Positions 1-47,127 of a stretch of 47,127 nucleotides of DNA are shown here, piece by piece. This DNA comes from an uncultured Candidatus Saccharibacteria bacterium (GTDB lineage Bacteria > Patescibacteriota > Minisyncoccia > Minisyncoccales > CG1-02-41-26). Below the pieces are notes generated by a model that had not been told where the DNA came from, searched no databases, and worked only from the letters and a program-made list of their open reading frames with translations. Each line of letters starts with the position of its first letter. Position 1 is the stretch's first letter. The translations under genes and the position numbers were made by a program. Where the stretch lies: NCBI GenBank assembly GCA_964421005.1, contig CAYQUV010000002.1, positions 1 through 47,127 of the forward strand. The letters run 5' to 3'.

Positions 1-11
1 TTCGGCTATAT

Positions 12-380
12 TTAACCGATTTGATTTTTGACTTTTTCAATCACCTCCTGCGGATCAAATTCGGTCTTAATCAACCAATCACGAGCCCCTAGTTCTTTAG
101 CTTTATCCAATTCTACTGGCTGACCGGAATTTGAAATAACAATTATCGGAATATCTTTAAGTTCATTATCTTTCTGCATTTCCTCCATTACTTCAAATCC
201 CCCCATCTTCGGCATTACTATATCAAGCAATATCAAATCCGGTTTTTCTTTCCTCATTTTCCCCAGTCCTTCCTCTCCGTCTTTAGCCGTCTCGACTTTA
301 TATCCTTCCTGGGCAAGTTTTCTTTCCAGTAGATTAATCATTAATTCTTCATCTTCAATAATTAATATTTTTTTAGCCAT
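12..380 (-). CDS. CheY-like single-domain response regulator (receiver only)
   Basis: 122 aa. Receiver-domain pattern: KILIIEDEE, phospho-acceptor context LILLDIVMPKMGG, then IPIIVISN and a conserved K (LIKTEF). No output domain. Sits directly downstream of the histidine kinase. Confidence 0.9.
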   Translation of the reverse strand: MAKKILIIEDEELMINLLERKLAQEGYKVETAKDGEEGLGKMRKEKPDLILLDIVMPKMGGFEVMEEMQKDNELKDIPIIVISNSGQPVELDKAKELGARDWLIKTEFDPQEVIEKVKNQIG

Positions 381-465
381 ATTATATAATTCTACAATTT
401 AGACAAAACTTGTGTCAAATTTAAGACCTTTATTTTTACTCTATTATCGACTTTTCTACTAGTAG

Positions 466-2061
466 TTAAAAGCCCTCAATAAATCCTTCAAATTCTTTTT
501 TCTTTACCGGCAGAGTAAAATAAAACGTTGAACCTTTTCCTTCTTCTGATTCAAACCAAACCTTTCCTCCGTGGGCTTCAACAATGTTCTTGGTAATAAA
601 AAGTCCCAAACCCGTTCCTTCGGTTTCTGCTCTTATAGCGCTAATCGCTCTGAAAAATCTGGTAAATATTCTTTTTTGCTGGGATTTTGGAATACCGATA
701 CCCGTGTCTTTAACCGAAAATAGAAACCGATTCTTTTCTTTCTCAAATTTGAGCGAAACTTCAACTCTCCCTGATTTTGTGTAATGGATAGCATTATCAA
801 CTAAATTCTGAATAGCTAAACCGATTTTCTCCAAATCAACCTCCACCTTCGGCACTCTTCCTCTGGGAAATCGAGTTTCGAATTCAAGTCCTTTCTTTTT
901 TGCCATTTCTCTCAAGGGACTAATTGTATCTTTTATTATTTTTATTATATCTTGTTTTTGAACATTGTAAAGAAATCTTCCTTCCTCAATTCTGGTCACG
1001 TTCAAAAGGTCATTTATCAATTTAATCATTCTTTCGTTGCTTTTATAGCTTTTATTCAATAATTCCCGTTGCTCTTTAGAAATCTCCCCAACATCTCCGT
1101 CAAGAATCATTTTTATTGTCCATTTTATTGCCGAAAGGGGTGTCCTTAACTGATGAGCAGCAATAGAAACGAATTCCGTTTTTAATTTCTCCACAATTTT
1201 TTCCCTGGTTATGTCACGCAAAATCACCAATGTTCCTATTTTTTCTTTTTCTCTGAGAACGGAAATAGTAGAAATTTCTATTACCAAATCTTCTTTAAGT
1301 TCCAGTTCCTGTTTGTAAATATCTTTAACTTCTTCTTTGCCTAAAATTTTCATCAGAGGAGCAAAACCGGGGAATTCATTTAAATCTCTTAGATTCATTC
1401 CTATCAATCGCTTAGGCTCTATTCCGAAAAATTCTTTAATTTTTGGATTAACCGAAAAGAGATTGTTTTCTCTGTCAAAAAGCAAAAGGCCCTCCGGAAA
1501 ATTTTCAATAATAGCCAGTGTTTTATCTCTTTCTTCCTCAGCAATACCTCTTGCCTCTTCAACGTCTTCTAAGATATTTAAAAGAACTGTCCTTGACTCT
1601 TCTAATTCTTTGGTTCTCTCTCTTATCTTCTTTTCCATCTCTTCCTGAACTTCTTTAACTTCGGAAATATCTATTACTGAAAGAAAATAACCGATGAAAT
1701 TTCCTTCTCTATCTTCTCTTCTGGAAACAGAAACGGAAACATTAACTTCTTTTTTCCCGCGGGTCACTAAAATCATTTCTTTTCCTTTAACAGATTTTTT
1801 CTCCTGAGTTTCTCTAAATATCTTCTCTATTTCTTTCTTTTCCGGAAAAATTTTATCTATTGATCCACCAACTATTTCTATTGATTTATAGCCTGTCAAA
1901 TTCTCAAAAGCCGCATTAACATCAATAATTCTCTCCACCGGATTAACCGTACAAACCGCCAGAGGTAAAAAAGTAGAAAACTCTTTGATATAAGTTTCCA
2001 AATCTCTCAAATCTTCTTTGGTTCTTTTAAGTTCTTCTTCAATATTTTTTTTCTCTGCCAT
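466..2061 (-). CDS. Cytoplasmic PAS-PAS sensor histidine kinase
   Basis: 531 aa with no TM segment. Two PAS-like regions (VNAAFENLTGY..., FSVNPKIKEFFG...). H-box SIAAHQLRTPLSAI. HATPase motifs NLVDNAIHYT, DTGIGIP, GTGLGLFITKNIVEAHGG. Confidence 0.9.
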   Translation of the reverse strand: MAEKKNIEEELKRTKEDLRDLETYIKEFSTFLPLAVCTVNPVERIIDVNAAFENLTGYKSIEIVGGSIDKIFPEKKEIEKIFRETQEKKSVKGKEMILVTRGKKEVNVSVSVSRREDREGNFIGYFLSVIDISEVKEVQEEMEKKIRERTKELEESRTVLLNILEDVEEARGIAEEERDKTLAIIENFPEGLLLFDRENNLFSVNPKIKEFFGIEPKRLIGMNLRDLNEFPGFAPLMKILGKEEVKDIYKQELELKEDLVIEISTISVLREKEKIGTLVILRDITREKIVEKLKTEFVSIAAHQLRTPLSAIKWTIKMILDGDVGEISKEQRELLNKSYKSNERMIKLINDLLNVTRIEEGRFLYNVQKQDIIKIIKDTISPLREMAKKKGLEFETRFPRGRVPKVEVDLEKIGLAIQNLVDNAIHYTKSGRVEVSLKFEKEKNRFLFSVKDTGIGIPKSQQKRIFTRFFRAISAIRAETEGTGLGLFITKNIVEAHGGKVWFESEEGKGSTFYFTLPVKKKEFEGFIEGF

Positions 2062-2084
2062 AAATTTTTATTCTCAACATATTC

Positions 2085-2694
2085 TTATTTCCGACCTATT
2101 ATTATTTCCAATATTATAACAAATTCGTGATAAGAATCCCCCTTATTCTGGCATTTAGTTTCTTCTATAGATGCTTCCTCATTTTTCAACACATATTGAA
2201 CCATTCTCAAAAAATACTCTTGATAAAAAATACGTATAGTTAGTAGGAAGACATTGATGTTTCAAACGTAATATCGCATATTTCCCTTTTTCATCAAATT
2301 TGTAGGGTATCAACTCTACTACGCCATAATGCTTTCGCCAGTATCTCGGGCCCTCTTCAAAAATTTTTTTTAGTTGAAAGAAGATATTTCATCGCCATTT
2401 TGACAACAAAGGAATACTCTGGTGCATTATTTCCCATATCGAAGATATCCGAATCTCTCCAGTTAAAAACTTCTCTGACTACAAGAACAACTGAATAAGA
2501 AAAATTAAGAGGTACTCGTTCAACGGCTTTAAGTTTTCTAAAATCTAAAGGATAACCTAATTTTCTCAATCTCGCTTCCACTTTTTTCACTCCCCCTTCT
2601 CCTTTTTTTCTTTAATATAATGAAAATGGGTTTGAACGGCTGTTCCTATTCCTTTTCCCTTTATTTTTTTCTCTATTTCTTCTTCTATGGTCAT
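2085..2694 (-). pseudogene. Frameshifted tandem paralogue of the 198-aa protein at 2707..3303
   Basis: My translation gives four collinear pieces in different frames. MTIEEEIEKKIKGKGIGTAVQTHFHYIKEKK.. / VKKVEARLRKLGYPLDF..REVFNWRDSDIFDMGNNAPEYSFVVKMAMKYLLSTKKNF / FEEGPRYWRKHYGVVELIPYKFDEKGKYAILRLK.. / ..NEEASIEETKCQNKGDSYHEFVIILE. Each aligns in order with the intact neighbour (EVFNWTDKHIEDMGYSAPSYSFIVKLLMKYFL.., YEKSPAYWVKHYNVGRL.., SCEEVKCAFKGDGYDEYVIRWE). At least two of the frame breaks fall in A/T homopolymer runs. Confidence 0.75.
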
Positions 2695-2706
2695 ATTTTA
2701 AGTTCT

Positions 2707-3303
2707 TTATTCCCACCTTATCACATACTCGTCATAACCATCTCCTTTGAAAGCACATTTAACTTCCTCACAACTTATTATTTTCTGTCGGGCACCCAGC
2801 TCAGCAATTTTACGAAAATAGCCTTTGTAATAAGAGCAAAGAATAGGATGAATTTTAAAATCTCTAAGTTGTAAAACGCAATATTTTCCTTCTTCGTTAT
2901 ACTCCGGAGCCTTTAATCTTCCGACATTATAATGTTTAACCCAATAGGCAGGGCTTTTTTCGTAGGTCTGCTTAAGAGTAAGGAAATATTTCATCAACAA
3001 TTTAACGATAAAGGAGTAAGAAGGAGCGGAATAACCCATATCTTCTATGTGTTTATCAGTCCAATTAAACACCTCTTTAACGGCCAACAGTGAAAGAGCT
3101 CTAAGACCAATAGGATACCACTCCATATTTCTGATATTCCTGTAATCAATGAAGTGGCCCCACTCCTTGGTCTTTTCTTCCACCAGTCGCAATCCATCTT
3201 CACCTTTTCTATTTAGAATATATTTAGCATCAGTAACAAAAACAACACCTCTCGCCTGCCCCGGCTTTTTGATTAAATTCTCAATCTCATTTTTTGTAAG
3301 CAT
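2707..3303 (-). CDS. Conserved hypothetical protein (198 aa), intact member of a local tandem family
   Basis: Uninterrupted ORF, soluble-looking, with decayed paralogous copies on both sides. I do not recognise a named domain with confidence. Confidence 0.7.
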   Translation of the reverse strand: MLTKNEIENLIKKPGQARGVVFVTDAKYILNRKGEDGLRLVEEKTKEWGHFIDYRNIRNMEWYPIGLRALSLLAVKEVFNWTDKHIEDMGYSAPSYSFIVKLLMKYFLTLKQTYEKSPAYWVKHYNVGRLKAPEYNEEGKYCVLQLRDFKIHPILCSYYKGYFRKIAELGARQKIISCEEVKCAFKGDGYDEYVIRWE

Positions 3304-3463
3304 TATTTAATTATTGAATTTTTTAACAGACAACCTTTAATTTTGTTCTACAAATATTGCTTTTGGCAATGAAATGATACTTTGGAATACCGTTTTCCGT
3401 CTCAAAACTATCTTCACCGGTCCAATTAAAAATTTATCCGGCAAAAAATAACTGAAACTAGGG

Positions 3464-4123
3464 TTATTTTTTGTCAAGAGTTTTCTTTAATTTTTCCTCT
3501 TCTAGCTTTTGTTCAAGCATCTTAATTTTATTTTTCAATTCCATCATTCTTTCTTCCCTGCCAACGGTTAATCTATGGAATTCCTCCAGTTCATCAACTC
3601 TTTTTTGGAGCTCTTTTGTTCTTTCTTTAACCTTTTCTTCTAAACTCTCAGCAAGTCTCTTTAATTCCCTAGTTCTGGCTTTAACTTTAATTTCCAAGCT
3701 CATTTTCTCATCTTCAATTAAAGAGTAGCTTTTCTGTAAATCAACAGCCATCTGGTTGAAAGATTTAGCTAAAGTTTCAAATTCATCTTTTGTATTTATA
3801 TTAATTCTGGCTTTCAAATTCCCTTTGCTAATTTCTTTTGTCCCCCTAATTAATTTTTTTATAGGCATAGTAAGTTTTCGACTAAGAACAATACTAAAGA
3901 AAATGATAAAAACCACAATTAGCAAAAAAATCAAATAAGTCTGATTTTTTATGTTCTCATAACTGAGTTTTGTTTCAGAAACCAGATGGGGATAAGAAGC
4001 AATATAAGGAGTATATTTCTCAATAAGCCCCTGATAACTGTCTATGGTTAAGATGGCAAAAACGGTTATCGGCAACAAACCAATTATCAGAAAAAAAATA
4101 ATAATTTTATTTAAAATACTCAT
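3464..4123 (-). CDS. Membrane-anchored HAMP-domain protein with a conserved C-terminal coiled-coil and no recognisable output domain
   Basis: 219 aa. Two TM segments. HAMP (LTMPIKKLIRGTKEISKGNLKARININTKDEFETLAKSFNQMAVDL). Tail EIKVKARTRELKRLAESLEEKVKERTKELQKRVDELEEFHRLTVGREERMMELKNKI is shared almost verbatim with the ORF at 6743..7711. Confidence 0.8.
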   Translation of the reverse strand: MSILNKIIIFFLIIGLLPITVFAILTIDSYQGLIEKYTPYIASYPHLVSETKLSYENIKNQTYLIFLLIVVFIIFFSIVLSRKLTMPIKKLIRGTKEISKGNLKARININTKDEFETLAKSFNQMAVDLQKSYSLIEDEKMSLEIKVKARTRELKRLAESLEEKVKERTKELQKRVDELEEFHRLTVGREERMMELKNKIKMLEQKLEEEKLKKTLDKK

Positions 4124-4138
4124 TTTGGCTAATAATTT

Positions 4139-4834
4139 TTAAAAAGAAACATCATTTGAATATTCTCCGCTATAAGAAAGATAAGCTATCAAAGCAGATG
4201 ACATTTCAATTATCCTTATTAAAAATAATTGAAGACCGCCGTAATGGATTGCCCACTCATCAAAAAAAGCAACGGAAATATACAAGAATATGGAGAAACT
4301 GGCAAAAAACTTGCGGGAATCCATAATTCTCTTGTATTTTAACCAGGAAATTATTCTTCTTGAAAGGTCGTAAATCATCAGTCCCATAATTATAAAAATT
4401 ATATTGAAAAAAGCATACTTCATAATCTCAGGAGGAGGAAAAGCTACACCCCAATCAGTTATTATCGGTTTTGGAAAAGAACAGGTAAAAAGAAGAACTA
4501 TATAATAAATACCAATAACAGCAACGCTATAAGTGGCAAACTTACTAATTCTTTTTCCTGCCCAGATTTTGTAACAAAAATGATAAACTATTGCATAAAA
4601 ACTAAAAACAATAAATATCTGACCTCCATTAACAAGGAATTTGTTTAAATTGGGCAAAGTCAGTGTGTAAAATCCAATACAAAACCAGAGAAGAGCGGTG
4701 AAGAGCCAGACAAGAGCAAAAGAGGTTGCTTCTTTATCTTTTCTTTTTTTCCAAAAAACATACAAGCTAGTATAAAGAGAAATAAAAGCAATTACTAAAG
4801 AACAAAATATATTGTAATATATAGGCTTAATCAT
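4139..4834 (-). CDS. Polytopic (about 7-TM) integral membrane protein, unknown function
   Basis: 231 aa, strongly hydrophobic, with about seven predicted helices and short basic loops. Same layout as the neighbouring 239-aa protein. Confidence 0.65.
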   Translation of the reverse strand: MIKPIYYNIFCSLVIAFISLYTSLYVFWKKRKDKEATSFALVWLFTALLWFCIGFYTLTLPNLNKFLVNGGQIFIVFSFYAIVYHFCYKIWAGKRISKFATYSVAVIGIYYIVLLFTCSFPKPIITDWGVAFPPPEIMKYAFFNIIFIIMGLMIYDLSRRIISWLKYKRIMDSRKFFASFSIFLYISVAFFDEWAIHYGGLQLFLIRIIEMSSALIAYLSYSGEYSNDVSF

Positions 4835-4886
4835 TACTTTATTTTACCATTTCACGAAATTTCAATCAAAATTGAACAAAGTTTAA

Positions 4887-5606
4887 TTAAGTTTCAGAAT
4901 CCGAAATTTCTTTCGGCAGACGGAAAACAGTAGTATTGACTACCCCTATCATAAATCCTGAAAGACCAAGAAAACCGGAAAAAATCAATAATGAGGGCGA
5001 AAAATAAAAGAAAGGGGAAAACCAGAAAATAAAGCCGGCTGTGGCAATTATTAGATTGCCTAAACCAATAAAAAAAGAGCGATATCTAACTATCTTTTCC
5101 AGGGCCACCTTAGCCCAGTAGAAGAAGAAAGCAGACATAAAAAGGGCGCAAAGGACAGCAAATCCTCGAGCCATGCTCTGGATTAAAGGAGTGCCGGGTT
5201 TCCAATAATAAATAGTATGGTCCCGGGTAAGAGGAAAAGCCGGAGAGAAGAAAAAGACACTCAAAAAAACATAGATCAAAAGATAAGTCAAAGTGAAATA
5301 AAAAACATATTTTTTGTAATGACGGAGTTTCTCGGAAACGCCAAGAAGGGAAGGGGCAGAGAAAAAGATTGCCAGCAGAAAACATATATCCACAAGAACG
5401 AAACCAACCTGAACGAAGACAGGGTTAAAAACAAACATTCCCGGCAGGGCCAAAAAGAAATAGGCCAGACCGACAAAGAAAAAACCCCTGGAATAAGCTT
5501 TCAAAGCCTCCATTTTAATCTTCTGGTAGGAGCGATGTAATCTGAATCCGGCGCTAAAACAGAATATAGATGCTGCCAGAGAACAAAAATTAAAAAAAAT
5601 AGTCAT
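4887..5606 (-). CDS. Polytopic (about 7-TM) integral membrane protein, unknown function
   Basis: 239 aa, hydrophobic, similar helix count and loop placement to 4139..4834. Several overlapping shorter ORFs on both strands look like shadows of this one. Confidence 0.6.
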   Translation of the reverse strand: MTIFFNFCSLAASIFCFSAGFRLHRSYQKIKMEALKAYSRGFFFVGLAYFFLALPGMFVFNPVFVQVGFVLVDICFLLAIFFSAPSLLGVSEKLRHYKKYVFYFTLTYLLIYVFLSVFFFSPAFPLTRDHTIYYWKPGTPLIQSMARGFAVLCALFMSAFFFYWAKVALEKIVRYRSFFIGLGNLIIATAGFIFWFSPFFYFSPSLLIFSGFLGLSGFMIGVVNTTVFRLPKEISDSET

Positions 5607-5621
5607 AAAAAATAGTTGTTT

Positions 5622-6596
5622 CTAAACGGCTCTTTTTAAAATTAATTTTGTCAGAAGTTTACTCCTGAAAAGCTTAAACATTAAAAACTTTGCCCATTTT
5701 TCCTGAATTGATTTTATTGCTAAAAGTTTTTTAATTCTCGGACATTTGTAACCGGGGTTTAAAATTTTCCTGGCTACTTCTGCTCCGGAAACAATAGCTG
5801 GGTATATCCCTTCGCCAGCCAACCCAAAGGAAAAACCGCCGGCATCCCCGATCAGAAACTTATTGCCGAAAATGAATCCTTGATAGTCAAAATTAATTGG
5901 GTGAGTTTCCAGTTCAGTTCCTTTAATGCTAATATTGTTTTCTCTTAAAACCCGCTGAAAATTTTCAAGAACTTTCTCCCTTTTTTCTTCCAAGTCGTAA
6001 CCGCAGCCGACCGAAGTATATTTTTGGTGAGGGAAAATCCAGACATATCTTGAACCGAATACTTTCGGGTCAAGAAAAAGTTCAAGTTCATCAAGAACTT
6101 GAGGTATATTATACTGCATGCCAATTGCCATTCGTTTACTTTTCAGACCAAGATGTTTTCTAACAACCGACAAACTACCATCGGCTCCGATAAGATAATT
6201 AAATCCTACTCTTTGACCGGTTTTCAGAATCAAATGATCGTCTTTAATTTCAACAATTTCTGAATTGACCATTATCTCAACCCTATGATTAAGCTGTTCC
6301 ACCATCCACTGACCAAGTTTCTCTCTGCTAACGGTCGCCACCAGAAGTTTATCTCTTTTTATCTGATGAGTTCTGCCAAAACAATGTATTTTTATGGAAT
6401 AAAAAACTTTGTCTGCCAAAGAAATAGGGATTCCTAAATCAAAAATTTTTGAAGTTAAACCTCCGGCACAAATTTTATGGCCGACTTCCGGATTCTTTTC
6501 AAATATAACCACTTTTCTTCCTCCTTCAGACAAAATTTTGGCTGCCCGGAGCCCGGCCGGCCCGGCTCCGACAATAACTACATCTAATTGTTCCAT
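5622..6596 (-). CDS. FAD-dependent oxidoreductase, geranylgeranyl-reductase-like family
   Basis: 324 aa. N-terminal Rossmann dinucleotide motif VVIVGAGPAGLRAAKIL..VVIFEK. ICAGGLT. LIGADGSLSVVRKHLG. IGDAGGF..GEGI near the C-terminus. This motif order is typical of GGR/FixC-type flavoproteins. Confidence 0.75.
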   Translation of the reverse strand: MEQLDVVIVGAGPAGLRAAKILSEGGRKVVIFEKNPEVGHKICAGGLTSKIFDLGIPISLADKVFYSIKIHCFGRTHQIKRDKLLVATVSREKLGQWMVEQLNHRVEIMVNSEIVEIKDDHLILKTGQRVGFNYLIGADGSLSVVRKHLGLKSKRMAIGMQYNIPQVLDELELFLDPKVFGSRYVWIFPHQKYTSVGCGYDLEEKREKVLENFQRVLRENNISIKGTELETHPINFDYQGFIFGNKFLIGDAGGFSFGLAGEGIYPAIVSGAEVARKILNPGYKCPRIKKLLAIKSIQEKWAKFLMFKLFRSKLLTKLILKRAV

Positions 6597-6742
6597 TTTA
6601 CTTCAATTGAAAGTATTGATTGAAAACAAAAAAGATTTTTATTGAAAGATTTTACCATATTTCAAGAATATAACAAAAGATTGAAGAAAAAGAAAAAAGA
6701 GAATAATGAACATCTCTTTATTTCAAACAGATTTTACTTCTT

Positions 6743-7711
6743 TTATTTCTTTTCTTCCAAGGTTTTTTCTTTTAATTCTGTTTCCAATTGTTTAATTCTC
6801 TTTTTCAATTCTATCATTCTTGTCTCCCTGCCAACGGTTAACTTATGAAATCTCTCAAGTTCATCAATTCTCTTCTGAAGCTCTTTTGTTCTTTCTTTAA
6901 CTTTTTCTTCTAAAGATTCTGCTAATTCTCTCAACTCTTTAGTTCTGGCTTTGACTTTTATTTCCAAAACATTCTTTGATTCTTCTAATTTGGTTTTAAA
7001 GTTTTTTAAATCCTTTATCATTTCATTAAATGTGTTAGCCAATTCGCCAATCTCAGTTTTAGATTTAACATCAATCTTCACATTTAAATTCTCTTTTCTG
7101 ACTTCCTCACAAGCTAAAGTTATCTTTTTTAAAGGATCAACAATAGTCCGGAGAATCAAAAACATAACCAAAAAAACAAGAGTTAATATTCCCGAAATAG
7201 CCATTATATCGTGGATGAACATAGTCCGGATAATTTCTTCAATACTTTTCAAGGAAAAAGACACCCAGACAGTGGTATCTTGATGACCGGGATAAATAAT
7301 TGTTTTTACTTTTTCTCCTTCAAAAACTTCGTCTCTAACTATCGTTTTTTTCTTGGTAATTGCTCTAGCAATATCCGGATCTTCAAGAGTTCCCCAGCGT
7401 TCCTCCTCTATGCTGCTTTGTTCAATTCTTCCATCTATTTTAACTATCCTGATATACTTAACATCTTTGGAACGAGCCATTTTATCAATAAAAACTTCCT
7501 CTATTCCCATATAAAGGGTTTTTCGATAAAACCAAACATCTGAAGAAACTATTGCATTTATGATTGAAGCTAAATTGATTTTCTCGTCAACCGCCGTTTC
7601 AATTAACTTATCCCTTTGCTTAACTACAGAAAGATAGACAGATAAAAAACTGCCTATGATCAAAATAGCAAATATGCCTAAAACTAAACTATATAACGAA
7701 TACTTTTTCAT
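6743..7711 (-). CDS. Membrane-anchored sensor-like protein: extracytoplasmic domain, TM, HAMP, and the same C-terminal coiled-coil stub as 3464..4123
   Basis: 322 aa. N-terminal TM, roughly 150-aa periplasmic-type region, second TM. HAMP (IVDPLKKITLACEEVRKENLNVKIDVKSKTEIGELANTFNEMIKDL). Tail EIKVKARTKELRELAESLEEKVKERTKELQKRIDELERFHKLTVGRETRMIELKKRI. Confidence 0.8.
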   Translation of the reverse strand: MKKYSLYSLVLGIFAILIIGSFLSVYLSVVKQRDKLIETAVDEKINLASIINAIVSSDVWFYRKTLYMGIEEVFIDKMARSKDVKYIRIVKIDGRIEQSSIEEERWGTLEDPDIARAITKKKTIVRDEVFEGEKVKTIIYPGHQDTTVWVSFSLKSIEEIIRTMFIHDIMAISGILTLVFLVMFLILRTIVDPLKKITLACEEVRKENLNVKIDVKSKTEIGELANTFNEMIKDLKNFKTKLEESKNVLEIKVKARTKELRELAESLEEKVKERTKELQKRIDELERFHKLTVGRETRMIELKKRIKQLETELKEKTLEEKK

Positions 7712-7748
7712 TTATCTTAACGTCTGATTTTTAATTAAATAATACCAA

Positions 7749-7795
7749 TATTGAGAGGCGAGGTTTTTTCTTAATAAACATGCCTCGCCTCTCAA
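7749..7795 (-). terminator. Candidate stem-loop terminator (perfect 14-bp stem) downstream of the MBL-fold gene
   Basis: ATTGAGAGGCGAGG (7749..7762) and CCTCGCCTCTCAAT (7782..7795) are perfect reverse complements around a 19-nt loop. The flanks are A/T-rich. It lies between two minus-strand genes. Confidence 0.6.
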
Positions 7796-7835
7796 TAATT
7801 TTCTTAAATATCAATCAAGATTAAATTACCTTCTC

Positions 7836-8867
7836 TTAATCGTTCCAGATATAACCTTTTCCGGGAGCACCTCCGTATTGACCTGAAACGGAAACCGGCT
7901 GCCCTGCCGGAGTAATGGATGTACTGTGGACACCATTAACCATCCAGATTCTCAGATTCTCAATATCTTTGTAATCTTCGGGATCAAAAACAGTTCTCGG
8001 CCAAGCCTCTTTGCCGATATTGGCTCCAATATTCATGGCTAAAATAGGAGTGTCCACATATTCTTTCAGATATATCCCCAACTCATAAGGACAGATAATT
8101 ACCGGCCGATAAAGCTTAGCCCATCTTTGTAAATCCTGAACAGAAGAGTGGTCAAAATGAGCCTGAGTCAAAAGCAGCAAATCAACATCCTCGTATTGAG
8201 TCAAATCTTTCAATTCTTCGGGAATAGACATATTAAATTGGACTGCCGGATCAATTATTATTCTTGCTCCTCCGGGTGATTCAAAAAGCCAGTTGCTGTG
8301 ACCCATACATAAAACCTTAACTCCCATTATCTCTTTTTCTTCCCCTTCCTCAAATGTAATAACTTCAGCCGGGAGATTGTATTTTTCCAGTTCTTCGCGG
8401 AACTTAGTTGCGTTTTTGTCAACCATCGGACAACTGGATGAGCCGTAATGAGTTGGAACTATATATTTAACTCCTTGTGGATTTATTAACGAAGCAGAGT
8501 AAGCAGCAACCTCAGCATCCATAGTATAGTAATTCCCGATAGGCAGGAAACTGACATCTGGTTTCAGAAAATCTCCAACCAGAGCCTTAAAATCATAAGA
8601 AAAACCGCTACCTCCGGGAAAGAAAAATCTGACTCCGTTTTCAAATTCAATCACGTACCCTACCGCTAAACCGGCATAAGCGTAACCGCGAGGAACTCTT
8701 GGAAGTATCTCCTGAATTTGACCGTCTATTCTTTCAGTTGTCTGTTCCAGAGTTTTATTTAATTTATCTGTGCCAGTCCAGGCAATATAAAGAGCCGCTA
8801 CTGAAATTACCAGAACTATAATTAATCCCGCTCCTAAAAATTGTTTATCCATGTCTTTGTTTGTCAA
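7836..8867 (-). CDS. Membrane-anchored metallo-beta-lactamase-fold protein with apparently permuted motif order
   Basis: 343 aa. N-terminal TM anchor. LLLLTQAHFDH (HxHxDH-type motif with Q at the first position) and VNGVHS lie in the C-terminal half. The usually C-terminal MBL elements (FFFPGGSG.., PDVSFLPIGNYYTM, IVPTHYG) lie in the N-terminal half. Confidence 0.7.
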   Translation of the reverse strand: MTNKDMDKQFLGAGLIIVLVISVAALYIAWTGTDKLNKTLEQTTERIDGQIQEILPRVPRGYAYAGLAVGYVIEFENGVRFFFPGGSGFSYDFKALVGDFLKPDVSFLPIGNYYTMDAEVAAYSASLINPQGVKYIVPTHYGSSSCPMVDKNATKFREELEKYNLPAEVITFEEGEEKEIMGVKVLCMGHSNWLFESPGGARIIIDPAVQFNMSIPEELKDLTQYEDVDLLLLTQAHFDHSSVQDLQRWAKLYRPVIICPYELGIYLKEYVDTPILAMNIGANIGKEAWPRTVFDPEDYKDIENLRIWMVNGVHSTSITPAGQPVSVSGQYGGAPGKGYIWND

Positions 8868-8921
8868 TTTACTAAAATTTAATTTCGACCTTTAATTTAT
8901 TCTAACATTTTCTTATTCAAT

Positions 8922-9500
8922 TTAATCCCCAACCTTAGAAACCTCTTCTAAACCGTTTCTTTCAGTTAAAATCCCGACTAATTTTGCCAGTCTTTCAGTT
9001 CTTTTTCTTATCTCAGTTTCGGTAACCGGGCTGATTTCGTTTATGGCTGCCTTCAAGAAATCATCTTTATCAGAAATCTCCAGTTCATCGGCTAATTTTA
9101 AATATTTTTCCTTTAATTTTCCTCGGTTTCTTCCCTGTCAAATCTTCCACCACAACCTGTAATTGAACCTATGCTTTCTCCTTTTGCTTTAATAGGGATC
9201 CATAAGGAAGCGAAACCAGCATAACAATCCATATTCTCGCTTTTAAACCAAAGAAAGGGTTATCTTGTAACATTTATCACAGAATTCTTTTCTTTTTTCA
9301 GACCCCATAATAATTTTACAGACCCGTTGAACTCCGCTTATTTGAGCAATCAAATTTCCCTTTGTGTCTGTCATCACAATTTTGCCGCCTATGCTTTTAG
9401 CAAAATCATCCTGAACCTTCTAAATATTTCTTAGAAACCATTGTGCTTCTTCTGATAAATTTTTATCAATTATATTTTTATTGATTACTTTAAATTGACC
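8922..9500 (-). pseudogene. Decayed PocR-like sensory-domain gene
   Basis: The ORF track shows no long ORF here. My minus-strand translation gives collinear pieces: ..IIDKNLSEEAQWFLRNI*KVQDDFAKSIGGKIVMTDTKGNLIAQISGVQRVCKIIMGSEKRKEFCDKCYK.. / ..NMDCYAGFASLWIPIKAKGESIGSITGCGG.. / ..KEKYLKLADELEISDKDDFLKAAINEISPVTETEIRKRTERLAKLVGIL... One in-frame TAG, at least two frameshifts, and no start codon. The Cys pattern and the CYAG..PI...G..IG..G motif resemble PocR domains. Confidence 0.6.
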
Positions 9501-9547
9501 ACCAACATTTGATTATAAATCTATAACTGCGAGCCTATTTTAAGCTA

Positions 9548-11818
9548 TTATAACATATTATCATCCGTAAGTTTTCCCCAGTTATTCCCAATTTTTATTT
9601 CTACCTTCAAAGGCACTTTGAAATCAACAATGCTTTCCATAATTTTTTTGATTTTTGGCGCCAGCTTTTTTATTTTACACTTTTTTATTTCAAAAAGTAA
9701 TTCATCGTGAATTTGAAGAATTAGTTTACAATCTCCTCCGATAATCCCTTTATCTTTTAGTTCCACCATTGCCATTTTAATAATATCGGAGGCTGTCCCC
9801 TGAATCTTGGTAGAAATAGCCATCCTTTCCGCTTGATTTCTCAATCTAATGTCAATTGAGTTTATTTCCGGTAAAAATCTTTTTCTGCCAAAAAATGTTT
9901 CGACAAATCCTTTTTTTTGAGTGTCTTTAATTAAATTCTCCCGATATTGCGAAAGAATGACAAAGTTTTTAAAATATTTCTTGATAAATTCTTTAGATTT
10001 TCCCAGAGAAAGATTTGTCCTTTCAGAAAAGCCCTTCACGCTCATCCCGTATAAAACTCCAAAGTTCAGAGTTTTGGCAAAATATCTCTCTTTTTCGGAA
10101 ATTTTGTTTTCCGGAATTTGAAAAACCTCAGCGGCCGTAAGTTTATGAATATCTTTTCCTTTTTTAAATAACTCAATCATCTTTATATCTCCACTTAAAG
10201 CAGCAGCGATTCTAAGCTCCATCTGAGAATAATCAACAGAAAGAAATTTATAGTCGGATTCGGCAACAAAACATTTCCTAATCTCTCGAGAAAATTCCCC
10301 TTTACGGGGAATGTTTTGTAAATTTGGTTCAGAACAACTCATCCTTCCCGTTTCTGTACCTAATTGGTGAAAATGAGGATGAATTCTTTTGTCTCTCGGG
10401 TCTATTAAATCTGCTAATTTTTCAATAAAAGCAGATTTTAATTTGAAAAGTCGGCGATATTTTAAAATCAAATCTATTATTGGATGGACCTTTTTGATTT
10501 TTTGAAGTTCTTGGGAACTTGTTGAAATAAAACCTCTTGGCGTCTTTTTGAGGGCATCGACAGGGAGTTTAAGTTTTTTAAAAAGAACGATAGCAAGTTG
10601 CTGGGGCGAATTAAGATTAAATTCAAAAGTAGCAAGATTGTAAATTTCAGACCTTAATTTTTGAAGCCTTTTCTCAAAATTCCCTGCCAGATTTCTTAGT
10701 TTTTTCAAATCTATTTTTATCCCGTTCTCTTCCATTTCTTTGACTATCGGAACCAATTTTTTCTCAATCCGATAAATCTTTTGAGAAAAGATTCCATCTT
10801 GATAAAGTTTCTCTATCTCCTCATTTATTTGCTCTGTTTCTCCTTTTATTTTCCCCGTCTCGTTTTCAATTTTCTGTTTCTCTCTTGTAGGAAAAAGGCT
10901 TGATTGTTGTTTTTTGAATTCTTCTAATCTTTCAATCAACGTATAGAATTCAAGTTCCTTGAAAATTCCAATAATTTTTTCTTTATCAAACTTATCGAAC
11001 CGACAGTTTTTCAAATTAAAATCCAAAGGAACATCTGATTTCATCTGAACCAATGATCTAGAAATAAAGGCCTGCTCTTTATATTCTTTTAATCTTTTCC
11101 TGATATTTTCTTTTATTTCTTTTGATTTCTCCGTCTCTTTTTCTATTTCTCGATAAAGATTCTCCAAAGTTCCAAACTTCTCAATCAACTGGATAGCCGT
11201 TTTTTCTCCGATTCCCGTCACCCCAGGAATATTATCGGAAGGGTCTCCTCTTAATGCTTTAAAATCGGTAAGTTGAGAAGGATTCAATCCTTGATATCTC
11301 TTTTTGACCGCTTCAATGTCATATAAAATTGTATCTTTTATACCTTTCTTCAAAGTACAGACTTTTGTATTTTCATCAACCAGTTGGAGATTATCCAAAT
11401 CACCGCTTAAAATTATATTTTCAATTTGAGGGTAAACCTGTTTTCTGGAAGCCTGATAGGAAATGGTGGCAATTAAATCGTCGGCTTCAAAACCTTTTTT
11501 TTCAAAAATAGGGATATTAAATGCCCGGAGGATTTCTTTCACTGTTTCAATCTGTTGATAAAGTTCTTTAGGAGCAGGCGGTCTTTTTGCTTTGTATTCT
11601 TTAAATTCTTTATGGCGAAAAGTAGGGCCGGGGGAATCAAAAGTAGCTACAACAAAATCAGGTTTAAAGATTTTTAGGCTTTTCAAAAAAATCAACAAAA
11701 ACCCGTAACAGGCATTGACCAACTTACCCTTTTTTGTTTTTAGAGGCGGCAAAGCATGAAAAGCCCGGTGAACAAGAGAATTACCGTCAATAATGATTAA
11801 ACGCCTTTCGAAAGACAT
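9548..11818 (-). CDS. polA: DNA polymerase I (5'-nuclease plus polymerase domain; the 3'-5' exonuclease domain appears absent)
   Basis: 756 aa. FEN-type N-terminus (LIIIDGNSLVHRAFHA, FEADDLIAT, GDPSDNIPGVTGIGEKTA). Family-A motifs (DYSQMELRIAA, KTLNFGVLYGMS, QIHDELLFE). Only a short linker joins the nuclease to the polymerase thumb. Confidence 0.95.
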   Translation of the reverse strand: MSFERRLIIIDGNSLVHRAFHALPPLKTKKGKLVNACYGFLLIFLKSLKIFKPDFVVATFDSPGPTFRHKEFKEYKAKRPPAPKELYQQIETVKEILRAFNIPIFEKKGFEADDLIATISYQASRKQVYPQIENIILSGDLDNLQLVDENTKVCTLKKGIKDTILYDIEAVKKRYQGLNPSQLTDFKALRGDPSDNIPGVTGIGEKTAIQLIEKFGTLENLYREIEKETEKSKEIKENIRKRLKEYKEQAFISRSLVQMKSDVPLDFNLKNCRFDKFDKEKIIGIFKELEFYTLIERLEEFKKQQSSLFPTREKQKIENETGKIKGETEQINEEIEKLYQDGIFSQKIYRIEKKLVPIVKEMEENGIKIDLKKLRNLAGNFEKRLQKLRSEIYNLATFEFNLNSPQQLAIVLFKKLKLPVDALKKTPRGFISTSSQELQKIKKVHPIIDLILKYRRLFKLKSAFIEKLADLIDPRDKRIHPHFHQLGTETGRMSCSEPNLQNIPRKGEFSREIRKCFVAESDYKFLSVDYSQMELRIAAALSGDIKMIELFKKGKDIHKLTAAEVFQIPENKISEKERYFAKTLNFGVLYGMSVKGFSERTNLSLGKSKEFIKKYFKNFVILSQYRENLIKDTQKKGFVETFFGRKRFLPEINSIDIRLRNQAERMAISTKIQGTASDIIKMAMVELKDKGIIGGDCKLILQIHDELLFEIKKCKIKKLAPKIKKIMESIVDFKVPLKVEIKIGNNWGKLTDDNML

Positions 11819-11959
11819 AATTTTTGAATTTTTTAGGTTAGGTTTATTGGATCTAAATCTTTTATTTCTTTATTCTATTCTCTCTTAACTAAAAAATAAA
11901 CTTTTTGAATAAATATAAACTTATTTTCTGAATAGAAACCAAAAATGGTATTACGGGCA

Positions 11960-12466
11960 TTAATTGATAAAGATAATTATTTCTCTTTGATTCACCGACT
12001 TGATTTTAAATTTTATCCAGAGAATCTCTCTGGGTAAAATTTTTTTGATCTTATCTGCCCATTCAATAGAAACAATATTTTTGGGGTCGGAGATAATTTC
12101 ATTAAAACCAAGAGTTAATAACTCCTTTGGTTTTTCAAGCCGATAACAATCGAAATGATAAAATCGTTGAAATTTTGAACTTGACAACTTCGGGGAAATT
12201 TTAAATTTTCTCAAGATAATAAAGGTAGGACTGAGAACTTTATCTTTTATTCCAAGACCTCTGGCAAATCCCTTTAAAAAAGTCGTCTTCCCTCCTCCTA
12301 AATCTCCCTCAAGAGCCAGTAAAGTCGCTCTTTTTTTCTCAGATTCTTTCAAAATACCTTTTCCCCCTAAAATATCTTCAGCCAGATTTTTGGCCAAATT
12401 TTCGGTCTCTGCTGCTGAAAAAGTTAAATAAATTTTTCTTTTTTCATTTTTTCTTTTCATTGACAT
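11960..12466 (-). CDS. tsaE: tRNA t6A37 threonylcarbamoyl-transfer accessory ATPase TsaE
   Basis: 168 aa. LEGDLGGGKTTFLKGFARGLGI, SPTF, YHFDCYRL motifs in the canonical TsaE/YjeE order. Confidence 0.85.
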   Translation of the reverse strand: MSMKRKNEKRKIYLTFSAAETENLAKNLAEDILGGKGILKESEKKRATLLALEGDLGGGKTTFLKGFARGLGIKDKVLSPTFIILRKFKISPKLSSSKFQRFYHFDCYRLEKPKELLTLGFNEIISDPKNIVSIEWADKIKKILPREILWIKFKIKSVNQREIIIFIN

Positions 12467-12559
12467 AGATAATAAAATAAGTTAAATTTAAGAAAAATCA
12501 TAATATAAAGCAGATAAAAATTTCTTCCAAAATTAAAAAATTGGCAGAGATAGATAATA

Positions 12560-13696
12560 ATGAAAGAAGATTTTAAAAAAGTAAAGAAATTAATAGATAA
12601 GTATCAAAATATCAAGCTCTTACCCTCTCCTTTGCTGGAAAAAGATACTTTCCCAGCAGCCCTGGCTCTTCTCTATAGTTTAAGAAAATTAGGGAAAAAT
12701 GTAAAACTCATTTCTGCCCGCTTCCCTGAAAAATTCAATTTCCTCGTAGAAGAAAAGAAAACCGAAGAAAACGAATTTAAAAAAGAGAATCCTCAGATTC
12801 CGGAAGCAAACTTTTTAATTTCAATCAAAGAATTACCGGTAAAACTTTCTCAAATTTATTATGAAAAAACAGCTGAGGGCCTGAATCTTTATCTGAAAAC
12901 AAAGAACGGAGAATTAAAAGAAGAAAACGTCACTTTCAAACCATTAAAATCTTTTGATTCAGGAAATCTTCTTATTACTCTTGGTATCAGGGATTTCAAA
13001 GAAGTTAAAGAGTTATTGAAAGAAAATAAGGGAGAGATTATAAATATTGATAGGAATCCGGAAAATAAAGAATACGGAAATCTAAATCTAATAGAACCTA
13101 GCTCTATTTCTTTTTCAGAAATTATTTTTGATATTTTAAATTCATTGAATGAAAATTTATTTGACATTAATGTCTCAAAATCCCTGTTGGCTGGTATAAT
13201 TTTAGGAACATCGAACTTTCAAGAAAATAAACTCAATCCCGAAGTTTTTCAAAAAATATCGTTTTTGATGAAAAAAGGAGCAAATTTCCACGAGATAATT
13301 TCCAATCTTTACAGGTTAAAAAACGAAAACTCGTTTCGGCTTTTCAAAAGGGTGCTAAATAAACTAAAAATATCCAATAATAAAAGCCTCGGTTGGGTCA
13401 CTATTTCTGATAAAGACTTCCGGGATACCCGCTCTTTCCCTTCCGATCTTCCTTTCACTCTCGAAAATTTAACCTCTCAGATTTTTCCTTTCAGAAATTT
13501 CCTTTGTCTCTGGGAAAACAAGTCTTCCCCGATAAATGTCTGGGGAGTTTTTTATTCTCCGAATAAAAAATTAACCAAAAAAATCTCAGAGGAACTCCGA
13601 GGAAAAGAAAAGGGAGATGCCGTTTTTTTCCGGAGCCAAGATTCAAATATTGAAAGTGCCGAAGAAAAAATTCTGGAAATAATAAATCAAGTTTAA
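12560..13696 (+). CDS. DHH/DHHA1-family (NrnA-like) protein with degenerate catalytic motifs
   Basis: 378 aa. Collinear with NrnA-type phosphoesterases, but the motif positions read LPSPLLEKD (for HxxPDGD), IDRN (for DHH) and GIILGTSNF (for GxxTDTGxF). Confidence 0.5.
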   Translation: MKEDFKKVKKLIDKYQNIKLLPSPLLEKDTFPAALALLYSLRKLGKNVKLISARFPEKFNFLVEEKKTEENEFKKENPQIPEANFLISIKELPVKLSQIYYEKTAEGLNLYLKTKNGELKEENVTFKPLKSFDSGNLLITLGIRDFKEVKELLKENKGEIINIDRNPENKEYGNLNLIEPSSISFSEIIFDILNSLNENLFDINVSKSLLAGIILGTSNFQENKLNPEVFQKISFLMKKGANFHEIISNLYRLKNENSFRLFKRVLNKLKISNNKSLGWVTISDKDFRDTRSFPSDLPFTLENLTSQIFPFRNFLCLWENKSSPINVWGVFYSPNKKLTKKISEELRGKEKGDAVFFRSQDSNIESAEEKILEIINQV

Positions 13697-13745
13697 TCCG
13701 TAATTAACCATAATTAACCATAAAATTTACAACCAGCCCTAATCT

Positions 13746-15038
13746 ATGGCAGAAATCAGAGGACAGGTAAAAATTGAAAAAGAGAGATTTGTTCAGATCA
13801 AAAAAAATATTGACAATATTTTTGATCTAAAAAAAGAAATTGAAAAAAACTTAGAAAGGGAGATAACGAAACTTCTGGAGGTCATTCTGGCAGGAAGTAT
13901 AATCCTTGATGCTTCCGACCTTCATATTGAGCCGGAGAGAGAAAAGGTGAAAATGAGATTGAGAATTGACGGAATTCTCCATGAGATTATTCTTTTTAAA
14001 CCCAAAATATACGAGAATCTTCTCTCTCGGATTAAACTCTTATCGGGTATTAAATTGAATATCACCGATAGAGCCCAGGACGGCCGTTTTACAATAATTC
14101 TGGAAGAAAACCCGATTGAAATAAGGGTTTCAACTTTACCTTCGGAATACGGAGAAACAAGCGTTTGTCGGATTCTAAATCCTAAAAACTTGATTGAAAT
14201 TGAAGAATTGGGTTTGAGAGAAGATATAATCGATGTTTTTAAGAAAGAAATCCAGCGACCCAATGGAATGATTATTATCACCGGTCCTACCGGAAGCGGC
14301 AAAACAACAACTTTGTATACAATTTTAAAAAGAATTCAAAGGCCTGAGATTAAAATTATAACCATTGAAGACCCAATTGAATATCACCTGAAGGGAATTT
14401 CCCAAACTCAGGTTAATCCGAAAAAAGGATACGACTTCTCCAACGGACTAAAAGCCATTATCAGACAGGATCCCGATGTAATTCTGGTCGGCGAAATTAG
14501 AGATTTAGAAACAGCAAGAAGCGCCATTCAGGCAGCTCTGACCGGCCATTTAGTTCTGACAACGCTACATACCAATGATGCTGCCGGAGTAATAGCTAGA
14601 CTTCAGGCATCGGGAGAAAAACTAGTTAATATTGCCCCGGCTCTTAATTTAACCATAGCTCAGAGATTGGTCAGAAAAGTTTGCAAAAAATGTGCTAAAC
14701 TTGAAAAAGCGAGCGAGGAAGAGAAAAAACTCCTTAAGAGAGAATTAAAATCCTTGCCAAAAAAAATAAAGATTCCTTCGCTAGACAAAATCAAAATACC
14801 CAAAGCAAAAGGTTGTAAATATTGTAACTTTACTGGCTACAAGGGAAGAACAGGTATTTTTGAATTCTTTTTGGTAGACGATGAGATGGAGAATTTCATT
14901 CTTAAATCACCCTCTATTTCGGATTTAAGGAAAATGGCTGAAAAAAAGGGAATGGTAACAATGAGAAAAGACGGATTAATCAAAGTTGTCAGGGGAATAA
15001 CCACAATCGAAGAAGTAAATAGAGAAACCGGTCAATAA
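13746..15038 (+). CDS. Type II/IV secretion-family hexameric ATPase (GspE/PilB type)
   Basis: 430 aa. Walker A GPTGSGKTTTLY. Asp box / Walker B DPDVILVGEIRD. His box GHLVLTTLHTNDA. Tetracysteine CKKC...CKYC. Confidence 0.9.
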   Translation: MAEIRGQVKIEKERFVQIKKNIDNIFDLKKEIEKNLEREITKLLEVILAGSIILDASDLHIEPEREKVKMRLRIDGILHEIILFKPKIYENLLSRIKLLSGIKLNITDRAQDGRFTIILEENPIEIRVSTLPSEYGETSVCRILNPKNLIEIEELGLREDIIDVFKKEIQRPNGMIIITGPTGSGKTTTLYTILKRIQRPEIKIITIEDPIEYHLKGISQTQVNPKKGYDFSNGLKAIIRQDPDVILVGEIRDLETARSAIQAALTGHLVLTTLHTNDAAGVIARLQASGEKLVNIAPALNLTIAQRLVRKVCKKCAKLEKASEEEKKLLKRELKSLPKKIKIPSLDKIKIPKAKGCKYCNFTGYKGRTGIFEFFLVDDEMENFILKSPSISDLRKMAEKKGMVTMRKDGLIKVVRGITTIEEVNRETGQ

Positions 15039-15042
15039 AAAA

Positions 15043-15162
15043 GTTAGCCCGAAGTCTCTTCCTTAAAAATTCTTTTTGAGGCCAGAATTTTTTCCGGGGG
15101 TAATCGAGCAACGCTTGATTATCCCATTCAAGAAAAAATTCCTAAATTGACTTCGGGCTAAC
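15043..15162. repeat. Perfect 14-bp inverted repeat closing a roughly 120-bp intergenic element
   Basis: GTTAGCCCGAAGTC (15043..15056) and GACTTCGGGCTAAC (15149..15162). The inner flanks show further imperfect complementarity (aattctttttga / tcaagaaaaaatt). Confidence 0.6.
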
Positions 15163-15190
15163 CCTTTAATTGTAATATATTTTTCTAATT

Positions 15191-16201
15191 ATGTCAAGAG
15201 ATAAGATTATTGAGAATAGGGAAGAAGAAGTCTTGGATTTAACTTTGAGGCCAAAAAATTGGGAAGAATATGTAGGTCAGGACAAGGTAAAAGAAAATCT
15301 GAAAATCATCATTACCGCCGCCAAACAAAGAAAAGAAACACCCGAACACCTTCTTTTTTACGGCGGTTCGGGACTAGGCAAAACCTCTATCGCTCATTTG
15401 GTAGCCAAAGAAATAGGAAAAGAAATTAAAGTTACTTCAGGTCCGGCAATAGAAAAACCCGGGGATCTTGCGGCTATTTTAACTAACCTCTCCCCGGGCA
15501 CTGTTTTGTTTTTAGACGAATGCCATCGTCTTTCCAGAGTCATCGAGGAATATCTCTACCCGGCAATGGAGGATTTCAAATTAAATCTGGTCCTGGGGAA
15601 AGGACCTATGGCAAGAACAATGACTCTCTCAGTCCCTCCTTTCACTCTTATTGGAGCAACAACCCGATTAGCATCTCTTTCCGCTCCTTTAAGGTCGCGA
15701 TTCGGAGCAATTTTTGGTTTAAATTTTTACCGGGTTTCTGATATCGAAAAAATTCTTCAACGGTCTGCTCAACTTCTAAATATCGAAGCAGATAAGGAAT
15801 CTTTGAACATTATTGCGAAGTGTTCTCGCTTTACTCCCAGAGTCGCTAATCATCTTTTAAAAAGGGTAAGAGATTTTGCTCAAGTCAAAGGTGAAGGGAA
15901 AATTACCAAAAAGATTACCGGTGATGCTTTGAAGAGTTTGGAAATTGATGAATTAGGCTTAATTCAAAACGATAGAAGGATTTTAGAAACAATTATTAAA
16001 AAATTCAACGGAGGACCGGTTGGTCTCCAGGCATTAGCTGCCGCTGTCAACGAAGAAGAAGATACAATTTTAGATATCTATGAGCCCTATTTGATGCGCC
16101 TTGGTTTTATTGAAAGAACACCCAGGGGCAGAGTTGTTACTAAATCTGCCTTTCAGCATCTCGGGATAAACTTTAAAAACCATCAAAATTCTTTACTTTA
16201 A
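15191..16201 (+). CDS. ruvB: Holliday junction branch-migration ATPase RuvB
   Basis: 336 aa. LRPKNWEEYVGQ, Walker A GGSGLGKTSIA, Walker B LFLDECHRL, sensor GATTR, RTPRG near the C-terminus. Confidence 0.95.
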   Translation: MSRDKIIENREEEVLDLTLRPKNWEEYVGQDKVKENLKIIITAAKQRKETPEHLLFYGGSGLGKTSIAHLVAKEIGKEIKVTSGPAIEKPGDLAAILTNLSPGTVLFLDECHRLSRVIEEYLYPAMEDFKLNLVLGKGPMARTMTLSVPPFTLIGATTRLASLSAPLRSRFGAIFGLNFYRVSDIEKILQRSAQLLNIEADKESLNIIAKCSRFTPRVANHLLKRVRDFAQVKGEGKITKKITGDALKSLEIDELGLIQNDRRILETIIKKFNGGPVGLQALAAAVNEEEDTILDIYEPYLMRLGFIERTPRGRVVTKSAFQHLGINFKNHQNSLL

Positions 16202-16229
16202 TTTAGCATCTTTTATATCATTAATTGCT

Positions 16230-17501
16230 TTGCTCACTGGCGCAAAAATGAAGATGCTCAAGGTAATTCATTTTATTTTTCTCTTCTTCCCTTTGCTGGT
16301 TTCTGCCTTCAATCCTCTCGATGTTGTTATAAACGAAATATGCTGGATGGGAACTAAAACCAGCAGTGCTGATGAGTGGATAGAGTTATACAACAAAACC
16401 AATCAAGATATTAATCTTGATGGCTGGGGATTATATAAGGAAGGAGGAAAAACTTTAATTGAACCTTTAACTGGAACAATCAAAGCAAAATCTTATTATC
16501 TTATTGAAAGAACAGATGATAGCACAATCAGCAATATTCCGGCTAGCCAAGAGCCAAGTAGTTGGGGAGGTTACGGACTTAAAAATAGCGGAGAACATTT
16601 ACAACTCTTAGATCAAAATTCTGCAATAATTGATGAAATTAATTGTATAGACGGCTGGTTTGCTGGCGATAATTCAACTAAAGCAACTATGGAAAGAAGA
16701 GATTCTTTGGTCAATGGAAATAATCCCAAAAATTGGCAAACTAGCGAGAATCCCGGAGGCACCCCAAAGACTGAAAACAGTTTAGGAAAAACAGACACAG
16801 AACTTGAGCCGGGAACAGTCACTACTTCCATCCCTACTTCTACTAAAAATACAGTTAGCAGATCAGAATCAAAAGTTTATCCTCAAAATATTTTTATCAA
16901 CGAAGTTCTTCCTTCACCCGAAGGCTCTGATGCTAAAAACGAATGGATAGAGATATTTAATGGGAATAATTTTGAAGTTGACATCTCTAATTGGAAAATT
17001 CAAGACACAATAGGAAATATAACTACTTATAGTTTTCCAGAAGGAACAAAAATTAAAGCTAAAGGGTTTTTGGTTTTAGCCCGACCTCAGACAAAAATTA
17101 CTTTACAAAATAGCGGCGATACTCTAAACCTTATCCAGCCAGATGGAATTATCATAGATACGATAACTTATAGAAAAGCACCATTAAATCAGTCGTATAA
17201 TCGCACGGAGTCTGACTGGCAATGGAGCACCGTTTTAACGCTCGGCTCCTCAAATATTATTTCCACCCCTCAACAATCAAAAGAGAAGATTCAAGAGAAA
17301 GAGACGGAGATTAAAGTTTCAGAAGACAAACCTCTGGCTGATTCTGAAATAAAGAAAAAATTAGCAGCAATCGGTGAACAAATTCCAGAATCCTCAAAAG
17401 AATCTCTTCACACTTTTTTAATTGCTCTTGGTATAGCCGTCGTCTCGGGAATTCTTGTTCTATTTCTTAAAAAGAAATTTGAAACGGAAAAACAATTGTA
17501 A
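16230..17501 (+). CDS. Cell-surface protein with two lamin-tail-like domains and a C-terminal TM anchor
   Basis: 423 aa. Signal-like N-terminus. Two copies of the LTD signature (VVINEICWMGT..ADEWIELYNKT..INLDGW and IFINEVLPSPEG..KNEWIEIFNGNNFEVDISNWKI). C-terminal hydrophobic helix followed by KKKFE. The real start is probably the ATG at 16248 (MKMLKV). Confidence 0.75.
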   Translation: MLTGAKMKMLKVIHFIFLFFPLLVSAFNPLDVVINEICWMGTKTSSADEWIELYNKTNQDINLDGWGLYKEGGKTLIEPLTGTIKAKSYYLIERTDDSTISNIPASQEPSSWGGYGLKNSGEHLQLLDQNSAIIDEINCIDGWFAGDNSTKATMERRDSLVNGNNPKNWQTSENPGGTPKTENSLGKTDTELEPGTVTTSIPTSTKNTVSRSESKVYPQNIFINEVLPSPEGSDAKNEWIEIFNGNNFEVDISNWKIQDTIGNITTYSFPEGTKIKAKGFLVLARPQTKITLQNSGDTLNLIQPDGIIIDTITYRKAPLNQSYNRTESDWQWSTVLTLGSSNIISTPQQSKEKIQEKETEIKVSEDKPLADSEIKKKLAAIGEQIPESSKESLHTFLIALGIAVVSGILVLFLKKKFETEKQL

Positions 17502-17712
17502 AGCTAAAAACCAAATAAAAATTGCACAGCAATAGACCTTTTGTTTTTTGAAATTTAGAAGCGTACCTGGCTCGGCTAAAATTATTATATCTAAAAACGA
17601 AAGCGTAGCATTCGGCTTACCACTATACATTTATATTCTATTGGCAAGAAAAAAGATTATTCCATTTTGTTTTTTCTTTTGTTGAGTATAGTTTTCAGAA
17701 ACGTAAGAAAAA

Positions 17713-17750
17713 AGCGTGAATGCCGATAAAAGAGGCATTCACGCTTTTTT
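17713..17750. terminator. Bidirectional intrinsic terminator between convergent genes
   Basis: Perfect 12-bp stem AGCGTGAATGCC / GGCATTCACGCT with a 9-nt loop, preceded by an A-run and followed by TTTTTT. Confidence 0.8.
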
Positions 17751-17777
17751 AAACCCAGAATTCAAAGGGATTAGAGC

Positions 17778-18935
17778 TTATTTGGATTGCAATTCATTAA
17801 GAATATTCAGCCATTCATTTGCTTTTTCCCGTATATCAAACATTCCTTTTACTCTTTTAATGGCAACTTGGTTTGGCACTGTTCTATTGTTTAGGCTATC
17901 CAGAATTTTCTCTGCATATAACTCAGGATTCAATTCCATTATAGACATCCCGGCATCGGCTACGATTTCTTTAAGGGCTATGCCGTCCAAACCAGAATAA
18001 ATTATGTTATCGCCGCTAGCCATTGCTTCAACCACAGAAATACAGAAAGCTTCATTTGCCCTGGAGGGTTTGAAGTAAGTATGGGCTTTACTATAGGCCT
18101 TTTTTAACCGGTTACTGTCTAAAGTTTTTAGCAATACATTTCCCTTAAAAGGTTTTAATTGTTGATTGAGTTCCGGGTATAAAGAACCATAACCAGCAAT
18201 TATAAATTGGACCCGGTTATCCTTTCTGAGCACTTGTTGAACAATATCCGGAATAAGATCAATCCCTTTATCAATATGGAATCTCCCGCTATACATAACA
18301 ATTTTTTTACTCCCGCTGGCTGGTTCTGTCTGGTTCTTAGCCCGCTCATACTGCTCTGGATTAACTCCGGCATAAATCACCTCGGCATCTATATCCAATT
18401 TTGCCAAATAATTTTTAGTACATCTGCTTATAGCAATATGTTTTTCAAAAATATCTTTGTTTTCCTGAAGAAATTCAAACCCACTTATTTCATAACCATT
18501 TGACATTTTTCTTTTAACCGGAGTAGAACCGCAATAGTTTACTATAGGTATATCAATTTTTTGTTTCAACTTCCTTAAGGCAAATATTTCAGCAAACAAA
18601 GGAGTAAAAGCTAAAATTATATCCGGTTCACTTCTTTGTACAAAATCATACAATTTCGGGAAAATATTAGACAGTCCGTCTTCCTCATAAGAATTTATTT
18701 TTAGCTCTTCATAATGTTGCTCAGCACATTTAATATTAGTAATACTACTAACCACTCGGAGAGATTGATTAAAAGAATCTCTACCCTCCCAGTCGTCTAT
18801 TCCCAAAATAAAATAAGTTCCTTCTATGCCTTTCTTTTTGAATGCGGGAGTAAGGTCGCTCACAATTTTAAAGGGAGCAGTATAAGATATCTTATTGGTT
18901 GGCTCTGAGCTCCTCATAATATGAAGTATTTTCAC
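17778..18935 (-). CDS. Glycosyltransferase, GT-B fold (GT4 / 'group 1' type)
   Basis: 385 aa. C-terminal half has the EX7E-type region (PSRANEAFCISVVEAMASGDNIIYS) typical of GT4 enzymes. Confidence 0.75.
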   Translation of the reverse strand: MKILHIMRSSEPTNKISYTAPFKIVSDLTPAFKKKGIEGTYFILGIDDWEGRDSFNQSLRVVSSITNIKCAEQHYEELKINSYEEDGLSNIFPKLYDFVQRSEPDIILAFTPLFAEIFALRKLKQKIDIPIVNYCGSTPVKRKMSNGYEISGFEFLQENKDIFEKHIAISRCTKNYLAKLDIDAEVIYAGVNPEQYERAKNQTEPASGSKKIVMYSGRFHIDKGIDLIPDIVQQVLRKDNRVQFIIAGYGSLYPELNQQLKPFKGNVLLKTLDSNRLKKAYSKAHTYFKPSRANEAFCISVVEAMASGDNIIYSGLDGIALKEIVADAGMSIMELNPELYAEKILDSLNNRTVPNQVAIKRVKGMFDIREKANEWLNILNELQSK

Positions 18936-19072
18936 TTTTCTCTCTCCTTAATCTTATCTTTTAAGTCCATCCTTATTTAGCTTGAAAAGAACCAATCTAT
19001 AATTCTACTAAACTTTACAAATTTTTCAAATTTTCTTGATTTATCAAGTAGATTGGAATAAAATTAAAAGAT

Positions 19073-19795
19073 ATGTCAGGTCATTCTCATTGGAGTTCAA
19101 TTAAACATAAAAAATCAGCCGAAGACGAAAAAAGGGGGAAGATTTTTTCTAAACTCTCCCGGATGATTTCAATTGCAGCAAGAGAAGGTGGTAACCCGGA
19201 GATGAATTATAAATTGAGAAAAGCCCTGGAAGAAGCTAAAAATCTTAACATGCCCAAAGAAAATATTGAAAGGGCAATTAAAAGAGGAACAGGTGAATTA
19301 GGAGGAGAAAAACTTGAATTTGTCAGTTATGAAGCTTTTGGTCCAGGAGGAATCGCTCTTATTATTGAAGGAATAACAGATAACAAAAATAGAACTTTAG
19401 CTGAAATCAAACAAATTCTCAGGAAATACGAGGGTAAACTGGCTGAATCGGGATCTGTTAAATGGTTGTTTGAAAGAAAAGGGGTAATTTCCATACATAC
19501 CGATGACGAACCCAGAGAAAGTTTAGAATTAAAAGCAATTGAAGCTGGTGCTGAAGATATGGACTTCCGCGAAAAAGAAAATATCCTGGACATTTACACC
19601 AAGCCGGAAGAATTGGAAAAAGTAAAAAAGGAACTTGAAGAAAAGGGATTAAAAATAGATTCATCTTCTCTGGATTGGGTCTCCCGGGAACAAATTGAAA
19701 TTCCAACTGAAGAAAAAAAGAATATTGAGAAGCTTTTTGAAGAATTAAGTGAAAACGATGCAGTTCAAGATATATATTCCAACCTGAAAGTATAA
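19073..19795 (+). CDS. yebC: YebC/PmpR-family DNA-binding regulator
   Basis: 240 aa. Diagnostic N-terminus MSGHSHWSSIKHKK, then ..NMPKENIERAIKRG. Conserved yebC-ruvC adjacency. Confidence 0.95.
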   Translation: MSGHSHWSSIKHKKSAEDEKRGKIFSKLSRMISIAAREGGNPEMNYKLRKALEEAKNLNMPKENIERAIKRGTGELGGEKLEFVSYEAFGPGGIALIIEGITDNKNRTLAEIKQILRKYEGKLAESGSVKWLFERKGVISIHTDDEPRESLELKAIEAGAEDMDFREKENILDIYTKPEELEKVKKELEEKGLKIDSSSLDWVSREQIEIPTEEKKNIEKLFEELSENDAVQDIYSNLKV

Positions 19796-19859
19796 TTATT
19801 TTTTTAAAGTATAATTATTTTTCCGCCAAACAAATAACTAAAACCTAAATCTTAAAATT

Positions 19860-20351
19860 ATGATCATTATGGGAATAGACCCCGGAATAGCTAGAACAGG
19901 TTTTGGTGTGGTCAGTAAAAATTATCGCCCAAAATCTAAAAGTCAGAATAGGTTAAAATGTCTGGATTACGGGGTTATTCAGACCAACCTTCTTTTATCG
20001 CCGGAGCAAAGACTTAGAAGATTACACATTGAACTTTTTAAATTACTGAGAAAATATAAACCAAAAGTTCTGGCTGTTGAAAATCTTTATTTTTTTAAAA
20101 ATCTGAAAACTGCCATTCCGGTTAGTGAAGCCAAAGGAGTAATTTTGCTTGCCGCAGCTAAAAAGAATATAAAGGTTGTCCAACTTACTCCTCTAGAAGT
20201 TAAAATGGGGATTTGTGGTTATGGCAGAGCCGATAAAAGACAGATTCAGCGAATGATAAAAGAAAGTCTTGGATTAGAAGAATTACCTAAACCAGATGAT
20301 GCTGCCGATGCTCTGGCTATTGCTTTCTGTTATGCTATTAAAAACTGTTGA
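19860..20351 (+). CDS. ruvC: Holliday junction resolvase RuvC
   Basis: 163 aa. IMGIDPGIARTGFGVV, LAVENLYF, and C-terminal DDAADALAIA acidic catalytic motifs. Confidence 0.9.
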   Translation: MIIMGIDPGIARTGFGVVSKNYRPKSKSQNRLKCLDYGVIQTNLLLSPEQRLRRLHIELFKLLRKYKPKVLAVENLYFFKNLKTAIPVSEAKGVILLAAAKKNIKVVQLTPLEVKMGICGYGRADKRQIQRMIKESLGLEELPKPDDAADALAIAFCYAIKNC

Positions 20352-20366
20352 AAAAGCATTGAGGGG

Positions 20367-20394
20367 TTGACAAGGGTTTTCTCTCGGCTATAAT
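20367..20394 (+). promoter_or_regulatory. Near-consensus sigma70-type promoter
   Basis: TTGACA (20367..20372), 16-bp spacer, TATAAT (20389..20394), immediately after the ruvC stop. Confidence 0.55.
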
Positions 20395-20434
20395 TTCTCT
20401 TAATAATGAAAAAGGTCGGGAAATCGGAGATATT

Positions 20435-20480
20435 TTAGACAAAAACTTAGATAAAAATTCAGATAAAACTTAGATAAAAC
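20435..20480 (+). repeat. Four tandem 11-12-bp A-tract repeats (TTAGAYAAAAAY-like)
   Basis: ttagacaaaaac / ttagataaaaat / tcagataaaac / ttagataaaac, head to tail, ending 1 nt before the ATG at 20482. Confidence 0.85.
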
Positions 20481-20481
20481 T

Positions 20482-20598
20482 ATGAACTTTGACGAGAAAA
20501 CATTATCTTCAATTTTAAATCAAGACGAAGATTTTGAAGATGAAGATTGGGGTGAAGAAGAAGAGGAGGAGGAATTCGACGAAGAAGAGGAAGAATAA
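20482..20598 (+). CDS. Possible 38-aa hyper-acidic micro-protein (or the body of a small RNA)
   Basis: ATG..TAA encodes MNFDEKTLSSILNQDEDFEDEDWGEEEEEEEFDEEEEE. It lies between a consensus promoter and a strong terminator. No clear Shine-Dalgarno, so translation is uncertain. Confidence 0.35.
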   Translation: MNFDEKTLSSILNQDEDFEDEDWGEEEEEEEFDEEEEE

Positions 20599-20611
20599 TA
20601 GCAATAAAATT

Positions 20612-20641
20612 AAAACCCCACCTTCTAAAAGGTGGGGTTTT
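20612..20641 (+). terminator. Intrinsic terminator
   Basis: AAAACCCCACC (20612..20622), 8-nt loop, GGTGGGGTTTT (20631..20641). GC-rich stem with a T tail. Confidence 0.8.
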
Positions 20642-20683
20642 AAAATAGTATAAAATAAGATAATATCAAAAAAGAAAAGAATT

Positions 20684-22807
20684 ATGCCAAAAAGAAAATA
20701 TCGCCGGAAAATTTACAAAAGGAGAAAAAGGATGCCTTTAATCATACTCAAGGTATCGCTGACAACTATTTTAATTTCCCTTTTTTTAGGAGTAGGTCTT
20801 TTTATTTATTTTATCAAAGACCTGCCAAGGCCCGAAAAATTCACCGAAGGGGTTATTGCTCAATCAACAAAAATCTACGATAGAGACGGTCAAGTTATTC
20901 TTTATGAGATTTTTGGAGAAGAAAGAAGAACTATTGTTTCTCTGGATGAAATGCCCGAATTTTTAAAATGGGCTTTTATTTCAGCTGAAGATAAAAACTT
21001 TTTTAAACACAGAGGATTAGATTTCAAGGGAATATTTAGAGCATTTCTTTACGATTTAAAATTAGGAAAACCTGTCCAGGGAGGTTCAACAATAACACAA
21101 CAGTTAATAAGATGTTACTTTCTAACAAGACACAAAACTTTAAAGAGAAAAACTAGGGAAATGATTTTAACATTAGAACTTGAAAGGAGATATTCCAAAG
21201 AACAAATTCTTGAATGGTATTTGAACCTCATCCCTTTCGGAGGAAATCTCTATGGAGTTGAAGAAGCTTCCCAGAACTTCTTCGGGAAACATATATCCGA
21301 TATATCATTGGCTGAAGCGGCAATTTTGGCAAGTTTAGTAAAAGCCCCTTCTTACTTCTCCCCCTACGGGGATAATCTCCGGGAACTTCTGGAGAGAAAA
21401 GATTATATTCTTGAAAGAATGTTTAACCTAAATTACATTTCTCAAGAAGAATTTGAAAAAGCAAAAAAAGAAGAAGTTCTGTTTCGGCCAAATATTACAT
21501 CAATCGAGGCTCCTCATTTTGTACTTTTTGTTAAAGATTATTTAGAAAAAAAATATGGCAGGGATTTTCTGAACAGAAAAGGGCTAAAAGTTTATACAAC
21601 GTTGGATTTTGAAATTCAAAAAACAGCCGAAAGCGTTTTAAAAGAAGGGGTAGAAGCAATAAAAAACTACAATGCATACAACGGAGCCCTGGTAAGTATT
21701 AATCCGAAAACAGGAGAAATTTTAGCAATGGTTGGTTCAAAAAATTGGCACGCAACCTCCTCAGAAGGTTGCGACCCGGAAACTCTTAAATGTAAATTTG
21801 ACCCAAAAATGAATGCTGCTTTAGCTCTGCGTCAACCAGGCTCTGCCCTTAAACCTTTTGTTTACACTCAAGCATTCTTAGAAGGGCTAACTCCTCAAAC
21901 AGTAGTTTGGGATGTTAAAACGGAATTTAACATCAATTGTTCCCCTGACGCCGATGAGGAATTTGGAAAATATAATTCTGAATGTTATCATCCTAAAAAT
22001 TACGATAATAAGTTTTTGGGTTTGATAAATTTGAAATCTGCTCTGGCGCAATCTCGCAATCTGCCTTCAATCAAAGTTTTATATCTGGCCGGAACCAACA
22101 AAGTTTTGGAACTTCTGAAAGATTTTGGGATTACCACTTTAAAAGAAAAGGAAAGATACGGCCTCAGTTTGGTTTTAGGAGGAGGAGAAGTTCGGCTTAT
22201 TGAATTAGTTTCAGCATATGGTGTTTTTGCCCAAGATGGCCTAAAAACACCCTTGAAATTTATCATCAAAATAGAAGACTCAGAAGGAAACATTATTGAA
22301 AAACCTAATACCTCTCCAACCAGAATTTTACCCTCTTATCCTGTTAGAGAAATAAATGATATCCTCTCTGACAACCAAGCCCGTGCGCCAATGTTTGGTA
22401 TAAACTCTCCTTTGAATTTAAAAGATTATCAGGTAGCTGCTAAAACTGGCACTACTCAGGATTACAAAGATGCATGGATTATAGGTTATACACCAAACTT
22501 AGTAACCGGGGTTTGGGTTGGAAACAACGATAATTCTCCAATGATGAAAAAGCCGGCTGTTAGTTTAGCCGGCCCGATTTGGAAAAATTTTATGACCGAG
22601 GTTTTGAAAAATTTTCCTAAAGAAGAATTTACGCCTCCCCAAAAAAGATTAACCGGAATACATGTTATAGACGGAGAAATGCCGGAAAATCATTCTATTT
22701 TACACTATCTGAATAAAGAAGATCCCCAGTATTATTTTTGGGAAAAAGGAGTTATTAATTTTCTTAAAGAAAAAGGAATAAAAAAGGAACCAGAAATAGA
22801 TGATTAA
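20684..22807 (+). CDS. Bifunctional class A penicillin-binding protein (glycosyltransferase plus transpeptidase)
   Basis: 707 aa. N-terminal TM. GT51 motifs (ISAEDKNFFKHRG, GGSTITQQL, RKTREM). Transpeptidase SALKPF (SxxK), SRN, KTGTT. Confidence 0.9.
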   Translation: MPKRKYRRKIYKRRKRMPLIILKVSLTTILISLFLGVGLFIYFIKDLPRPEKFTEGVIAQSTKIYDRDGQVILYEIFGEERRTIVSLDEMPEFLKWAFISAEDKNFFKHRGLDFKGIFRAFLYDLKLGKPVQGGSTITQQLIRCYFLTRHKTLKRKTREMILTLELERRYSKEQILEWYLNLIPFGGNLYGVEEASQNFFGKHISDISLAEAAILASLVKAPSYFSPYGDNLRELLERKDYILERMFNLNYISQEEFEKAKKEEVLFRPNITSIEAPHFVLFVKDYLEKKYGRDFLNRKGLKVYTTLDFEIQKTAESVLKEGVEAIKNYNAYNGALVSINPKTGEILAMVGSKNWHATSSEGCDPETLKCKFDPKMNAALALRQPGSALKPFVYTQAFLEGLTPQTVVWDVKTEFNINCSPDADEEFGKYNSECYHPKNYDNKFLGLINLKSALAQSRNLPSIKVLYLAGTNKVLELLKDFGITTLKEKERYGLSLVLGGGEVRLIELVSAYGVFAQDGLKTPLKFIIKIEDSEGNIIEKPNTSPTRILPSYPVREINDILSDNQARAPMFGINSPLNLKDYQVAAKTGTTQDYKDAWIIGYTPNLVTGVWVGNNDNSPMMKKPAVSLAGPIWKNFMTEVLKNFPKEEFTPPQKRLTGIHVIDGEMPENHSILHYLNKEDPQYYFWEKGVINFLKEKGIKKEPEIDD

Positions 22808-22837
22808 TTATAAATAAATTAAAAACAAAAATAGAAA

Positions 22838-23971
22838 TCAACTTGTTTTTATCGGCATTAAAATATAAATATAACTATCATCGCCTACCGGACTTATTAC
22901 AGCCGGGCCTTCATTTTCGCTTAAACTAAAATTCACTTCTGAACTTTTGATATTATTTAAACCATCTATTAAAAATTTATAATTAAAAGAAACTTCTATT
23001 TCTTCGCTGATTTTTCCTTTTATTTTTATCGGCAAATAAGCCTCATTTTTTCCAGTTTCGGCACTTTCGGAAAATATCTTTAATTTATTCTCTTGACCTA
23101 AAACTATTAGTTTAACCTCTGAAATTTTCCCGCTAAAAAGTCCTGCTTTTTTTATTTGGGTTTCAAAACTATCTTTGTTTAAAACAAGTTCTACTGTGTA
23201 TTTTTTGGGAATAATCTCTTGATAATTTGGATAATTTCCCTCAATTAAACGACTAGAAAAATGTATTTCGGGATAGTCAATTTCCTGGCCCCGCCACTCA
23301 AATAATACTTGATTTGGAGTATAATAAATCTTTAAATTATTCAACCTTAAAGATAAGATATTCAATAATTCTCTTGCAGCAAATTGGGGCAAAATAAAAG
23401 AAAATTCCTTCTTTATTTTTTCAGGTAAATTAATAGTTTTTTCCGCTAATCGAAAACTATCCGTACCAACGATTTTTATCTGGTTTTTTTGGAAATTAAA
23501 ATACACCCCGGATATCTCTGGTCTTATCTGAGAAACCGAAGGAATGTTAATTACTTGTTCTATTCCTTGATTAAATTTTTGACCATCAATCTCAATAGAA
23601 TCTTCAGTAACAACTTTTGGTATTATTGGAAAATCTTCTAAATTAACTCCCTGAATTTGAGTTGTTTGATTTTTTGTTTTTAAAATTAAATTTTTACCCT
23701 CCGAACCTAATTTAATTTTATCTTCTTTAATAAACCCAATAACAGATTTTAAAAATACTGCCGGTACTGCTAATTTACCATGACCTTTAATTTTAGATAA
23801 AATCCACCAAATAATACTTGTTTCTAAATTTGTAGCACTCAATTTAAGAAAGTTTTTTTCTGTTTCAATTAAAACATTATTTAAAATAGGCAAACTTGCA
23901 TTTTTTCTGGTTAAATGTTCAATTACTGTTAAACTTTGATTTAATTTGTCTTTAAAAATTTCTAATTCCAT
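22838..23971 (-). CDS. dnaN: DNA polymerase III beta sliding clamp
   Basis: 377 aa, immediately downstream of dnaA. Three-domain length, LPILNNVLIE.. N-terminus, and typical ..GTDSFRLAE.. motif. Confidence 0.85.
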   Translation of the reverse strand: MELEIFKDKLNQSLTVIEHLTRKNASLPILNNVLIETEKNFLKLSATNLETSIIWWILSKIKGHGKLAVPAVFLKSVIGFIKEDKIKLGSEGKNLILKTKNQTTQIQGVNLEDFPIIPKVVTEDSIEIDGQKFNQGIEQVINIPSVSQIRPEISGVYFNFQKNQIKIVGTDSFRLAEKTINLPEKIKKEFSFILPQFAARELLNILSLRLNNLKIYYTPNQVLFEWRGQEIDYPEIHFSSRLIEGNYPNYQEIIPKKYTVELVLNKDSFETQIKKAGLFSGKISEVKLIVLGQENKLKIFSESAETGKNEAYLPIKIKGKISEEIEVSFNYKFLIDGLNNIKSSEVNFSLSENEGPAVISPVGDDSYIYILMPIKTS

Positions 23972-24215
23972 AATTTTAATAATAAATATTATATTTTATT
24001 TACTTATTATTATTATAACATTAAGTTTATAAATAATAAATTAAAGAAACATTGTTGTTTTAGAGATATAAATTAGTTTATTTTGGGGATAATTTGTTGA
24101 ATAATATGTTTAAAAATTTGTTTAAAGGTTTTTGATAAAATTTTATAATAATTGTAAAAAATTGTTTTTATTTTTATTTATTATTTTTATTAGATAATTT
24201 TTTATGTATTTATTT
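23972..24215. other. Extremely AT-rich dnaA-dnaN spacer: candidate oriC / DNA-unwinding region
   Basis: 244 bp with very few G/C. One DnaA-box-like 9-mer TGGGGATAA (24084..24092, reverse complement TTATCCCCA). Near-repeated A/T 14-16-mers TAAAAATTTGTTTA (24111..24124) and TAAAAAATTGTTTTTA (24155..24170). Confidence 0.4.
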
Positions 24216-25592
24216 TTATTTTTCCCCACTTAATCCACTACTATATAATCTTTGACGGATTAAATTTATTTCCGATAGTAAAGCGTCATCTTCTTCGATT
24301 TCTTTTTCTATTTTTTCACAAGCGTAAATAGCGGTGGTGTGATCTTTTCCTCCTAACTTTCTACCTATTGAAGGATACGACTCGTTTAACTCTTCTCTTA
24401 AAAGATACATTGCTATCTGTCTTGGTTTAACAATTTCTTTTCTTCTTGTTGTCATAAGTAATTCTTTTTCTTTTAAGTCATAAAATTCGGTTATAGCCTG
24501 AATTATTTTTTTAAAACTGGTTTTCTTTTTGGGACGGACCATTAGATTTCCTAAAAGTTTTTTTGTTGTTTCTATATTTGGAGATTTATTATTGATTTTT
24601 TTGAAAAATAATAATTTATTTAAAGCCCCTTCTAATTCTCTGATATTATTTTTAATATGAGAAGCAATATATTCTAGAATCTCGGAATCTAACTTAATAT
24701 TTCTTTCACTGCATTTTGCCTTTAAAATTGCTATTCTGGTTTCAAAATCCGGAATACCTATATCGGCTATCATTCCTCCTTCAAATCTTGATCTTAATCT
24801 TTCTTCTAATGATGGAATGGCTTTCGGAGATCTGTCTGAAGAAAGAATTATTTGCTTTTGAGATTGATGAAAAAGATTAAAAATATGAAAAAATTCTTCC
24901 TGGGATTTTTCTTTGCCTCCAAAAAATTGAACGTCGTCCATAATTATAATATCAATATCTTTGACATTTTTTTTAAAACTAGCTATTTTATGGTTTTTAA
25001 TAGATTCAACTACTCCAGAGACAAATCGTTCACAGGGAATATATTTTACTGTTTTTTCAGGAAATAATTCTCTTATTCTATTACCAATTGCTTGTAAGAG
25101 ATGAGTTTTTCCTAAACCCACCCCTCCGTAAATAAATAAAGGGTTATAAATTGATCCTGGGTTTTCAGAAATAGCCCAAGCAGCAGCTTGAGCCAATTCG
25201 TTAAATCTGCCGACAATAAAATTTTCAAAAGTATAACGAGGATTGAGATTAGTTTTTTGATCAATTACTAACTCTTGGAAAGGAAGTTGAGGGGATATTG
25301 TTTTTTCTTCTAATATTTTTGCTTTATTATTGATAGGATAATTTTTTTCTGACGCGACAAGAAATTCAATAGATTTGATTTCCGAGTCCAGGCTTCTTAA
25401 AATTTTTAATATTAAAGAAGAATATTTATTGGCAAGCCATTCTTTTGAAAAAGAATTTTCAACTTGGATAATAATTTTGCCATTTTCTTTTGAAGAAATT
25501 CTTGTATTCCGGAACCAGGTAGCGAAGTTAGCTCGGGAAACAGAAAATTGGATTTGGGCCAGAACCGTTTGCCAGAGTTCTTCGTTATTCAT
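24216..25592 (-). CDS. dnaA: Chromosomal replication initiator DnaA
   Basis: 458 aa. YTFENFIVG, Walker A GGVGLGKTHLL, Walker B IIIMDDVQF, SDRSP, and C-terminal DNA-binding GGKDHTTAIYA. Confidence 0.95.
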   Translation of the reverse strand: MNNEELWQTVLAQIQFSVSRANFATWFRNTRISSKENGKIIIQVENSFSKEWLANKYSSLILKILRSLDSEIKSIEFLVASEKNYPINNKAKILEEKTISPQLPFQELVIDQKTNLNPRYTFENFIVGRFNELAQAAAWAISENPGSIYNPLFIYGGVGLGKTHLLQAIGNRIRELFPEKTVKYIPCERFVSGVVESIKNHKIASFKKNVKDIDIIIMDDVQFFGGKEKSQEEFFHIFNLFHQSQKQIILSSDRSPKAIPSLEERLRSRFEGGMIADIGIPDFETRIAILKAKCSERNIKLDSEILEYIASHIKNNIRELEGALNKLLFFKKINNKSPNIETTKKLLGNLMVRPKKKTSFKKIIQAITEFYDLKEKELLMTTRRKEIVKPRQIAMYLLREELNESYPSIGRKLGGKDHTTAIYACEKIEKEIEEDDALLSEINLIRQRLYSSGLSGEK

Positions 25593-25856
25593 AGGTTTGA
25601 AATAAAAATTAAAATTTAAAATAAAAATTAAAGAATGGAGAATTAAAGACCGAAGTTAATATTTTTATTATCTCTTATTATCTCTCTCCTTAAAAATAAT
25701 GCAACCTTACCGAAAAATCAATAAAAAACTTTTCCTTGTTGAAAATATGGGGATAACCTGTCAAGAAATTTTGCTTTATAATTCTATAAATTTATCTGAA
25801 CCATTTTCAAACTATCACAAATTTTCTTTTCCATCAATTATTTTATCAATTTAGAG

Positions 25857-25885
25857 TTGACCAAATTTTAAATAAGGGTTATATT
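25857..25885 (+). promoter_or_regulatory. Candidate promoter of the rpmH-rnpA-yidD-yidC-jag operon
   Basis: TTGACC (25857..25862), 17-bp spacer, TATATT (25880..25885), about 60 bp upstream of the rpmH ATG. Confidence 0.4.
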
Positions 25886-25944
25886 GTAAAAAATAATATC
25901 AATAAAATAAAAAATAGAATTTTAACATAAACTTAATATAAAAA

Positions 25945-26079
25945 ATGAGTATTACTTATAAACCAAGAAGAAGAAAAAGGAAAAAAACTCACGGTTTTAG
26001 GAAAAGAGAAAAAACGAAAAGCGGTAAAAAAATTCTTTCCCGGCGAAGGCGCAAAAAAAGAAAGAAACTGACTGTTTAA
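25945..26079 (+). CDS. rpmH: 50S ribosomal protein L34 (absent from the ORF track because it is under 60 aa)
   Basis: My translation is [44 protein letters not shown]. It matches the L34 pattern (..THGFR.R..T..G..IL.RRR.KGRK.LTV). Canonical position divergent from dnaA and upstream of rnpA. Confidence 0.9.
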
Positions 26080-26131
26080 TTATTATTTAATACGAAATTT
26101 ATTCGCGAATGTTTGTGAACTTTATGATACT

Positions 26132-26497
26132 GTGTTACCTAAAGAAAATAGATTAAAAAAGAAAAAGGATTTTGAAAGAGTAATTAAAAAAGGAAAGTTT
26201 TTCAGAGATGATTTTCTGGTTTTAAAAAAAATAAAAAACGATTTGCCTTTAACCAGAGTAGGATTTATTGTTTCTCAGAAAGTTTCAAAAAAAGCGGTTC
26301 TAAGAAATAAAGTGAAAAGAAAACTCCGTGAAGTGGTTAGGGCAAGTTTGGGTAAAATTAAATCGGGATATGATGTTATTTTTTTTACCAGAAAAGGTAT
26401 AGAAGAAAAAGAATTTGCGGAATTAAAAAATTCAGTTGAAGGACTTCTTAAAAAAGCAAGATTACTACAGGATTCTTGCCGAAAGCAAGATTATTGA
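26132..26497 (+). CDS. rnpA: RNase P protein component
   Basis: 121 aa, basic, with LKKKKDFERV.. and the RNR-like motif (AVLRNKVKRKLRE). GTG start. Follows rpmH. Confidence 0.9.
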   Translation: MLPKENRLKKKKDFERVIKKGKFFRDDFLVLKKIKNDLPLTRVGFIVSQKVSKKAVLRNKVKRKLREVVRASLGKIKSGYDVIFFTRKGIEEKEFAELKNSVEGLLKKARLLQDSCRKQDY

Positions 26498-26533
26498 TTC
26501 TCTGGGGCCTGAGATTATTAAATACTCGATTAT

Positions 26534-26743
26534 ATGGTTAAAAAGATAATTTTAAAGACAATAAAAATCTATCAAAGGATTATTTCCCCTTGTTTTAGTA
26601 AAAACTGTAGATTCTATCCTTCTTGTTCTGAATATGCTTTGAGAGCGATAGAAAAATATGGAGTTCCAAAAGGATTGGTTTTATCTTTCTTGAGAGTTTT
26701 GAAATGTAACCCTTTTAACAAAGGAGGTGTGGATTTACCGTAA
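26534..26743 (+). CDS. yidD: Membrane protein insertion efficiency factor YidD
   Basis: 69 aa. YQRIISP....CRFYPSCSEYA..A....G...G..L...R.L.C.P signature. Confidence 0.9.
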   Translation: MVKKIILKTIKIYQRIISPCFSKNCRFYPSCSEYALRAIEKYGVPKGLVLSFLRVLKCNPFNKGGVDLP

Positions 26744-26770
26744 AATTTAAAATTTAAAGAAAACCAAACT

Positions 26771-27481
26771 ATGGGTATAGGAGATTTTTTTAATTTAATT
26801 TTATATCAGCCGCTTTTCAATTTTTTAATTCTGCTTTATACTTATCTGCCGGGCCACGATTTCGGAGTAGCGGTAATTGTGTTGACTTTGATAATTAAAT
26901 TAATTCTTTTGCCTACTTCTCTTAAAAGTATACGTTCCCAAAAAATTATGGCTGATTTGCAACCGAAATTAAAAGAGATTCAAAAAAAATATAAAGATGA
27001 CAAAGAAAAACAGTCAAGAGAAGTTTTTAAACTTTACCAGGAAACAAAAATCAATCCTTTCTCCGGCTGTTTCCCTCTTCTTTTACAATTGCCGATTCTT
27101 ATTGCTTTGTACCAGGTTTTTTTAAAAGGATTCAATGAAGAAGTTTTAAAATCAACTCTTTATGGCTTTATTCCTTATTCAAAACAACTAAATTTAATGT
27201 TTCTGGGGCTTATTGATTTGACACAGCCTAATATATTCTTAGCTTTAACTGCTGGAGGTTTACAGTTTATACAGTCGAAAATTTCAACACCTAAAAAAAC
27301 ATCATCTCAGAAAGACACTTCTCAGATGATTCAGTCCCAGATGATGTATTTTATCCCTATTTTGACAATTTTTATTGTCTGGAAGTTCGGTTCAATTATT
27401 GGCCTTTACTGGATAACCAGCACCCTGTTTTCTATTGGAGAGCATTATCTGGTTACCAAGAAAATAAAAACCAATGCTTAA
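26771..27481 (+). CDS. yidC: Membrane protein insertase YidC (short form)
   Basis: 236 aa, five TM. LLPT..KS..S...M..LQPKLKEIQKKYKDD, NPFSGCFPLLLQLPILIALY. Confidence 0.9.
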   Translation: MGIGDFFNLILYQPLFNFLILLYTYLPGHDFGVAVIVLTLIIKLILLPTSLKSIRSQKIMADLQPKLKEIQKKYKDDKEKQSREVFKLYQETKINPFSGCFPLLLQLPILIALYQVFLKGFNEEVLKSTLYGFIPYSKQLNLMFLGLIDLTQPNIFLALTAGGLQFIQSKISTPKKTSSQKDTSQMIQSQMMYFIPILTIFIVWKFGSIIGLYWITSTLFSIGEHYLVTKKIKTNA

Positions 27482-27932
27482 TAAAGAAGATAAAGAAAAA
27501 ATAGAAAAGGTAATTAAAGATTTTTTCAAAAAGATGACCTGGGAAGAAAGCCCGGAGAATATTGAGATAAGAGATAATATTGTTTCTTTTGAGTTAGATA
27601 CGGCAACCCCCGAGATTTTAATTGGCAGGAACGGCCAGATTTTGACTAATATTCAGTATCTTCTTTCAAAAATACTGAACAAACAAAGTGAAGAGAAGAT
27701 TTTTGTTGATTTTGATATCAATCATTACAAAAAGAAAAAAACAGATTACCTGAAAGAATTGGCTAAAAATACGGCCGATGAAGTTGCTTTAACGGAAAGA
27801 GAGAGGGTTTTGCCGGCAATGACTCCTTTTGAAAGAAGGATAATCCATCTGGCTTTGAGTGGAAGGGAAGATGTTAAAACGGAAAGCGTGGGAAAAGAGC
27901 CAGAGAGAAGAGTTGTTATTAAACCCGCTTAA
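27474..27932 (+). CDS. Jag/KhpB-type KH plus R3H RNA-binding protein
   Basis: 152 aa. Overlaps the yidC stop by 8 nt. C-terminal R3H motif (MTPFERRIIHLAL). Conserved yidC-jag linkage. Confidence 0.85.
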   Translation: MLNKEDKEKIEKVIKDFFKKMTWEESPENIEIRDNIVSFELDTATPEILIGRNGQILTNIQYLLSKILNKQSEEKIFVDFDINHYKKKKTDYLKELAKNTADEVALTERERVLPAMTPFERRIIHLALSGREDVKTESVGKEPERRVVIKPA

Positions 27933-27953
27933 AAATTAATAGAGTTACCAATT

Positions 27954-28012
27954 AAAAAATAACCCATTCGTTGATAAGTTATATTTATCAACCTCTCCGC
28001 GGGTTATTTTTT
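27954..28012. terminator. Nested, bidirectional stem-loop between convergent operons
   Basis: Outer arms AAAAAATAACCC (27954..27965) / GGGTTATTTTTT (28001..28012). Inner hairpin GTTGATAA (27970..27977) / TTATCAAC (27985..27992). The right arm overlaps the stop of the 625-aa ORF. Confidence 0.6.
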
Positions 28013-29881
28013 AATTGGATAAATAGCGATAGCAGAAGCGCAAGATTTAGGAAGTATAAATCCTAATCCCCGAATTATACCGCATTTACCAATTTTATTA
28101 TCGGTTAAATCCATATCGCTTTTAGTGAAAATCTCAGAATGTTCACCGGGAGTATCTTTATCCCAGCATTTATCTGGATTCCTAGTACATTGTGTGTCTC
28201 TTTCAGGATCAATTTTGTTCTCAAAAAGAACTACTAAACAATTTCCTTTAATTTCAATAGAATTAATATTGTCGCCAAATTTTGTAGGTTCGGATTTCTT
28301 ATCCCCATTTAATTTTCTCAATTTTCCCCCTTCTATTTCTTCTGGAATATTTTGAGGGATATAAATCGGTAAGGTGCTGGTAGCAATCCAAATATATTCG
28401 CTAAGTTCAACTTCTTTTCCGGGGGGAGTATAGACTAAACATTCTCCTTCCCCATATTTATCAGTGCAGATTCTAACTTCCTCACAGGTAGAAATATTAC
28501 TACTTATCTCTTTGATATAAATTGAAGAAGCTTTATTTAATTTTCCATACTGGTCTATATCATCAGCTGATATTCTTCTAAACTCACCGGGTTTAAATTC
28601 TTTTCCTGTTGATTCTTCCGATGGTATGTTACCGGCTAATACATCTGTTTTCTCTACTTTTCCTTGAGTATTTATTTTCCATCCTTCTCTTGTTCTTTCT
28701 TCAAAAAATATTCTCAATTTTCCGTCTCCGTAAGGGTCATCATGCAACACGGCGATAAAATCACTTGTGTTGTCGTTTTTTATTCCTATTTTTTCTATTT
28801 TGTCATCAAGGCCAATATTAACAAGATTTTCCATATCAGAGATTTTACGATATTCTCCAAATCCTCCGGATTTATATAAATAAACTCCCGGTAGCATACT
28901 TTTTATTTGAACGGACAAAGGCGGATGTTCGACAAGGGAAGCCTTTTTAGTTTCTATAATTTCCTTTTTGTCTGGGTCATAGTCATAGTATTCTACTTTG
29001 GAACTGAATAGGCTAAAAAAGGGATTTTCGATAAAATCAATCATATGTATCACTCCCTGTGTTGCTCCTCCAATTTTATTTACATTCTCTGCTCCTTTTA
29101 CGCTTCCATCAAGAACATCTATTAATCCCTCAGAAGTATATTCATTATATAAAGATCCTTCAAAATCCTTTTTAGCAAAAAGTATTACTTTGGTTTTTCC
29201 ATATAAAGAATCTCCCGAAAAGGCAATTGCTCTAAAGTTAAAATTTTCAAAATTTACTTGGGTTACATTTCTATTGTTGTCCCAGTGGGTAGCCACAAAT
29301 CTCCCGGCGTCTTTTTCCCCCAATTCTTCTTCTTGAAGGTTTGAGATATTGTATCTTAGAGGATAAGCATTTTTGGAAGCGATAAGGTCTTCAAGAGTAG
29401 CTGAAATAACTTCTTCCGAAGAATTGTTTTTAAGGAGCGCTTTGAGTGCTTCGGCGCCCGTTGAGTCAAGTAAAACTGTTCCCGAGAAAACCGGCTCCCT
29501 TTCAACTGTCACAACTACTAATTGAGGGTTAATAGTTATTAAAATCAAATAAGAGCCAAGCAAGATTACTAAACCTAAAAAGGAATTCAGAATTCTGCCC
29601 CGAGCCGTTTGCATTATAGCAGGATTGCCGGTTGAGGTGAGATACATTATCCCAGCGTAAATTAAAGACCCAAAAGCGATAATAGCCCCGATTATAATAG
29701 CCCAGCTTACAAAATATTTGATAACACCTCCCAAAGGAGTGTCAATTCCAATGGTTTGCTCAGTGCCGGGCGGGGCAGGATAGTTATATTCTAAATCTAA
29801 AACTGCGAAACTAAAAAGAGGCAGAAATAACAGAATTGTTATTAATAAAATTTTGAATAGGCCTATTTTTGTAATTTTCAT
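28004..29881 (-). CDS. Exported 625-aa protein: N-terminal T4SS-pilin-like (TrbC/VirB2-type) two-helix module fused to a large unknown ectodomain
   Basis: Signal-like N-terminus, YPAPPGTE, then two TM helices with AGIMYLTSTGNPAIMQTARGRILNSFLGLVILLGSYLILITINPQLV. This module is clearly paralogous to the N-terminus of the 1809-aa ORF. Last gene of the operon, 3 nt after the previous stop. Confidence 0.75.
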   Translation of the reverse strand: MKITKIGLFKILLITILLFLPLFSFAVLDLEYNYPAPPGTEQTIGIDTPLGGVIKYFVSWAIIIGAIIAFGSLIYAGIMYLTSTGNPAIMQTARGRILNSFLGLVILLGSYLILITINPQLVVVTVEREPVFSGTVLLDSTGAEALKALLKNNSSEEVISATLEDLIASKNAYPLRYNISNLQEEELGEKDAGRFVATHWDNNRNVTQVNFENFNFRAIAFSGDSLYGKTKVILFAKKDFEGSLYNEYTSEGLIDVLDGSVKGAENVNKIGGATQGVIHMIDFIENPFFSLFSSKVEYYDYDPDKKEIIETKKASLVEHPPLSVQIKSMLPGVYLYKSGGFGEYRKISDMENLVNIGLDDKIEKIGIKNDNTSDFIAVLHDDPYGDGKLRIFFEERTREGWKINTQGKVEKTDVLAGNIPSEESTGKEFKPGEFRRISADDIDQYGKLNKASSIYIKEISSNISTCEEVRICTDKYGEGECLVYTPPGKEVELSEYIWIATSTLPIYIPQNIPEEIEGGKLRKLNGDKKSEPTKFGDNINSIEIKGNCLVVLFENKIDPERDTQCTRNPDKCWDKDTPGEHSEIFTKSDMDLTDNKIGKCGIIRGLGFILPKSCASAIAIYPIKK

Positions 29882-29884
29882 AAT

Positions 29885-31015
29885 TTATTCTCTTTCTAAT
29901 GTTGTTTCGTGGCAGCAAACATAGTTATAATAACTCCCCCCACAAATCCAGGCAATACACTCTTCTTCAGAGAGCCGCTTTTTACATTCAATATTTACCG
30001 CAACTATACCAAAAGGACCTACTGATGTTTCTACTGATGGTTCATCACAGCAAAGGCAATCTATACAATCTTGAGTAAGTTTTCCTTGTCCACAAACCTT
30101 TTTACAGGTTCCGTAAATTCTGTAATTAATTTTGGCTAAAGGAGACGCTTCCTCATCAGGTTTTTTTTGACCTAAACAATCTTTACAATCATCAATCGGG
30201 CCTTTTTCACAAACGCCCCGGCAACTCTCTGACCAGGGCTTTGGCCAATAAACTCCTTGAGCTAAAGCATCGCTGCATCTCATAGGATACCTGGCTCCTA
30301 ACTCTCCGGCTTCAACTTTTTTTCTTTCTATCTCTGACAAACTACAACTTCTTTTTCCTTTTTCAGCCGCCGAATGAAGCCACTCTCTGGCTAAATCTAA
30401 TTTTCTTCTTACAAATTCAGGCCATCTAATTAATTCTCCCACCGATTCTCCCTCTTTTCTTATATCTTCAGTAACTTTGTATTTTTTCTCGCTAAATATA
30501 TCACTAACTTTTTCGTAAGTACCCTCCACACCTCCTTTCATTGTTTCTAAGAATTTATAATAATCTTCAAGGTCGGGACAGGGTTCGCCAATACATTCTT
30601 TGACCGGGCAGAGGGGTATATGGAATCCTACTAAGGGCTTCGGTTTCTTAAAAGGAAGTTTAATTTTAAGCGAAAAATCAGGGGCTTGGTCAATAACCTG
30701 AGGCTGGCAGGCTGAAAAATCGCAAACTTCTTCAGGATTTTTATATAATTCGCTAACCTCACTTTGGGTTTGTTCAATAGCCGAAGAGAGATAACTTCTG
30801 ACATTCTGGAGTTCTGAATAAACTTCTGTCATTAATTTTAAACTTTCCTCAACCGCTTCCCCGGTTGGGATTGGCTCATCGCAAACTATCCTGGTGAGAG
30901 TAAATTCTTGGGCAGAAACCTTGTTTTTTTGATTTGACAGAAAAGCAGAAACCAAAAGGACTGGAACCAGAATTACCATTAAGAAATAAAGAGAAATTTT
31001 AATTTTCTTTGACAT
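29885..31015 (-). CDS. Exported or anchored cysteine-rich protein (376 aa), unknown family
   Basis: N-terminal hydrophobic anchor or signal. About 23 Cys by hand count. Duplicated C-x3-C-x7-C-x2-C unit and CC doublets near the C-terminus. Confidence 0.7.
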   Translation of the reverse strand: MSKKIKISLYFLMVILVPVLLVSAFLSNQKNKVSAQEFTLTRIVCDEPIPTGEAVEESLKLMTEVYSELQNVRSYLSSAIEQTQSEVSELYKNPEEVCDFSACQPQVIDQAPDFSLKIKLPFKKPKPLVGFHIPLCPVKECIGEPCPDLEDYYKFLETMKGGVEGTYEKVSDIFSEKKYKVTEDIRKEGESVGELIRWPEFVRRKLDLAREWLHSAAEKGKRSCSLSEIERKKVEAGELGARYPMRCSDALAQGVYWPKPWSESCRGVCEKGPIDDCKDCLGQKKPDEEASPLAKINYRIYGTCKKVCGQGKLTQDCIDCLCCDEPSVETSVGPFGIVAVNIECKKRLSEEECIAWICGGSYYNYVCCHETTLERE

Positions 31016-31063
31016 ATATCTTATTTTACCTCTTCAAAAAACTAACTTCAATTATTGATTAAT

Positions 31064-34000
31064 CTATTTTGTATAAGGTTGCATCCACTCATAACCTTCT
31101 AATACCTCTACTTGGTGTAAGAAAGGATAACGGAGAATATAAACTAAATAACAATACGGGTCCTTTAAAGGAGAAGGAGTCAGAGGAAGCCCGGAAATAC
31201 AGAAAGGTAGATGGCAGTAACTTTTGCCGCAAGTACAGTTGGCATTGGCAAAATTTATAGCCGTAGCTAAAGCCCAAACATTTTGGGTTTTCTTTTTTAT
31301 TTCTTCCGCCCAATTATAAAGCTCGGTAACTTTTTTGAAATAAAGACAGTCCTCTCCGCGTCGGTCTTCACCACAAGAATAATCTAACCAGACATTTAAA
31401 AGCCTCATTTTTAAATCTCCGATTTTTACATCCCAGTGTTCCTCTTCTTTTCGCAACAGATTAAGATGATTCAAATTCTGTCTCATTATAGCGAAATTGG
31501 ATTCTATAACCGAAAAAAGATGGTCAATTCTAGGGCAGACCGGTCCTCCCCGGACACTGGTTAATCCTCCGTAGCCGATGGCTGGGTTTGGTATACATTC
31601 TAGGGGTTTGAAACTTAATCCTTCTTCTTCCAACTGTGTTTCGGATATTGCTTTTAATTTTTCAGGAAGTTCTTCAATCATTGCTATTAATTGTTGAGCG
31701 CTTTCGTAAGCCCTTCTGGTATCTTCAATAGTGGTCTTTATTCCCCGGAAAAACAAAGTACCTGATTTTATCCCCAAGAGGACGGAATAAACTTCCATTA
31801 CTCCCTCTAAAGGGGTTCTGATGTCAAATAATTCAGTGGCGCATAACTCTCTTATTTCCTTTAACTGTTTTTCGTTTTCTTCTTTTGTTAAATCAGGGAT
31901 TTCTATTCCGAGAAGTCCGGAAATTTCTGTTCTCCACTCTTCATCTGCCAGATTTTCTTTTAATTGAGCAAAATCATTACATTGTTGTTCCAGACCCTTT
32001 TGGTATTCTAACTCAGAGCAAGTTTCTCTAAATTCTTTTGTAGCCACTTCAATAATAATTTCAGAGGTTAAAACTTCGCTAAGCTCTGTGCATGATGTAT
32101 ATTTTGACCTTCTTTCAAAATATAATCTATCTTCCCGTCTCTTTTGTACTGGTTCGCATATGTTTGTTTTCCACCATTGTTTGGGGTCACTTATTTCTTC
32201 GCTTTTTACTCTTTGAGCAAACTCTTCTATCGATGTTGTTTCAAAACCTTCTATTGAGGGACCCTTTCTGCTTAATCCTGAAACCAATTCATATCTGATT
32301 TGACACTTTTCGGTTAATTCTACTTTATTGTCGAGCAAGTCTTTGTCTAACTTACCCATTTCTCCTGTTTCTTCACAATTCTCTGTATTGTACTTACAAT
32401 CACATTCTATTTGTTTGGGGTCCATTTTCAGAATAAGGTCTAATTTTTGACAGCCGGATTTCATTTTCTCGTTGCCAAAAATTATTGTTCTTAAACTCGG
32501 ATATTTTTTATTCTTGATTTTATTTAGCTCATCACTCGGATTATCCCTGAATTTTTCTAAAAGTCTTTCGTCACTAACATATCCGGTGATAAAATCTTTA
32601 TCAGAACTAAATCTTTCTGAGAGCCGCGGGGCGATTCCATAATCGATGAAATTATCAAACAATTTCTTTATATTAGTTAAGGAATTATCTATTCCATCAA
32701 ATTGTTTCTTAAGAAAAGAGAGTGGACTTTGAAAGAACTTATCTTTGAAGCTTTCAAAACCTTCTCCACCGCTGGTTTTAATGCCCTTGAATCCTATTTC
32801 TAAATCAACATCTGTTATCTGAGGAATAGGGATTTCAAGGATAGGTTTAATTTCAGCAACCAACTTTCTTATTTCGTCAAATTCTGGGATTATTTCATTT
32901 AATTTTTCAATACCATTGAGAAAATGCCAGATTTGTTCAAATGTCTTTGTATTCTCTTGTTCAAAACATTTAAGTCGACCGAGAAATCCTTCCCCGGAAC
33001 TACCTTCCGGACAACTGTAAGTACCAACGAAATTTTTGATACTTTCCGGGTCCTCAAAAAGGAGTTGATTAATACCTTCCAAAGGACCGGTTGGAGAAAA
33101 GATTTCTTTCAATTTTTCTCTATTTTTTACTGAAAGACCAGGAGTATTCATTAGAGAATCTTTGAGTTCCATAATTTTATTGAGAGCGCTTAAAGCATTA
33201 TCTAGAATTAAAACAATATCTTGTGAAATTTCTTTAGTTTCTATAATATCTTCAACATATTTCTTTTGACTATATTCTTCCTCTCCCTTGTGCCAGATTT
33301 GATTTATTCGCAGAGAATGATTTTTCAGTTGTTCAATTTGAGATTTTAAATCTCCTATTTTATCCAAAGCAGTGTCAAAATCTTGATAAACTTGTTCTGG
33401 TATTCTCTCTTCGGGCAGGCTGCAACAATTTATTTTATTAGCAAAAGCATCCCAATTTTTACGGATTCCATTTACAAACCTGCCATCTGGACAAGACCTT
33501 AATTCTTTGTCTGCTAAAGGTTGTTCATTACATCCCGGTTCTCCTCCTGGAACTGAATTACAACAGGTCATTTCATCAGCCTTACTCCGTTTGTTTTTAT
33601 GGATTCCAGTTACAAATCTACCATCCGGGCAGTAGTTCCAAATACTATTTGATAAACCTTTACTACTACACTCTCGTTCTCCTTCCGGAACTGTTTCCGG
33701 TAAATTACAGCATCTTATACGATTAGCTTGACCTTCATCGTTTTTATGAATGGCATCTACAAACATTCCTTCAGGACAGTATTCCAAACCACCACTGTCC
33801 CATTCACCCCAGCCGCCTGCTTCTAAGTGTATCTCTATACATTCTGGTTTAGCTTCTTCAATCGTTTCTTCTATTTCGGTCAATTTATCTTCGGTTGTCT
33901 TTAGTTGCGAACTTATAATTGGAATTGTTAAAAATTCTGAGAGGGAAGATTGATCAATATTCTCTAAACCCTCGATTATAGGGTCAAAATCAACTCTTAG

Positions 34001-36304
34001 GACAGTTTCAGTTTTGCTGTCCCAATTATGATAAGCAAAACTTTGCTCGTAGCCGCATTTATTTTTAGCTTTTTGCTCAGCATCGTCAAAATTTTCAGCA
34101 TAAATAGTATAACTGGTGGGTGTCCAGTATTTAGCTTCAGTTACCCCTTCAGCGATTTCAATTGTTGGAAGATTATTAACCTGCTTGGAAAGATTTTCTT
34201 GAGAGGTTTTCAATTGATTAAATAAATTTAACACTTCGCTATAATTTAATCCCGTTTGAGAGAGTTTAGCGCTTGTATCATAGATTTCTTTAAAAGATTT
34301 AAACCAGGTGTTACTGGGGGTATAACAATAAACGGTACAATTTCCAGGACAAGTGATAGTAACTTCTCCAATCTTCCCTCCCAATCCGGGTACTTCCGGA
34401 TGGGAAACAATATTTTCGCCAAATTGTTGAGGGAAAGGAAGAGACCATTCTCTTTTTGGACAGTGGACATTATAAGTGATGCTTTTACTTTTTTCTATTT
34501 TACTTTTGACAAAACAATGCGGTTGGGGAGGAGGCAATTCTGGATCAAAAAAAGTGAAATCTTTTACGCGATAAGGATCATAATATTCTTTAGTTTCGGG
34601 ATAATAAATGATTTGATAATCTCCATCTGGACAACTAAAAATACACTTATCTTCAGAAAGAGAGGCAATACATTTAATTGGTATGGTTGGTAGATTTGAA
34701 TCGGAAATATAACAACTTTTTAATGGAATTTCTGGATCTGGATAAGAAATCTCAGGAATAGAACTTCCGGCAGATTCAGAACACATCATTTTGTAAGTAC
34801 AGCCATTGCCATCTCTGGAAATTCCGATGACAAATTTTTGATATTTAGGACCCGGACATAAATTCCACTCATCTTTTTTAAGTTTTATGCTTTCTTTAAA
34901 ATATTCTGCTCCCTGGGAACCTTCGATTAAGGAACAACAGCGTATATAATGGGCTTTGCCTGACTTTCTTGCTTCTAATCCGCTTCCGCACCAGTCATTA
35001 TTCTTACGGATGGCGACCACATATTGGCCATCTGGACAGGTTTTCCATTGGTTATCTCTAAGAAGTATATCTTCAGAGCATATTTGCTCTGACCAAGAAA
35101 CTGTGCCGGATATACTTGAGCATCTTATTTTATCAAGTTTTCCACTACTGTTTTTATGAACCCCGGTTACATATTTACCCTCAGGACAATAAACCCACTT
35201 TCCTTTTGTTGGTACTTCCAAATCTATCGGAGCTAAAAGGTTTCCGTTTTCTTCTAAACGGGTGACAAGTTGTTGGGGGGTTTCAAGATGGGAAAGATAC
35301 TCACTGATCATTCCCTGCACTTGGTTTCTTTTTGCTGAGCTTGCGGCAAAAAGAAATTTTACACCTTCCTCCTCTTTAAGTTTTTCTCTTAAATCAATAG
35401 TTTCTCTTTGGGCGTCTCCGATTAAACCGTAAGTTTCAGATTTTGCCTGGGAGAATTTTAGAAGACTATCGCTGTAATAATCGAGAAGATTACGAAAACC
35501 CAACTCCCCGCCTTTAACATTCAAAAGAGTGGTAAGAGAATCATAGAAAGTCCTAAGATAGGCTGCTTGCTGGAAAAAATCATTTAAAACTCTGATTCCT
35601 TGATTTATAGTTTCTGGAAGCTGGTAAATTACCCTGCGAATTTCATTGAGCTTACCAACAAAATTGAAAATTTTCCTTAAAGTATTTATCCATCCCATTG
35701 GTAAAAACATTTCAGCGATATCAAGCCAGCTAATTGTATAGCTTACTTCACCGAAACGGAGATTACAGGATGTTTTGCAGTTTCTTAAAAAAAGACATTC
35801 GGAAAGAGGGTCGGTGTTGTTAAAGATTTTTTTAGCGAAATAAACTATAGTGGCGGCTGTTCTCTGGATTCTTATGAAATCCGAACAGGCTTTGCTTAAA
35901 GCCCGTCTTTCTTCTTTTGTCAACATTTCTTCTTCCTGGGGCAAGGGAATGCTTAGTTCGCACATTTCAGGAATTTTTGGCCGGGGAATATCGGGTATGC
36001 CGTCTTTGGTTGTAGGAGTTTGGTCACTGCCGATATTAATGGCTGAAAAAGGATTATAACAGTCTTTATCTAGCACAGATGAGTATCCTAAACCTAACCG
36101 CTTGGGTAAACATTTAATTAAACGCCAGCTTCCCAGCATAATATCTCCATCATCTTCAAGTTTGAGTTCATCGGGCAACCTGATTTTCATTAGAAGGTCT
36201 CTCAGACTGAAAGCCTGAGCTTGTAAAGGAAGGGACTGTAAAAGAAGAGCTAATATTGTAATCAGGCAAATAGTATTTTTAAAATATCCATTCTTGAAAA
36301 ACAT
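31064..36304 (-). CDS. Giant secreted protein (1746 aa) with six copies of a novel Cys-bounded repeat
   Basis: Uninterrupted 5.2-kb ORF. Signal peptide (..LPLQAQA/FS). Repeats of the form W-x-x-CP-[DE]-G-x-[FY]-V-x-[GA]-[IV]-[HR]-K-N-...-CC at aa ~367-511 and ~837-963. Long helical regions and further Cys clusters. Confidence 0.8.
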   Translation of the reverse strand: MFFKNGYFKNTICLITILALLLQSLPLQAQAFSLRDLLMKIRLPDELKLEDDGDIMLGSWRLIKCLPKRLGLGYSSVLDKDCYNPFSAINIGSDQTPTTKDGIPDIPRPKIPEMCELSIPLPQEEEMLTKEERRALSKACSDFIRIQRTAATIVYFAKKIFNNTDPLSECLFLRNCKTSCNLRFGEVSYTISWLDIAEMFLPMGWINTLRKIFNFVGKLNEIRRVIYQLPETINQGIRVLNDFFQQAAYLRTFYDSLTTLLNVKGGELGFRNLLDYYSDSLLKFSQAKSETYGLIGDAQRETIDLREKLKEEEGVKFLFAASSAKRNQVQGMISEYLSHLETPQQLVTRLEENGNLLAPIDLEVPTKGKWVYCPEGKYVTGVHKNSSGKLDKIRCSSISGTVSWSEQICSEDILLRDNQWKTCPDGQYVVAIRKNNDWCGSGLEARKSGKAHYIRCCSLIEGSQGAEYFKESIKLKKDEWNLCPGPKYQKFVIGISRDGNGCTYKMMCSESAGSSIPEISYPDPEIPLKSCYISDSNLPTIPIKCIASLSEDKCIFSCPDGDYQIIYYPETKEYYDPYRVKDFTFFDPELPPPQPHCFVKSKIEKSKSITYNVHCPKREWSLPFPQQFGENIVSHPEVPGLGGKIGEVTITCPGNCTVYCYTPSNTWFKSFKEIYDTSAKLSQTGLNYSEVLNLFNQLKTSQENLSKQVNNLPTIEIAEGVTEAKYWTPTSYTIYAENFDDAEQKAKNKCGYEQSFAYHNWDSKTETVLRVDFDPIIEGLENIDQSSLSEFLTIPIISSQLKTTEDKLTEIEETIEEAKPECIEIHLEAGGWGEWDSGGLEYCPEGMFVDAIHKNDEGQANRIRCCNLPETVPEGERECSSKGLSNSIWNYCPDGRFVTGIHKNKRSKADEMTCCNSVPGGEPGCNEQPLADKELRSCPDGRFVNGIRKNWDAFANKINCCSLPEERIPEQVYQDFDTALDKIGDLKSQIEQLKNHSLRINQIWHKGEEEYSQKKYVEDIIETKEISQDIVLILDNALSALNKIMELKDSLMNTPGLSVKNREKLKEIFSPTGPLEGINQLLFEDPESIKNFVGTYSCPEGSSGEGFLGRLKCFEQENTKTFEQIWHFLNGIEKLNEIIPEFDEIRKLVAEIKPILEIPIPQITDVDLEIGFKGIKTSGGEGFESFKDKFFQSPLSFLKKQFDGIDNSLTNIKKLFDNFIDYGIAPRLSERFSSDKDFITGYVSDERLLEKFRDNPSDELNKIKNKKYPSLRTIIFGNEKMKSGCQKLDLILKMDPKQIECDCKYNTENCEETGEMGKLDKDLLDNKVELTEKCQIRYELVSGLSRKGPSIEGFETTSIEEFAQRVKSEEISDPKQWWKTNICEPVQKRREDRLYFERRSKYTSCTELSEVLTSEIIIEVATKEFRETCSELEYQKGLEQQCNDFAQLKENLADEEWRTEISGLLGIEIPDLTKEENEKQLKEIRELCATELFDIRTPLEGVMEVYSVLLGIKSGTLFFRGIKTTIEDTRRAYESAQQLIAMIEELPEKLKAISETQLEEEGLSFKPLECIPNPAIGYGGLTSVRGGPVCPRIDHLFSVIESNFAIMRQNLNHLNLLRKEEEHWDVKIGDLKMRLLNVWLDYSCGEDRRGEDCLYFKKVTELYNWAEEIKKKTQNVWALATAINFANANCTCGKSYCHLPFCISGLPLTPSPLKDPYCYLVYILRYPFLHQVEVLEGYEWMQPYTK

Positions 36305-36327
36305 ATTATTTTTATTTAGTTAATCCG

Positions 36328-39300
36328 TTAATAATCAGTTAATCTGTTAAGAGGAGGCCCGTCTACTAAAACATCGCCTAAAAGTTCTAAATGGAAGGTA
36401 AATTTATCAACAATACATTGCATAATACTTACACAGCACTTATTTTCTTTTTCTATTCTTTTTCGGCAGCAAAGCTTCAAATCATCTATCTCTCTATAAT
36501 CCTCTTTGTTTTCATCGCGGTAGCATTTCTTATCTTTTTCTTCTCTTTGGGTCGCTTCCCGGCAGATTCGGCAGCCATCATAAAAGCAGCATTTCTCATC
36601 TTCTTTTCTTTCTCCTATCTCTATTTTACACTCTTCCGTTCCTTTTCCCCGGCATCTTGGAACGCAAACCAACCCTTCTCCTAAGGAACAACATTCTTTG
36701 CTTTCTATTTTATAAACTTCTTCCGGGGATGAGCATTTTCCATTTACTTGTTCCACATTTGTAGCTGGCCTACATACACCCGCCATTTCATCGGCTGTTT
36801 TTCCTCCCAGTTCTACCCCTATTAATTTTCCAAGAGCTTTGCCCAGGATAGCAATACCTTGTTTGGGCCATTCCAGTAAAACTTGGTTAGAAGCATCTCT
36901 GATTCTAGCCTCCATATTAACTGTTGCTGCATTAATTCTTGCGTCAAGATTTTCTTTTGCTATAAAGATATTAGCCACAGTATCGGTTAGGTGAAGAGCT
37001 TTGCCTAGAGTATCTACATAACGTTCTCCTAAAGGAGTAGTCAGCGCTAAATAATCCATAAGAGAAGGAGAGATTGCTATTTTGTCGCTGATAAGTTTTT
37101 GCGGAAGAAGTTCTTCAATTAATTGAGCTGGAGTTTTTGCCAGAATATCTTGGATTCTCTGCCACTCTTCCCAGCCTAATCTTTGATTGAGACAAGCTTC
37201 TCCATGAATAATTTTTCCTTCAGGACCTGTCCCACATTCCGGATCAATTGCTCTAAAAATAAGTCTGATAATTTCCTCACTCATAGGTCCCTGGTTTATC
37301 TGGTTTCCGATTGGAGTCGCCAAGAAATCAGCAAAGGCTATCATATTTTCTCCCATATTTTGTTCTTGGAACGATTCAATCTCAAATCCTTGAGTTTCAA
37401 GTGCTTCTTTTACTCTTTCTAAATCTACCGGTTTGGTGTAAACATCAGCATCTAAATTATCTTCTGTTCCATGCTGATAAAAATAAATAGCTTCTGCCCC
37501 AGCTTGAAGCGCTTTTGATTCTAATTCTTCTTTATCCTCTTTATTAATAACTAAAGAAATTATTCCTTCAAATGTTTGAACTTGGCTCTGTTCCAGATTC
37601 ATTCCTATTTTTCTGAGAAGAGTTACCGGTGTGTCGCCGTATAAATAACGCAGGAGATCATTTAAGGCCTCCGGCCTTTCTTCGGGTTTCAACTTATCTC
37701 TAATCAGGGCAAATAAAATCTGATACTCTTTTGGATGAACATAATAGACAAGGTTTTGGTCAAGGCCAAAGATTTGAGCCGGATTAAAATCCAACAAAAG
37801 ACAGCTTATATATTGCTCTTTGCGCTCTGAGGGAACTTCTTCTCCCGGAGCATCTAAAAGAATCTCTAAAGCTTTGGCAGTGGTTGGCCTTTCCAAACTT
37901 TCCATTGAATACCTGGGACCCCTTGCTTCAGCAAATTCTCTCGCCATTATATTTTCAAAAGTCCAGTCTGGAAAATCTTCTCTGAAGTCTTTGATTACTT
38001 TTCCGCAGACACCATCATGTAAAAGCCCGTAAGGAGTTTGGGCAAGAAAATTTCTTCCCCGGTAATTCTCACCTTTCAAGTAGCGCATTATGCCAAAAGA
38101 AGGCCAGGTAAGGACATCATAGAGCGTTGTATTTTGAGCAATCCAAGCAACAAAAGCTTTGGCAAAATCTTCGCCTTTTTGTTGCTGAAGGGATAAATCA
38201 TTAAGCCTGCTAATGCCTTCTGCTTCTTCTTTTGGCGAGATATCGCTTTTTTCAGGATTTCTTTCTCCCCAATCTCTGGTCCAATCATTGTATAATTCTC
38301 TTTCTTTGATTAATCGGTCAGTATCTTTTCTTATATCTTGATTTGGAAAAGCAACTGTTAACCATTGATAACTTTCTATTTCTTCTTGTTTTTCTTCTGA
38401 AGTTCTTTGGTCTGTTGGTTCTATCAAATTATAATGCTTTTCTATCCCATATTTGAAGAGAGTAAAAGCAATTGAGTTATTAACTGAAATCTTACAGCTT
38501 TCACATTGGAAATTAAGATTATTTGGTAAATCTTGTTTTTTGCAGCCTCCATAACAACCAACTCCGTTACATTCTTCAGCTACTTTTCTGTCTACTCTAT
38601 TACATTCGGTATTCAAGAGATTCTTGATTATTGTTCCGATTGGCCTGTTCCAGCCGGACAAGGGATTTTCACAAGCGTACCATCTGAAATAACAAAAAGC
38701 CTTTTCTGATTCAGACATTAAACTCCACTCCGTTTTTAATGTATCCGGATAGGGGAAAAGTCCTCCTATTTCTTTTGTTCTCACTTTATTACAAGCATCC
38801 TTTATAGTCTGGTTACTTTCTCCTCTTTTTTGGATATTAAGTTCTCCGCAAATAACCTGTTTTGGGGTTCCGATGATGAGGTCTTTGATGTTGGTTATTT
38901 CCGGCCAGAGAAGTTCAGCCGGAGATTTATTCAGATATTTATCCCTGATATCATCAGGTATAAATTCTTCAATTTTATTCTCAAGAGGTTTTTTAACTTC
39001 TTCTGGTAAATATTCAAAAGGCTCTGAATGGAGACGTTTTTCAATTTCGCAAGCATATTTTCCCACATTACTTCCAATTTCTATTTCATCCATTCCTTGA
39101 TAAAGTTTAATTGTTTGTCCTCTTTCTGCTTTTTTACAAATATCGGCTAATATCTGGTCTATATTGCTTTCCAAATACCCGGCTATTTGTTTAGGCAAAA
39201 GGTCTTTAATTGTTGAAGATAAAAATTGATGGAGTTTTTTCTGGAAATCGCTTAGTTGTTTAAGATAAGGTTGTAGAGGGGTTAGAATTTCATCTTCCAC

Positions 39301-41757
39301 CCAAACCTGGGCATATCGGGTTAAGGTATAAACAGAAGTTTGAGTTAGAGCAACTAGAAGTTGCTCAGCGAAATTAACTGTTCCGGCAAGAAATTCTCTT
39401 GTCCATTTTGAAATATTTTCCCTGGTTGGTTTTATACTTCCCCAGTCTATCCACTCTCCATAACACTCGCCACATTCTTTTCCTTTTTCGGCCGTTCTGT
39501 CCCAGCAATAACCAGCATAATGGCAAAAGTCATCTTTATTTTCTTCTGTTTTAAATGAAGGATGGTCGATTCCTTCACTTATTTTATCCCATTCAGTGTT
39601 TATTTCTTCAGGAGTCGGATGAAGACACTTTCCCTCTCCCGTTTTTTCATTTGTAACTTGAAAATATCTTCCTTCTGTTACAAAACATTTCTCTCGAGGA
39701 AGATATTCAGGAGCGTAATCAGGATTATTCTTTTTCCATTTCTCTATTTGTTCTATAGCAGGCATACTTAGCTGGGTGCCTAAATCAGCAACTAATTCCG
39801 CTGTTTTATTATCCGCTCTTTTTTTGAGGTCCTTTAAATTCTCCATCAGAAAAGCATCAACTGTCTGGAGATAGCTTGAAACAAAGAATGGTAAAACTTC
39901 TGTCATTCTTTTTACTAAGTTTTCCCTTAAAAAAGGAACTTGCTCTTCCAAGCTTTGTTTTAAACCTTTCTGTAAAACGGCCGGCAAAAGGTCAATTATT
40001 TCACTGCCCAAAATCTGATTCAGGTCTCTATCAAAAATTACATCTCTTAATTTTGTTTTGAGAATTCTTTGGATTTCTTCGGGCAGGCGCTCTCTTAAAT
40101 CTTCAGTTAAAACATCAACCAGCTTATTGGAAAGGAAATGAGGAGGAATGTTTTGTTTTCTGCAATCCGCTTCGCTCATTCCCTTCTTCCGGCAATCTGC
40201 TATCATTTTGTCGGAAATATCCCTTGTTATTCCTTCTCTCATTTTTTCCAAAAATGCTTCGGTAAAATCTAAATTTTGCCCGGCTAAAGTTTCGCCTAAA
40301 TAGTCGGCCAATCCTTCTCTTATTGTCTTTTCAACAATATCTGAAAGATTTTCTTCATCAAGTATAAATGTCCCTTGACCAAAAGCAGAGCTTAGGCATT
40401 CTTGAATCATTTGTTCAATATCTTCCAAACTAAGCTGGGTTAAAACAGAAAACAAACTTGCCCTCTGGCTCTCCCGGTAAATCCTCTGATTTTCTCTTCT
40501 TATTTCCGGGGGAATGATTTCGCCTTCCAAAGGAGCATAAAAAGTAAAAGGGTCACTGATGGCAGGACTCATTTTTACTTCCTGGCTTTGGGGGAATTGC
40601 TTTGGTTTCTCCAACTCAATTTCATAACCCAAATCTTTTATGGCTTCTTTGTGGCTGAGGAAGTCCTCTTGGAAATCAATTTCTAACAATCCGGAGATTA
40701 AAAAGTTCCCTGTGTTTATTCCTAAAGTTTTTTCAATTAAACCTAATTGGCCAGTGGAAAGTTTTATTTTCTGGCCTTGGAGTTCGGCTAAAAGTTCCTG
40801 GAGTCGTTCCCTTTTTTCTTTTATTTCTCTTAAATCGCACTTTGGAGCTGAGATTTCTTGGCCTTTTTCGTTTATATCCTCTCCGGTTCCGCAATTATAA
40901 CAGCGGGTTAAGCAGACATTCTGTCCTCCCTTTAAAAGTTCTTCGAGTTCCTCTACTGTTTTTGCCCCCATTTTATCCAAAAAACTCTGACTTTTTTTCT
41001 CTTTTTCAGACATCCCGCCGACACATTTTCCTTCTAAACCATCCCATTCTACATGATATTTTGTGTTTCCGCATTGACAATTTTTTAAAGCACTCATTAA
41101 GTTGTTAGTTGTTTCAACTACATCGGTCAAAATACCTATAATCTCAAGCAAAGGAGCTTCAATTAAATGAACCTTATCTCTTGGGAATTCGCCCAAAGAG
41201 AGGAGAACTTCTCTCATCTCTTCATTGGTAGAAGTTGTTTCGTCAAGGTCATTAATTGTTTTTTCAAGGAGTGTTCCGAGAGGAATCTGTAAAAAAGTAA
41301 CTTTTTCAGCAGAAATCAAAGGAGAAACGCCGGGAGTTATTATAGAAGGAGGAGCTTCTACCTTAAAAACAAGCAATTGAGGATTAATTACTGCTAAAAT
41401 TAAATAGGAACAGATTATAATTAAAAGACCTAAAAGTCCTTGGTTTATTCTGGTTTTGGCAATAACTAAAACAGCCGGTTTAGCGCCGGAAATTAAATAT
41501 AAAACTCCGCCATAAATTACAACAGTAACTGCTACAGCGATAGCAAGTACAAAAAATAGGCGGAGAAAATAATTTATATAGAGAGGAAAAGCCTCCTGAG
41601 CGGAAATGATTCCTCCTTCTATTTTTTCTTGAATCTGGTTTGGAGTTTCAGCTCCTGGTATTGGAGGGTATTTTATCTCCAGAGCAAAAGCAGAATTAGC
41701 CCCGAAAAGAAAAACAATCAAAAGAGAAACAAAAAGAAATTTTTTAAACCTTACCAT
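36328..41757 (-). CDS. Giant protein (1809 aa): signal peptide plus T4SS-pilin-like module fused to a roughly 1650-aa ectodomain with a Cys-rich tail
   Basis: Uninterrupted 5.4-kb ORF. Signal (..ANSAFA/LE), YPPIPGAE, two TM helices with GGVLYLISGAKPAVLVIAKTRINQGLLGLLIIICSYLILAVINPQLL. The last ~150 aa contain 17 Cys by hand count, including four CC doublets. Confidence 0.8.
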   Translation of the reverse strand: MVRFKKFLFVSLLIVFLFGANSAFALEIKYPPIPGAETPNQIQEKIEGGIISAQEAFPLYINYFLRLFFVLAIAVAVTVVIYGGVLYLISGAKPAVLVIAKTRINQGLLGLLIIICSYLILAVINPQLLVFKVEAPPSIITPGVSPLISAEKVTFLQIPLGTLLEKTINDLDETTSTNEEMREVLLSLGEFPRDKVHLIEAPLLEIIGILTDVVETTNNLMSALKNCQCGNTKYHVEWDGLEGKCVGGMSEKEKKSQSFLDKMGAKTVEELEELLKGGQNVCLTRCYNCGTGEDINEKGQEISAPKCDLREIKEKRERLQELLAELQGQKIKLSTGQLGLIEKTLGINTGNFLISGLLEIDFQEDFLSHKEAIKDLGYEIELEKPKQFPQSQEVKMSPAISDPFTFYAPLEGEIIPPEIRRENQRIYRESQRASLFSVLTQLSLEDIEQMIQECLSSAFGQGTFILDEENLSDIVEKTIREGLADYLGETLAGQNLDFTEAFLEKMREGITRDISDKMIADCRKKGMSEADCRKQNIPPHFLSNKLVDVLTEDLRERLPEEIQRILKTKLRDVIFDRDLNQILGSEIIDLLPAVLQKGLKQSLEEQVPFLRENLVKRMTEVLPFFVSSYLQTVDAFLMENLKDLKKRADNKTAELVADLGTQLSMPAIEQIEKWKKNNPDYAPEYLPREKCFVTEGRYFQVTNEKTGEGKCLHPTPEEINTEWDKISEGIDHPSFKTEENKDDFCHYAGYCWDRTAEKGKECGECYGEWIDWGSIKPTRENISKWTREFLAGTVNFAEQLLVALTQTSVYTLTRYAQVWVEDEILTPLQPYLKQLSDFQKKLHQFLSSTIKDLLPKQIAGYLESNIDQILADICKKAERGQTIKLYQGMDEIEIGSNVGKYACEIEKRLHSEPFEYLPEEVKKPLENKIEEFIPDDIRDKYLNKSPAELLWPEITNIKDLIIGTPKQVICGELNIQKRGESNQTIKDACNKVRTKEIGGLFPYPDTLKTEWSLMSESEKAFCYFRWYACENPLSGWNRPIGTIIKNLLNTECNRVDRKVAEECNGVGCYGGCKKQDLPNNLNFQCESCKISVNNSIAFTLFKYGIEKHYNLIEPTDQRTSEEKQEEIESYQWLTVAFPNQDIRKDTDRLIKERELYNDWTRDWGERNPEKSDISPKEEAEGISRLNDLSLQQQKGEDFAKAFVAWIAQNTTLYDVLTWPSFGIMRYLKGENYRGRNFLAQTPYGLLHDGVCGKVIKDFREDFPDWTFENIMAREFAEARGPRYSMESLERPTTAKALEILLDAPGEEVPSERKEQYISCLLLDFNPAQIFGLDQNLVYYVHPKEYQILFALIRDKLKPEERPEALNDLLRYLYGDTPVTLLRKIGMNLEQSQVQTFEGIISLVINKEDKEELESKALQAGAEAIYFYQHGTEDNLDADVYTKPVDLERVKEALETQGFEIESFQEQNMGENMIAFADFLATPIGNQINQGPMSEEIIRLIFRAIDPECGTGPEGKIIHGEACLNQRLGWEEWQRIQDILAKTPAQLIEELLPQKLISDKIAISPSLMDYLALTTPLGERYVDTLGKALHLTDTVANIFIAKENLDARINAATVNMEARIRDASNQVLLEWPKQGIAILGKALGKLIGVELGGKTADEMAGVCRPATNVEQVNGKCSSPEEVYKIESKECCSLGEGLVCVPRCRGKGTEECKIEIGERKEDEKCCFYDGCRICREATQREEKDKKCYRDENKEDYREIDDLKLCCRKRIEKENKCCVSIMQCIVDKFTFHLELLGDVLVDGPPLNRLTDY

Positions 41758-41809
41758 TTTATTTGTATTTTACCCCTAAATTCGTCTTGATTCGTAAATT
41801 TATTGATAA

Positions 41810-42190
41810 TTAGCTGCTTTTTAACTCCGAATAAACCATTAGAATGAAGCCGGGGTAAATATCTCCCAAAACAGGGCATATTTCTACCAATAACTTTTTC
41901 CACTGTTTTTTAAGAAACTTTTTAACTAAACCTTGAGCTGCTCCTCTTTCTTTCCCAGATTTTGGGTTTTTAATAGACATACTTCCTGAACGGAAAAATA
42001 TCCACATTCCTATAACAGTAAATCCAAAAACATTGACAATTTGTCCCAGCAAGACTCCAATCCCGAAAGCAGCTACTAAAATTATGGAAATCCAACCTGC
42101 CACGTCAAACAGTCCCGCTATAAAGAGCATCATAATTCCCTCCGGACTAAAAAGAGCTCCTTTTGGATTGTTTGTTTCCTCTCTCATCAT
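41810..42190 (-). CDS. Small polytopic membrane protein (126 aa) of the T4SS-like operon
   Basis: Two or three hydrophobic helices separated by a basic loop (KNPKSGKERGAAQGLVKKFLKKQWKK). Lies 12 nt downstream of the VirB4-like gene. Confidence 0.6.
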   Translation of the reverse strand: MMREETNNPKGALFSPEGIMMLFIAGLFDVAGWISIILVAAFGIGVLLGQIVNVFGFTVIGMWIFFRSGSMSIKNPKSGKERGAAQGLVKKFLKKQWKKLLVEICPVLGDIYPGFILMVYSELKSS

Positions 42191-42202
42191 TTTAATTTTT
42201 CT

Positions 42203-43990
42203 TTATTTCTTTAATTTTTTCTTGAGCTCTTTTATTTTCTTTACTTCCTCGGGAGAAGAAGTGATAATCTGGTCTTCAGCATAACTCGCTACTACCTTAA
42301 GAGCAACCCTTTTTTGGCCGGCAATAAAAATTCCTTCTCCAACATCACATTCTAGAAGAAGATATTTTTCTTCGTCAGCCAGGTTGAAAGTTTTTTGAAC
42401 AAAATCAATAGTAGCGGGACTTTGTTTCATTAGAAACTGTAAAGAAGAATTAGTGATAATCGGTTGACCGTAAGCCGATTTCATAAAATCGCCGATGTCC
42501 TGAGTAATAGTTGAAACACCCAGCCAATATTTCCTGGCTCTTTTACAGATGCCGAACAAAAACGAAGCGCCGTCTTCCGATTGCATTATCCACCATGCTT
42601 CATCAACCAGCAGAATTCTTTTTTTCAACTCGGCTCTAATACTGTTCCAGATATATCTTAAAATAATAAACATAGCCATTGGCCTTAATTCCTCCTCCAT
42701 ATCTCTAATTCCAAAGCTGACTAAGCTCTTTTCCATTGAGACATTTGTCGGATTGTTAAAGAATTGGGCATAATTTCCGGTGGTGAATTTTCTTACTCTT
42801 TCAACCAGAGATTCTGCTCCCTCCATACCTTCAAGAATTGTTTGGAAATCCGACATTAGAGGAATTCTCTCTTTCCATTTGCTCGGGTCGGATTCGGGGG
42901 TAATATCTCTGGCTTTGTAAGTTTCAATAATTGCTCTATCAATAATAGAATCTTCTTCCGGAGTTAATCCCCCCAACATTATTCTGAAAAGGCCTACCAG
43001 ATTTATTGCGTTTGATCTTAGAGTATCCTCCGGTTTCTCGTCTTCGGTTGGAGGAGGAAGATCAAAAGGATTTAAATGATGGGGTGAAGTCAGAGAAACA
43101 TTAAAGAAAGAGCCACCTACTGCTTCAGCCAGCCATTGATATTCGTTTTCCGGGTCTATTATTATCACCGGAACATCCTGCATCAGATATCTCAAAGCTT
43201 CTAGTTTACAAAAATACGATTTCCCGCTGCCGCTTTTTGCGAAAACGCACATATTACCATTTTCTAAAGTAAACCTATCAAAGAGAACCAAAGAATTATT
43301 ATGTTGGTTTATGCCGTAGAGAATTCCCTCGTTAGCACTTAAATCCGGGGAAACGAAAGGGAAGATACTTGACAAAGGAGCGGTATTCATCGGCGTGTGA
43401 ACCAGAATTTCATCCAGACCGTAGGGTGAAGTTGAGATAAAACCTTCCTTTTCTCTTAACAGAGTCGGTTTTATATAAATCAATCTTGACTCAAAAACCG
43501 ACCTCATTCTAATTTCAATATCCCTTAATTCTTTTTGGCTGTCTCCGTAAACAGTGATATAAAGCCCTAATCTGAAAACTCTTTCACTTGCCGTTTGGAG
43601 GGCATCTCTTAAGTTTTCAATATCCTTGTATGCGGTTTCCAGAGTCGGGTCGCGGATAAGGCCTTTCTCTTCTCTTTCTATCAGTTCGGCTTGAACTTCA
43701 GTTATTTTTTTTCTAAGTTGTCTTAAAATTACTGCTGAATCTACTGGATGGATATGAAAAGAGATATCCAAAGGATGGTTAATATTGATAATTGGCGACA
43801 TCCAGCCGGTTGAAAGATATCTCGGATAAGAAAAAACAAAAAAAGTTTTGGAAAATCTTTCTCCCAATCTTAAATAATTTTGAGATACTTCAACCGACGA
43901 TGGAGCAACAATATCCTCAATTTTTATTTCTTCTTTTTTTAATTTTAATCCTTTAATTTCTCTTTCTTTTTTTAAAAAGGGCAGTTTCAT
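42203..43990 (-). CDS. virB4: VirB4/TraC-family T4SS ATPase (short, 595 aa)
   Basis: Walker A FAKSGSGKSYF (about aa 250). Walker B ILLVDEAWWIM. Downstream GVSTITQDIGDF. N-terminal ..YLRLGERFSKTFFVFSYPRYLSTGWMSPI..PLDISFHIHP typical of VirB4 pre-ATPase domains. Confidence 0.85.
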   Translation of the reverse strand: MKLPFLKKEREIKGLKLKKEEIKIEDIVAPSSVEVSQNYLRLGERFSKTFFVFSYPRYLSTGWMSPIININHPLDISFHIHPVDSAVILRQLRKKITEVQAELIEREEKGLIRDPTLETAYKDIENLRDALQTASERVFRLGLYITVYGDSQKELRDIEIRMRSVFESRLIYIKPTLLREKEGFISTSPYGLDEILVHTPMNTAPLSSIFPFVSPDLSANEGILYGINQHNNSLVLFDRFTLENGNMCVFAKSGSGKSYFCKLEALRYLMQDVPVIIIDPENEYQWLAEAVGGSFFNVSLTSPHHLNPFDLPPPTEDEKPEDTLRSNAINLVGLFRIMLGGLTPEEDSIIDRAIIETYKARDITPESDPSKWKERIPLMSDFQTILEGMEGAESLVERVRKFTTGNYAQFFNNPTNVSMEKSLVSFGIRDMEEELRPMAMFIILRYIWNSIRAELKKRILLVDEAWWIMQSEDGASFLFGICKRARKYWLGVSTITQDIGDFMKSAYGQPIITNSSLQFLMKQSPATIDFVQKTFNLADEEKYLLLECDVGEGIFIAGQKRVALKVVASYAEDQIITSSPEEVKKIKELKKKLKK

Positions 43991-44004
43991 AATTATTTAA
44001 TAAA

Positions 44005-44649
44005 TCATTTAATAAGTTCAGGTAATATTTCAGGATAATAGCCATATTCTGCTTCTTTTGGATGATGTAAACTCCAGAAGAGTTCAATTAATTCGGGGGT
44101 GGTTAAGGGAACGGCTGTCAGCCCGCAGCGTCTCAAACCAATAGCTACAAATTCCATTCTTTGCCAGAGTTGCTCTTTGCATCTTTTAAAATTTTCTTCG
44201 GTTAGACCAAATTCTCCTTTTTTGCCAATTCCTTTTAATAAACCGCCGGTTACCCCTATTGCTTCGGAAAGAGTGAAGGGAACAACGATTAAGAATTCCT
44301 TTCTCATAATTGTTCCTTCTTCGACCAGCCCTTCAACGAATTTCCGATACTCAGCAGTTTGAACTTTCAGAAGTTCATTCTGCTGGTTTTTCTCAAGCTC
44401 TTTTAATTTGTCAAAATAACCGGTGATATTTAATCTCCTTGATTGGACCACAATTTGGCAAGAAAAATCTAATGAATTTAAAAAACTCTGAAATTGATAA
44501 ATGGTTGCTTTTTGTTCTTCTTCCGATTTTAAATCAAAGTTTATTGAAGAAACCAAAAGAATCCCTCTTAAAGCTTTATTTCTTAAAACAATCACTCCCT
44601 CTCTGATTTCGGCTATTTCTAAGAACTTTTGGGATGGAGTTTTAAACAT
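44005..44649 (-). CDS. 214-aa soluble protein resembling the extreme N-terminal domain of long (Gram-positive-type) VirB4 ATPases
   Basis: FLEIAEIREGVIVLRNKALRGILLVSSINFDLKSEEEQKATIYQFQSFLNSLDFSCQIVVQS matches, from memory, the N-terminal pattern of PrgJ/TcpF/Orf16-type VirB4s. No Walker motif. Sits between the VirB3-like and VirB4-like genes. Confidence 0.5.
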   Translation of the reverse strand: MFKTPSQKFLEIAEIREGVIVLRNKALRGILLVSSINFDLKSEEEQKATIYQFQSFLNSLDFSCQIVVQSRRLNITGYFDKLKELEKNQQNELLKVQTAEYRKFVEGLVEEGTIMRKEFLIVVPFTLSEAIGVTGGLLKGIGKKGEFGLTEENFKRCKEQLWQRMEFVAIGLRRCGLTAVPLTTPELIELFWSLHHPKEAEYGYYPEILPELIK

Positions 44650-44679
44650 AAAATTGTGAAGCTTTTAATTAAAAAATTT

Positions 44680-45087
44680 TTATCTTAACCCTCTTTCTAT
44701 TTTGGAAGAAAGTTTCCTTAGTTTACTTTCGGGAGAAACTTTTAAAGGAGCCTCTTCCTTTTCTTTTTTCTTAACCCCTTCTTTTTCTAAAAGTTTAATA
44801 ACCGGTTTCTCTTTTTTTTCCCAGATGTATCTTTTTGCCGAAATAAAATATCCAAAAAACTGTCCTACTAAGTGATAGAGAGGTATTCCTTCAATTCTAA
44901 ACAGTAAAAGAGCCGCAGTTCCCCCTCCGACAATAAAAAGAACGAAAACAAAGGTAGAGAGAGGTAAAAGATAATACAAAACAAACAAAATTATACCAAC
45001 TATGCCGAGATAAGCTAACTGCTTGAAAGTTAAAAAAGCAAAAATCTTTGTTTCTCTTTCTAAAAATTTTGGTACCTTAAACCTCAT
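44680..45087 (-). CDS. PrgI-family (VirB3-like) two-TM protein, first gene of the operon
   Basis: 135 aa. ..KIFAFLTFKQLAYLGIVGIILFVLYY.. followed by a second TM and a basic tail. Size, topology and position immediately upstream of VirB4 match VirB3/PrgI. Confidence 0.6.
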   Translation of the reverse strand: MRFKVPKFLERETKIFAFLTFKQLAYLGIVGIILFVLYYLLPLSTFVFVLFIVGGGTAALLLFRIEGIPLYHLVGQFFGYFISAKRYIWEKKEKPVIKLLEKEGVKKKEKEEAPLKVSPESKLRKLSSKIERGLR

Positions 45088-45251
45088 GGGAGTTTATTTT
45101 ATTATAACCTTTATAAAGATTATAACACACCCTTGATAAATAGAAAATCAACAGCCAAAAAGGTTTGAGTTTCAATTTCTCTTCAGGGACTATTAGAAAA
45201 CGGTTAGATTTTTTAAGATCGAGTCCGGAATTACTATTTTTTAGTTAGCTC

Positions 45252-45280
45252 TTGACATTAAGGAACTTTTTTGTTATAAA
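45252..45280 (+). promoter_or_regulatory. Candidate sigma70-type promoter for the 196-aa membrane-protein gene
   Basis: TTGACA (45252..45257), 17-bp spacer, TATAAA (45275..45280), in the divergent intergenic region. Confidence 0.45.
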
Positions 45281-45377
45281 TCAAACAGTTCTTTGACACA
45301 AAGCAATGGATGAAGATGGGAAAAAATAAAGATAAAGTGAGGTAAATAAAAAAAGAGAGCATAGACAAAAAAGAAAG

Positions 45378-45968
45378 GTGAGAAAGATGAACGCGAGAAG
45401 AAAAATAAAAGAGCCGATAAAAAGAGTGATGGCGAACATCAGCAAGGTCACAATAGGGGTAATAATGGAGACATTGGGAGAGATAAAAGAAATGGAGGAA
45501 ATAAAAGAGTTAAAACTGATTAAGACAGAAGTGGTTGTTACTTTGACCACTCTAGTGATAACTTTTTTTGCTTTAATTTGTTTTCCAGAAAAGATGGAAA
45601 ATTACCGAATGGTTATTATCAGTGGATTTGTAGCTCTGGTTGGTTTATTCTTTGCCTTGGTTGCTTGTTTGAGCAAGGATGACGCTGATATTCCTTCTAG
45701 CCCTGGTTTTGCCGTTTTTATTGGAGCCATCTTTGCTTTTATCTACACCACTCATCATTCTATTTTCACAATTTTCGGTAAAAAAGGTTTTTTAACCTTC
45801 GATTCTGTTTTTTCCGTCATTTTTATCCTTTTTTTCGTCATTTCTGTATCTACTTTTTTAATGAAAAGAAGGAGAGAAATAATTAGTGTTTTGACTTTTT
45901 TTCTGACTATATTGGTCAATTTCGGGATATTATGGATGTTGTACGAAATCTCAAAATTATCTTCTTAA
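45378..45968 (+). CDS. Integral membrane protein (four or five TM), unknown function
   Basis: 196 aa. Basic N-terminus, then hydrophobic helices. The ATG at 45387, preceded by AAAGGTGA, is the more likely start. Followed by a clean terminator. The overlapping minus-strand 89-aa ORF is judged a shadow. Confidence 0.6.
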   Translation: MRKMNARRKIKEPIKRVMANISKVTIGVIMETLGEIKEMEEIKELKLIKTEVVVTLTTLVITFFALICFPEKMENYRMVIISGFVALVGLFFALVACLSKDDADIPSSPGFAVFIGAIFAFIYTTHHSIFTIFGKKGFLTFDSVFSVIFILFFVISVSTFLMKRRREIISVLTFFLTILVNFGILWMLYEISKLSS

Positions 45969-45972
45969 ATCT

Positions 45973-45998
45973 AAGGCAGGAAGATTTTCCTGCCTTTT
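45973..45998 (+). terminator. Intrinsic terminator
   Basis: AAGGCAGGAA (45973..45982), loop GATT, TTCCTGCCTT (45987..45996), running into a T-tract. Confidence 0.8.
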
Positions 45999-46076
45999 AT
46001 TTTAGAAATTAAATTTCTTTTTTAGAACTAACTTAGAACTAGAATTATCAGAAATAGAGAATGTCTAACCAACACT

Positions 46077-47127
46077 TCTAGGACTGCAAGACATTTGTAA
46101 CACATAGGGTATACTAAAAATAGGTCGAAATTAGTTTAAAATCTTAATTTTAGTATATCTTTATGTCTCAAGAACAAAGATTAGTTAATTTAAGGCTCTC
46201 TTGGTTTCGCCACGTCCAAGAGATTACCCATAATGTGGCTAAAACTTGCCGTTATTACGGCATAGCCCGGAGAACTTACTATTTCTGGTGGAATAGATAT
46301 CAAGAGAAAGGCATTGACGGATTAAAAGATCGTTCTAGAAGGCCTATTCATAGCCCGAGGGCCACTAAAGCCGAGGTTGTAGAGAAACTTATCTATCTGG
46401 GGCAACATTATTATTTTGGTTCAAAGAAAATTCAGATGTATCTTTTAAGATATCATGATATCAAGATGGCTGCCTCAACTATTCACCGTATTTTAAAGAA
46501 ACTAGGAATGAATAGGTTACCAACTAATCAGCGATACCGCCCCTTAAGAGAAAGATTCAAAAGATACGAGAAACCAATTCCTGGTCATTATCTCCAAATC
46601 GATGTTAAATTCTTAGCTCCGATTCCGGGAGTGAGCCAACGAAGATTTTACCAATACACTGCTGTTGATGACTGTACAAGAATTAGAATTCTAAAAATCT
46701 ATGAGAGATGTAATTAAAGCAACTCTATTGAATTCGTGGATTACACCTTGTCTAAACTGCCTTTCCCGGTGCACGCTATTCAGACTGATAACGGCTCAGA
46801 ATTTGGACCACAGTTTCATTGGCACATCCTAGACAAAGGCATTCAACATCGCTACATTAAACCTCATACTCCAAGACTAAATGGCAAGATAGAACGTTCT
46901 CACCGTATCGACGAAGAAGAATTTTACCGTATGCTTCAAGGAGTAGTGATTGATAATTCCAAGCTCTTTAACGAGAAACTTCGAGAATGGGAAACCTTCT
47001 ACAATTTTCAAAGGCCGCATGGCTCTCTTGCCGGTCGAACCCCTTTTGAGAGGTTGCAAGAGAAGCTTAAAGAATTATCATTAACAAAAGGTACTCTATG
47101 ATGTTATCGATGTCTGCCGAACCTACA
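46077..47127 (+). mobile_element. IS481-family-like insertion sequence ending at the window edge
   Basis: Single transposase frame. Candidate imperfect terminal inverted repeats: left TCTAGGACTGCAAGACATTTGTAACACATAGGGTA (from 46077) against the reverse complement of the last bases, TGTAGGTTCGGCAGACATCGATAACATCATAGAGTA. About 25 of 36 positions match with one gap. Confidence 0.6.
46163..47101 (+). pseudogene. IS481-type DDE (rve) transposase interrupted by a single in-frame TAA
   Basis: The two track ORFs (46163..46717 and 46736..47101) are in the same frame, separated only by the TAA at 46715..46717. N-terminal HTH region. DDE elements LQIDVKFL, YQYTAVDDCTR, IQTDNGSEF, HTPRLNGKIERSHR. Confidence 0.75.

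Follow-up and report, generated by a model that had tools for sequence, protein, structure and literature searches.

A VirB4 operon beside dnaA in a Patescibacteria genome that encodes VirB2-type hairpins joined to very large, predicted exported domains

The window analyzed in this study is the whole 47,127-nt stretch of DNA. It contains eight ORFs, all on the minus strand, which span 45087..28004 and are named g1 to g8 in transcription order (Table 1). The intergenic spacing, calculated from the coordinates, is 30, 14, 12, 52, 23, 48 and 3 nt, so the eight co-directional ORFs with 3-52 nt gaps described in the first-pass annotation were all found again. The 3' end of the operon is separated by 2.4 kb from dnaA, and the gene order on the origin side was checked as dnaA, rpmH, rnpA, yidD, yidC and jag. 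The GC content of the operon is slightly higher than that of its flanks. A terminator boundary on the jag side had been proposed, and the palindrome there does fold well: the RNA of region 27925-28025 has a folding energy of -29.2 kcal/mol (z = -5.66), and 0 of 200 shuffles folded equally well. A simple terminator scan did not flag this palindrome, and promoter and terminator consensus scans of the operon gave chance-level results only. The upstream membrane-protein gene and IS that had been noted correspond to a 196-aa polytopic ORF, which was checked as present, and to IS481-like transposase fragments. Upstream of the operon the window extends for another 2 kb. Up to position 46074 the window agrees at 99.8% with a near-identical contig, L001, which then departs into a Band_7/SPFH gene. 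By this comparison the IS481-like insertion is strain-specific, and it breaks the upstream neighbourhood.

Table 1. Features of the operon and its borders, with coordinates in the window.
Feature	Coordinates	Strand	Length	Description	Family or domains
g1	44680..45087	-	135 aa	PrgI/VirB3-like small membrane protein	PF12666
g2	44005..44649	-	214 aa	TrsD / VirB4 N-terminal-domain-like	NF041427
g3	42203..43990	-	595 aa	VirB4-family ATPase without N-domain	NF045971
g4	41810..42190	-	126 aa	Small conserved polytopic membrane protein	No assigned family
g5	36328..41757	-	1809 aa	Signal peptide, VirB2-type two-helix hairpin, ~1,680-aa Cys-rich, mainly helical ectodomain	
g6	31064..36304	-	1746 aa	Signal peptide, 1,720-aa Cys-rich secreted protein	
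g7	29885..31015	-	376 aa	Signal/anchor segment, Cys-rich protein	
g8	28004..29881	-	625 aa	Signal peptide, VirB2-type hairpin, ~500-aa β-rich ectodomain	
Nested palindrome	27933..28012	.		Between convergent jag and g8; likely bidirectional terminator, operon 3' boundary	
IS481-like transposase fragments	46075..47127	+		Outside the T4SS proper	HTH_28, LZ_Tnp_IS481, rve_3

The first three genes were identified by profile matches. The g1 product matched the Pfam PrgI model (E=9.6e-8, 32.9 bits, cutoff 27) and has one strong hydrophobic segment, at residues 32-50, by hydropathy. The g2 product matched TrsD (E=5.6e-6) and aligned to positions 11-107 of the CD1110 VirB4 model, and a protein identical to it has a precomputed match to the TraC-like family PF26593. 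The g3 product matched the CD1110-family VirB4 model (E ~1e-106, 358 bits, cutoff 325) over model positions 179-734 of 752, in addition to PF19044 (E=7.8e-24), and contains a Walker A motif, AKSGSGKS, at 251-258 and a Walker B motif, ILLVDE, at 459-464. The three products are collinear with NF045975, a single-chain VirB3-VirB4 model, to which they aligned at positions 15-117, 109-211 and 282-893, respectively. These matches identify g1 as VirB3-like, g2 as a detached VirB4 N-domain (TrsD) and g3 as the VirB4 ATPase, and the earlier reading of the three genes as a true VirB4 and its VirB3-like and VirB4-N-like partners holds.

The comparison covered 83 related loci, 133 complete hairpin ORFs in related loci and a panel of 77 related proteins. 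A g1-type gene lies beside TrsD and VirB4 in 57 loci. The full eight-gene order is repeated in L003, L005 and L011. It is kept in relatives whose g5 is only 38-46% identical to the present protein, and thus the arrangement is not a product of chance. The ATPase genes are 80% (g3) and 76% (g2) identical to their orthologues in L003, in contrast to 26-47% for g4-g8; the exported proteins are, by this measure, fast-evolving and the ATPase genes conserved. The small membrane protein g4 had no matches in Pfam and NCBIfam searches. Homologues of g4 were found in 24 loci, directly after VirB4 wherever both are visible, and share the motifs SPEG..ML, FFG.W, KRLKWLRP and VY.ELK. A relationship of g4 to the pilin hairpin was ruled out (hhalign probability 0.4%).

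Two of the exported proteins, g5 and g8, share the same N-terminal plan, in which a cleavable-looking signal peptide is followed by a VirB2-type hairpin and then by a large ectodomain that would be on the outside. The two hairpins are 35-37% identical over ~120 aa. The g8 hairpin weakly matched the Mbov_0395 pilin-like model NF045849 (E=1.4e-4), and g8 matched PF18895 T4SS_pilin at E=1e-4 and 22.7 bits, under the cutoff of 26.6. The g5 product is also under this cutoff, and the membership of both proteins was assigned by homology to relatives that pass. The first reading had recognized the VirB2-type modules correctly. The g5 product has hydrophobic segments at 8-26, 67-85 and 107-125 and 50 cysteines. 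Its family has 14 members of 1,091-2,316 aa, in which almost every cysteine is invariant. An AF2 model of g5 residues 131-1330 was of low confidence (pLDDT 59) and consisted of long helices, and Foldseek gave no match to it; a YebC-like insert lies at ~aa 1395-1465. The g8 product has 8 cysteines. Its AF2 model (pLDDT 74, pTM 0.65) places the two helices of the hairpin at 50-82 and 87-116 and also shows a linker and an ectodomain rich in β-structure, for which the best Foldseek matches were βγ-crystallins (E=0.017, probability 0.99, target-normalised TM 0.59-0.63). A g8 relative, P0033, has a Pfam Crystall domain. The modelled g8 ectodomain thus weakly resembles a βγ-crystallin-like surface module.

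The other two large proteins, g6 and g7, are by prediction Sec-type exported, Cys-rich partners. The g6 product has a single N-terminal hydrophobic segment and 61 cysteines, with modules conserved at N-terminal residues 1-360 and C-terminal residues 1260-1738 and a variable middle. It is present in 13 loci and directly follows g5 wherever the upstream side is visible. The g7 product has 23 cysteines, of which 18 are invariant among 26 relatives. It is present in 16 loci and precedes a g8-like gene wherever such a gene is visible. Neither g6 nor g7 had a relative in Pfam or PDB searches, and these two proteins, like g5, show no recognisable fold. Hydropathy agrees with the earlier description of N-terminal signal or anchor segments on all four large proteins, g8 included.

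The related loci indicate what the hairpin carries elsewhere. All 133 complete hairpin ORFs encode at least 150 aa, with a mode of 300-500 aa and a maximum of 2,239 aa. PF18895 was matched by 53 of the 77 panel proteins, and the hairpin has the conserved motifs LE..YP..PG, S.G.P and SYLIL..INPQL. Some panel proteins bear extra domains: Peptidase_M23 (5), VanY (2), NlpC/P60 (2), SLT_3 (2), C39-like (2), LTD (3) and β-helix (1). A LysM-M23 peptidase is encoded in 25 of the 83 loci. A phmmer search with a LysM-M23 query also matched the hairpin proteins in first position in L019, L039 and L063, and among these three the M23 domain was confirmed by Pfam in L063 only. The wall hydrolases and adhesin-like domains found on hairpins in these relatives suggest that the hairpin is probably a handle for host-contact modules rather than a subunit that repeats to build a thin pilus.

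It could be argued that g5-g8 are ordinary surface or wall proteins that happen to lie beside T4SS genes, with the hairpin as a mere membrane anchor that VirB4 does not handle. The Sec-type signal peptides predicted on all four proteins mean that export itself needs no T4SS, M23, NlpC/P60, VanY and LTD domains are found on ordinary envelope proteins as well, the PF18895 scores of g5 and g8 are under the cutoff, and consensus scans cannot establish one transcript. We nevertheless consider this explanation unlikely for several reasons. First, the hairpin is not generic, as indicated by its conserved motifs, by the PF18895 matches in the panel and by the hairpin module of Southlakia epibionticum, which also matches TrbC/VirB2 PF04956. 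Secondly, there is tight linkage between the hairpin genes and VirB4, TrsD and PrgI: VirB4 is within ~10 kb of a hairpin ORF in 67 of the 83 loci, and the hairpin genes are mostly co-directional and directly downstream. The giant genes also travel with VirB4 in L003, L005 and L011. Third, the short gaps, together with a gene order kept at low g5 identity, argue for a common function. Lastly, in the homologous Saccharibacteria cluster the small pilins and the remaining T4SS genes are all essential (PMC10633639).

The first-pass annotation had also called the apparatus stripped-down, with only VirB3/VirB4 and pilins. This was overstated. In 42 of the 83 loci, including the closest, L003, L005 and L011, a conserved gene for a VirB6/TrbL-like polytopic protein lies at a distance of 1.4-4.9 kb from VirB4. 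In the window no VirB6 was found by Pfam or family HMM. The IS and the window edge interrupt the upstream side, so the apparent minimal set reflects the window and not the system. These same observations make it quite unlikely that the hairpin proteins, and not a VirB6 homologue, form the pore of a truly stripped-down importer of host DNA, RNA or nutrients; absence from 47 kb is not absence from the genome. In favor of such a pore are the missing VirB6-like gene, the 3-6 tandem hairpins that make some wider-family proteins polytopic, and the literature, in which import has been put forward as a possible function of the T4SS (PMC12102498; PMC12857230).

Searches of the window by Pfam and family HMMs found no relaxase, VirD4, VirB8 or hydrolase, and no ICE-type integrase lies within the 47 kb. 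The earlier view that this is no conjugative element is therefore sustained, and a linked relaxase or T4CP was likewise not found in L003 and L005. Both of these loci lie between housekeeping genes: nusA, ksgA and a comM-like gene flank one end, and jag, yidC, rnpA and dnaA flank the opposite end. That different species have the locus at one and the same place in the chromosome points to vertical inheritance. It is thus highly improbable that the eight genes serve mating-pair formation in a conjugative or integrative element whose relaxase, coupling protein and oriT lie beyond the window, even though the VirB4 is from a conjugation-derived family and above the cutoff of the CD1110 conjugal-transfer model, an IS lies upstream and the window ends close to the operon. 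In GC content the operon exceeds its flanks only slightly, and the IS is strain-specific. In addition, VirD4-like genes occur elsewhere in many Patescibacteria genomes, but relaxases near virB4 number only 15/109 across the phylum (PMC12102498).

The system itself is known. Patescibacteria T4SSs with VirB4, TrsD, PrgI, VirB2-like pilins, dnaA proximity and a missing relaxase have been published (PMC12102498; PMC10633639; PMC12857230). Quiñonero-Coronel et al. 2025 described VirB4, TrsD, PrgI and VirB2-like pilins near dnaA, dnaN, rnpA and rpmH, with relaxases rare, and treated PF18895 genes as pilins; size was not discussed and the word "giant" is absent from the text (PMC12102498). The present operon resembles the systems of that survey in its Patescibacteria/MPF-FATA-related VirB4, in TrsD and PrgI/VirB3 directly upstream, in VirB2-like (PF18895) genes directly downstream, in the lack of a relaxase or T4CP nearby and in its site beside the same origin genes. 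Unlike them, it has hairpins that bear ectodomains of 500 and 1,680 aa, two additional Cys-rich exported proteins, no hairpin ORF of pilin size in its lineage (0/133) and no VirB6-like or M23 gene in the window. The T4SS of S. epibionticum was found by Tn-seq to be essential for growth on its host, and neither a relaxase nor a coupling protein could be recognised in it (Wang et al. 2023, PMC10633639). The S. epibionticum ML1 cluster, SEML1_0006-0019, is likewise a monoderm-type T4SS, with VirB4, PrgI, TrsD, an extended VirB6 and several PF18895 hairpin genes in an array. However, S. epibionticum belongs to another class, Saccharimonadia, and its pilins are of classical size (SEML1_0017-0019, 381-417 nt, ~126-138 aa, compared with 625 and 1809 aa here), with six in tandem and adjacent peptidase and lysozyme genes, in place of two hairpin proteins plus g6 and g7. 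Thus, the earlier proposal of a non-textbook VirB4 device was only partly new, and the fusion of pilin modules to very large, cysteine-rich surface domains appears to be an undescribed variant.

More distant systems were also considered. MPF-FATA systems are found on mobile elements with a relaxase, T4CP, VirB6, VirB8-like proteins and a VirB1 hydrolase, move DNA, and generally rely on separate LPXTG adhesins (e.g. PrgB) and not on pili. Gram-positive examples (pGO1 Trs, pCF10 Prg, the CTn2 CD1110 family and the Mycoplasma ICE Mbov_0395/0397) share PrgI and TrsD homologues with our operon; g3 is above the CD1110 family cutoff, and the Mycoplasma ICE VirB4 model is the one collinear with g1-g3. 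In contrast, the window contains none of the additional conjugation parts, and the locus lies in the chromosome, with synteny kept across species. Classical VirB2/TraA/TrbC pilins are ~70-120 aa when mature and lack any additional domain; together with lipid they polymerise to form a thin helical tube. In Gram-negative T4SSs VirB4 dislocates VirB2 from the membrane. The present hairpins share with the classical pilins a long signal peptide, two helices with a short basic loop, and linkage to virB3 and virB4, but the C-terminus runs on for 500-1,700 aa. A canonical pilus lattice is therefore unlikely: a domain of this size on every subunit is hard to fit in a VirB2-like helical filament.

The explanation we favor, with some reserve, is that the operon is a typical chromosomal, origin-proximal Patescibacteria T4SS, derived from the MPF-FATA conjugation machinery of monoderm bacteria and no longer conjugative, in which the hairpin fusions are assembled by the motor as a host-contact structure. 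The organism itself probably belongs to the Parcubacteria/Paceibacteria group. The proteins g5-g8 would reach the membrane or surface through Sec/YidC. The VirB4/VirB3/TrsD motor, with a VirB6-like channel component assumed to be encoded elsewhere in the genome, would then recognise the hairpins, pull them from the membrane and assemble them; from the known action of VirB4 on the VirB2 pilin we infer that it may handle the hairpin fusions in a similar way. The product would be an envelope-spanning stalk or fibre, with the g5-g8 ectodomains forming or decorating its outer part, and the adhesin-like display proposed earlier for these proteins is plausible. Tubular structures have been seen by cryo-EM at the Patescibacteria-host interface (bioRxiv 2026.06.21.733656). 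The stalk or fibre would contact the host cell, and in relatives the same hairpin would deliver wall-degrading enzymes (M23, NlpC/P60, SLT, VanY) or adhesin-like domains. The hairpin would then probably serve as a handle for placing host-contact modules.

The operon is organized around a VirB4-type motor. The first gene (g1) matches the PrgI/VirB3 family (PF12666) above the cutoff. The third (g3), which the first-pass annotation had described as a VirB4-like ATPase with Walker A and B motifs, indeed matches NF045971, the CD1110-family VirB4 model, above the cutoff (358 bits against 325, E=1e-106), and its NTP-binding motifs are intact (Walker A AKSGSGKS at 251-258 and Walker B ILLVDE at 459-464). 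The TraC-F-type and VirB4_CagE models were also matched by g3 (4.7e-49 and 7.3e-31), both under their own cutoffs. The NF045971 match covers model positions 179-734 only, and g2, which matches TrsD, aligns to positions 11-107 of that model; the N-terminal membrane-associated VirB4 domain is supplied in trans by g2. A single-chain Mycoplasma VirB3-VirB4 model is matched in order by g1 (15-117), g2 (109-211) and g3 (282-893), and by this collinearity the three proteins together equal one VirB3-VirB4 unit. All of the nearest relatives found come from Patescibacteria MAGs, and an identical VirB4 is present on two metagenome contigs, one of them L001.

The eight minus-strand ORFs were recovered at exactly the coordinates first assigned to them, with intergenic gaps of 30, 14, 12, 52, 23, 48 and 3 nt from g1 to g8. 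The placement near the origin was likewise reproduced, dnaA lying 2.4 kb from the 3' end of the operon. The operon and jag are convergent, and a strong nested palindrome lies between them (-29.2 kcal/mol, z = -5.7). Promoter and terminator consensus scans gave matches at chance level only and are uninformative on transcript structure, and neither a tRNA nor an Rfam match was obtained in the window. Window GC content is 26-38%. The remainder of the window is ordinary chromosome, carrying a two-component system, polA, tsaE, a PilB-like ATPase, ruvB, yebC, ruvC, a class-A PBP and dnaN, and after dnaN the genes dnaA, rpmH, rnpA, yidD, yidC and jag. The coordinates of individual features in the window and in related loci (L-numbers) are collected in the table below.

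Features of the window and of related loci, with their coordinates
Sequence	Coordinates	Feature	Details
Window	2707-5606 and 6743-7711	HAMP-domain proteins and small ORFs	Small ORFs (198, 231, 239 aa) without Pfam match
Window	12560-15038	PilB-like T2SS/T4P assembly ATPase	T2SSE, E=3.7e-115; preceding 378-aa ORF without Pfam match
Window	16230-17501	423-aa protein	Two Lamin Tail Domains (LTD, E=1e-36)
Window	19073-19795	YebC	
Window	28004-45087	Eight-gene operon (g1-g8)	Minus strand
Window	37363-37573	YebC-like insert in g5	~75 aa, aa ~1395-1465
Window	41386-46074	Segment matching L001	99.8% identical
Window	46075-47127	IS481-like transposase	HTH and rve_3 fragments, two ORFs, possibly frameshifted
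L001	1-1653	Counterpart of the transposase region	Band_7/SPFH gene
L003	3602-5841	Split VirB6/TrbL-like	~300-aa polytopic protein and ~380-400-aa protein
L005	2136-4173	Split VirB6/TrbL-like	~300-aa polytopic protein and ~380-400-aa protein
L011	3029-5089	"Extended VirB6"	Single protein
L043	8759-11857	1,032-aa ORF	N-terminal right-handed β-helix/NosD (E=1e-22); hairpin at aa 439-501

Several neighbouring genes deserve mention in their own right. The HAMP-domain proteins and small ORFs adjoin a PAS histidine kinase and a response regulator, and this sensory block is unusually rich for a small genome. The PilB-like ATPase region is probably part of a type IV pilus machinery; type IV pili are also used by Patescibacteria for host contact. 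LTD, found in the 423-aa protein, recurs as a fusion to T4SS hairpins in three of the related loci, L036 among them. The upstream side of the operon holds an oppositely oriented polytopic ORF of 196 aa and the IS481-like transposase fragments. A contig from another sample, L001, lacks this transposase and continues into its Band_7/SPFH gene from the point at which the IS begins in the window. Because the two sequences diverge exactly there, the IS481-like element beside the operon is a strain-level insertion polymorphism.

This strain-specific transposase is the only mobile gene in the window. No relaxase, T4CP or integration/replication module was found in the 47-kb window or in the 25-kb loci L003 and L005, which argues against the rival explanation that the operon is part of a conjugative element and agrees with the earlier view that this is not textbook conjugation. 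The arrangement is instead that of the Patescibacteria-type T4SS. A survey of the phylum described a monophyletic Patescibacteria VirB4 clade related to MPF-FATA, with TrsD, PrgI/VirB3, VirB6 and VirB2-like (PF18895) genes widespread near virB4, relaxases almost absent from its vicinity, and frequent adjacency to dnaA/dnaN/rnpA/rpmH, above all among Paceibacteria and Microgenomatia (Quiñonero-Coronel et al. 2025, PMC12102498). The operon corresponds to this system in its linkage of virB4, trsD, prgI/virB3 and PF18895-type VirB2-like genes, a cassette also present in 57-67 of 83 related loci, and, together with L003 and L005, in its chromosomal site near dnaA with no relaxase or T4CP nearby. 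In Southlakia epibionticum, a T4SS cluster that includes pilins is essential for epibiotic growth, and neither a relaxase nor a coupling protein was recognised in it (Wang et al. 2023, PMC10633639). A 2025 review restates the survey picture and speculates on a pilus conduit (PMC12857230). Since these three papers cover the core, the main conclusions of the first-pass annotation (a system other than textbook conjugation, in an epibiont, near the origin) are correct but already published.

One part of that interpretation, the description of the apparatus as stripped-down, probably does not hold. A VirB6/TrbL-like gene is frequent, not universal, near virB4 in Patescibacteria-type T4SS and is absent from the window, where a 42-member family HMM gave no match at E<=1; tblastn and family HMMs in the window were also negative for the VirB6-like protein, its ~400-aa partner, a 139-aa protein and M23. 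Upstream of prgI, L003 and L005 carry a LysM-M23 peptidase, ksgA, a ~300-aa polytopic protein and a partner of ~380-400 aa. The polytopic protein has homologues in 42 of 83 loci. These are encoded on the strand of VirB4 at a distance of 1.4-4.9 kb from it, have lengths mostly of 450-970 aa, and fall just under the thresholds of TrbL/VirB6 models (PF04610, 24.1 against 25.9 bits; also TrbL_4 and TrbL_3). The M23 peptidase is present in 25 of 83 loci. One rival explanation takes the absence at face value, as a minimal importer truly without VirB6. However, the window stops 2 kb upstream of prgI, inside the IS, and the most economical reading is that the VirB6-like and M23 genes are encoded elsewhere in the genome, the stripped-down appearance probably being an artefact of the window. 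As to the form of the VirB6/TrbL-like protein, most relatives, such as L011, have a single "extended VirB6" of 450-970 aa, and it is split in L003 and L005.

The remaining genes encode a small membrane protein (g4) and four exported proteins, g5 (1809 aa), g6 (1746 aa), g7 (376 aa) and g8 (625 aa). Hydropathy profiles of g5 and g8 show a signal peptide followed by two more transmembrane helices, the VirB2-type hairpin, so that the pilin-like modules first proposed on two of the exported proteins were found; g6 and g7 have one N-terminal signal or anchor segment each. The N-termini of g5 and g8 are 35-37% identical across ~120 aa. Against PF18895 (T4SS_pilin), g8 scores 22.7 bits (gathering score 26.6, E=1e-4), and it also matches a Mycoplasma ICE "pilin-like" model under the cutoff. 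g5 itself does not match PF18895 and 2 of 12 members of its family do, whereas homologous hairpins in relatives clear the gathering score at 30-37 bits. The signal peptide and hairpin topology indicates that the large C-terminal parts are outward-facing, and the cysteine content (50, 61, 23 and 8 in g5, g6, g7 and g8, almost all invariant within each family) is consistent with this prediction. Searches of PDB chains by sequence and profile with g5-g8 returned nothing specific, the matches of g6 being generic helical bundles. Pfam searches with every g5- and g6-family member gave T4SS_pilin, a single YebC-like insert, a single chance match and nothing else. This insert in g5 resembles the YebC/TACO1 middle domain (Pfam 28 bits, cutoff 27) and is 44% identical across 66 aa to the genome's own YebC. 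Its position is a hypervariable hotspot at which unrelated inserts are present in other members of the family, the YebC-like one being confined to the g5 of the window. It gives the impression of a housekeeping domain that was captured by a surface protein. Two further candidates were rejected. Weak M23-HMM matches in g5-g8 fall on the hairpins, because the HMM is contaminated by hairpin-M23 fusions, and none of them falls on an M23 region. g4, a conserved small polytopic protein, was ruled out as a cryptic small pilin (hhalign probability 0.4% against the hairpin).

Another rival explanation holds that the exported proteins are coincidental neighbours of the T4SS genes; the gene order conserved in relatives argues against it. 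A set of 5.8 billion proteins contains only 14 relatives of g5 (1,091-2,316 aa, identity down to 24%). The complete eight-gene order is reproduced in L003 and L005, whose g5 is 38-46% identical, and continues there with jag, yidC, rnpA and dnaA; L011 (g5 53% identical) also has all eight genes in this order. When species-representative genomes were scanned with the g5-family alignment, 76 loci were obtained, almost all from Patescibacteria MAGs, and the named organisms among them belong mostly to Parcubacteria-group candidate phyla. The typical cassette in related loci is PrgI-TrsD-VirB4-(g4)-large hairpin protein-(g7)-g8-like hairpin protein. Between the window and L003, identity is 80% for VirB4, 76% for TrsD, 49% for PrgI and 47% for g7, and 38% for g5, 36% for g8, 26-42% for g6 and 28% for g4. 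Judged by these identities, the motor is conserved and the putatively exposed proteins are fast-evolving.

The hairpin proteins are distinguished by their size. The precursors of small pilins are about 100-150 aa long, a range exceeded by both g5 and g8, and the essential S. epibionticum pilins SEML1_0017-0019 are 126-138 aa. Among 133 complete hairpin ORFs in related loci, none was under 150 aa, 8 were 150-300 aa, 62 were 300-500 aa, 38 were 500-800 aa, 11 were 800-1,200 aa and 14 were over 1,200 aa (maximum 2,239). With both hairpins of the window as queries, an exhaustive HMMER search gave 18,590 representative clusters at E<=1e-3; the best 150 of these have a median length of 566 aa, with at least 1,000 aa in 18 and fewer than 200 aa in 8. 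PF18895 was matched (E<=1e-4) by 53 of 77 hairpin proteins scanned, and extra domains among the 77 were Peptidase_M23 (5), LTD (3), VanY (2), NlpC/P60 (2), SLT_3 (2), C39-like (2), M15 (1) and β-helix/NosD (1). The g5/g6 giants are an expansion within one clade, and intermediate forms of ~1,230 aa have g5 aa 244-870 in common. Two unusual architectures were also seen. Some proteins of the wider hairpin family, 500-790 aa long (P0081, P0133, P0140 and P0190), carry 3-6 tandem VirB2-like hairpins per polypeptide and would be fused "pilin arrays", predicted to be polytopic membrane proteins. In the L043 ORF the hairpin lies mid-protein, a domain order unlike the usual N-terminal hairpin; an ORF-calling merge is also possible.

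The AF2 model of g8, built from 16 sequences (pLDDT 74, pTM 0.65), has a signal helix at 5-27 and hairpin helices at 50-82 and 87-116; these are followed by a linker that is disordered and by an ectodomain rich in β-structure. The best Foldseek PDB matches of the ectodomain are βγ-crystallin domains; overall the match is weak (E=0.017 for 7n38), but judged on the target it is good (probability 0.99 and target-normalised TM 0.59 for 7n38, TM 0.63 for 3hzb). Pfam Crystall (PF00030) gave no match on g8 itself but did match the relative P0033. These matches suggest, and do not prove, that the g8 ectodomain is a surface or adhesive module. For g5 aa 131-1330 the AF2 model is of low confidence (pLDDT 59, pTM 0.28) and dominated by long helices, and Foldseek found no meaningful match to it. 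No relatives of known structure were detected for g6 and g7.

Literature searches on giant or fused pilins in CPR bacteria returned no earlier description, and the size feature is unmentioned in the searchable papers. What appears to be new is the giant Cys-rich ectodomains on the hairpin together with the lack of classical-size pilins in this lineage. By analogy with established VirB4 and VirB2 biology, Sec/YidC would insert the hairpin proteins, the VirB4/VirB3/TrsD motor with a VirB6-like protein would extract them and assemble them into an envelope-crossing structure, and the g5-g8 ectodomains would form its distal, host-contacting part. A canonical thin VirB2 pilus lattice seems unlikely for these proteins, because every subunit would bring 500-1,700 extra residues; a stalk, tip or collar present in few copies is the more plausible form. 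We put forward tentatively, as possible rather than probable, that the VirB2 hairpin of the Parcubacteria/Paceibacteria-type T4SS has lost the role of pilus subunit and become a general assembly handle for VirB4, by which Sec-inserted proteins, from wall hydrolases to Cys-rich giants of 2,000 aa, would be extracted and mounted on a host-contact organelle, with g5-g8 as its body or tip. If true, this would add a mode of T4SS-dependent surface display that has not been described before.

A large part of bacterial diversity consists of Patescibacteria, which live attached to host cells, and to our knowledge no T4SS before theirs had been shown to be essential for the growth of its owner. The gain is a refinement and not a new kind of machine, since the basic system is already published. 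The so-called pilins of a major lineage are proteins that are anchored by a hairpin and carry large ectodomains, cell-wall hydrolases among them. This provides g5-g8 and their relatives as concrete proteins to be sought by cryo-ET, proteomics and genetics, and in the working model it replaces a thin pilus conduit by a host-contact structure that the T4SS assembles.

Follow-up and report, generated by a model that had tools for sequence, protein, structure and literature searches.

The window, by which we mean the whole stretch of 47,127 nucleotides that was analysed, contains on its reverse strand an open reading frame for a Cys-rich protein of 1746 amino acids with 61 Cys (31064..36304). A probable Sec signal peptide can be read from its sequence (36212..36304, reverse strand; MFFKNGYFKNTICLITILALLLQSLPLQAQA|FS), in line with the first-pass annotation, which had described the protein as secreted. 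No Pfam or NCBIfam family matches this protein above threshold. Upstream in the same cluster, and likewise on the reverse strand, lie the genes for a giant Cys-rich protein of 1809 amino acids (36328..41757; conserved synteny), a VirB4-like T4SS ATPase (42203..43990; TraG P-loop domain, 84.5 bits) and a PrgI-family T4SS protein (44680..45087; 32.9 bits, GA 27). Two further cluster genes are found downstream on this strand (28004..31015), in the same order as in the related locus L001, and encode a Cys-rich protein of 376 amino acids (29885-31015) and a protein of 625 amino acids with an N-terminal T4SS-pilin-like segment (28004-29881; T4SS_pilin 22.7 bits, below GA). A TrsD/TraC-like gene also belongs to the cluster, which is adjoined by yidC, dnaA, dnaN and jag, and a relaxase domain was found in none of the open reading frames scanned.

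The cluster thus shows the features of a Patescibacteria MPF-FATA-like system, being chromosomal, close to dnaA, equipped with VirB4, PrgI, TraC-like and pilin-like genes and devoid of a relaxase; the same layout is present in L001. T4SS clusters with such a layout have been described in Patescibacteria (PMC12102498). The genome is Patescibacteria-like (CPR), and the cluster matches the published Patescibacteria T4SS (PMC12102498; PMC11665869; PMC10633639).

Six repeats in two variable slots of a scaffold protein

Six Cys-bounded copies of a repeat had been reported in the 1746-aa protein, and all six quoted strings are indeed present in its translation, at aa 367-397, 417-459, 477-511, 837-868, 886-917 and 932-963. 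On the DNA the first three correspond to nt 35206..34772 and the last three to nt 33796..33416; the span given earlier (33410-35200) lies no more than 6 nt from these mapped ends. An HMM built from copies 4-6 only and run against all 161 six-frame open reading frames of the window recovered copy 1 (i-E 2.8e-11) and copy 2 (i-E 5.4e-9), with no match outside the 1746-aa protein. Copy 3 is divergent (6.2 bits, E 0.1 with the same HMM) and is counted as a member because of its position, its Cys pair and its more canonical counterpart in the L005 orthologue, which reads ...CTDRSPGNGPAPPFVTGIHKN...YC and keeps FVTGIHKN. As candidates for a seventh copy, CP[DE]G sites at aa 558 and aa 1098 were considered and rejected, since neither is a copy according to this HMM; the second belongs to the conserved scaffold. 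Taken alone, copy 3 is not significant and would suit an explanation by chance or by low sequence complexity; for the set as a whole such an explanation has a negligible probability, as the model of copies 4-6 detects the first two copies with E values of 1e-9 to 1e-11 and the repeats are kept in P0016 and L005.

The repeat unit is longer than first drawn. A short strand opens it, about 14-21 residues ahead of the CP Cys, and carries a 'linker' Cys in four copies out of six; the unit measures 31-55 aa in the first cluster of three and 39-47 aa in the second. All six units are encoded on the reverse strand. Cluster 1 forms Domain A in variable slot 1 (34754..35233; aa 358-517). Its first repeat, R1 (35114..35206; aa 367-397), has no linker Cys and ends in a single C, whereas R2 (34928..35074; aa 411-459) has linker Cys 411, CP Cys 423, a CC at its end and a loop insert of 11 aa bearing an extra Cys. 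The divergent R3 (34772..34876; aa 477-511; CPGPKYQKFVIG) is without a linker Cys, carries one extra Cys in its loop and terminates in a single C. Cluster 2 forms Domain B in slot 2 (33398..33853; aa 818-969), where each repeat ends in CC: R4 (33701..33841; aa 822-868; linker Cys 822, CP Cys 843) contains a GGWGEW motif and is followed by R5 (33554..33670; aa 879-917; linker Cys 879, CP Cys 892) and R6 (33416..33532; aa 925-963; linker Cys 925, CP Cys 938).

The window, P0016 and L005 together contain 13 repeats, in which linker Cys and terminal CC covary without exception, eight repeats having both and five neither. Repeats lacking the linker Cys end in a single C, and R6' of L005 has lost its linker Cys together with the second C of its CC. 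An invariant disulfide would connect the CP Cys to the first terminal Cys, and an optional second one would connect the linker Cys to the second Cys of the CC doublet. The structural role foreseen for the Cys residues agrees with these data, given that, wherever an orthologue retains the domain, its Cys are either conserved or covarying. The Cys and CP.G positions, whose conservation had been proposed as a check, are kept in P0016, L005 and P0005, and most other orthologues are without the domains entirely rather than equipped with degraded copies.

The triplets occupy two variable slots of a conserved scaffold, whose blocks at aa 1-360, 613-815 and 975-1738 are maintained in orthologues (BLAST blocks; 15 relatives) and whose gene keeps its synteny in L001, L005 and L006. 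In slot 1, Domain A has a counterpart triplet in P0016 (aa 352-509), a degenerate triplet in P0005 and only remnants in P0007; the other orthologues carry a different filler. Domain B, missing in P0016 and 14 further relatives and present in L005, sits as a clean ~150-aa insert between ...EEAKP and ...VYQDFDTALDKIG. Between the window and L005, cluster 2 is 59% identical and the scaffold 47-61%; being as conserved as the scaffold, cluster 2 does not resemble a fast-evolving specificity determinant over this distance. The triplet variant is rare: a single close relative, P0016, was found among 1.84 billion representatives, and when 185,579 species genomes were scanned with the alignment of the whole protein, three orthologous loci came up, of which the two examined have no triplets.

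Distant kinship with VOMI and dermatopontin

The repeat had not been assigned to any named domain. Profile comparisons indicate that the two triplet domains are distantly related to VMO-I and dermatopontin, i.e. to the Pfam families VOMI (PF03762; gathering threshold 25 bits) and Dermatopontin (PF14704; 28.3 bits). Cluster 2 of the window scores 22.0-22.4 bits against VOMI (E 1.4-1.9e-4), below GA, and its L005 orthologue exceeds GA at 26.7 bits (E 7e-6, in three stretches). In R4, positions 7-33 of the VOMI profile are matched by the WGEW..CPEG stretch. No VOMI match was obtained for window cluster 1 or the P0016 triplet in the same scan; cluster 1 has no match to any Pfam family, and Dermatopontin gave no hmmscan match at E<=10 for any triplet of the window, P0016 or L005. 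A Pfam 'Meleagrin' match (12.7 bits) and 'PBCV1_P7' matches in other proteins were rejected as Cys-pattern noise.

Comparison of profiles with hhalign placed the family above 90% against both VOMI and dermatopontin, the profiles being tiny (3-4 sequences). Against four bona fide VOMI domains the value was 92.1% (E 6e-7, 93 columns), and against the bona fide dermatopontin P0025 it was 94.8-96.3% (best E 2e-9, 108 columns, 30% identity); reversed-sequence controls gave 0.1-0.2%. When aligned, P0025 and the window triplet are in register, with 29% identity. The VOMI and dermatopontin profiles aligned together reached only 15.8%. When the six-copy HMM was searched against the 1.84 billion representatives, as the first-pass annotation had suggested, only 22 matches were found at E<=1e-3, including genuine members of the VOMI family (P0019, 242 bits) and of the dermatopontin family (P0025, 113 bits). 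A match to a described family had been named as a result that would count against the original reading, and the remote kinship with VOMI and Dermatopontin goes only part of the way towards it.

Other searches were less informative. HMM-to-sequence searches of the PDB did not reach 1VMO, and the matches obtained there by phmmer and hmmsearch with the triplet and the six-copy profile (MS2 coat protein, CFAP52, Fab and internalin B) were dismissed as chance. A word-index homologue search gave no match with cluster 2 alone, and with a mixed triplet alignment nearly all matches belonged to an octocoral family akin to P0033 and the window family was not recovered, an outcome attributable to the limitation of the word index. 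A PDB sequence search with P0025 as the query identified no dermatopontin-family structure. In our literature search no paper was found that links dermatopontin to VMO-I or to the beta-prism fold.

Like the window triplets, VMO-I consists of three homologous repeats (Greek-key in VMO-I), each bounded by a Cys pair, with a W-G-x-W...C-P-x-G-[FY] start and a terminal ...I-x-x-C, and VOMI is the sole Pfam family detected for the triplets. However, only the first part of each window repeat matches the VOMI profile. The D-D-T-A-x-N-x-[IV] loop/strand of VMO-I (1VMO alignment) is not found in the window, which has [GK]-x-A-[ND]-x-[IM]-x-C-C and no DDT; the Cys-to-Cys span of the window repeat is smaller by about 9 aa; and the CC doublet with the linker Cys is not a VMO-I pattern, except in the third VMO-I repeat.

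Dermatopontin, whose family includes invertebrate haemagglutinin/aggregation-factor homologues, is likewise a domain of ~150 aa with three tandem repeats of ~45 aa, and is extracellular and disulfide-rich like the window protein. The motif C-P-x-[GD]-x-[FY]-V-x-G-[FI]...x-C-C is common to both, so that the defining combination of three ~45-aa repeats with C-P-x-G/D-x-[FY]-V-x-G and a terminal CC is present in the window. In human DPT the linker Cys lies ~14 residues upstream and is paired with the CC doublet; a linker Cys at about this distance together with a CC doublet is also seen in P0029, P0033 and others. A hallmark of dermatopontin is D-R-[EQ]-W-x-[FY] ahead of the terminal Cys/CC of the repeats, a motif that appears in P0025 as NDRRTSVQCC. 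In contrast, D-R-[EQ]-W is absent from all six window repeats, which have A-[ND]-x-[IM] instead, and their hairpin loop is about 5 residues shorter. Furthermore, dermatopontin is a stand-alone metazoan extracellular-matrix protein, whereas the window triplets are bacterial insert domains.

Fold of the triplets

Cluster 2 (aa 818-969) was modelled with AF2 from an alignment of 11 sequences, and since two of these are VOMI domains the model does not test the VOMI hypothesis independently. It shows one compact domain of 12 strands (4+4+4) with a pLDDT of 86.8 and a pTM of 0.81; single-sequence AF2 gave a pLDDT of 52 and was unusable. Each modelled repeat comprises, in order, a short strand from the optional linker Cys, the W-x-Y strand, the C-P-x-G turn, a long F-V-x-G-I-H-K strand, a tight N-x4 turn and the A-N-x-I-x-C-C strand. 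In a Foldseek search of the PDB, jacalin-type beta-prism I lectin chains made up five of the first six and eight of the 50 matches listed, although these matches are weak (TM 0.32-0.36, E about 0.5, rmsd about 11 A); 1VMO is absent among the 50. Foldseek against viral structures gave nothing meaningful (best TM 0.27).

The lectins concerned, among them horcolin (7V4Z), griffithsin (3LL1), heltuba (1C3M) and banana lectin (1X1V), were matched over nearly their full length and share with the triplet model a size of 120-150 aa and 12 strands, which in the lectins form three four-stranded sheets. The lectins bind carbohydrate. They differ from the triplet in having no disulfides and no sequence kinship (10-13% identity), and we regard them as a functional analogy only.

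The six copies are best explained as two domains of three repeats each. In cluster 2 the three units would pack as one compact pseudo-threefold all-beta domain, and cluster 1 is assumed to pack in the same way because its repeats are homologous. A small beta-prism of the VMO-I/dermatopontin lineage is the most likely fold. The crystal structure of VMO-I (1VMO) is a beta-prism with internal threefold symmetry (beta-prism fold cited in PMC2881412 and PMC4904793).

It is improbable that the triplets adopt another pseudo-threefold all-beta fold, such as a beta-trefoil or a new one, with a C-P-x-G...C likeness due to convergence or to a shared hairpin only. The low Foldseek TM to beta-prism lectins (about 0.35), the absence of 1VMO from the matches listed, the poor hhalign value between VOMI and dermatopontin and the shorter repeat speak in favour of this view. 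Against it, the hhalign alignments are in register over two to three repeats and collapse in the reversed controls, and the L005 orthologue exceeds the Pfam VOMI cutoff. The beta-trefoil itself, considered for its 3 x 4 strands, is disfavoured, no trefoil being present among the 50 Foldseek matches listed despite the abundance of trefoils in the PDB.

The first-pass annotation had pictured the copies as six small, independent disulfide-stapled beta-hairpin modules, arranged like beads on an adhesin stalk and without any named relative. A predicted, Cys-closed hairpin is indeed present in every copy, the F-V-x-G-I-H-K / A-N-x-I-x-C-C segment being a beta-hairpin in the model, and the window protein has no above-threshold Pfam or NCBIfam match. 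However, copies always occur in threes, not only in the window, P0016 and L005 but also in the unrelated matches P0022, P0024, P0020 and P0036; the pTM of the triplet implies a fixed packing between repeats; and the remote homologues VOMI and dermatopontin are themselves three-repeat families. Independent modules are accordingly very unlikely.

Possible role in host contact

In the explanation that we consider probable, two triplet domains of the VMO-I/dermatopontin lineage are plugged into slots of the secreted 1746-aa scaffold, whose gene sits in an origin-proximal, relaxase-less T4SS cluster, and serve as lectin-like or ligand-binding heads of a T4SS-associated surface protein. Such heads would engage a host-cell glycan or protein. 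Carbohydrate binding is assumed for beta-prism domains, and VMO-I possesses a cleft able to accommodate carbohydrate (PMC4904793); dermatopontin promotes the adhesion of cells (PMC7230369). The triplets may bind the host surface, and the adhesin or receptor-binding role first proposed for the 1746-aa protein is plausible. PrgB-type adhesins of Gram-positive conjugative (MPF-FATA) T4SS are also large secreted proteins of a monoderm-type T4SS cluster; the window protein could have a comparable role in cell-cell contact, although it shares no sequence similarity with them and no PrgB-like domains were detected in it with Pfam, so that the parallel concerns function alone.

A less probable alternative keeps the fold and dispenses with ligand binding: the domains would be rigid disulfide-locked spacers or stabilisers of an extracellular structural component of the T4SS, or docking sites for its giant Cys-rich neighbours. 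The Cys-richness of the whole protein and its neighbours, a cluster 2 no more variable than the scaffold and the fact that most orthologues manage without the domains are all consistent with this possibility. Nevertheless, orthologues dispense with the domains or replace them, a trait more usual in accessory binding heads than in structural cores, and the known relatives bind ligands (PMC4904793 on beta-prisms and VMO-I; PMC7230369 on dermatopontin).

More speculatively, the triplets could be swappable host-recognition heads of the Patescibacterial T4SS, carried by a conserved giant scaffold with two hypervariable slots for lineage-specific lectin-like beta-prism domains, in this case VMO-I/dermatopontin-like ones; we hold this broader view to be rather unlikely. 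If true, it would supply the 'missing adhesin' of the CPR T4SS and an element that sets host range, and a bacterial family would link metazoan VOMI and dermatopontin into one superfamily. One survey reports that no adhesins were found in Patescibacteria T4SS clusters (PMC12102498). What the T4SS does in Saccharibacteria and other Patescibacteria is called 'completely unknown' in the literature, although the system is essential for epibiotic growth (PMC11665869; PMC10633639). No paper describing VMO-I/dermatopontin-like domains in Patescibacteria was found in our literature search.

Because the triplet variant is rare, the direct impact of these observations is limited. A secreted protein that is encoded in the T4SS cluster and carries putative lectin-like domains in variable slots would be a concrete candidate for host contact. 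Additionally, should the hhalign link persist when the profiles are enlarged, a single superfamily based on the C-P-x-G hairpin triplet would unite two metazoan families of the extracellular matrix with several bacterial and cnidarian families that lack annotation.

Six repeats in two triplets

A protein of 1746 aa is encoded at 31064..36304 (minus strand); it has 61 cysteines and, as judged by eye, a Sec-type signal peptide at its N-terminus (MFFKNGYFKNTICLITILALLLQSLPLQAQA|FS). All six repeat strings quoted in the first-pass annotation are found in it: copies 1 (aa 367-397), 2 (aa 417-459) and 3 (aa 477-511) span nt 35206..34772, and copies 4 (aa 837-868), 5 (aa 886-917) and 6 (aa 932-963) span nt 33796..33416, all on the minus strand. 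The repeat is real and beyond chance, since an HMM built from copies 4-6 only, run against the complete set of 161 six-frame ORFs from the window, recovered copies 1 and 2 (i-E 2.8e-11 and 5.4e-9); it had no match outside the 1746-aa protein. Copy 3 scored only 6.2 bits with this model and is accepted because of its position, its Cys pair and its counterpart in an orthologue, which retains the canonical FVTGIHKN.

The repeat had been considered unassignable to any named domain, a view not borne out by Pfam and hhalign. VOMI (VMO-I family, PF03762; cutoff 25 bits) is the one relevant Pfam match. The second triplet of the window scores below the cutoff (22.0-22.4 bits, E about 1.5e-4) and that of the orthologous locus L005 above it, in three stretches (26.7 bits, E 7e-6); the Pfam scan gave no VOMI match for the first triplet or for that of P0016, a relative encoded by locus L006. 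The matching stretch is GGWGEW...CPEG-[FY]-V. The suggested HMM search with all six copies retrieved only 22 matches at E<=1e-3 among 1.84 billion representative proteins, including a genuine animal protein with multiple VOMI domains (P0019, 242 bits for VOMI), a true dermatopontin (P0025, 113 bits for DERM, PF14704), a bacterial lipoprotein-like sequence (P0024, VOMI 26.6 and DERM 22.3) and several unannotated three-repeat proteins. In hhalign, a family profile of both window triplets, P0016 and L005 matched four VOMI domains at 92.1% (E 6e-7, 93 columns) and P0025 at 96.3% (E 2e-9, 108 columns, 30% identity), reversed templates giving a non-significant 0.1-0.2%; VOMI against DERM directly gave 15.8% (E 0.0016, 14 columns). 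HMM-to-sequence searches of the PDB did not reach 1VMO, and no dermatopontin-family structure was found there by sequence with P0025 as query. We regard the triplet, which occurs twice, as probably a divergent and shortened form of the VMO-I/dermatopontin triple-repeat domain, and the window family as a possible bridge between VOMI and DERM.

Predicted fold and cysteine pairing

The second triplet (aa 818-969) was modelled by AlphaFold2 with a pLDDT of 86.8 and a pTM of 0.81 from an 11-sequence alignment that included two VOMI domains, so that the model is not independent of the VOMI hypothesis; a single-sequence run was poor (pLDDT 52). Twelve strands are predicted, four per repeat: strand 1 begins at a linker Cys upstream of the C-P-x-G motif (CIEIH, CSSKG, CNEQP), strand 2 (W/L-x-Y) lies directly ahead of the C-P-x-G turn, strand 3 is F-V-x-G-I-H/R-K, and strand 4, beyond a five-residue turn, is A-N/D-x-I/M-x-C-C. 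The small hairpin proposed in the first-pass annotation exists in the model as strands 3-4 but is not the whole unit, which is longer (39-47 aa in this triplet), and separate modules give way to a single domain, the high pTM implying that the three units are not three beads. When the model was compared with the PDB by Foldseek, as had also been proposed, five of the six leading matches were jacalin-type beta-prism I lectin chains (horcolin in two entries, griffithsin, heltuba and banana lectin). Such chains account for eight of the 50 matches listed, with alignments near full length yet non-significant (E about 0.5, TM 0.32-0.36); neither 1VMO nor a beta-trefoil is among these best 50. Classic representatives of the type-I beta-prism are VMO-I, jacalins and delta-endotoxin domain II (PMC2881412, PMC8878817, PMC4904793). 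We conclude from the model that the triplet is a compact pseudo-threefold all-beta domain, its predicted fold being probably a miniaturised beta-prism.

Window repeats with a linker Cys (2, 4, 5 and 6) terminate in CC, and those without it (1 and 3) in a single C. P0016 obeys the same rule (repeat 1 none/C, repeats 2 and 3 Cys/CC), as does L005, whose third repeat of the second triplet has lost both its linker Cys and the doublet's second C (SPSSVDV...KCSNL vs EPGCNEQ...NCCSL in the window). Conservation of the cysteines in orthologues had been raised as a check, and they covary: among the 13 repeats of the three proteins, eight have both features, five neither, and none is an exception. For the 62 repeats gathered overall the counts were 44, 12, 5 and 1, most exceptions being N-terminally truncated sequences. 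The strongest indication of two disulfides in this analysis is the joint loss of the two cysteines in L005: one bond would join the linker Cys to the second C of CC and the other, by elimination, the CP Cys to the first terminal C.

Other families carry similar motifs. Six of the six-copy HMM matches (P0018, P0021, P0026 and P0030-P0032) form an unannotated family in which a shorter motif, G-M-H-[SA]-C-P-x-G-x-x-[VM]-x-G-[IVL]-H-V-x-x-N-x-L-x-C, recurs many times with a period of three units (HSCP / HACPEG / HACP); several members have signal-peptide-like N-termini, matches to VOMI are sub-threshold only, and the motif looks, from its sequence, like a further mini variant of the C-P-x-G hairpin. 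P0033 and P0038-P0064 are small uncharacterised proteins whose named members are all from octocorals (Paramuricea, Xenia, Dendronephthya). Their repeats read linker-Cys...W-S-x-C-x-x-G-[FY]-[FYI]-[LI]-x-G-[LV]-Y-R...R-C-C, as in the window family; some have PAN/Apple domains, and the three members scanned had no VOMI or DERM match, none being precomputed for the rest.

Variable slots on a conserved scaffold

Fourteen relatives of the full protein (25-44% identity) were found among 5.8 billion clusters. Scaffold blocks aa 1-360, 613-815 and 975-1738 are conserved across them, and both triplets fill exactly the gaps that separate conserved blocks. Slot 1 (aa 358-517) holds a recognisable triplet in P0016, which came from the representative search, a degenerate one in P0005, remnants only in P0007 and unrelated Cys-rich sequence in P0002-P0004, and is short in P0006 and P0008-P0012. 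Slot 2 (aa 818-969) is a cleanly bounded segment of about 150 aa, inserted after ...EEAKP and before ...VYQDFDTALDKIG; neither P0016 nor any of the 14 relatives from the full-protein search has it. Scanning metagenomes with the triplet alignment turned up L005 (contig Ga0210057_1023738), whose 5'-truncated orthologue has the second triplet and at least two slot 1 repeats; its identity to the window is 56% (tblastn) or 59% (global alignment) in the second triplet, 47-61% in the scaffold and about 30% in slot 1. The C-terminus of P0016 (about 9900-10238 of L006) has an extra Cys-rich tail (…CAGKVCGPDGRGGSCGTCTGNKRRCKSDGTACIICKYDTDCDW…), not in the window protein, which makes the C-terminus a third variable site of the scaffold.

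Secretion-system context and proposed function

The gene cluster comprises PrgI (44680-45087, minus), a TraC/TrsD-like gene (44005-44649), VirB4 (42203-43990, minus), a small ORF, the gene of a giant 1809-aa protein (36328-41757, minus), the 1746-aa gene and, directly downstream, genes of a 376-aa Cys-rich protein (29885-31015, minus) and then a 625-aa pilin-like protein (28004-29881, minus), after which come jag, yidC, dnaA and dnaN. Gene order is identical in L001 (GCA_030616605.1), L005 and L006, and two of three species-genome matches are named 'uncultured Candidatus Saccharibacteria bacterium'. The cluster is an origin-proximal, relaxase-less, MPF-FATA-like T4SS of Patescibacteria, and the triplets serve as insert domains in a giant protein associated with it.

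The 1809-aa protein matches the second and third domains of TACO1/YebC at aa 1380-1464 (Pfam 28.0 bits, GA 27), with weak NCBIfam YebC matches besides. This segment is odd because the N-terminus resembles, by eye, a signal peptide followed by a pilin-like hydrophobic helix pair; the protein has no T4SS_pilin Pfam match, and a genuine yebC lies at 19073-19795. The 376-aa protein, without matches among Pfam and NCBIfam families, has syntenic counterparts of 344 aa (L001), 352 aa (L006) and 536 aa (L005, at 4089-5699), the last with an extended Cys-rich tail at the C-terminus. Within the window, G+C is lowest at 24001-26000 (26.4%), an interval that covers dnaA (24216-25592) and the dnaA-yidC intergenic stretch, occupied in L001 by rpmH and rnpA, and is probably the oriC region. 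Elsewhere, two lamin-tail domains (LTD, 126 bits) occur in a 423-aa protein encoded between ruvB and a glycosyltransferase gene (16230-17501, plus), and a series of sensor-type genes (466-8867, minus) includes a PAS-PAS histidine kinase (466-2061, minus) and two HAMP-domain proteins (3464-4123 and 6743-7711, both minus), among family-less ORFs, an FAD oxidoreductase and a metallo-beta-lactamase-fold protein.

The literature describes the Patescibacteria T4SS as essential in S. epibionticum and of unknown function, and reports no adhesin for it (PMC12102498, PMC11665869, PMC10633639). Dermatopontin is described in one source as promoting cell adhesion (PMC7230369), and the triplets occupy slots that are variable and dispensable among relatives. 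Partly on these grounds we propose that the triplets may be lectin-like binding heads for host-surface ligands; the rival explanation makes them purely structural spacers. As binding heads on a T4SS-associated giant protein, they would engage ligands of the host surface, and the protein that carries them is a candidate adhesin for the CPR T4SS.

What the first reader, a model, noticed from the sequence alone, without database searches (positions are those of the whole stretch)
41353..41757. Paralogous T4SS-pilin-like N-terminal modules used as membrane 'handles' for 1809-aa and 625-aa proteins
The first ~135 aa of the 1809-aa ORF and the first ~125 aa of the 625-aa ORF (29507..29881) share the same layout. 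Each has a signal peptide, then YP(P/A)(I/P)PG(A/T)E, then hydrophobic helix 1, then a (A/G)G(V/I)(L/M)YL(I/T)S.G.PA.. loop with a basic residue cluster, then helix 2 ending in SYLIL..INPQL(L/V).

Signal peptide plus two helices is the TrbC/VirB2 pilin topology. Classical VirB2 pilins, however, are small proteins with nothing attached. Here the module is fused to ectodomains 4 to 12 times its size.

If the modules polymerise or dock like pilins, the fusions would decorate or cap a filament. If they do not, the pilin fold has been co-opted as a membrane anchor. The similarity is also visible at nucleotide level around the INPQL region.
Basis: partly seen in the sequence, partly recalled or inferred. 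Interest (0 to 1): 0.72.

Follow-up and report, generated by a model that had tools for sequence, protein, structure and literature searches.

The report
Pilin-like hairpin anchoring giant T4SS proteins
Two large surface proteins in the type IV secretion operon of an ultrasmall (Patescibacteria) bacterium start with the same conserved two-helix membrane module of the "T4SS pilin" family, and this fused form is common across the phylum, so many proteins counted as "pilins" there are really large anchored surface proteins.

Summary
The N-termini of the 1809-aa and 625-aa ORFs are true paralogues (38% identity over 112 aa, E 4e-18). Each has a Sec signal peptide, an acidic LE..YP..PG lead, a two-helix membrane hairpin with a basic turn, and an INPQL cap.

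The module belongs to Pfam PF18895 (T4SS_pilin). The 625-aa protein scores 25.4 bits against a cut-off of 26.6. Of 68 fused homologues, 48 hit at E<=1e-3, and four further fused relatives pass the cut-off. It lies in a monoderm-type T4SS operon (PrgI, TrsD-like, VirB4) beside dnaA. No similarity to classical Agrobacterium-type VirB2 was detectable, since a reversed control scored the same.

The fusion is not peculiar to this genome. In 77 Patescibacteria loci, 111 of 130 complete module ORFs carry tails of 200 aa or more, and 6 have tails under 30 aa. The tails form two homology groups, type A (1809-like, just after virB4) and type B (625-like, further downstream). A published census lists at least one such 604-aa protein as VirB2.

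Most likely the hairpin is a T4SS-docking or oligomerising anchor that displays Cys-rich ectodomains. A role as minor or tip pilin is not excluded. This is a new variant of a known kind.

The parts
36328..41757 (-). Type A gene: 1809-aa protein made of the pilin-like N-terminal module plus a 1674-aa ectodomain with 49 Cys.
   Evidence: ORF and translation. Full-length orthologues are P0082 (1852 aa, 38% identity over 1857 columns), P0066, P0037, P0049, P0028 and P0035. The tail falls in homology cluster A with 107 members. No PDB sequence match was found.
41683..41757 (-). Signal peptide of the 1809-aa protein (residues 1-25, ending ...NSAFA, then LEIKYP).
   Evidence: It has a basic n-region, a hydrophobic core and A-x-A at -3/-1, read directly from the sequence. 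The hydropathy segment covers residues 1-28. AF2 models it as helix 2-25. The cleavage itself is inferred.
41593..41682 (-). Conserved acidic extracellular lead LE-x-x-YP-x-x-PG (residues 26-55).
   Evidence: E27 and P31 are invariant. E, Y, P, P and G are conserved at 90% or more across 68 fused homologues. The net charge is -3.
41374..41601 (-). Transmembrane hairpin of the 1809-aa protein (residues 53-128): helix 1, the SGAKP turn with K/R, helix 2, and the INPQL cap.
   Evidence: AF2 gives H53-89 and H94-124 with pLDDT 86-93. PF18895 matches residues 60-123 to profile positions 8-70 of 71, with 14.2 bits and E 0.047. Invariant positions are Y63, G84, A100, I104, G110, L111, I113, I124, N125, P126 and L128.
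28004..29881 (-). Type B gene: 625-aa protein made of the pilin-like N-terminal module plus an all-beta ectodomain.
   Evidence: ORF and translation. Full-length orthologues are P0039 (54% identity), P0047, P0078, P0108, P0087, P0085, P0102, P0042, P0093 and P0145. The AF2 model has pLDDT 76.7. Foldseek gives a weak beta-gamma-crystallin-like match: 3hzb, probability 0.98-0.99, E 0.03. The tail falls in cluster B with 95 members.
29519..29734 (-). Transmembrane hairpin of the 625-aa protein (residues 50-121), including the TSTGNP turn, R94/R96, and INPQL at 117-121.
   Evidence: PF18895 matches residues 50-108 to profile positions 5-62 of 71, with 25.4 bits and E 1.5e-5 against a cut-off of 26.6. 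NF045849, the Mbov_0395 pilin-like family, gives E 1.4e-4. AF2 gives H49-81 and H86-116 in a model that lacks Met1.
29804..29881 (-). Signal peptide of the 625-aa protein (residues 1-26, ending ...LFSFA).
   Evidence: Read from the sequence. The hydropathy segment covers residues 1-32. Cleavage is inferred.
44680..45087 (-). PrgI / VirB3-like membrane protein, the first gene of the T4SS operon.
   Evidence: PF12666 PrgI matches with E 9.6e-8 and 32.9 bits against a cut-off of 27.
44005..44649 (-). 214-aa TrsD-like protein, equivalent to the N-terminal part of VirB4.
   Evidence: NF041427 TrsD gives E 5.6e-6. NF045975 VirB4_plasma positions 109-211 give E 3.1e-8.
42203..43990 (-). VirB4-type T4SS ATPase (595 aa).
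   Evidence: NF045971 (CD1110-family VirB4) scores 358 bits against a cut-off of 325, E 1e-106. PF19044 TraG P-loop gives E 7.8e-24.
41810..42190 (-). 126-aa small membrane protein lying between virB4 and the type A gene.
   Evidence: Hydrophobic segments cover residues 18-66 and 100-119. There is no family hit. Homologues occupy the same position after virB4 in 14 related loci.
31064..36304 (-). 1746-aa secreted Cys-rich protein (61 Cys), conserved between the type A and type B genes.
   Evidence: It has a signal-peptide-like N-terminus. Orthologues lie in the same position in L002, L004, L006, L010, L015 and L019. There is no Pfam or PDB match.
29885..31015 (-). 376-aa protein with an N-terminal anchor and a Cys-rich body (23 Cys), immediately upstream of the type B gene.
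   Evidence: The hydrophobic segment covers residues 3-30. Orthologues precede type B genes in L003, L004, L006, L019 and L033.

Best explanation
The two N-termini are paralogous copies of a module of about 105 mature residues from the Patescibacteria 'T4SS_pilin' (PF18895) superfamily. The module works as a specific T4SS-associated membrane hairpin, not as a free pilin.

Proposed mechanism:
1. The Sec signal peptide is removed by signal peptidase I.
2. Helix 1 crosses the membrane outwards-to-inwards.
3. The short K/R-bearing turn stays in the cytoplasm.
4. Helix 2 returns to the outside and ends at INPQL.
5. The large Cys-rich ectodomain therefore lies outside the cell.

The hairpins of the type A protein (1809 aa, encoded right after virB4 and a 126-aa membrane protein) and the type B protein (625 aa, at the end of the operon) pack with each other and/or with the PrgI-VirB4 membrane platform. 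This tethers their ectodomains to the secretion machine. There the ectodomains form its extracellular, wall-spanning or host-contacting part. In related lineages the same module carries M23 peptidase, lamin-tail or lysozyme-like (SLT_3) domains.

What is shown: the homology of the two modules, PF18895 family membership of their relatives, the topology features, the T4SS context, and the conservation of two fused families.

What is inferred: signal peptide cleavage, docking or oligomerisation, the extracellular structural or adhesive role, and the absence of polymerisation into a long filament.
For: Paralogy: BLASTP E 4e-18, and there are only two copies in the window.

Family membership:
- PF18895 scores 25.4 bits for the 625-aa module and 14.2 bits for the 1809-aa module.
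- 48 of 68 fused homologues hit PF18895 at E<=1e-3.
- Fused proteins of 302-860 aa pass the gathering score.
- NF045849, a pilin-like conjugal transfer protein family, hits 5 of 12 modules, best E 6.1e-9.

Context: the genes lie in the operon PrgI, TrsD-like, VirB4.

Conserved architecture:
- Of 154 proteins held from the homologue and profile searches, 99 have a single N-terminal module with a tail of 150 aa or more.
- In 77 genome loci, 111 of 130 complete module ORFs have tails of 200 aa or more, and 6 have tails under 30 aa. Of 103 module ORFs in loci that hold virB4, 85 lie within 6 kb of it.
- The tails form two groups, A and B. The gene order is virB4, then A, then B. Only 7 of 67 same-locus pairs have homologous tails.
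- The nearest-neighbour module has the same tail type in 165 of 196 cases, yet identity is about 45% both within and between types. This points to a common constraint on the module.

Topology and location:
- Invariant polar and small residues occur in both helices, which a plain anchor would not need.
- The charge distribution is N-out, loop-in.
- The tails contain about 3.4% Cys, against 0-0.9% in cytoplasmic proteins of the window, which fits an extracellular location.

Indications against a free pilin:
- Tandem poly-hairpin proteins with a single signal peptide exist (P0021, six hairpins; P0034, ten by HMM). This indicates hairpins that pack side by side in the membrane.
- No stand-alone pilin gene lies in the 47-kb window.
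Against: - Nothing here tests assembly, localisation or processing directly.
- Small stand-alone PF18895 pilins do exist in some of the same genomes. In Saccharibacteria they form an essential array. A real filament into which the fused proteins insert therefore remains possible.
- The rest of this genome was not available, so a major pilin gene elsewhere cannot be excluded.
- The loci were retrieved with the pattern YL[IVF]Lx[VT]INPQ, and the 150 listed representatives are the best scorers of a profile built from fused proteins. The fused-to-alone ratio therefore holds for this subfamily, not for all of PF18895.
- The ectodomain functions are unknown. There is only a weak beta-gamma-crystallin resemblance for type B and nothing for type A.
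Confidence: 0.55

Rival explanations
1. The fused proteins are minor pilins that initiate or cap a filament. A pilus built mainly of small PF18895 pilins encoded elsewhere in the genome would incorporate one or a few type A or B subunits through their hairpins. These would sit at the tip or base and display the ectodomain as an adhesin or host-contact device. This would parallel VirB5 tips, or the modular minor pilins of type IV pili.
For: - The module is homologous to small pilins of the same Pfam family.
- The C-terminus emerges on the outside, so an appended domain could be displayed.
- Small stand-alone pilins occur in some related genomes.
- An essential small-pilin array exists in Saccharibacteria T4SS loci.
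- Modular minor pilins are established for type IV pili (PMC8179133).
- The strong conservation of both helices fits subunit-subunit packing.
Against: - No pilus has yet been seen for any Patescibacteria T4SS. The reviews read describe it as a possibility.
- No small pilin gene lies in this window or in the closest syntenic loci within 10 kb either side.
- Poly-hairpin proteins with many transmembrane helices are hard to extract into a filament.
- Ectodomains of 500-2100 aa are large even for tip subunits.
Confidence: 0.22
2. The fused proteins are pro-proteins. They are cleaved after helix 2, near INPQL. This either releases the ectodomain as a secreted effector or wall hydrolase, or produces a mature small pilin, as C-terminal trimming does for RP4 TrbC.
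For: - INPQL is an invariant boundary motif exactly where the conserved module ends and the variable tail begins.
- Some relatives carry hydrolase or peptidase domains that could act at a distance.
- That TrbC and VirB2 are C-terminally processed and cyclised is the reviewer's own knowledge and was not tested here.
Against: - No conserved cleavage-type motif follows INPQL. The next ~20 columns are variable.
- No TraF-like or other dedicated peptidase was recognised among the eight operon products.
- An Asn-Pro bond is not a known self-cleaving site (own knowledge).
- Tail type and module co-evolve stably, which fits a permanently joined protein.
Confidence: 0.1
3. The hairpins are themselves the membrane channel. 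In operons that lack a recognisable VirB6, the A and B hairpins, together with the 126-aa protein and PrgI, would build the translocation pore. The poly-hairpin proteins would be its covalently linked form.
For: - No VirB6/PrgH, VirB8 or coupling protein was recognised among the eight operon products.
- Tandem proteins with several to ten hairpins exist.
- The hairpins are as conserved between types as within them.
Against: - VirB6 homologues are reported as widespread in Patescibacteria and may lie outside this window.
- Only part of the genome is visible.
- There is no structural evidence.
Confidence: 0.08
4. The similarity reflects only generic signal-anchor sequences with no specific role.
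For: The region is mostly hydrophobic. Its best PDB and Foldseek matches are an unrelated transmembrane hairpin, HtrII, at E about 0.1.
Against: - Invariant E, Y, P, G, N and Q positions are present.
- The pairwise E-value is 4e-18.
- 10,660 database representatives match at E<=1e-10.
- The module stays about 45% identical across unrelated tails and many Patescibacteria lineages.
Confidence: 0.03

Closest known systems
Patescibacteria VirB2-like pilins, Pfam PF18895 T4SS_pilin (for example the essential six-gene pilin array SEML1_0014-0019 of Southlakia epibionticum; Wang et al. 2023, PMC10633639; census in Quinonero-Coronel et al. 2025, PMC12102498)
   Same: - The same Pfam family at the level of relatives.
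- The same signal peptide plus two-helix layout.
- The same T4SS neighbourhood (PrgI, TrsD, VirB4) and the same origin-proximal location.
- The published census already counts at least one fused protein as VirB2: KKP64605.1, 604 aa.
   Different: - The described pilins are small. The five Southlakia genes whose lengths appear in the fetched table are 312-558 bp.
- Here the module is only the first 7-20% of proteins of 625 and 1809 aa.
- The fused proteins form two conserved groups with fixed positions in the operon, rather than a variable tandem array.
- The two window modules themselves fall just below (25.4 bits) and well below (14.2 bits) the Pfam cut-off of 26.6.
Classical TrbC/VirB2 conjugative pilins (PF04956; Agrobacterium VirB2, RP4 TrbC, F TraA)
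   Same: - A cleavable signal peptide.
- Two hydrophobic helices joined by a short basic loop.
- Both ends outside.
- Encoded next to virB3 and virB4.
   Different: - No detectable sequence or profile similarity. hhalign gave probability 0.3% and the reversed control scored the same. A VirB2 HMM gave E>0.4.
- 120 VirB2 relatives are 102-193 aa with nothing attached.
- No cyclisation or processing enzyme was seen.
- The host is a monoderm.
Mbov_0395 family pilin-like conjugal transfer protein of Mycoplasma ICEs (NCBIfam NF045849)
   Same: - Weak but repeated profile matches. The 625-aa protein gives E 1.4e-4. Five of 12 modules match, best E 6.1e-9.
- It also belongs to a monoderm T4SS whose VirB4 (Mbov_0397 family) matches this operon's PrgI, TrsD-like and VirB4 products in series.
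   Different: - The model is about 80 positions long and describes a small stand-alone protein.
- Scores are below its cut-off of 40 bits.
Modular minor pilins of type IV pili (for example Streptococcus sanguinis PilB; PMC8179133)
   Same: The concept is shared: a pilin module with a large functional domain grafted on its C-terminus, used for adhesion.
   Different: - It is an unrelated filament system.
- Those pilins have a class III signal peptide and a single N-terminal helix.
- Here the signal peptide is an ordinary A-x-A type and the module is a two-helix hairpin.
- This is an analogy only.
Membrane-anchored T4SS wall hydrolases of Gram-positive systems (PrgK, CwlT, TcpG; VirB1-like)
   Same: - Large extracellular proteins encoded near virB4 and held at the membrane by an N-terminal hydrophobic segment.
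- Some relatives of the module proteins carry M23 or lysozyme-like (SLT_3) domains, or are named SLT-domain proteins by UniRef.
- In Southlakia the two genes after virB4 are peptidase and lysozyme proteins.
   Different: - The two window proteins have no recognisable hydrolase domain.
- Their anchor is a conserved pilin-family hairpin, not a simple transmembrane segment.
- The anchoring mode of PrgK, CwlT and TcpG is the reviewer's own knowledge and was not tested here.

Membership tests
Pfam PF18895 T4SS_pilin (Patescibacteria VirB2-like pilin) | The HMM match reaches the Pfam gathering score of 26.6 bits. | tested here: inconclusive
   The 625-aa module scores 25.4 bits (E 1.5e-5) and the 1809-aa module 14.2 bits (E 0.047), both below the cut-off. 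However, 48 of 68 fused homologues hit at E<=1e-3. Fused relatives P0275, P0290, P0325 and P0314 score 30.5, 29.9, 27.1 and 26.9 bits. Close relatives P0001-P0004 and P0006 carry the precomputed PF18895 annotation.
Pfam PF18895 T4SS_pilin (Patescibacteria VirB2-like pilin) | A signal peptide followed by two hydrophobic helices joined by a short basic loop. | tested here: met
   AF2 models show the hairpins. Hydropathy and charge counts agree.
Pfam PF18895 T4SS_pilin (Patescibacteria VirB2-like pilin) | Encoded in a T4SS gene cluster near virB4 and prgI. | tested here: met
   The operon is PrgI, TrsD-like, VirB4, 126-aa protein, type A and so on to type B. Of 103 homologous ORFs in loci that hold virB4, 85 lie within 6 kb of it.
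Pfam PF18895 T4SS_pilin (Patescibacteria VirB2-like pilin) | A small stand-alone protein, as in the described pilin arrays. | tested here: not met
   The proteins are 1809 and 625 aa. The median length of module ORFs in related loci is 462 aa.
TrbC/VirB2 conjugative pilins (PF04956) | Sequence or profile similarity to VirB2/TrbC. | tested here: not met
   There is no PF04956 hit at E<=10. hhalign of 118 modules against 120 VirB2 sequences gave probability 0.3%. The hairpin-only profile scored 11.9 against 13.0 for the reversed control, and a VirB2 HMM gave a best E of 0.41. The VirB2 set was Agrobacterium-type only, so the wider family was not fully sampled.
TrbC/VirB2 conjugative pilins (PF04956) | Fold similarity to solved pilin structures. 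| tested here: inconclusive
   Foldseek against the PDB listed no pilin and nothing at E<=0.001. Two-helix hairpins are poorly discriminated by this method.
TrbC/VirB2 conjugative pilins (PF04956) | Polymerises into an extracellular pilus, with C-terminal processing or cyclisation. | not testable with these tools
   This needs microscopy or proteomics. No conserved motif follows INPQL, and no TraF-like peptidase was recognised among the eight operon products.
NCBIfam NF045849, Mbov_0395 family pilin-like conjugal transfer protein | The HMM match reaches the curated cut-off of 40 bits. | tested here: not met
   The 625-aa protein scores 21.5 bits, E 1.4e-4. Five of 12 modules match at E<=0.01, best 6.1e-9. 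The families are related, but this is not membership.
Modular type IV pilins (type 4 filament superfamily) | A class III signal peptide cut by prepilin peptidase and a single N-terminal hydrophobic helix. | tested here: not met
   The signal peptides end in A-F-A and S-F-A followed by L/V, with no G/F-x-x-x-E motif. The module has two helices.

The most novel reading that the evidence does not exclude
The hairpins of the type A and type B proteins, and the covalently chained poly-hairpin relatives, assemble into a VirB2-lattice-like tube or stub that crosses the envelope of these monoderm ultrasmall cells. Their large Cys-rich ectodomains would form an outer sheath or cap. This would be a decorated, conjugative-pilus-like organelle not described before, and it could be the actual host-contact conduit of the Patescibacteria T4SS. 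As a corollary, many published 'VirB2 pilin arrays' of non-Saccharibacteria lineages would be sets of such large subunits rather than pilins.
Probability: 0.2. Interest if true: 0.85.

Novelty: new variant of a known kind. Interest (0 to 1): 0.62.

Why it matters
Patescibacteria make up a large share of bacterial diversity and appear to depend on host cells. Their T4SS is the only one shown to be essential for growth, and reviews now highlight its 'VirB2-like pilins' as hinting at the first pilus of a monoderm T4SS.

This work shows that, in the INPQL subfamily sampled here, the pilin-family hairpin is mostly the N-terminal handle of two conserved families of large extracellular proteins. These are encoded directly after virB4 across many lineages.

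That changes what should be looked for. It may not be a thin filament of small subunits. It may instead be a machine whose outer part is built from hairpin-anchored giant proteins, some of which carry wall-degrading or adhesive domains.

It also warns that counting pilins by Pfam hit alone mixes small pilins with 300-2200-aa proteins. And it gives concrete targets, the type A and type B proteins, for structural and genetic work on how these cells attach to and feed on hosts.

Tried and rejected
- **Direct homology to classical VirB2.** A VirB2 set was collected and compared by hhalign and HMM. There was no signal above a reversed control, so membership in PF04956 is not claimed.
- **Fold search of the isolated module against the PDB**. 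Only non-significant helical matches came back. The method is uninformative for a two-helix hairpin, especially with the signal peptide included.
- **PDB sequence searches** with the module profile and with the 1809-aa and 1746-aa proteins. The only result was an HtrII transmembrane hairpin at E about 0.09, which was taken as generic.
- **Source contig look-up for the 625-aa protein**. It is not on record. The look-up for P0039 gave only a 2.5-kb contig.
- **Gene-calling artefact, for example merged ORFs.** This was rejected. Deposited proteins have identical boundaries, full-length orthologues exist, and internal modules of the tandem proteins lack signal peptides.
- **Recent duplication or gene conversion between the two modules.** This was rejected. 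The DNA similarity is weak outside the SYLIL..INPQL codons, and modules group by tail type across genomes.
- **Search for further module copies or small pilins in the window**. None were found.
- **DnaA-box scan to define oriC**. There was no obvious cluster near dnaA, and this was not pursued.
- **Literature search for descriptions of fused T4SS pilins**. None were found in the library searched.

Full report
**1. The observation**

The window is AT-rich (G+C about 0.34). A long minus-strand operon runs from 45087 down to 28004.

BLASTP of their first ~245 residues gives one alignment. It covers residues 26-137 against 30-130, with 38% identity and E 4e-18, and nothing significant lies beyond it.

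A profile made from the two modules and ten homologues (A1) finds only these two ORFs in a six-frame translation of the window. Their E-values are 6e-55 and 2e-44, and the next best is 0.33.

The conserved positions include E27, P31, Y63, G84, A100, I104, G110, N125 and P126. P, Y, A, G and P stay invariant across 68 homologues. This is homology and not a generic hydrophobic resemblance.

At DNA level the similarity is weak except for runs around the SYLIL..INPQL codons.

**2. Topology**

Hydropathy shows only three strong hydrophobic segments in each protein: the signal peptide and two helices. The 1809-aa protein has one further segment just at the threshold, at residues 196-214.

The signal peptides end in NSAFA and LFSFA, which are ordinary A-x-A type sites. 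The stretch before helix 1 is acidic (-3 and -4) and the inter-helix turn is basic (+3 and +2).

AF2 models give a confident hairpin. It is H53-89/H94-124 at pLDDT 86-93 for the 1809-aa module, and H49-81/H86-116 in the full 625-aa model.

The inferred topology is N-terminus out, turn in the cytoplasm and C-terminus out. This places the ectodomains outside the cell. Their cysteine content fits that: 49 and 8 Cys, with a family median of 3.4%, against 0-0.9% in VirB4, DnaA, DnaN and PolA.

**3. Genomic context**

The operon products, in order, are:
- PrgI/VirB3-like (PF12666, E 1e-7)
- a 214-aa TrsD-like protein
- a VirB4 ATPase (NF045971, 358 bits against a cut-off of 325)
- a 126-aa membrane protein
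- the 1809-aa protein
- a 1746-aa secreted Cys-rich protein
- a 376-aa anchored Cys-rich protein
- the 625-aa protein

Just downstream of the operon's last gene lie rnpA, yidD, yidC and jag on the plus strand, followed by dnaA and dnaN. The system is therefore chromosomal and origin-proximal. This matches what has been reported for Patescibacteria T4SSs (PMC12102498).

No relaxase, coupling protein, VirB6 or VirB8 was recognised among the proteins scanned.

**4. Family assignment**

Against Pfam, the 625-aa module scores 25.4 bits (E 1.5e-5) on PF18895 T4SS_pilin, where the cut-off is 26.6. The 1809-aa module scores 14.2 bits (E 0.047).

At family level the assignment is clear:
- Close relatives carry the precomputed PF18895 annotation.
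- 48 of 68 fused homologues hit it at E<=1e-3.
- Fused proteins of 302, 488, 604 and 860 aa pass the gathering score.
- NCBIfam NF045849, the 'Mbov_0395 family pilin-like conjugal transfer protein' of Mycoplasma ICEs, matches 5 of 12 modules, best E 6.1e-9. This suggests that such hairpin proteins are native to monoderm T4SSs.

The link to classical VirB2 could not be shown. I collected 120 Agrobacterium-type VirB2 proteins, all PF04956 and 102-193 aa.
- hhalign of 118 modules against them gives probability 0.3%.
- A hairpin-only profile scores 11.9, against 13.0 for the reversed control.
- A VirB2 HMM gives a best E of 0.41.
- Foldseek against the PDB returns no pilin.

The only bridge is in the literature. 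Two small pilins of Southlakia epibionticum are reported to hit both PF18895 (about 1e-14) and PF04956 (about 1e-6) (Table S2 of PMC10633639).

**5. How common is the fusion?**

An exhaustive profile search of 1.84 billion representative proteins finds 57,771 proteins at E<=1e-3 and 10,660 at E<=1e-10.

| Architecture | Number |
|---|---|
| One N-terminal module plus a tail of 150 aa or more | 99 |
| Two to ten tandem modules | 38 |
| Tail of 30-149 aa | 12 |
| Tail under 30 aa | 5 |

Both window proteins have full-length orthologues. For the 1809-aa protein these include P0082 (1852 aa) and P0035 (2080 aa). For the 625-aa protein there are ten, at 35-54% identity.

A scan of one genome per GTDB species returned 77 loci. 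Nearly all are titled as Patescibacteria lineages or unclassified MAGs (Nealsonbacteria, Staskawiczbacteria, Wildermuthbacteria, Uhrbacteria, Nomurabacteria, Taylorbacteria, Jorgensenbacteria, Adlerbacteria and others). A few carry automatic Gammaproteobacteria or Burkholderiales labels. In these loci:
- 136 ORFs carry the module.
- Of 130 complete ORFs, 111 have tails of 200 aa or more and 6 have tails under 30 aa. The median length is 462 aa.
- 60 loci hold virB4 within 10 kb.
- 85 of 103 module ORFs in those loci lie within 6 kb of virB4, and 73 lie downstream on the same strand.

Deposited protein records have exactly the same boundaries as my ORF calls.

Two caveats apply. The loci were found with the pattern YL[IVF]Lx[VT]INPQ, and the listed representatives are the top scorers of a profile built from fused proteins. 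The ratio therefore describes this subfamily, not all of PF18895.

**6. Two conserved families**

The tails cluster into two large homology groups. Type A contains the 1809-aa protein and has 107 members, with complete ORFs of 360-2239 aa. Type B contains the 625-aa protein and has 95 members, with ORFs of 322-776 aa.

Only 7 of 67 same-locus pairs have homologous tails. A locus therefore typically has one of each type.

Type A genes mostly start 0-550 bp after the virB4 stop, with the 126-aa gene in between where it is present. Type B genes follow further downstream. The observed gene-order patterns are AB in 13 loci, AAB in 4 and A alone in 9.

The whole gene order of the window recurs in L002, L003, L004, L006, L010 and L015.

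A module's nearest neighbour carries the same tail type in 165 of 196 cases. Yet identity is about 45% both within and between types. The fusions are therefore old and stable, and both kinds of module are held under the same constraint.

**7. The ectodomains**

The type B ectodomain is predicted to be all-beta (pLDDT 76.7). It shows a weak beta-gamma-crystallin resemblance: 3hzb, probability 0.98-0.99, E 0.03. A few relatives hit Crystall and Inhibitor_I36 in Pfam.

The type A ectodomain has no convincing match. The only hit is a borderline TACO1/YebC-like stretch at residues 1380-1464.

Relatives carry Peptidase_M23 (OGZ78420.1, 1214 aa), a lamin tail domain (PIV65056.1, 860 aa), SLT_3 and C39-like peptidase domains. 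In Southlakia the two genes after virB4 encode a 1113-aa DD-peptidase-like protein and a 643-aa lysozyme and cysteine-peptidase protein. These are positional analogues of the proteins studied here.

**8. Interpretation**

The data fit best with a specific membrane hairpin that docks or oligomerises at the T4SS and displays large extracellular domains (confidence 0.55). Four observations speak for more than a plain anchor:
- the invariant polar and small residues in both helices;
- the equal conservation of the module across unrelated tails;
- the fixed positions of the genes in the operon;
- the tandem poly-hairpin proteins with a single signal peptide, such as P0021 with six hairpins and P0034 with ten by HMM.

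Two observations speak against a conventional filament of these subunits: the size of the tails, and the absence of a small pilin gene in the window and in the closest syntenic loci.

A minor or tip-pilin role remains open (confidence 0.22). Small pilins do exist in some related genomes and are essential in Saccharibacteria. Processing after INPQL (0.10) and a channel-forming role (0.08) are less likely. A generic signal anchor is effectively excluded.

**9. Novelty**

Patescibacteria VirB2-like pilins and their arrays are known. The texts read do not mention that the family is largely fused to large ectodomains. Yet at least one such protein, KKP64605.1 (604 aa), is listed as 'VirB2' through PF18895 in the published census.

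I rate the finding as a new variant of a known kind. Its interest is moderate to high, because it changes how the proposed 'pilus' of this essential secretion system should be viewed.

Noticed in passing
P0021 (552 aa), P0034 (1147 aa), P0020 (820 aa), P0064 (1775 aa), P0013 (640 aa): Some single polypeptides contain 3-10 tandem copies of the hairpin module. They have one N-terminal signal peptide and short linkers, giving predicted polytopic proteins with many transmembrane helices. P0013 has three modules, each with the LE..YP lead, followed by a Cys-rich tail. These look like covalently chained 'pilins'. Their biology is unknown.
   Followed up: partly
window 31064-36304 (-), residues ~365-985 of the 1746-aa protein: A motif of about 45 aa recurs at least six times: W-x-x-C-P-[DE]-G-x-[FY]-V-x-[GA]-[IV]-[HR]-K-N ... 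C-[CS]. The copies start at residues 373, 423, 483, 843, 892 and 938. The protein has no Pfam or PDB match. This appears to be an undescribed Cys-rich repeat in a T4SS-linked secreted protein.
   Followed up: partly
window 44680-45087, 44005-44649, 42203-43990 (-): PrgI, the 214-aa protein and the 595-aa ATPase match consecutive parts of the 894-position Mycoplasma ICE VirB4 model NF045975 (positions 15-117, 109-211 and 282-893). What is one fused VirB3-TrsD-VirB4 protein in Mycoplasma ICEs is therefore three genes here.
   Followed up: no
window 41810-42190 (-): A 126-aa membrane protein with no signal peptide and no family hit lies between virB4 and the type A gene. Homologues occupy the same place in 14 related loci. 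It is probably an unnamed core component.
   Followed up: partly
window 22838-27932: The T4SS operon ends about 70 bp from jag-yidC-yidD-rnpA (plus strand) and about 2.4 kb from dnaA-dnaN (minus strand). The interval 24001-26000 has the lowest G+C in the window (0.264). The system is origin-proximal, as reported for other Patescibacteria. A DnaA-box scan showed no clear cluster.
   Followed up: partly
window 46163-46717 and 46736-47101 (+): An IS481-family transposase is split into two ORFs, one with the HTH and LZ_Tnp_IS481 domains and one with rve_3. It lies just beyond the upstream end of the T4SS operon. It may be frameshifted or decaying.
   Followed up: no
Supplementary Table S3 of PMC12102498; L057:8356-10167: KKP64605.1 is a 604-aa protein that UniRef names 'Transglycosylase SLT domain-containing'. 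Its hairpin lies at residues ~314-392, in the middle of the protein rather than at the N-terminus. It is listed as 'VirB2' in the published census. Pilin counts based on PF18895 therefore include large multi-domain proteins.
   Followed up: yes
L032:14085-14621 (-), L036:5141-5611 (-), L039:18639-19121 (-): Small stand-alone pilins of a different subtype (N-terminal GLVPCG...C.FCHF, C-terminal ...W..I.CPI) lie on the opposite strand, several kb from the fused genes. They may be the real small pilins of those genomes.
   Followed up: no
window 36328-41757 (-), residues 1380-1475: There is a borderline match to the TACO1/YebC second and third domain (PF01709, 28 bits against a cut-off of 27; TIGR01033, E 2.7e-5) inside an otherwise unassignable extracellular region. 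It may be spurious.
   Followed up: no
L051:6478-7059, L062:9869-10321: Even the shortest members of the INPQL subfamily (193 and 150 aa) carry a short Cys-rich tail of about 30-70 aa after INPQL. Tail length thus forms a continuum from about 30 to over 2000 aa.
   Followed up: no
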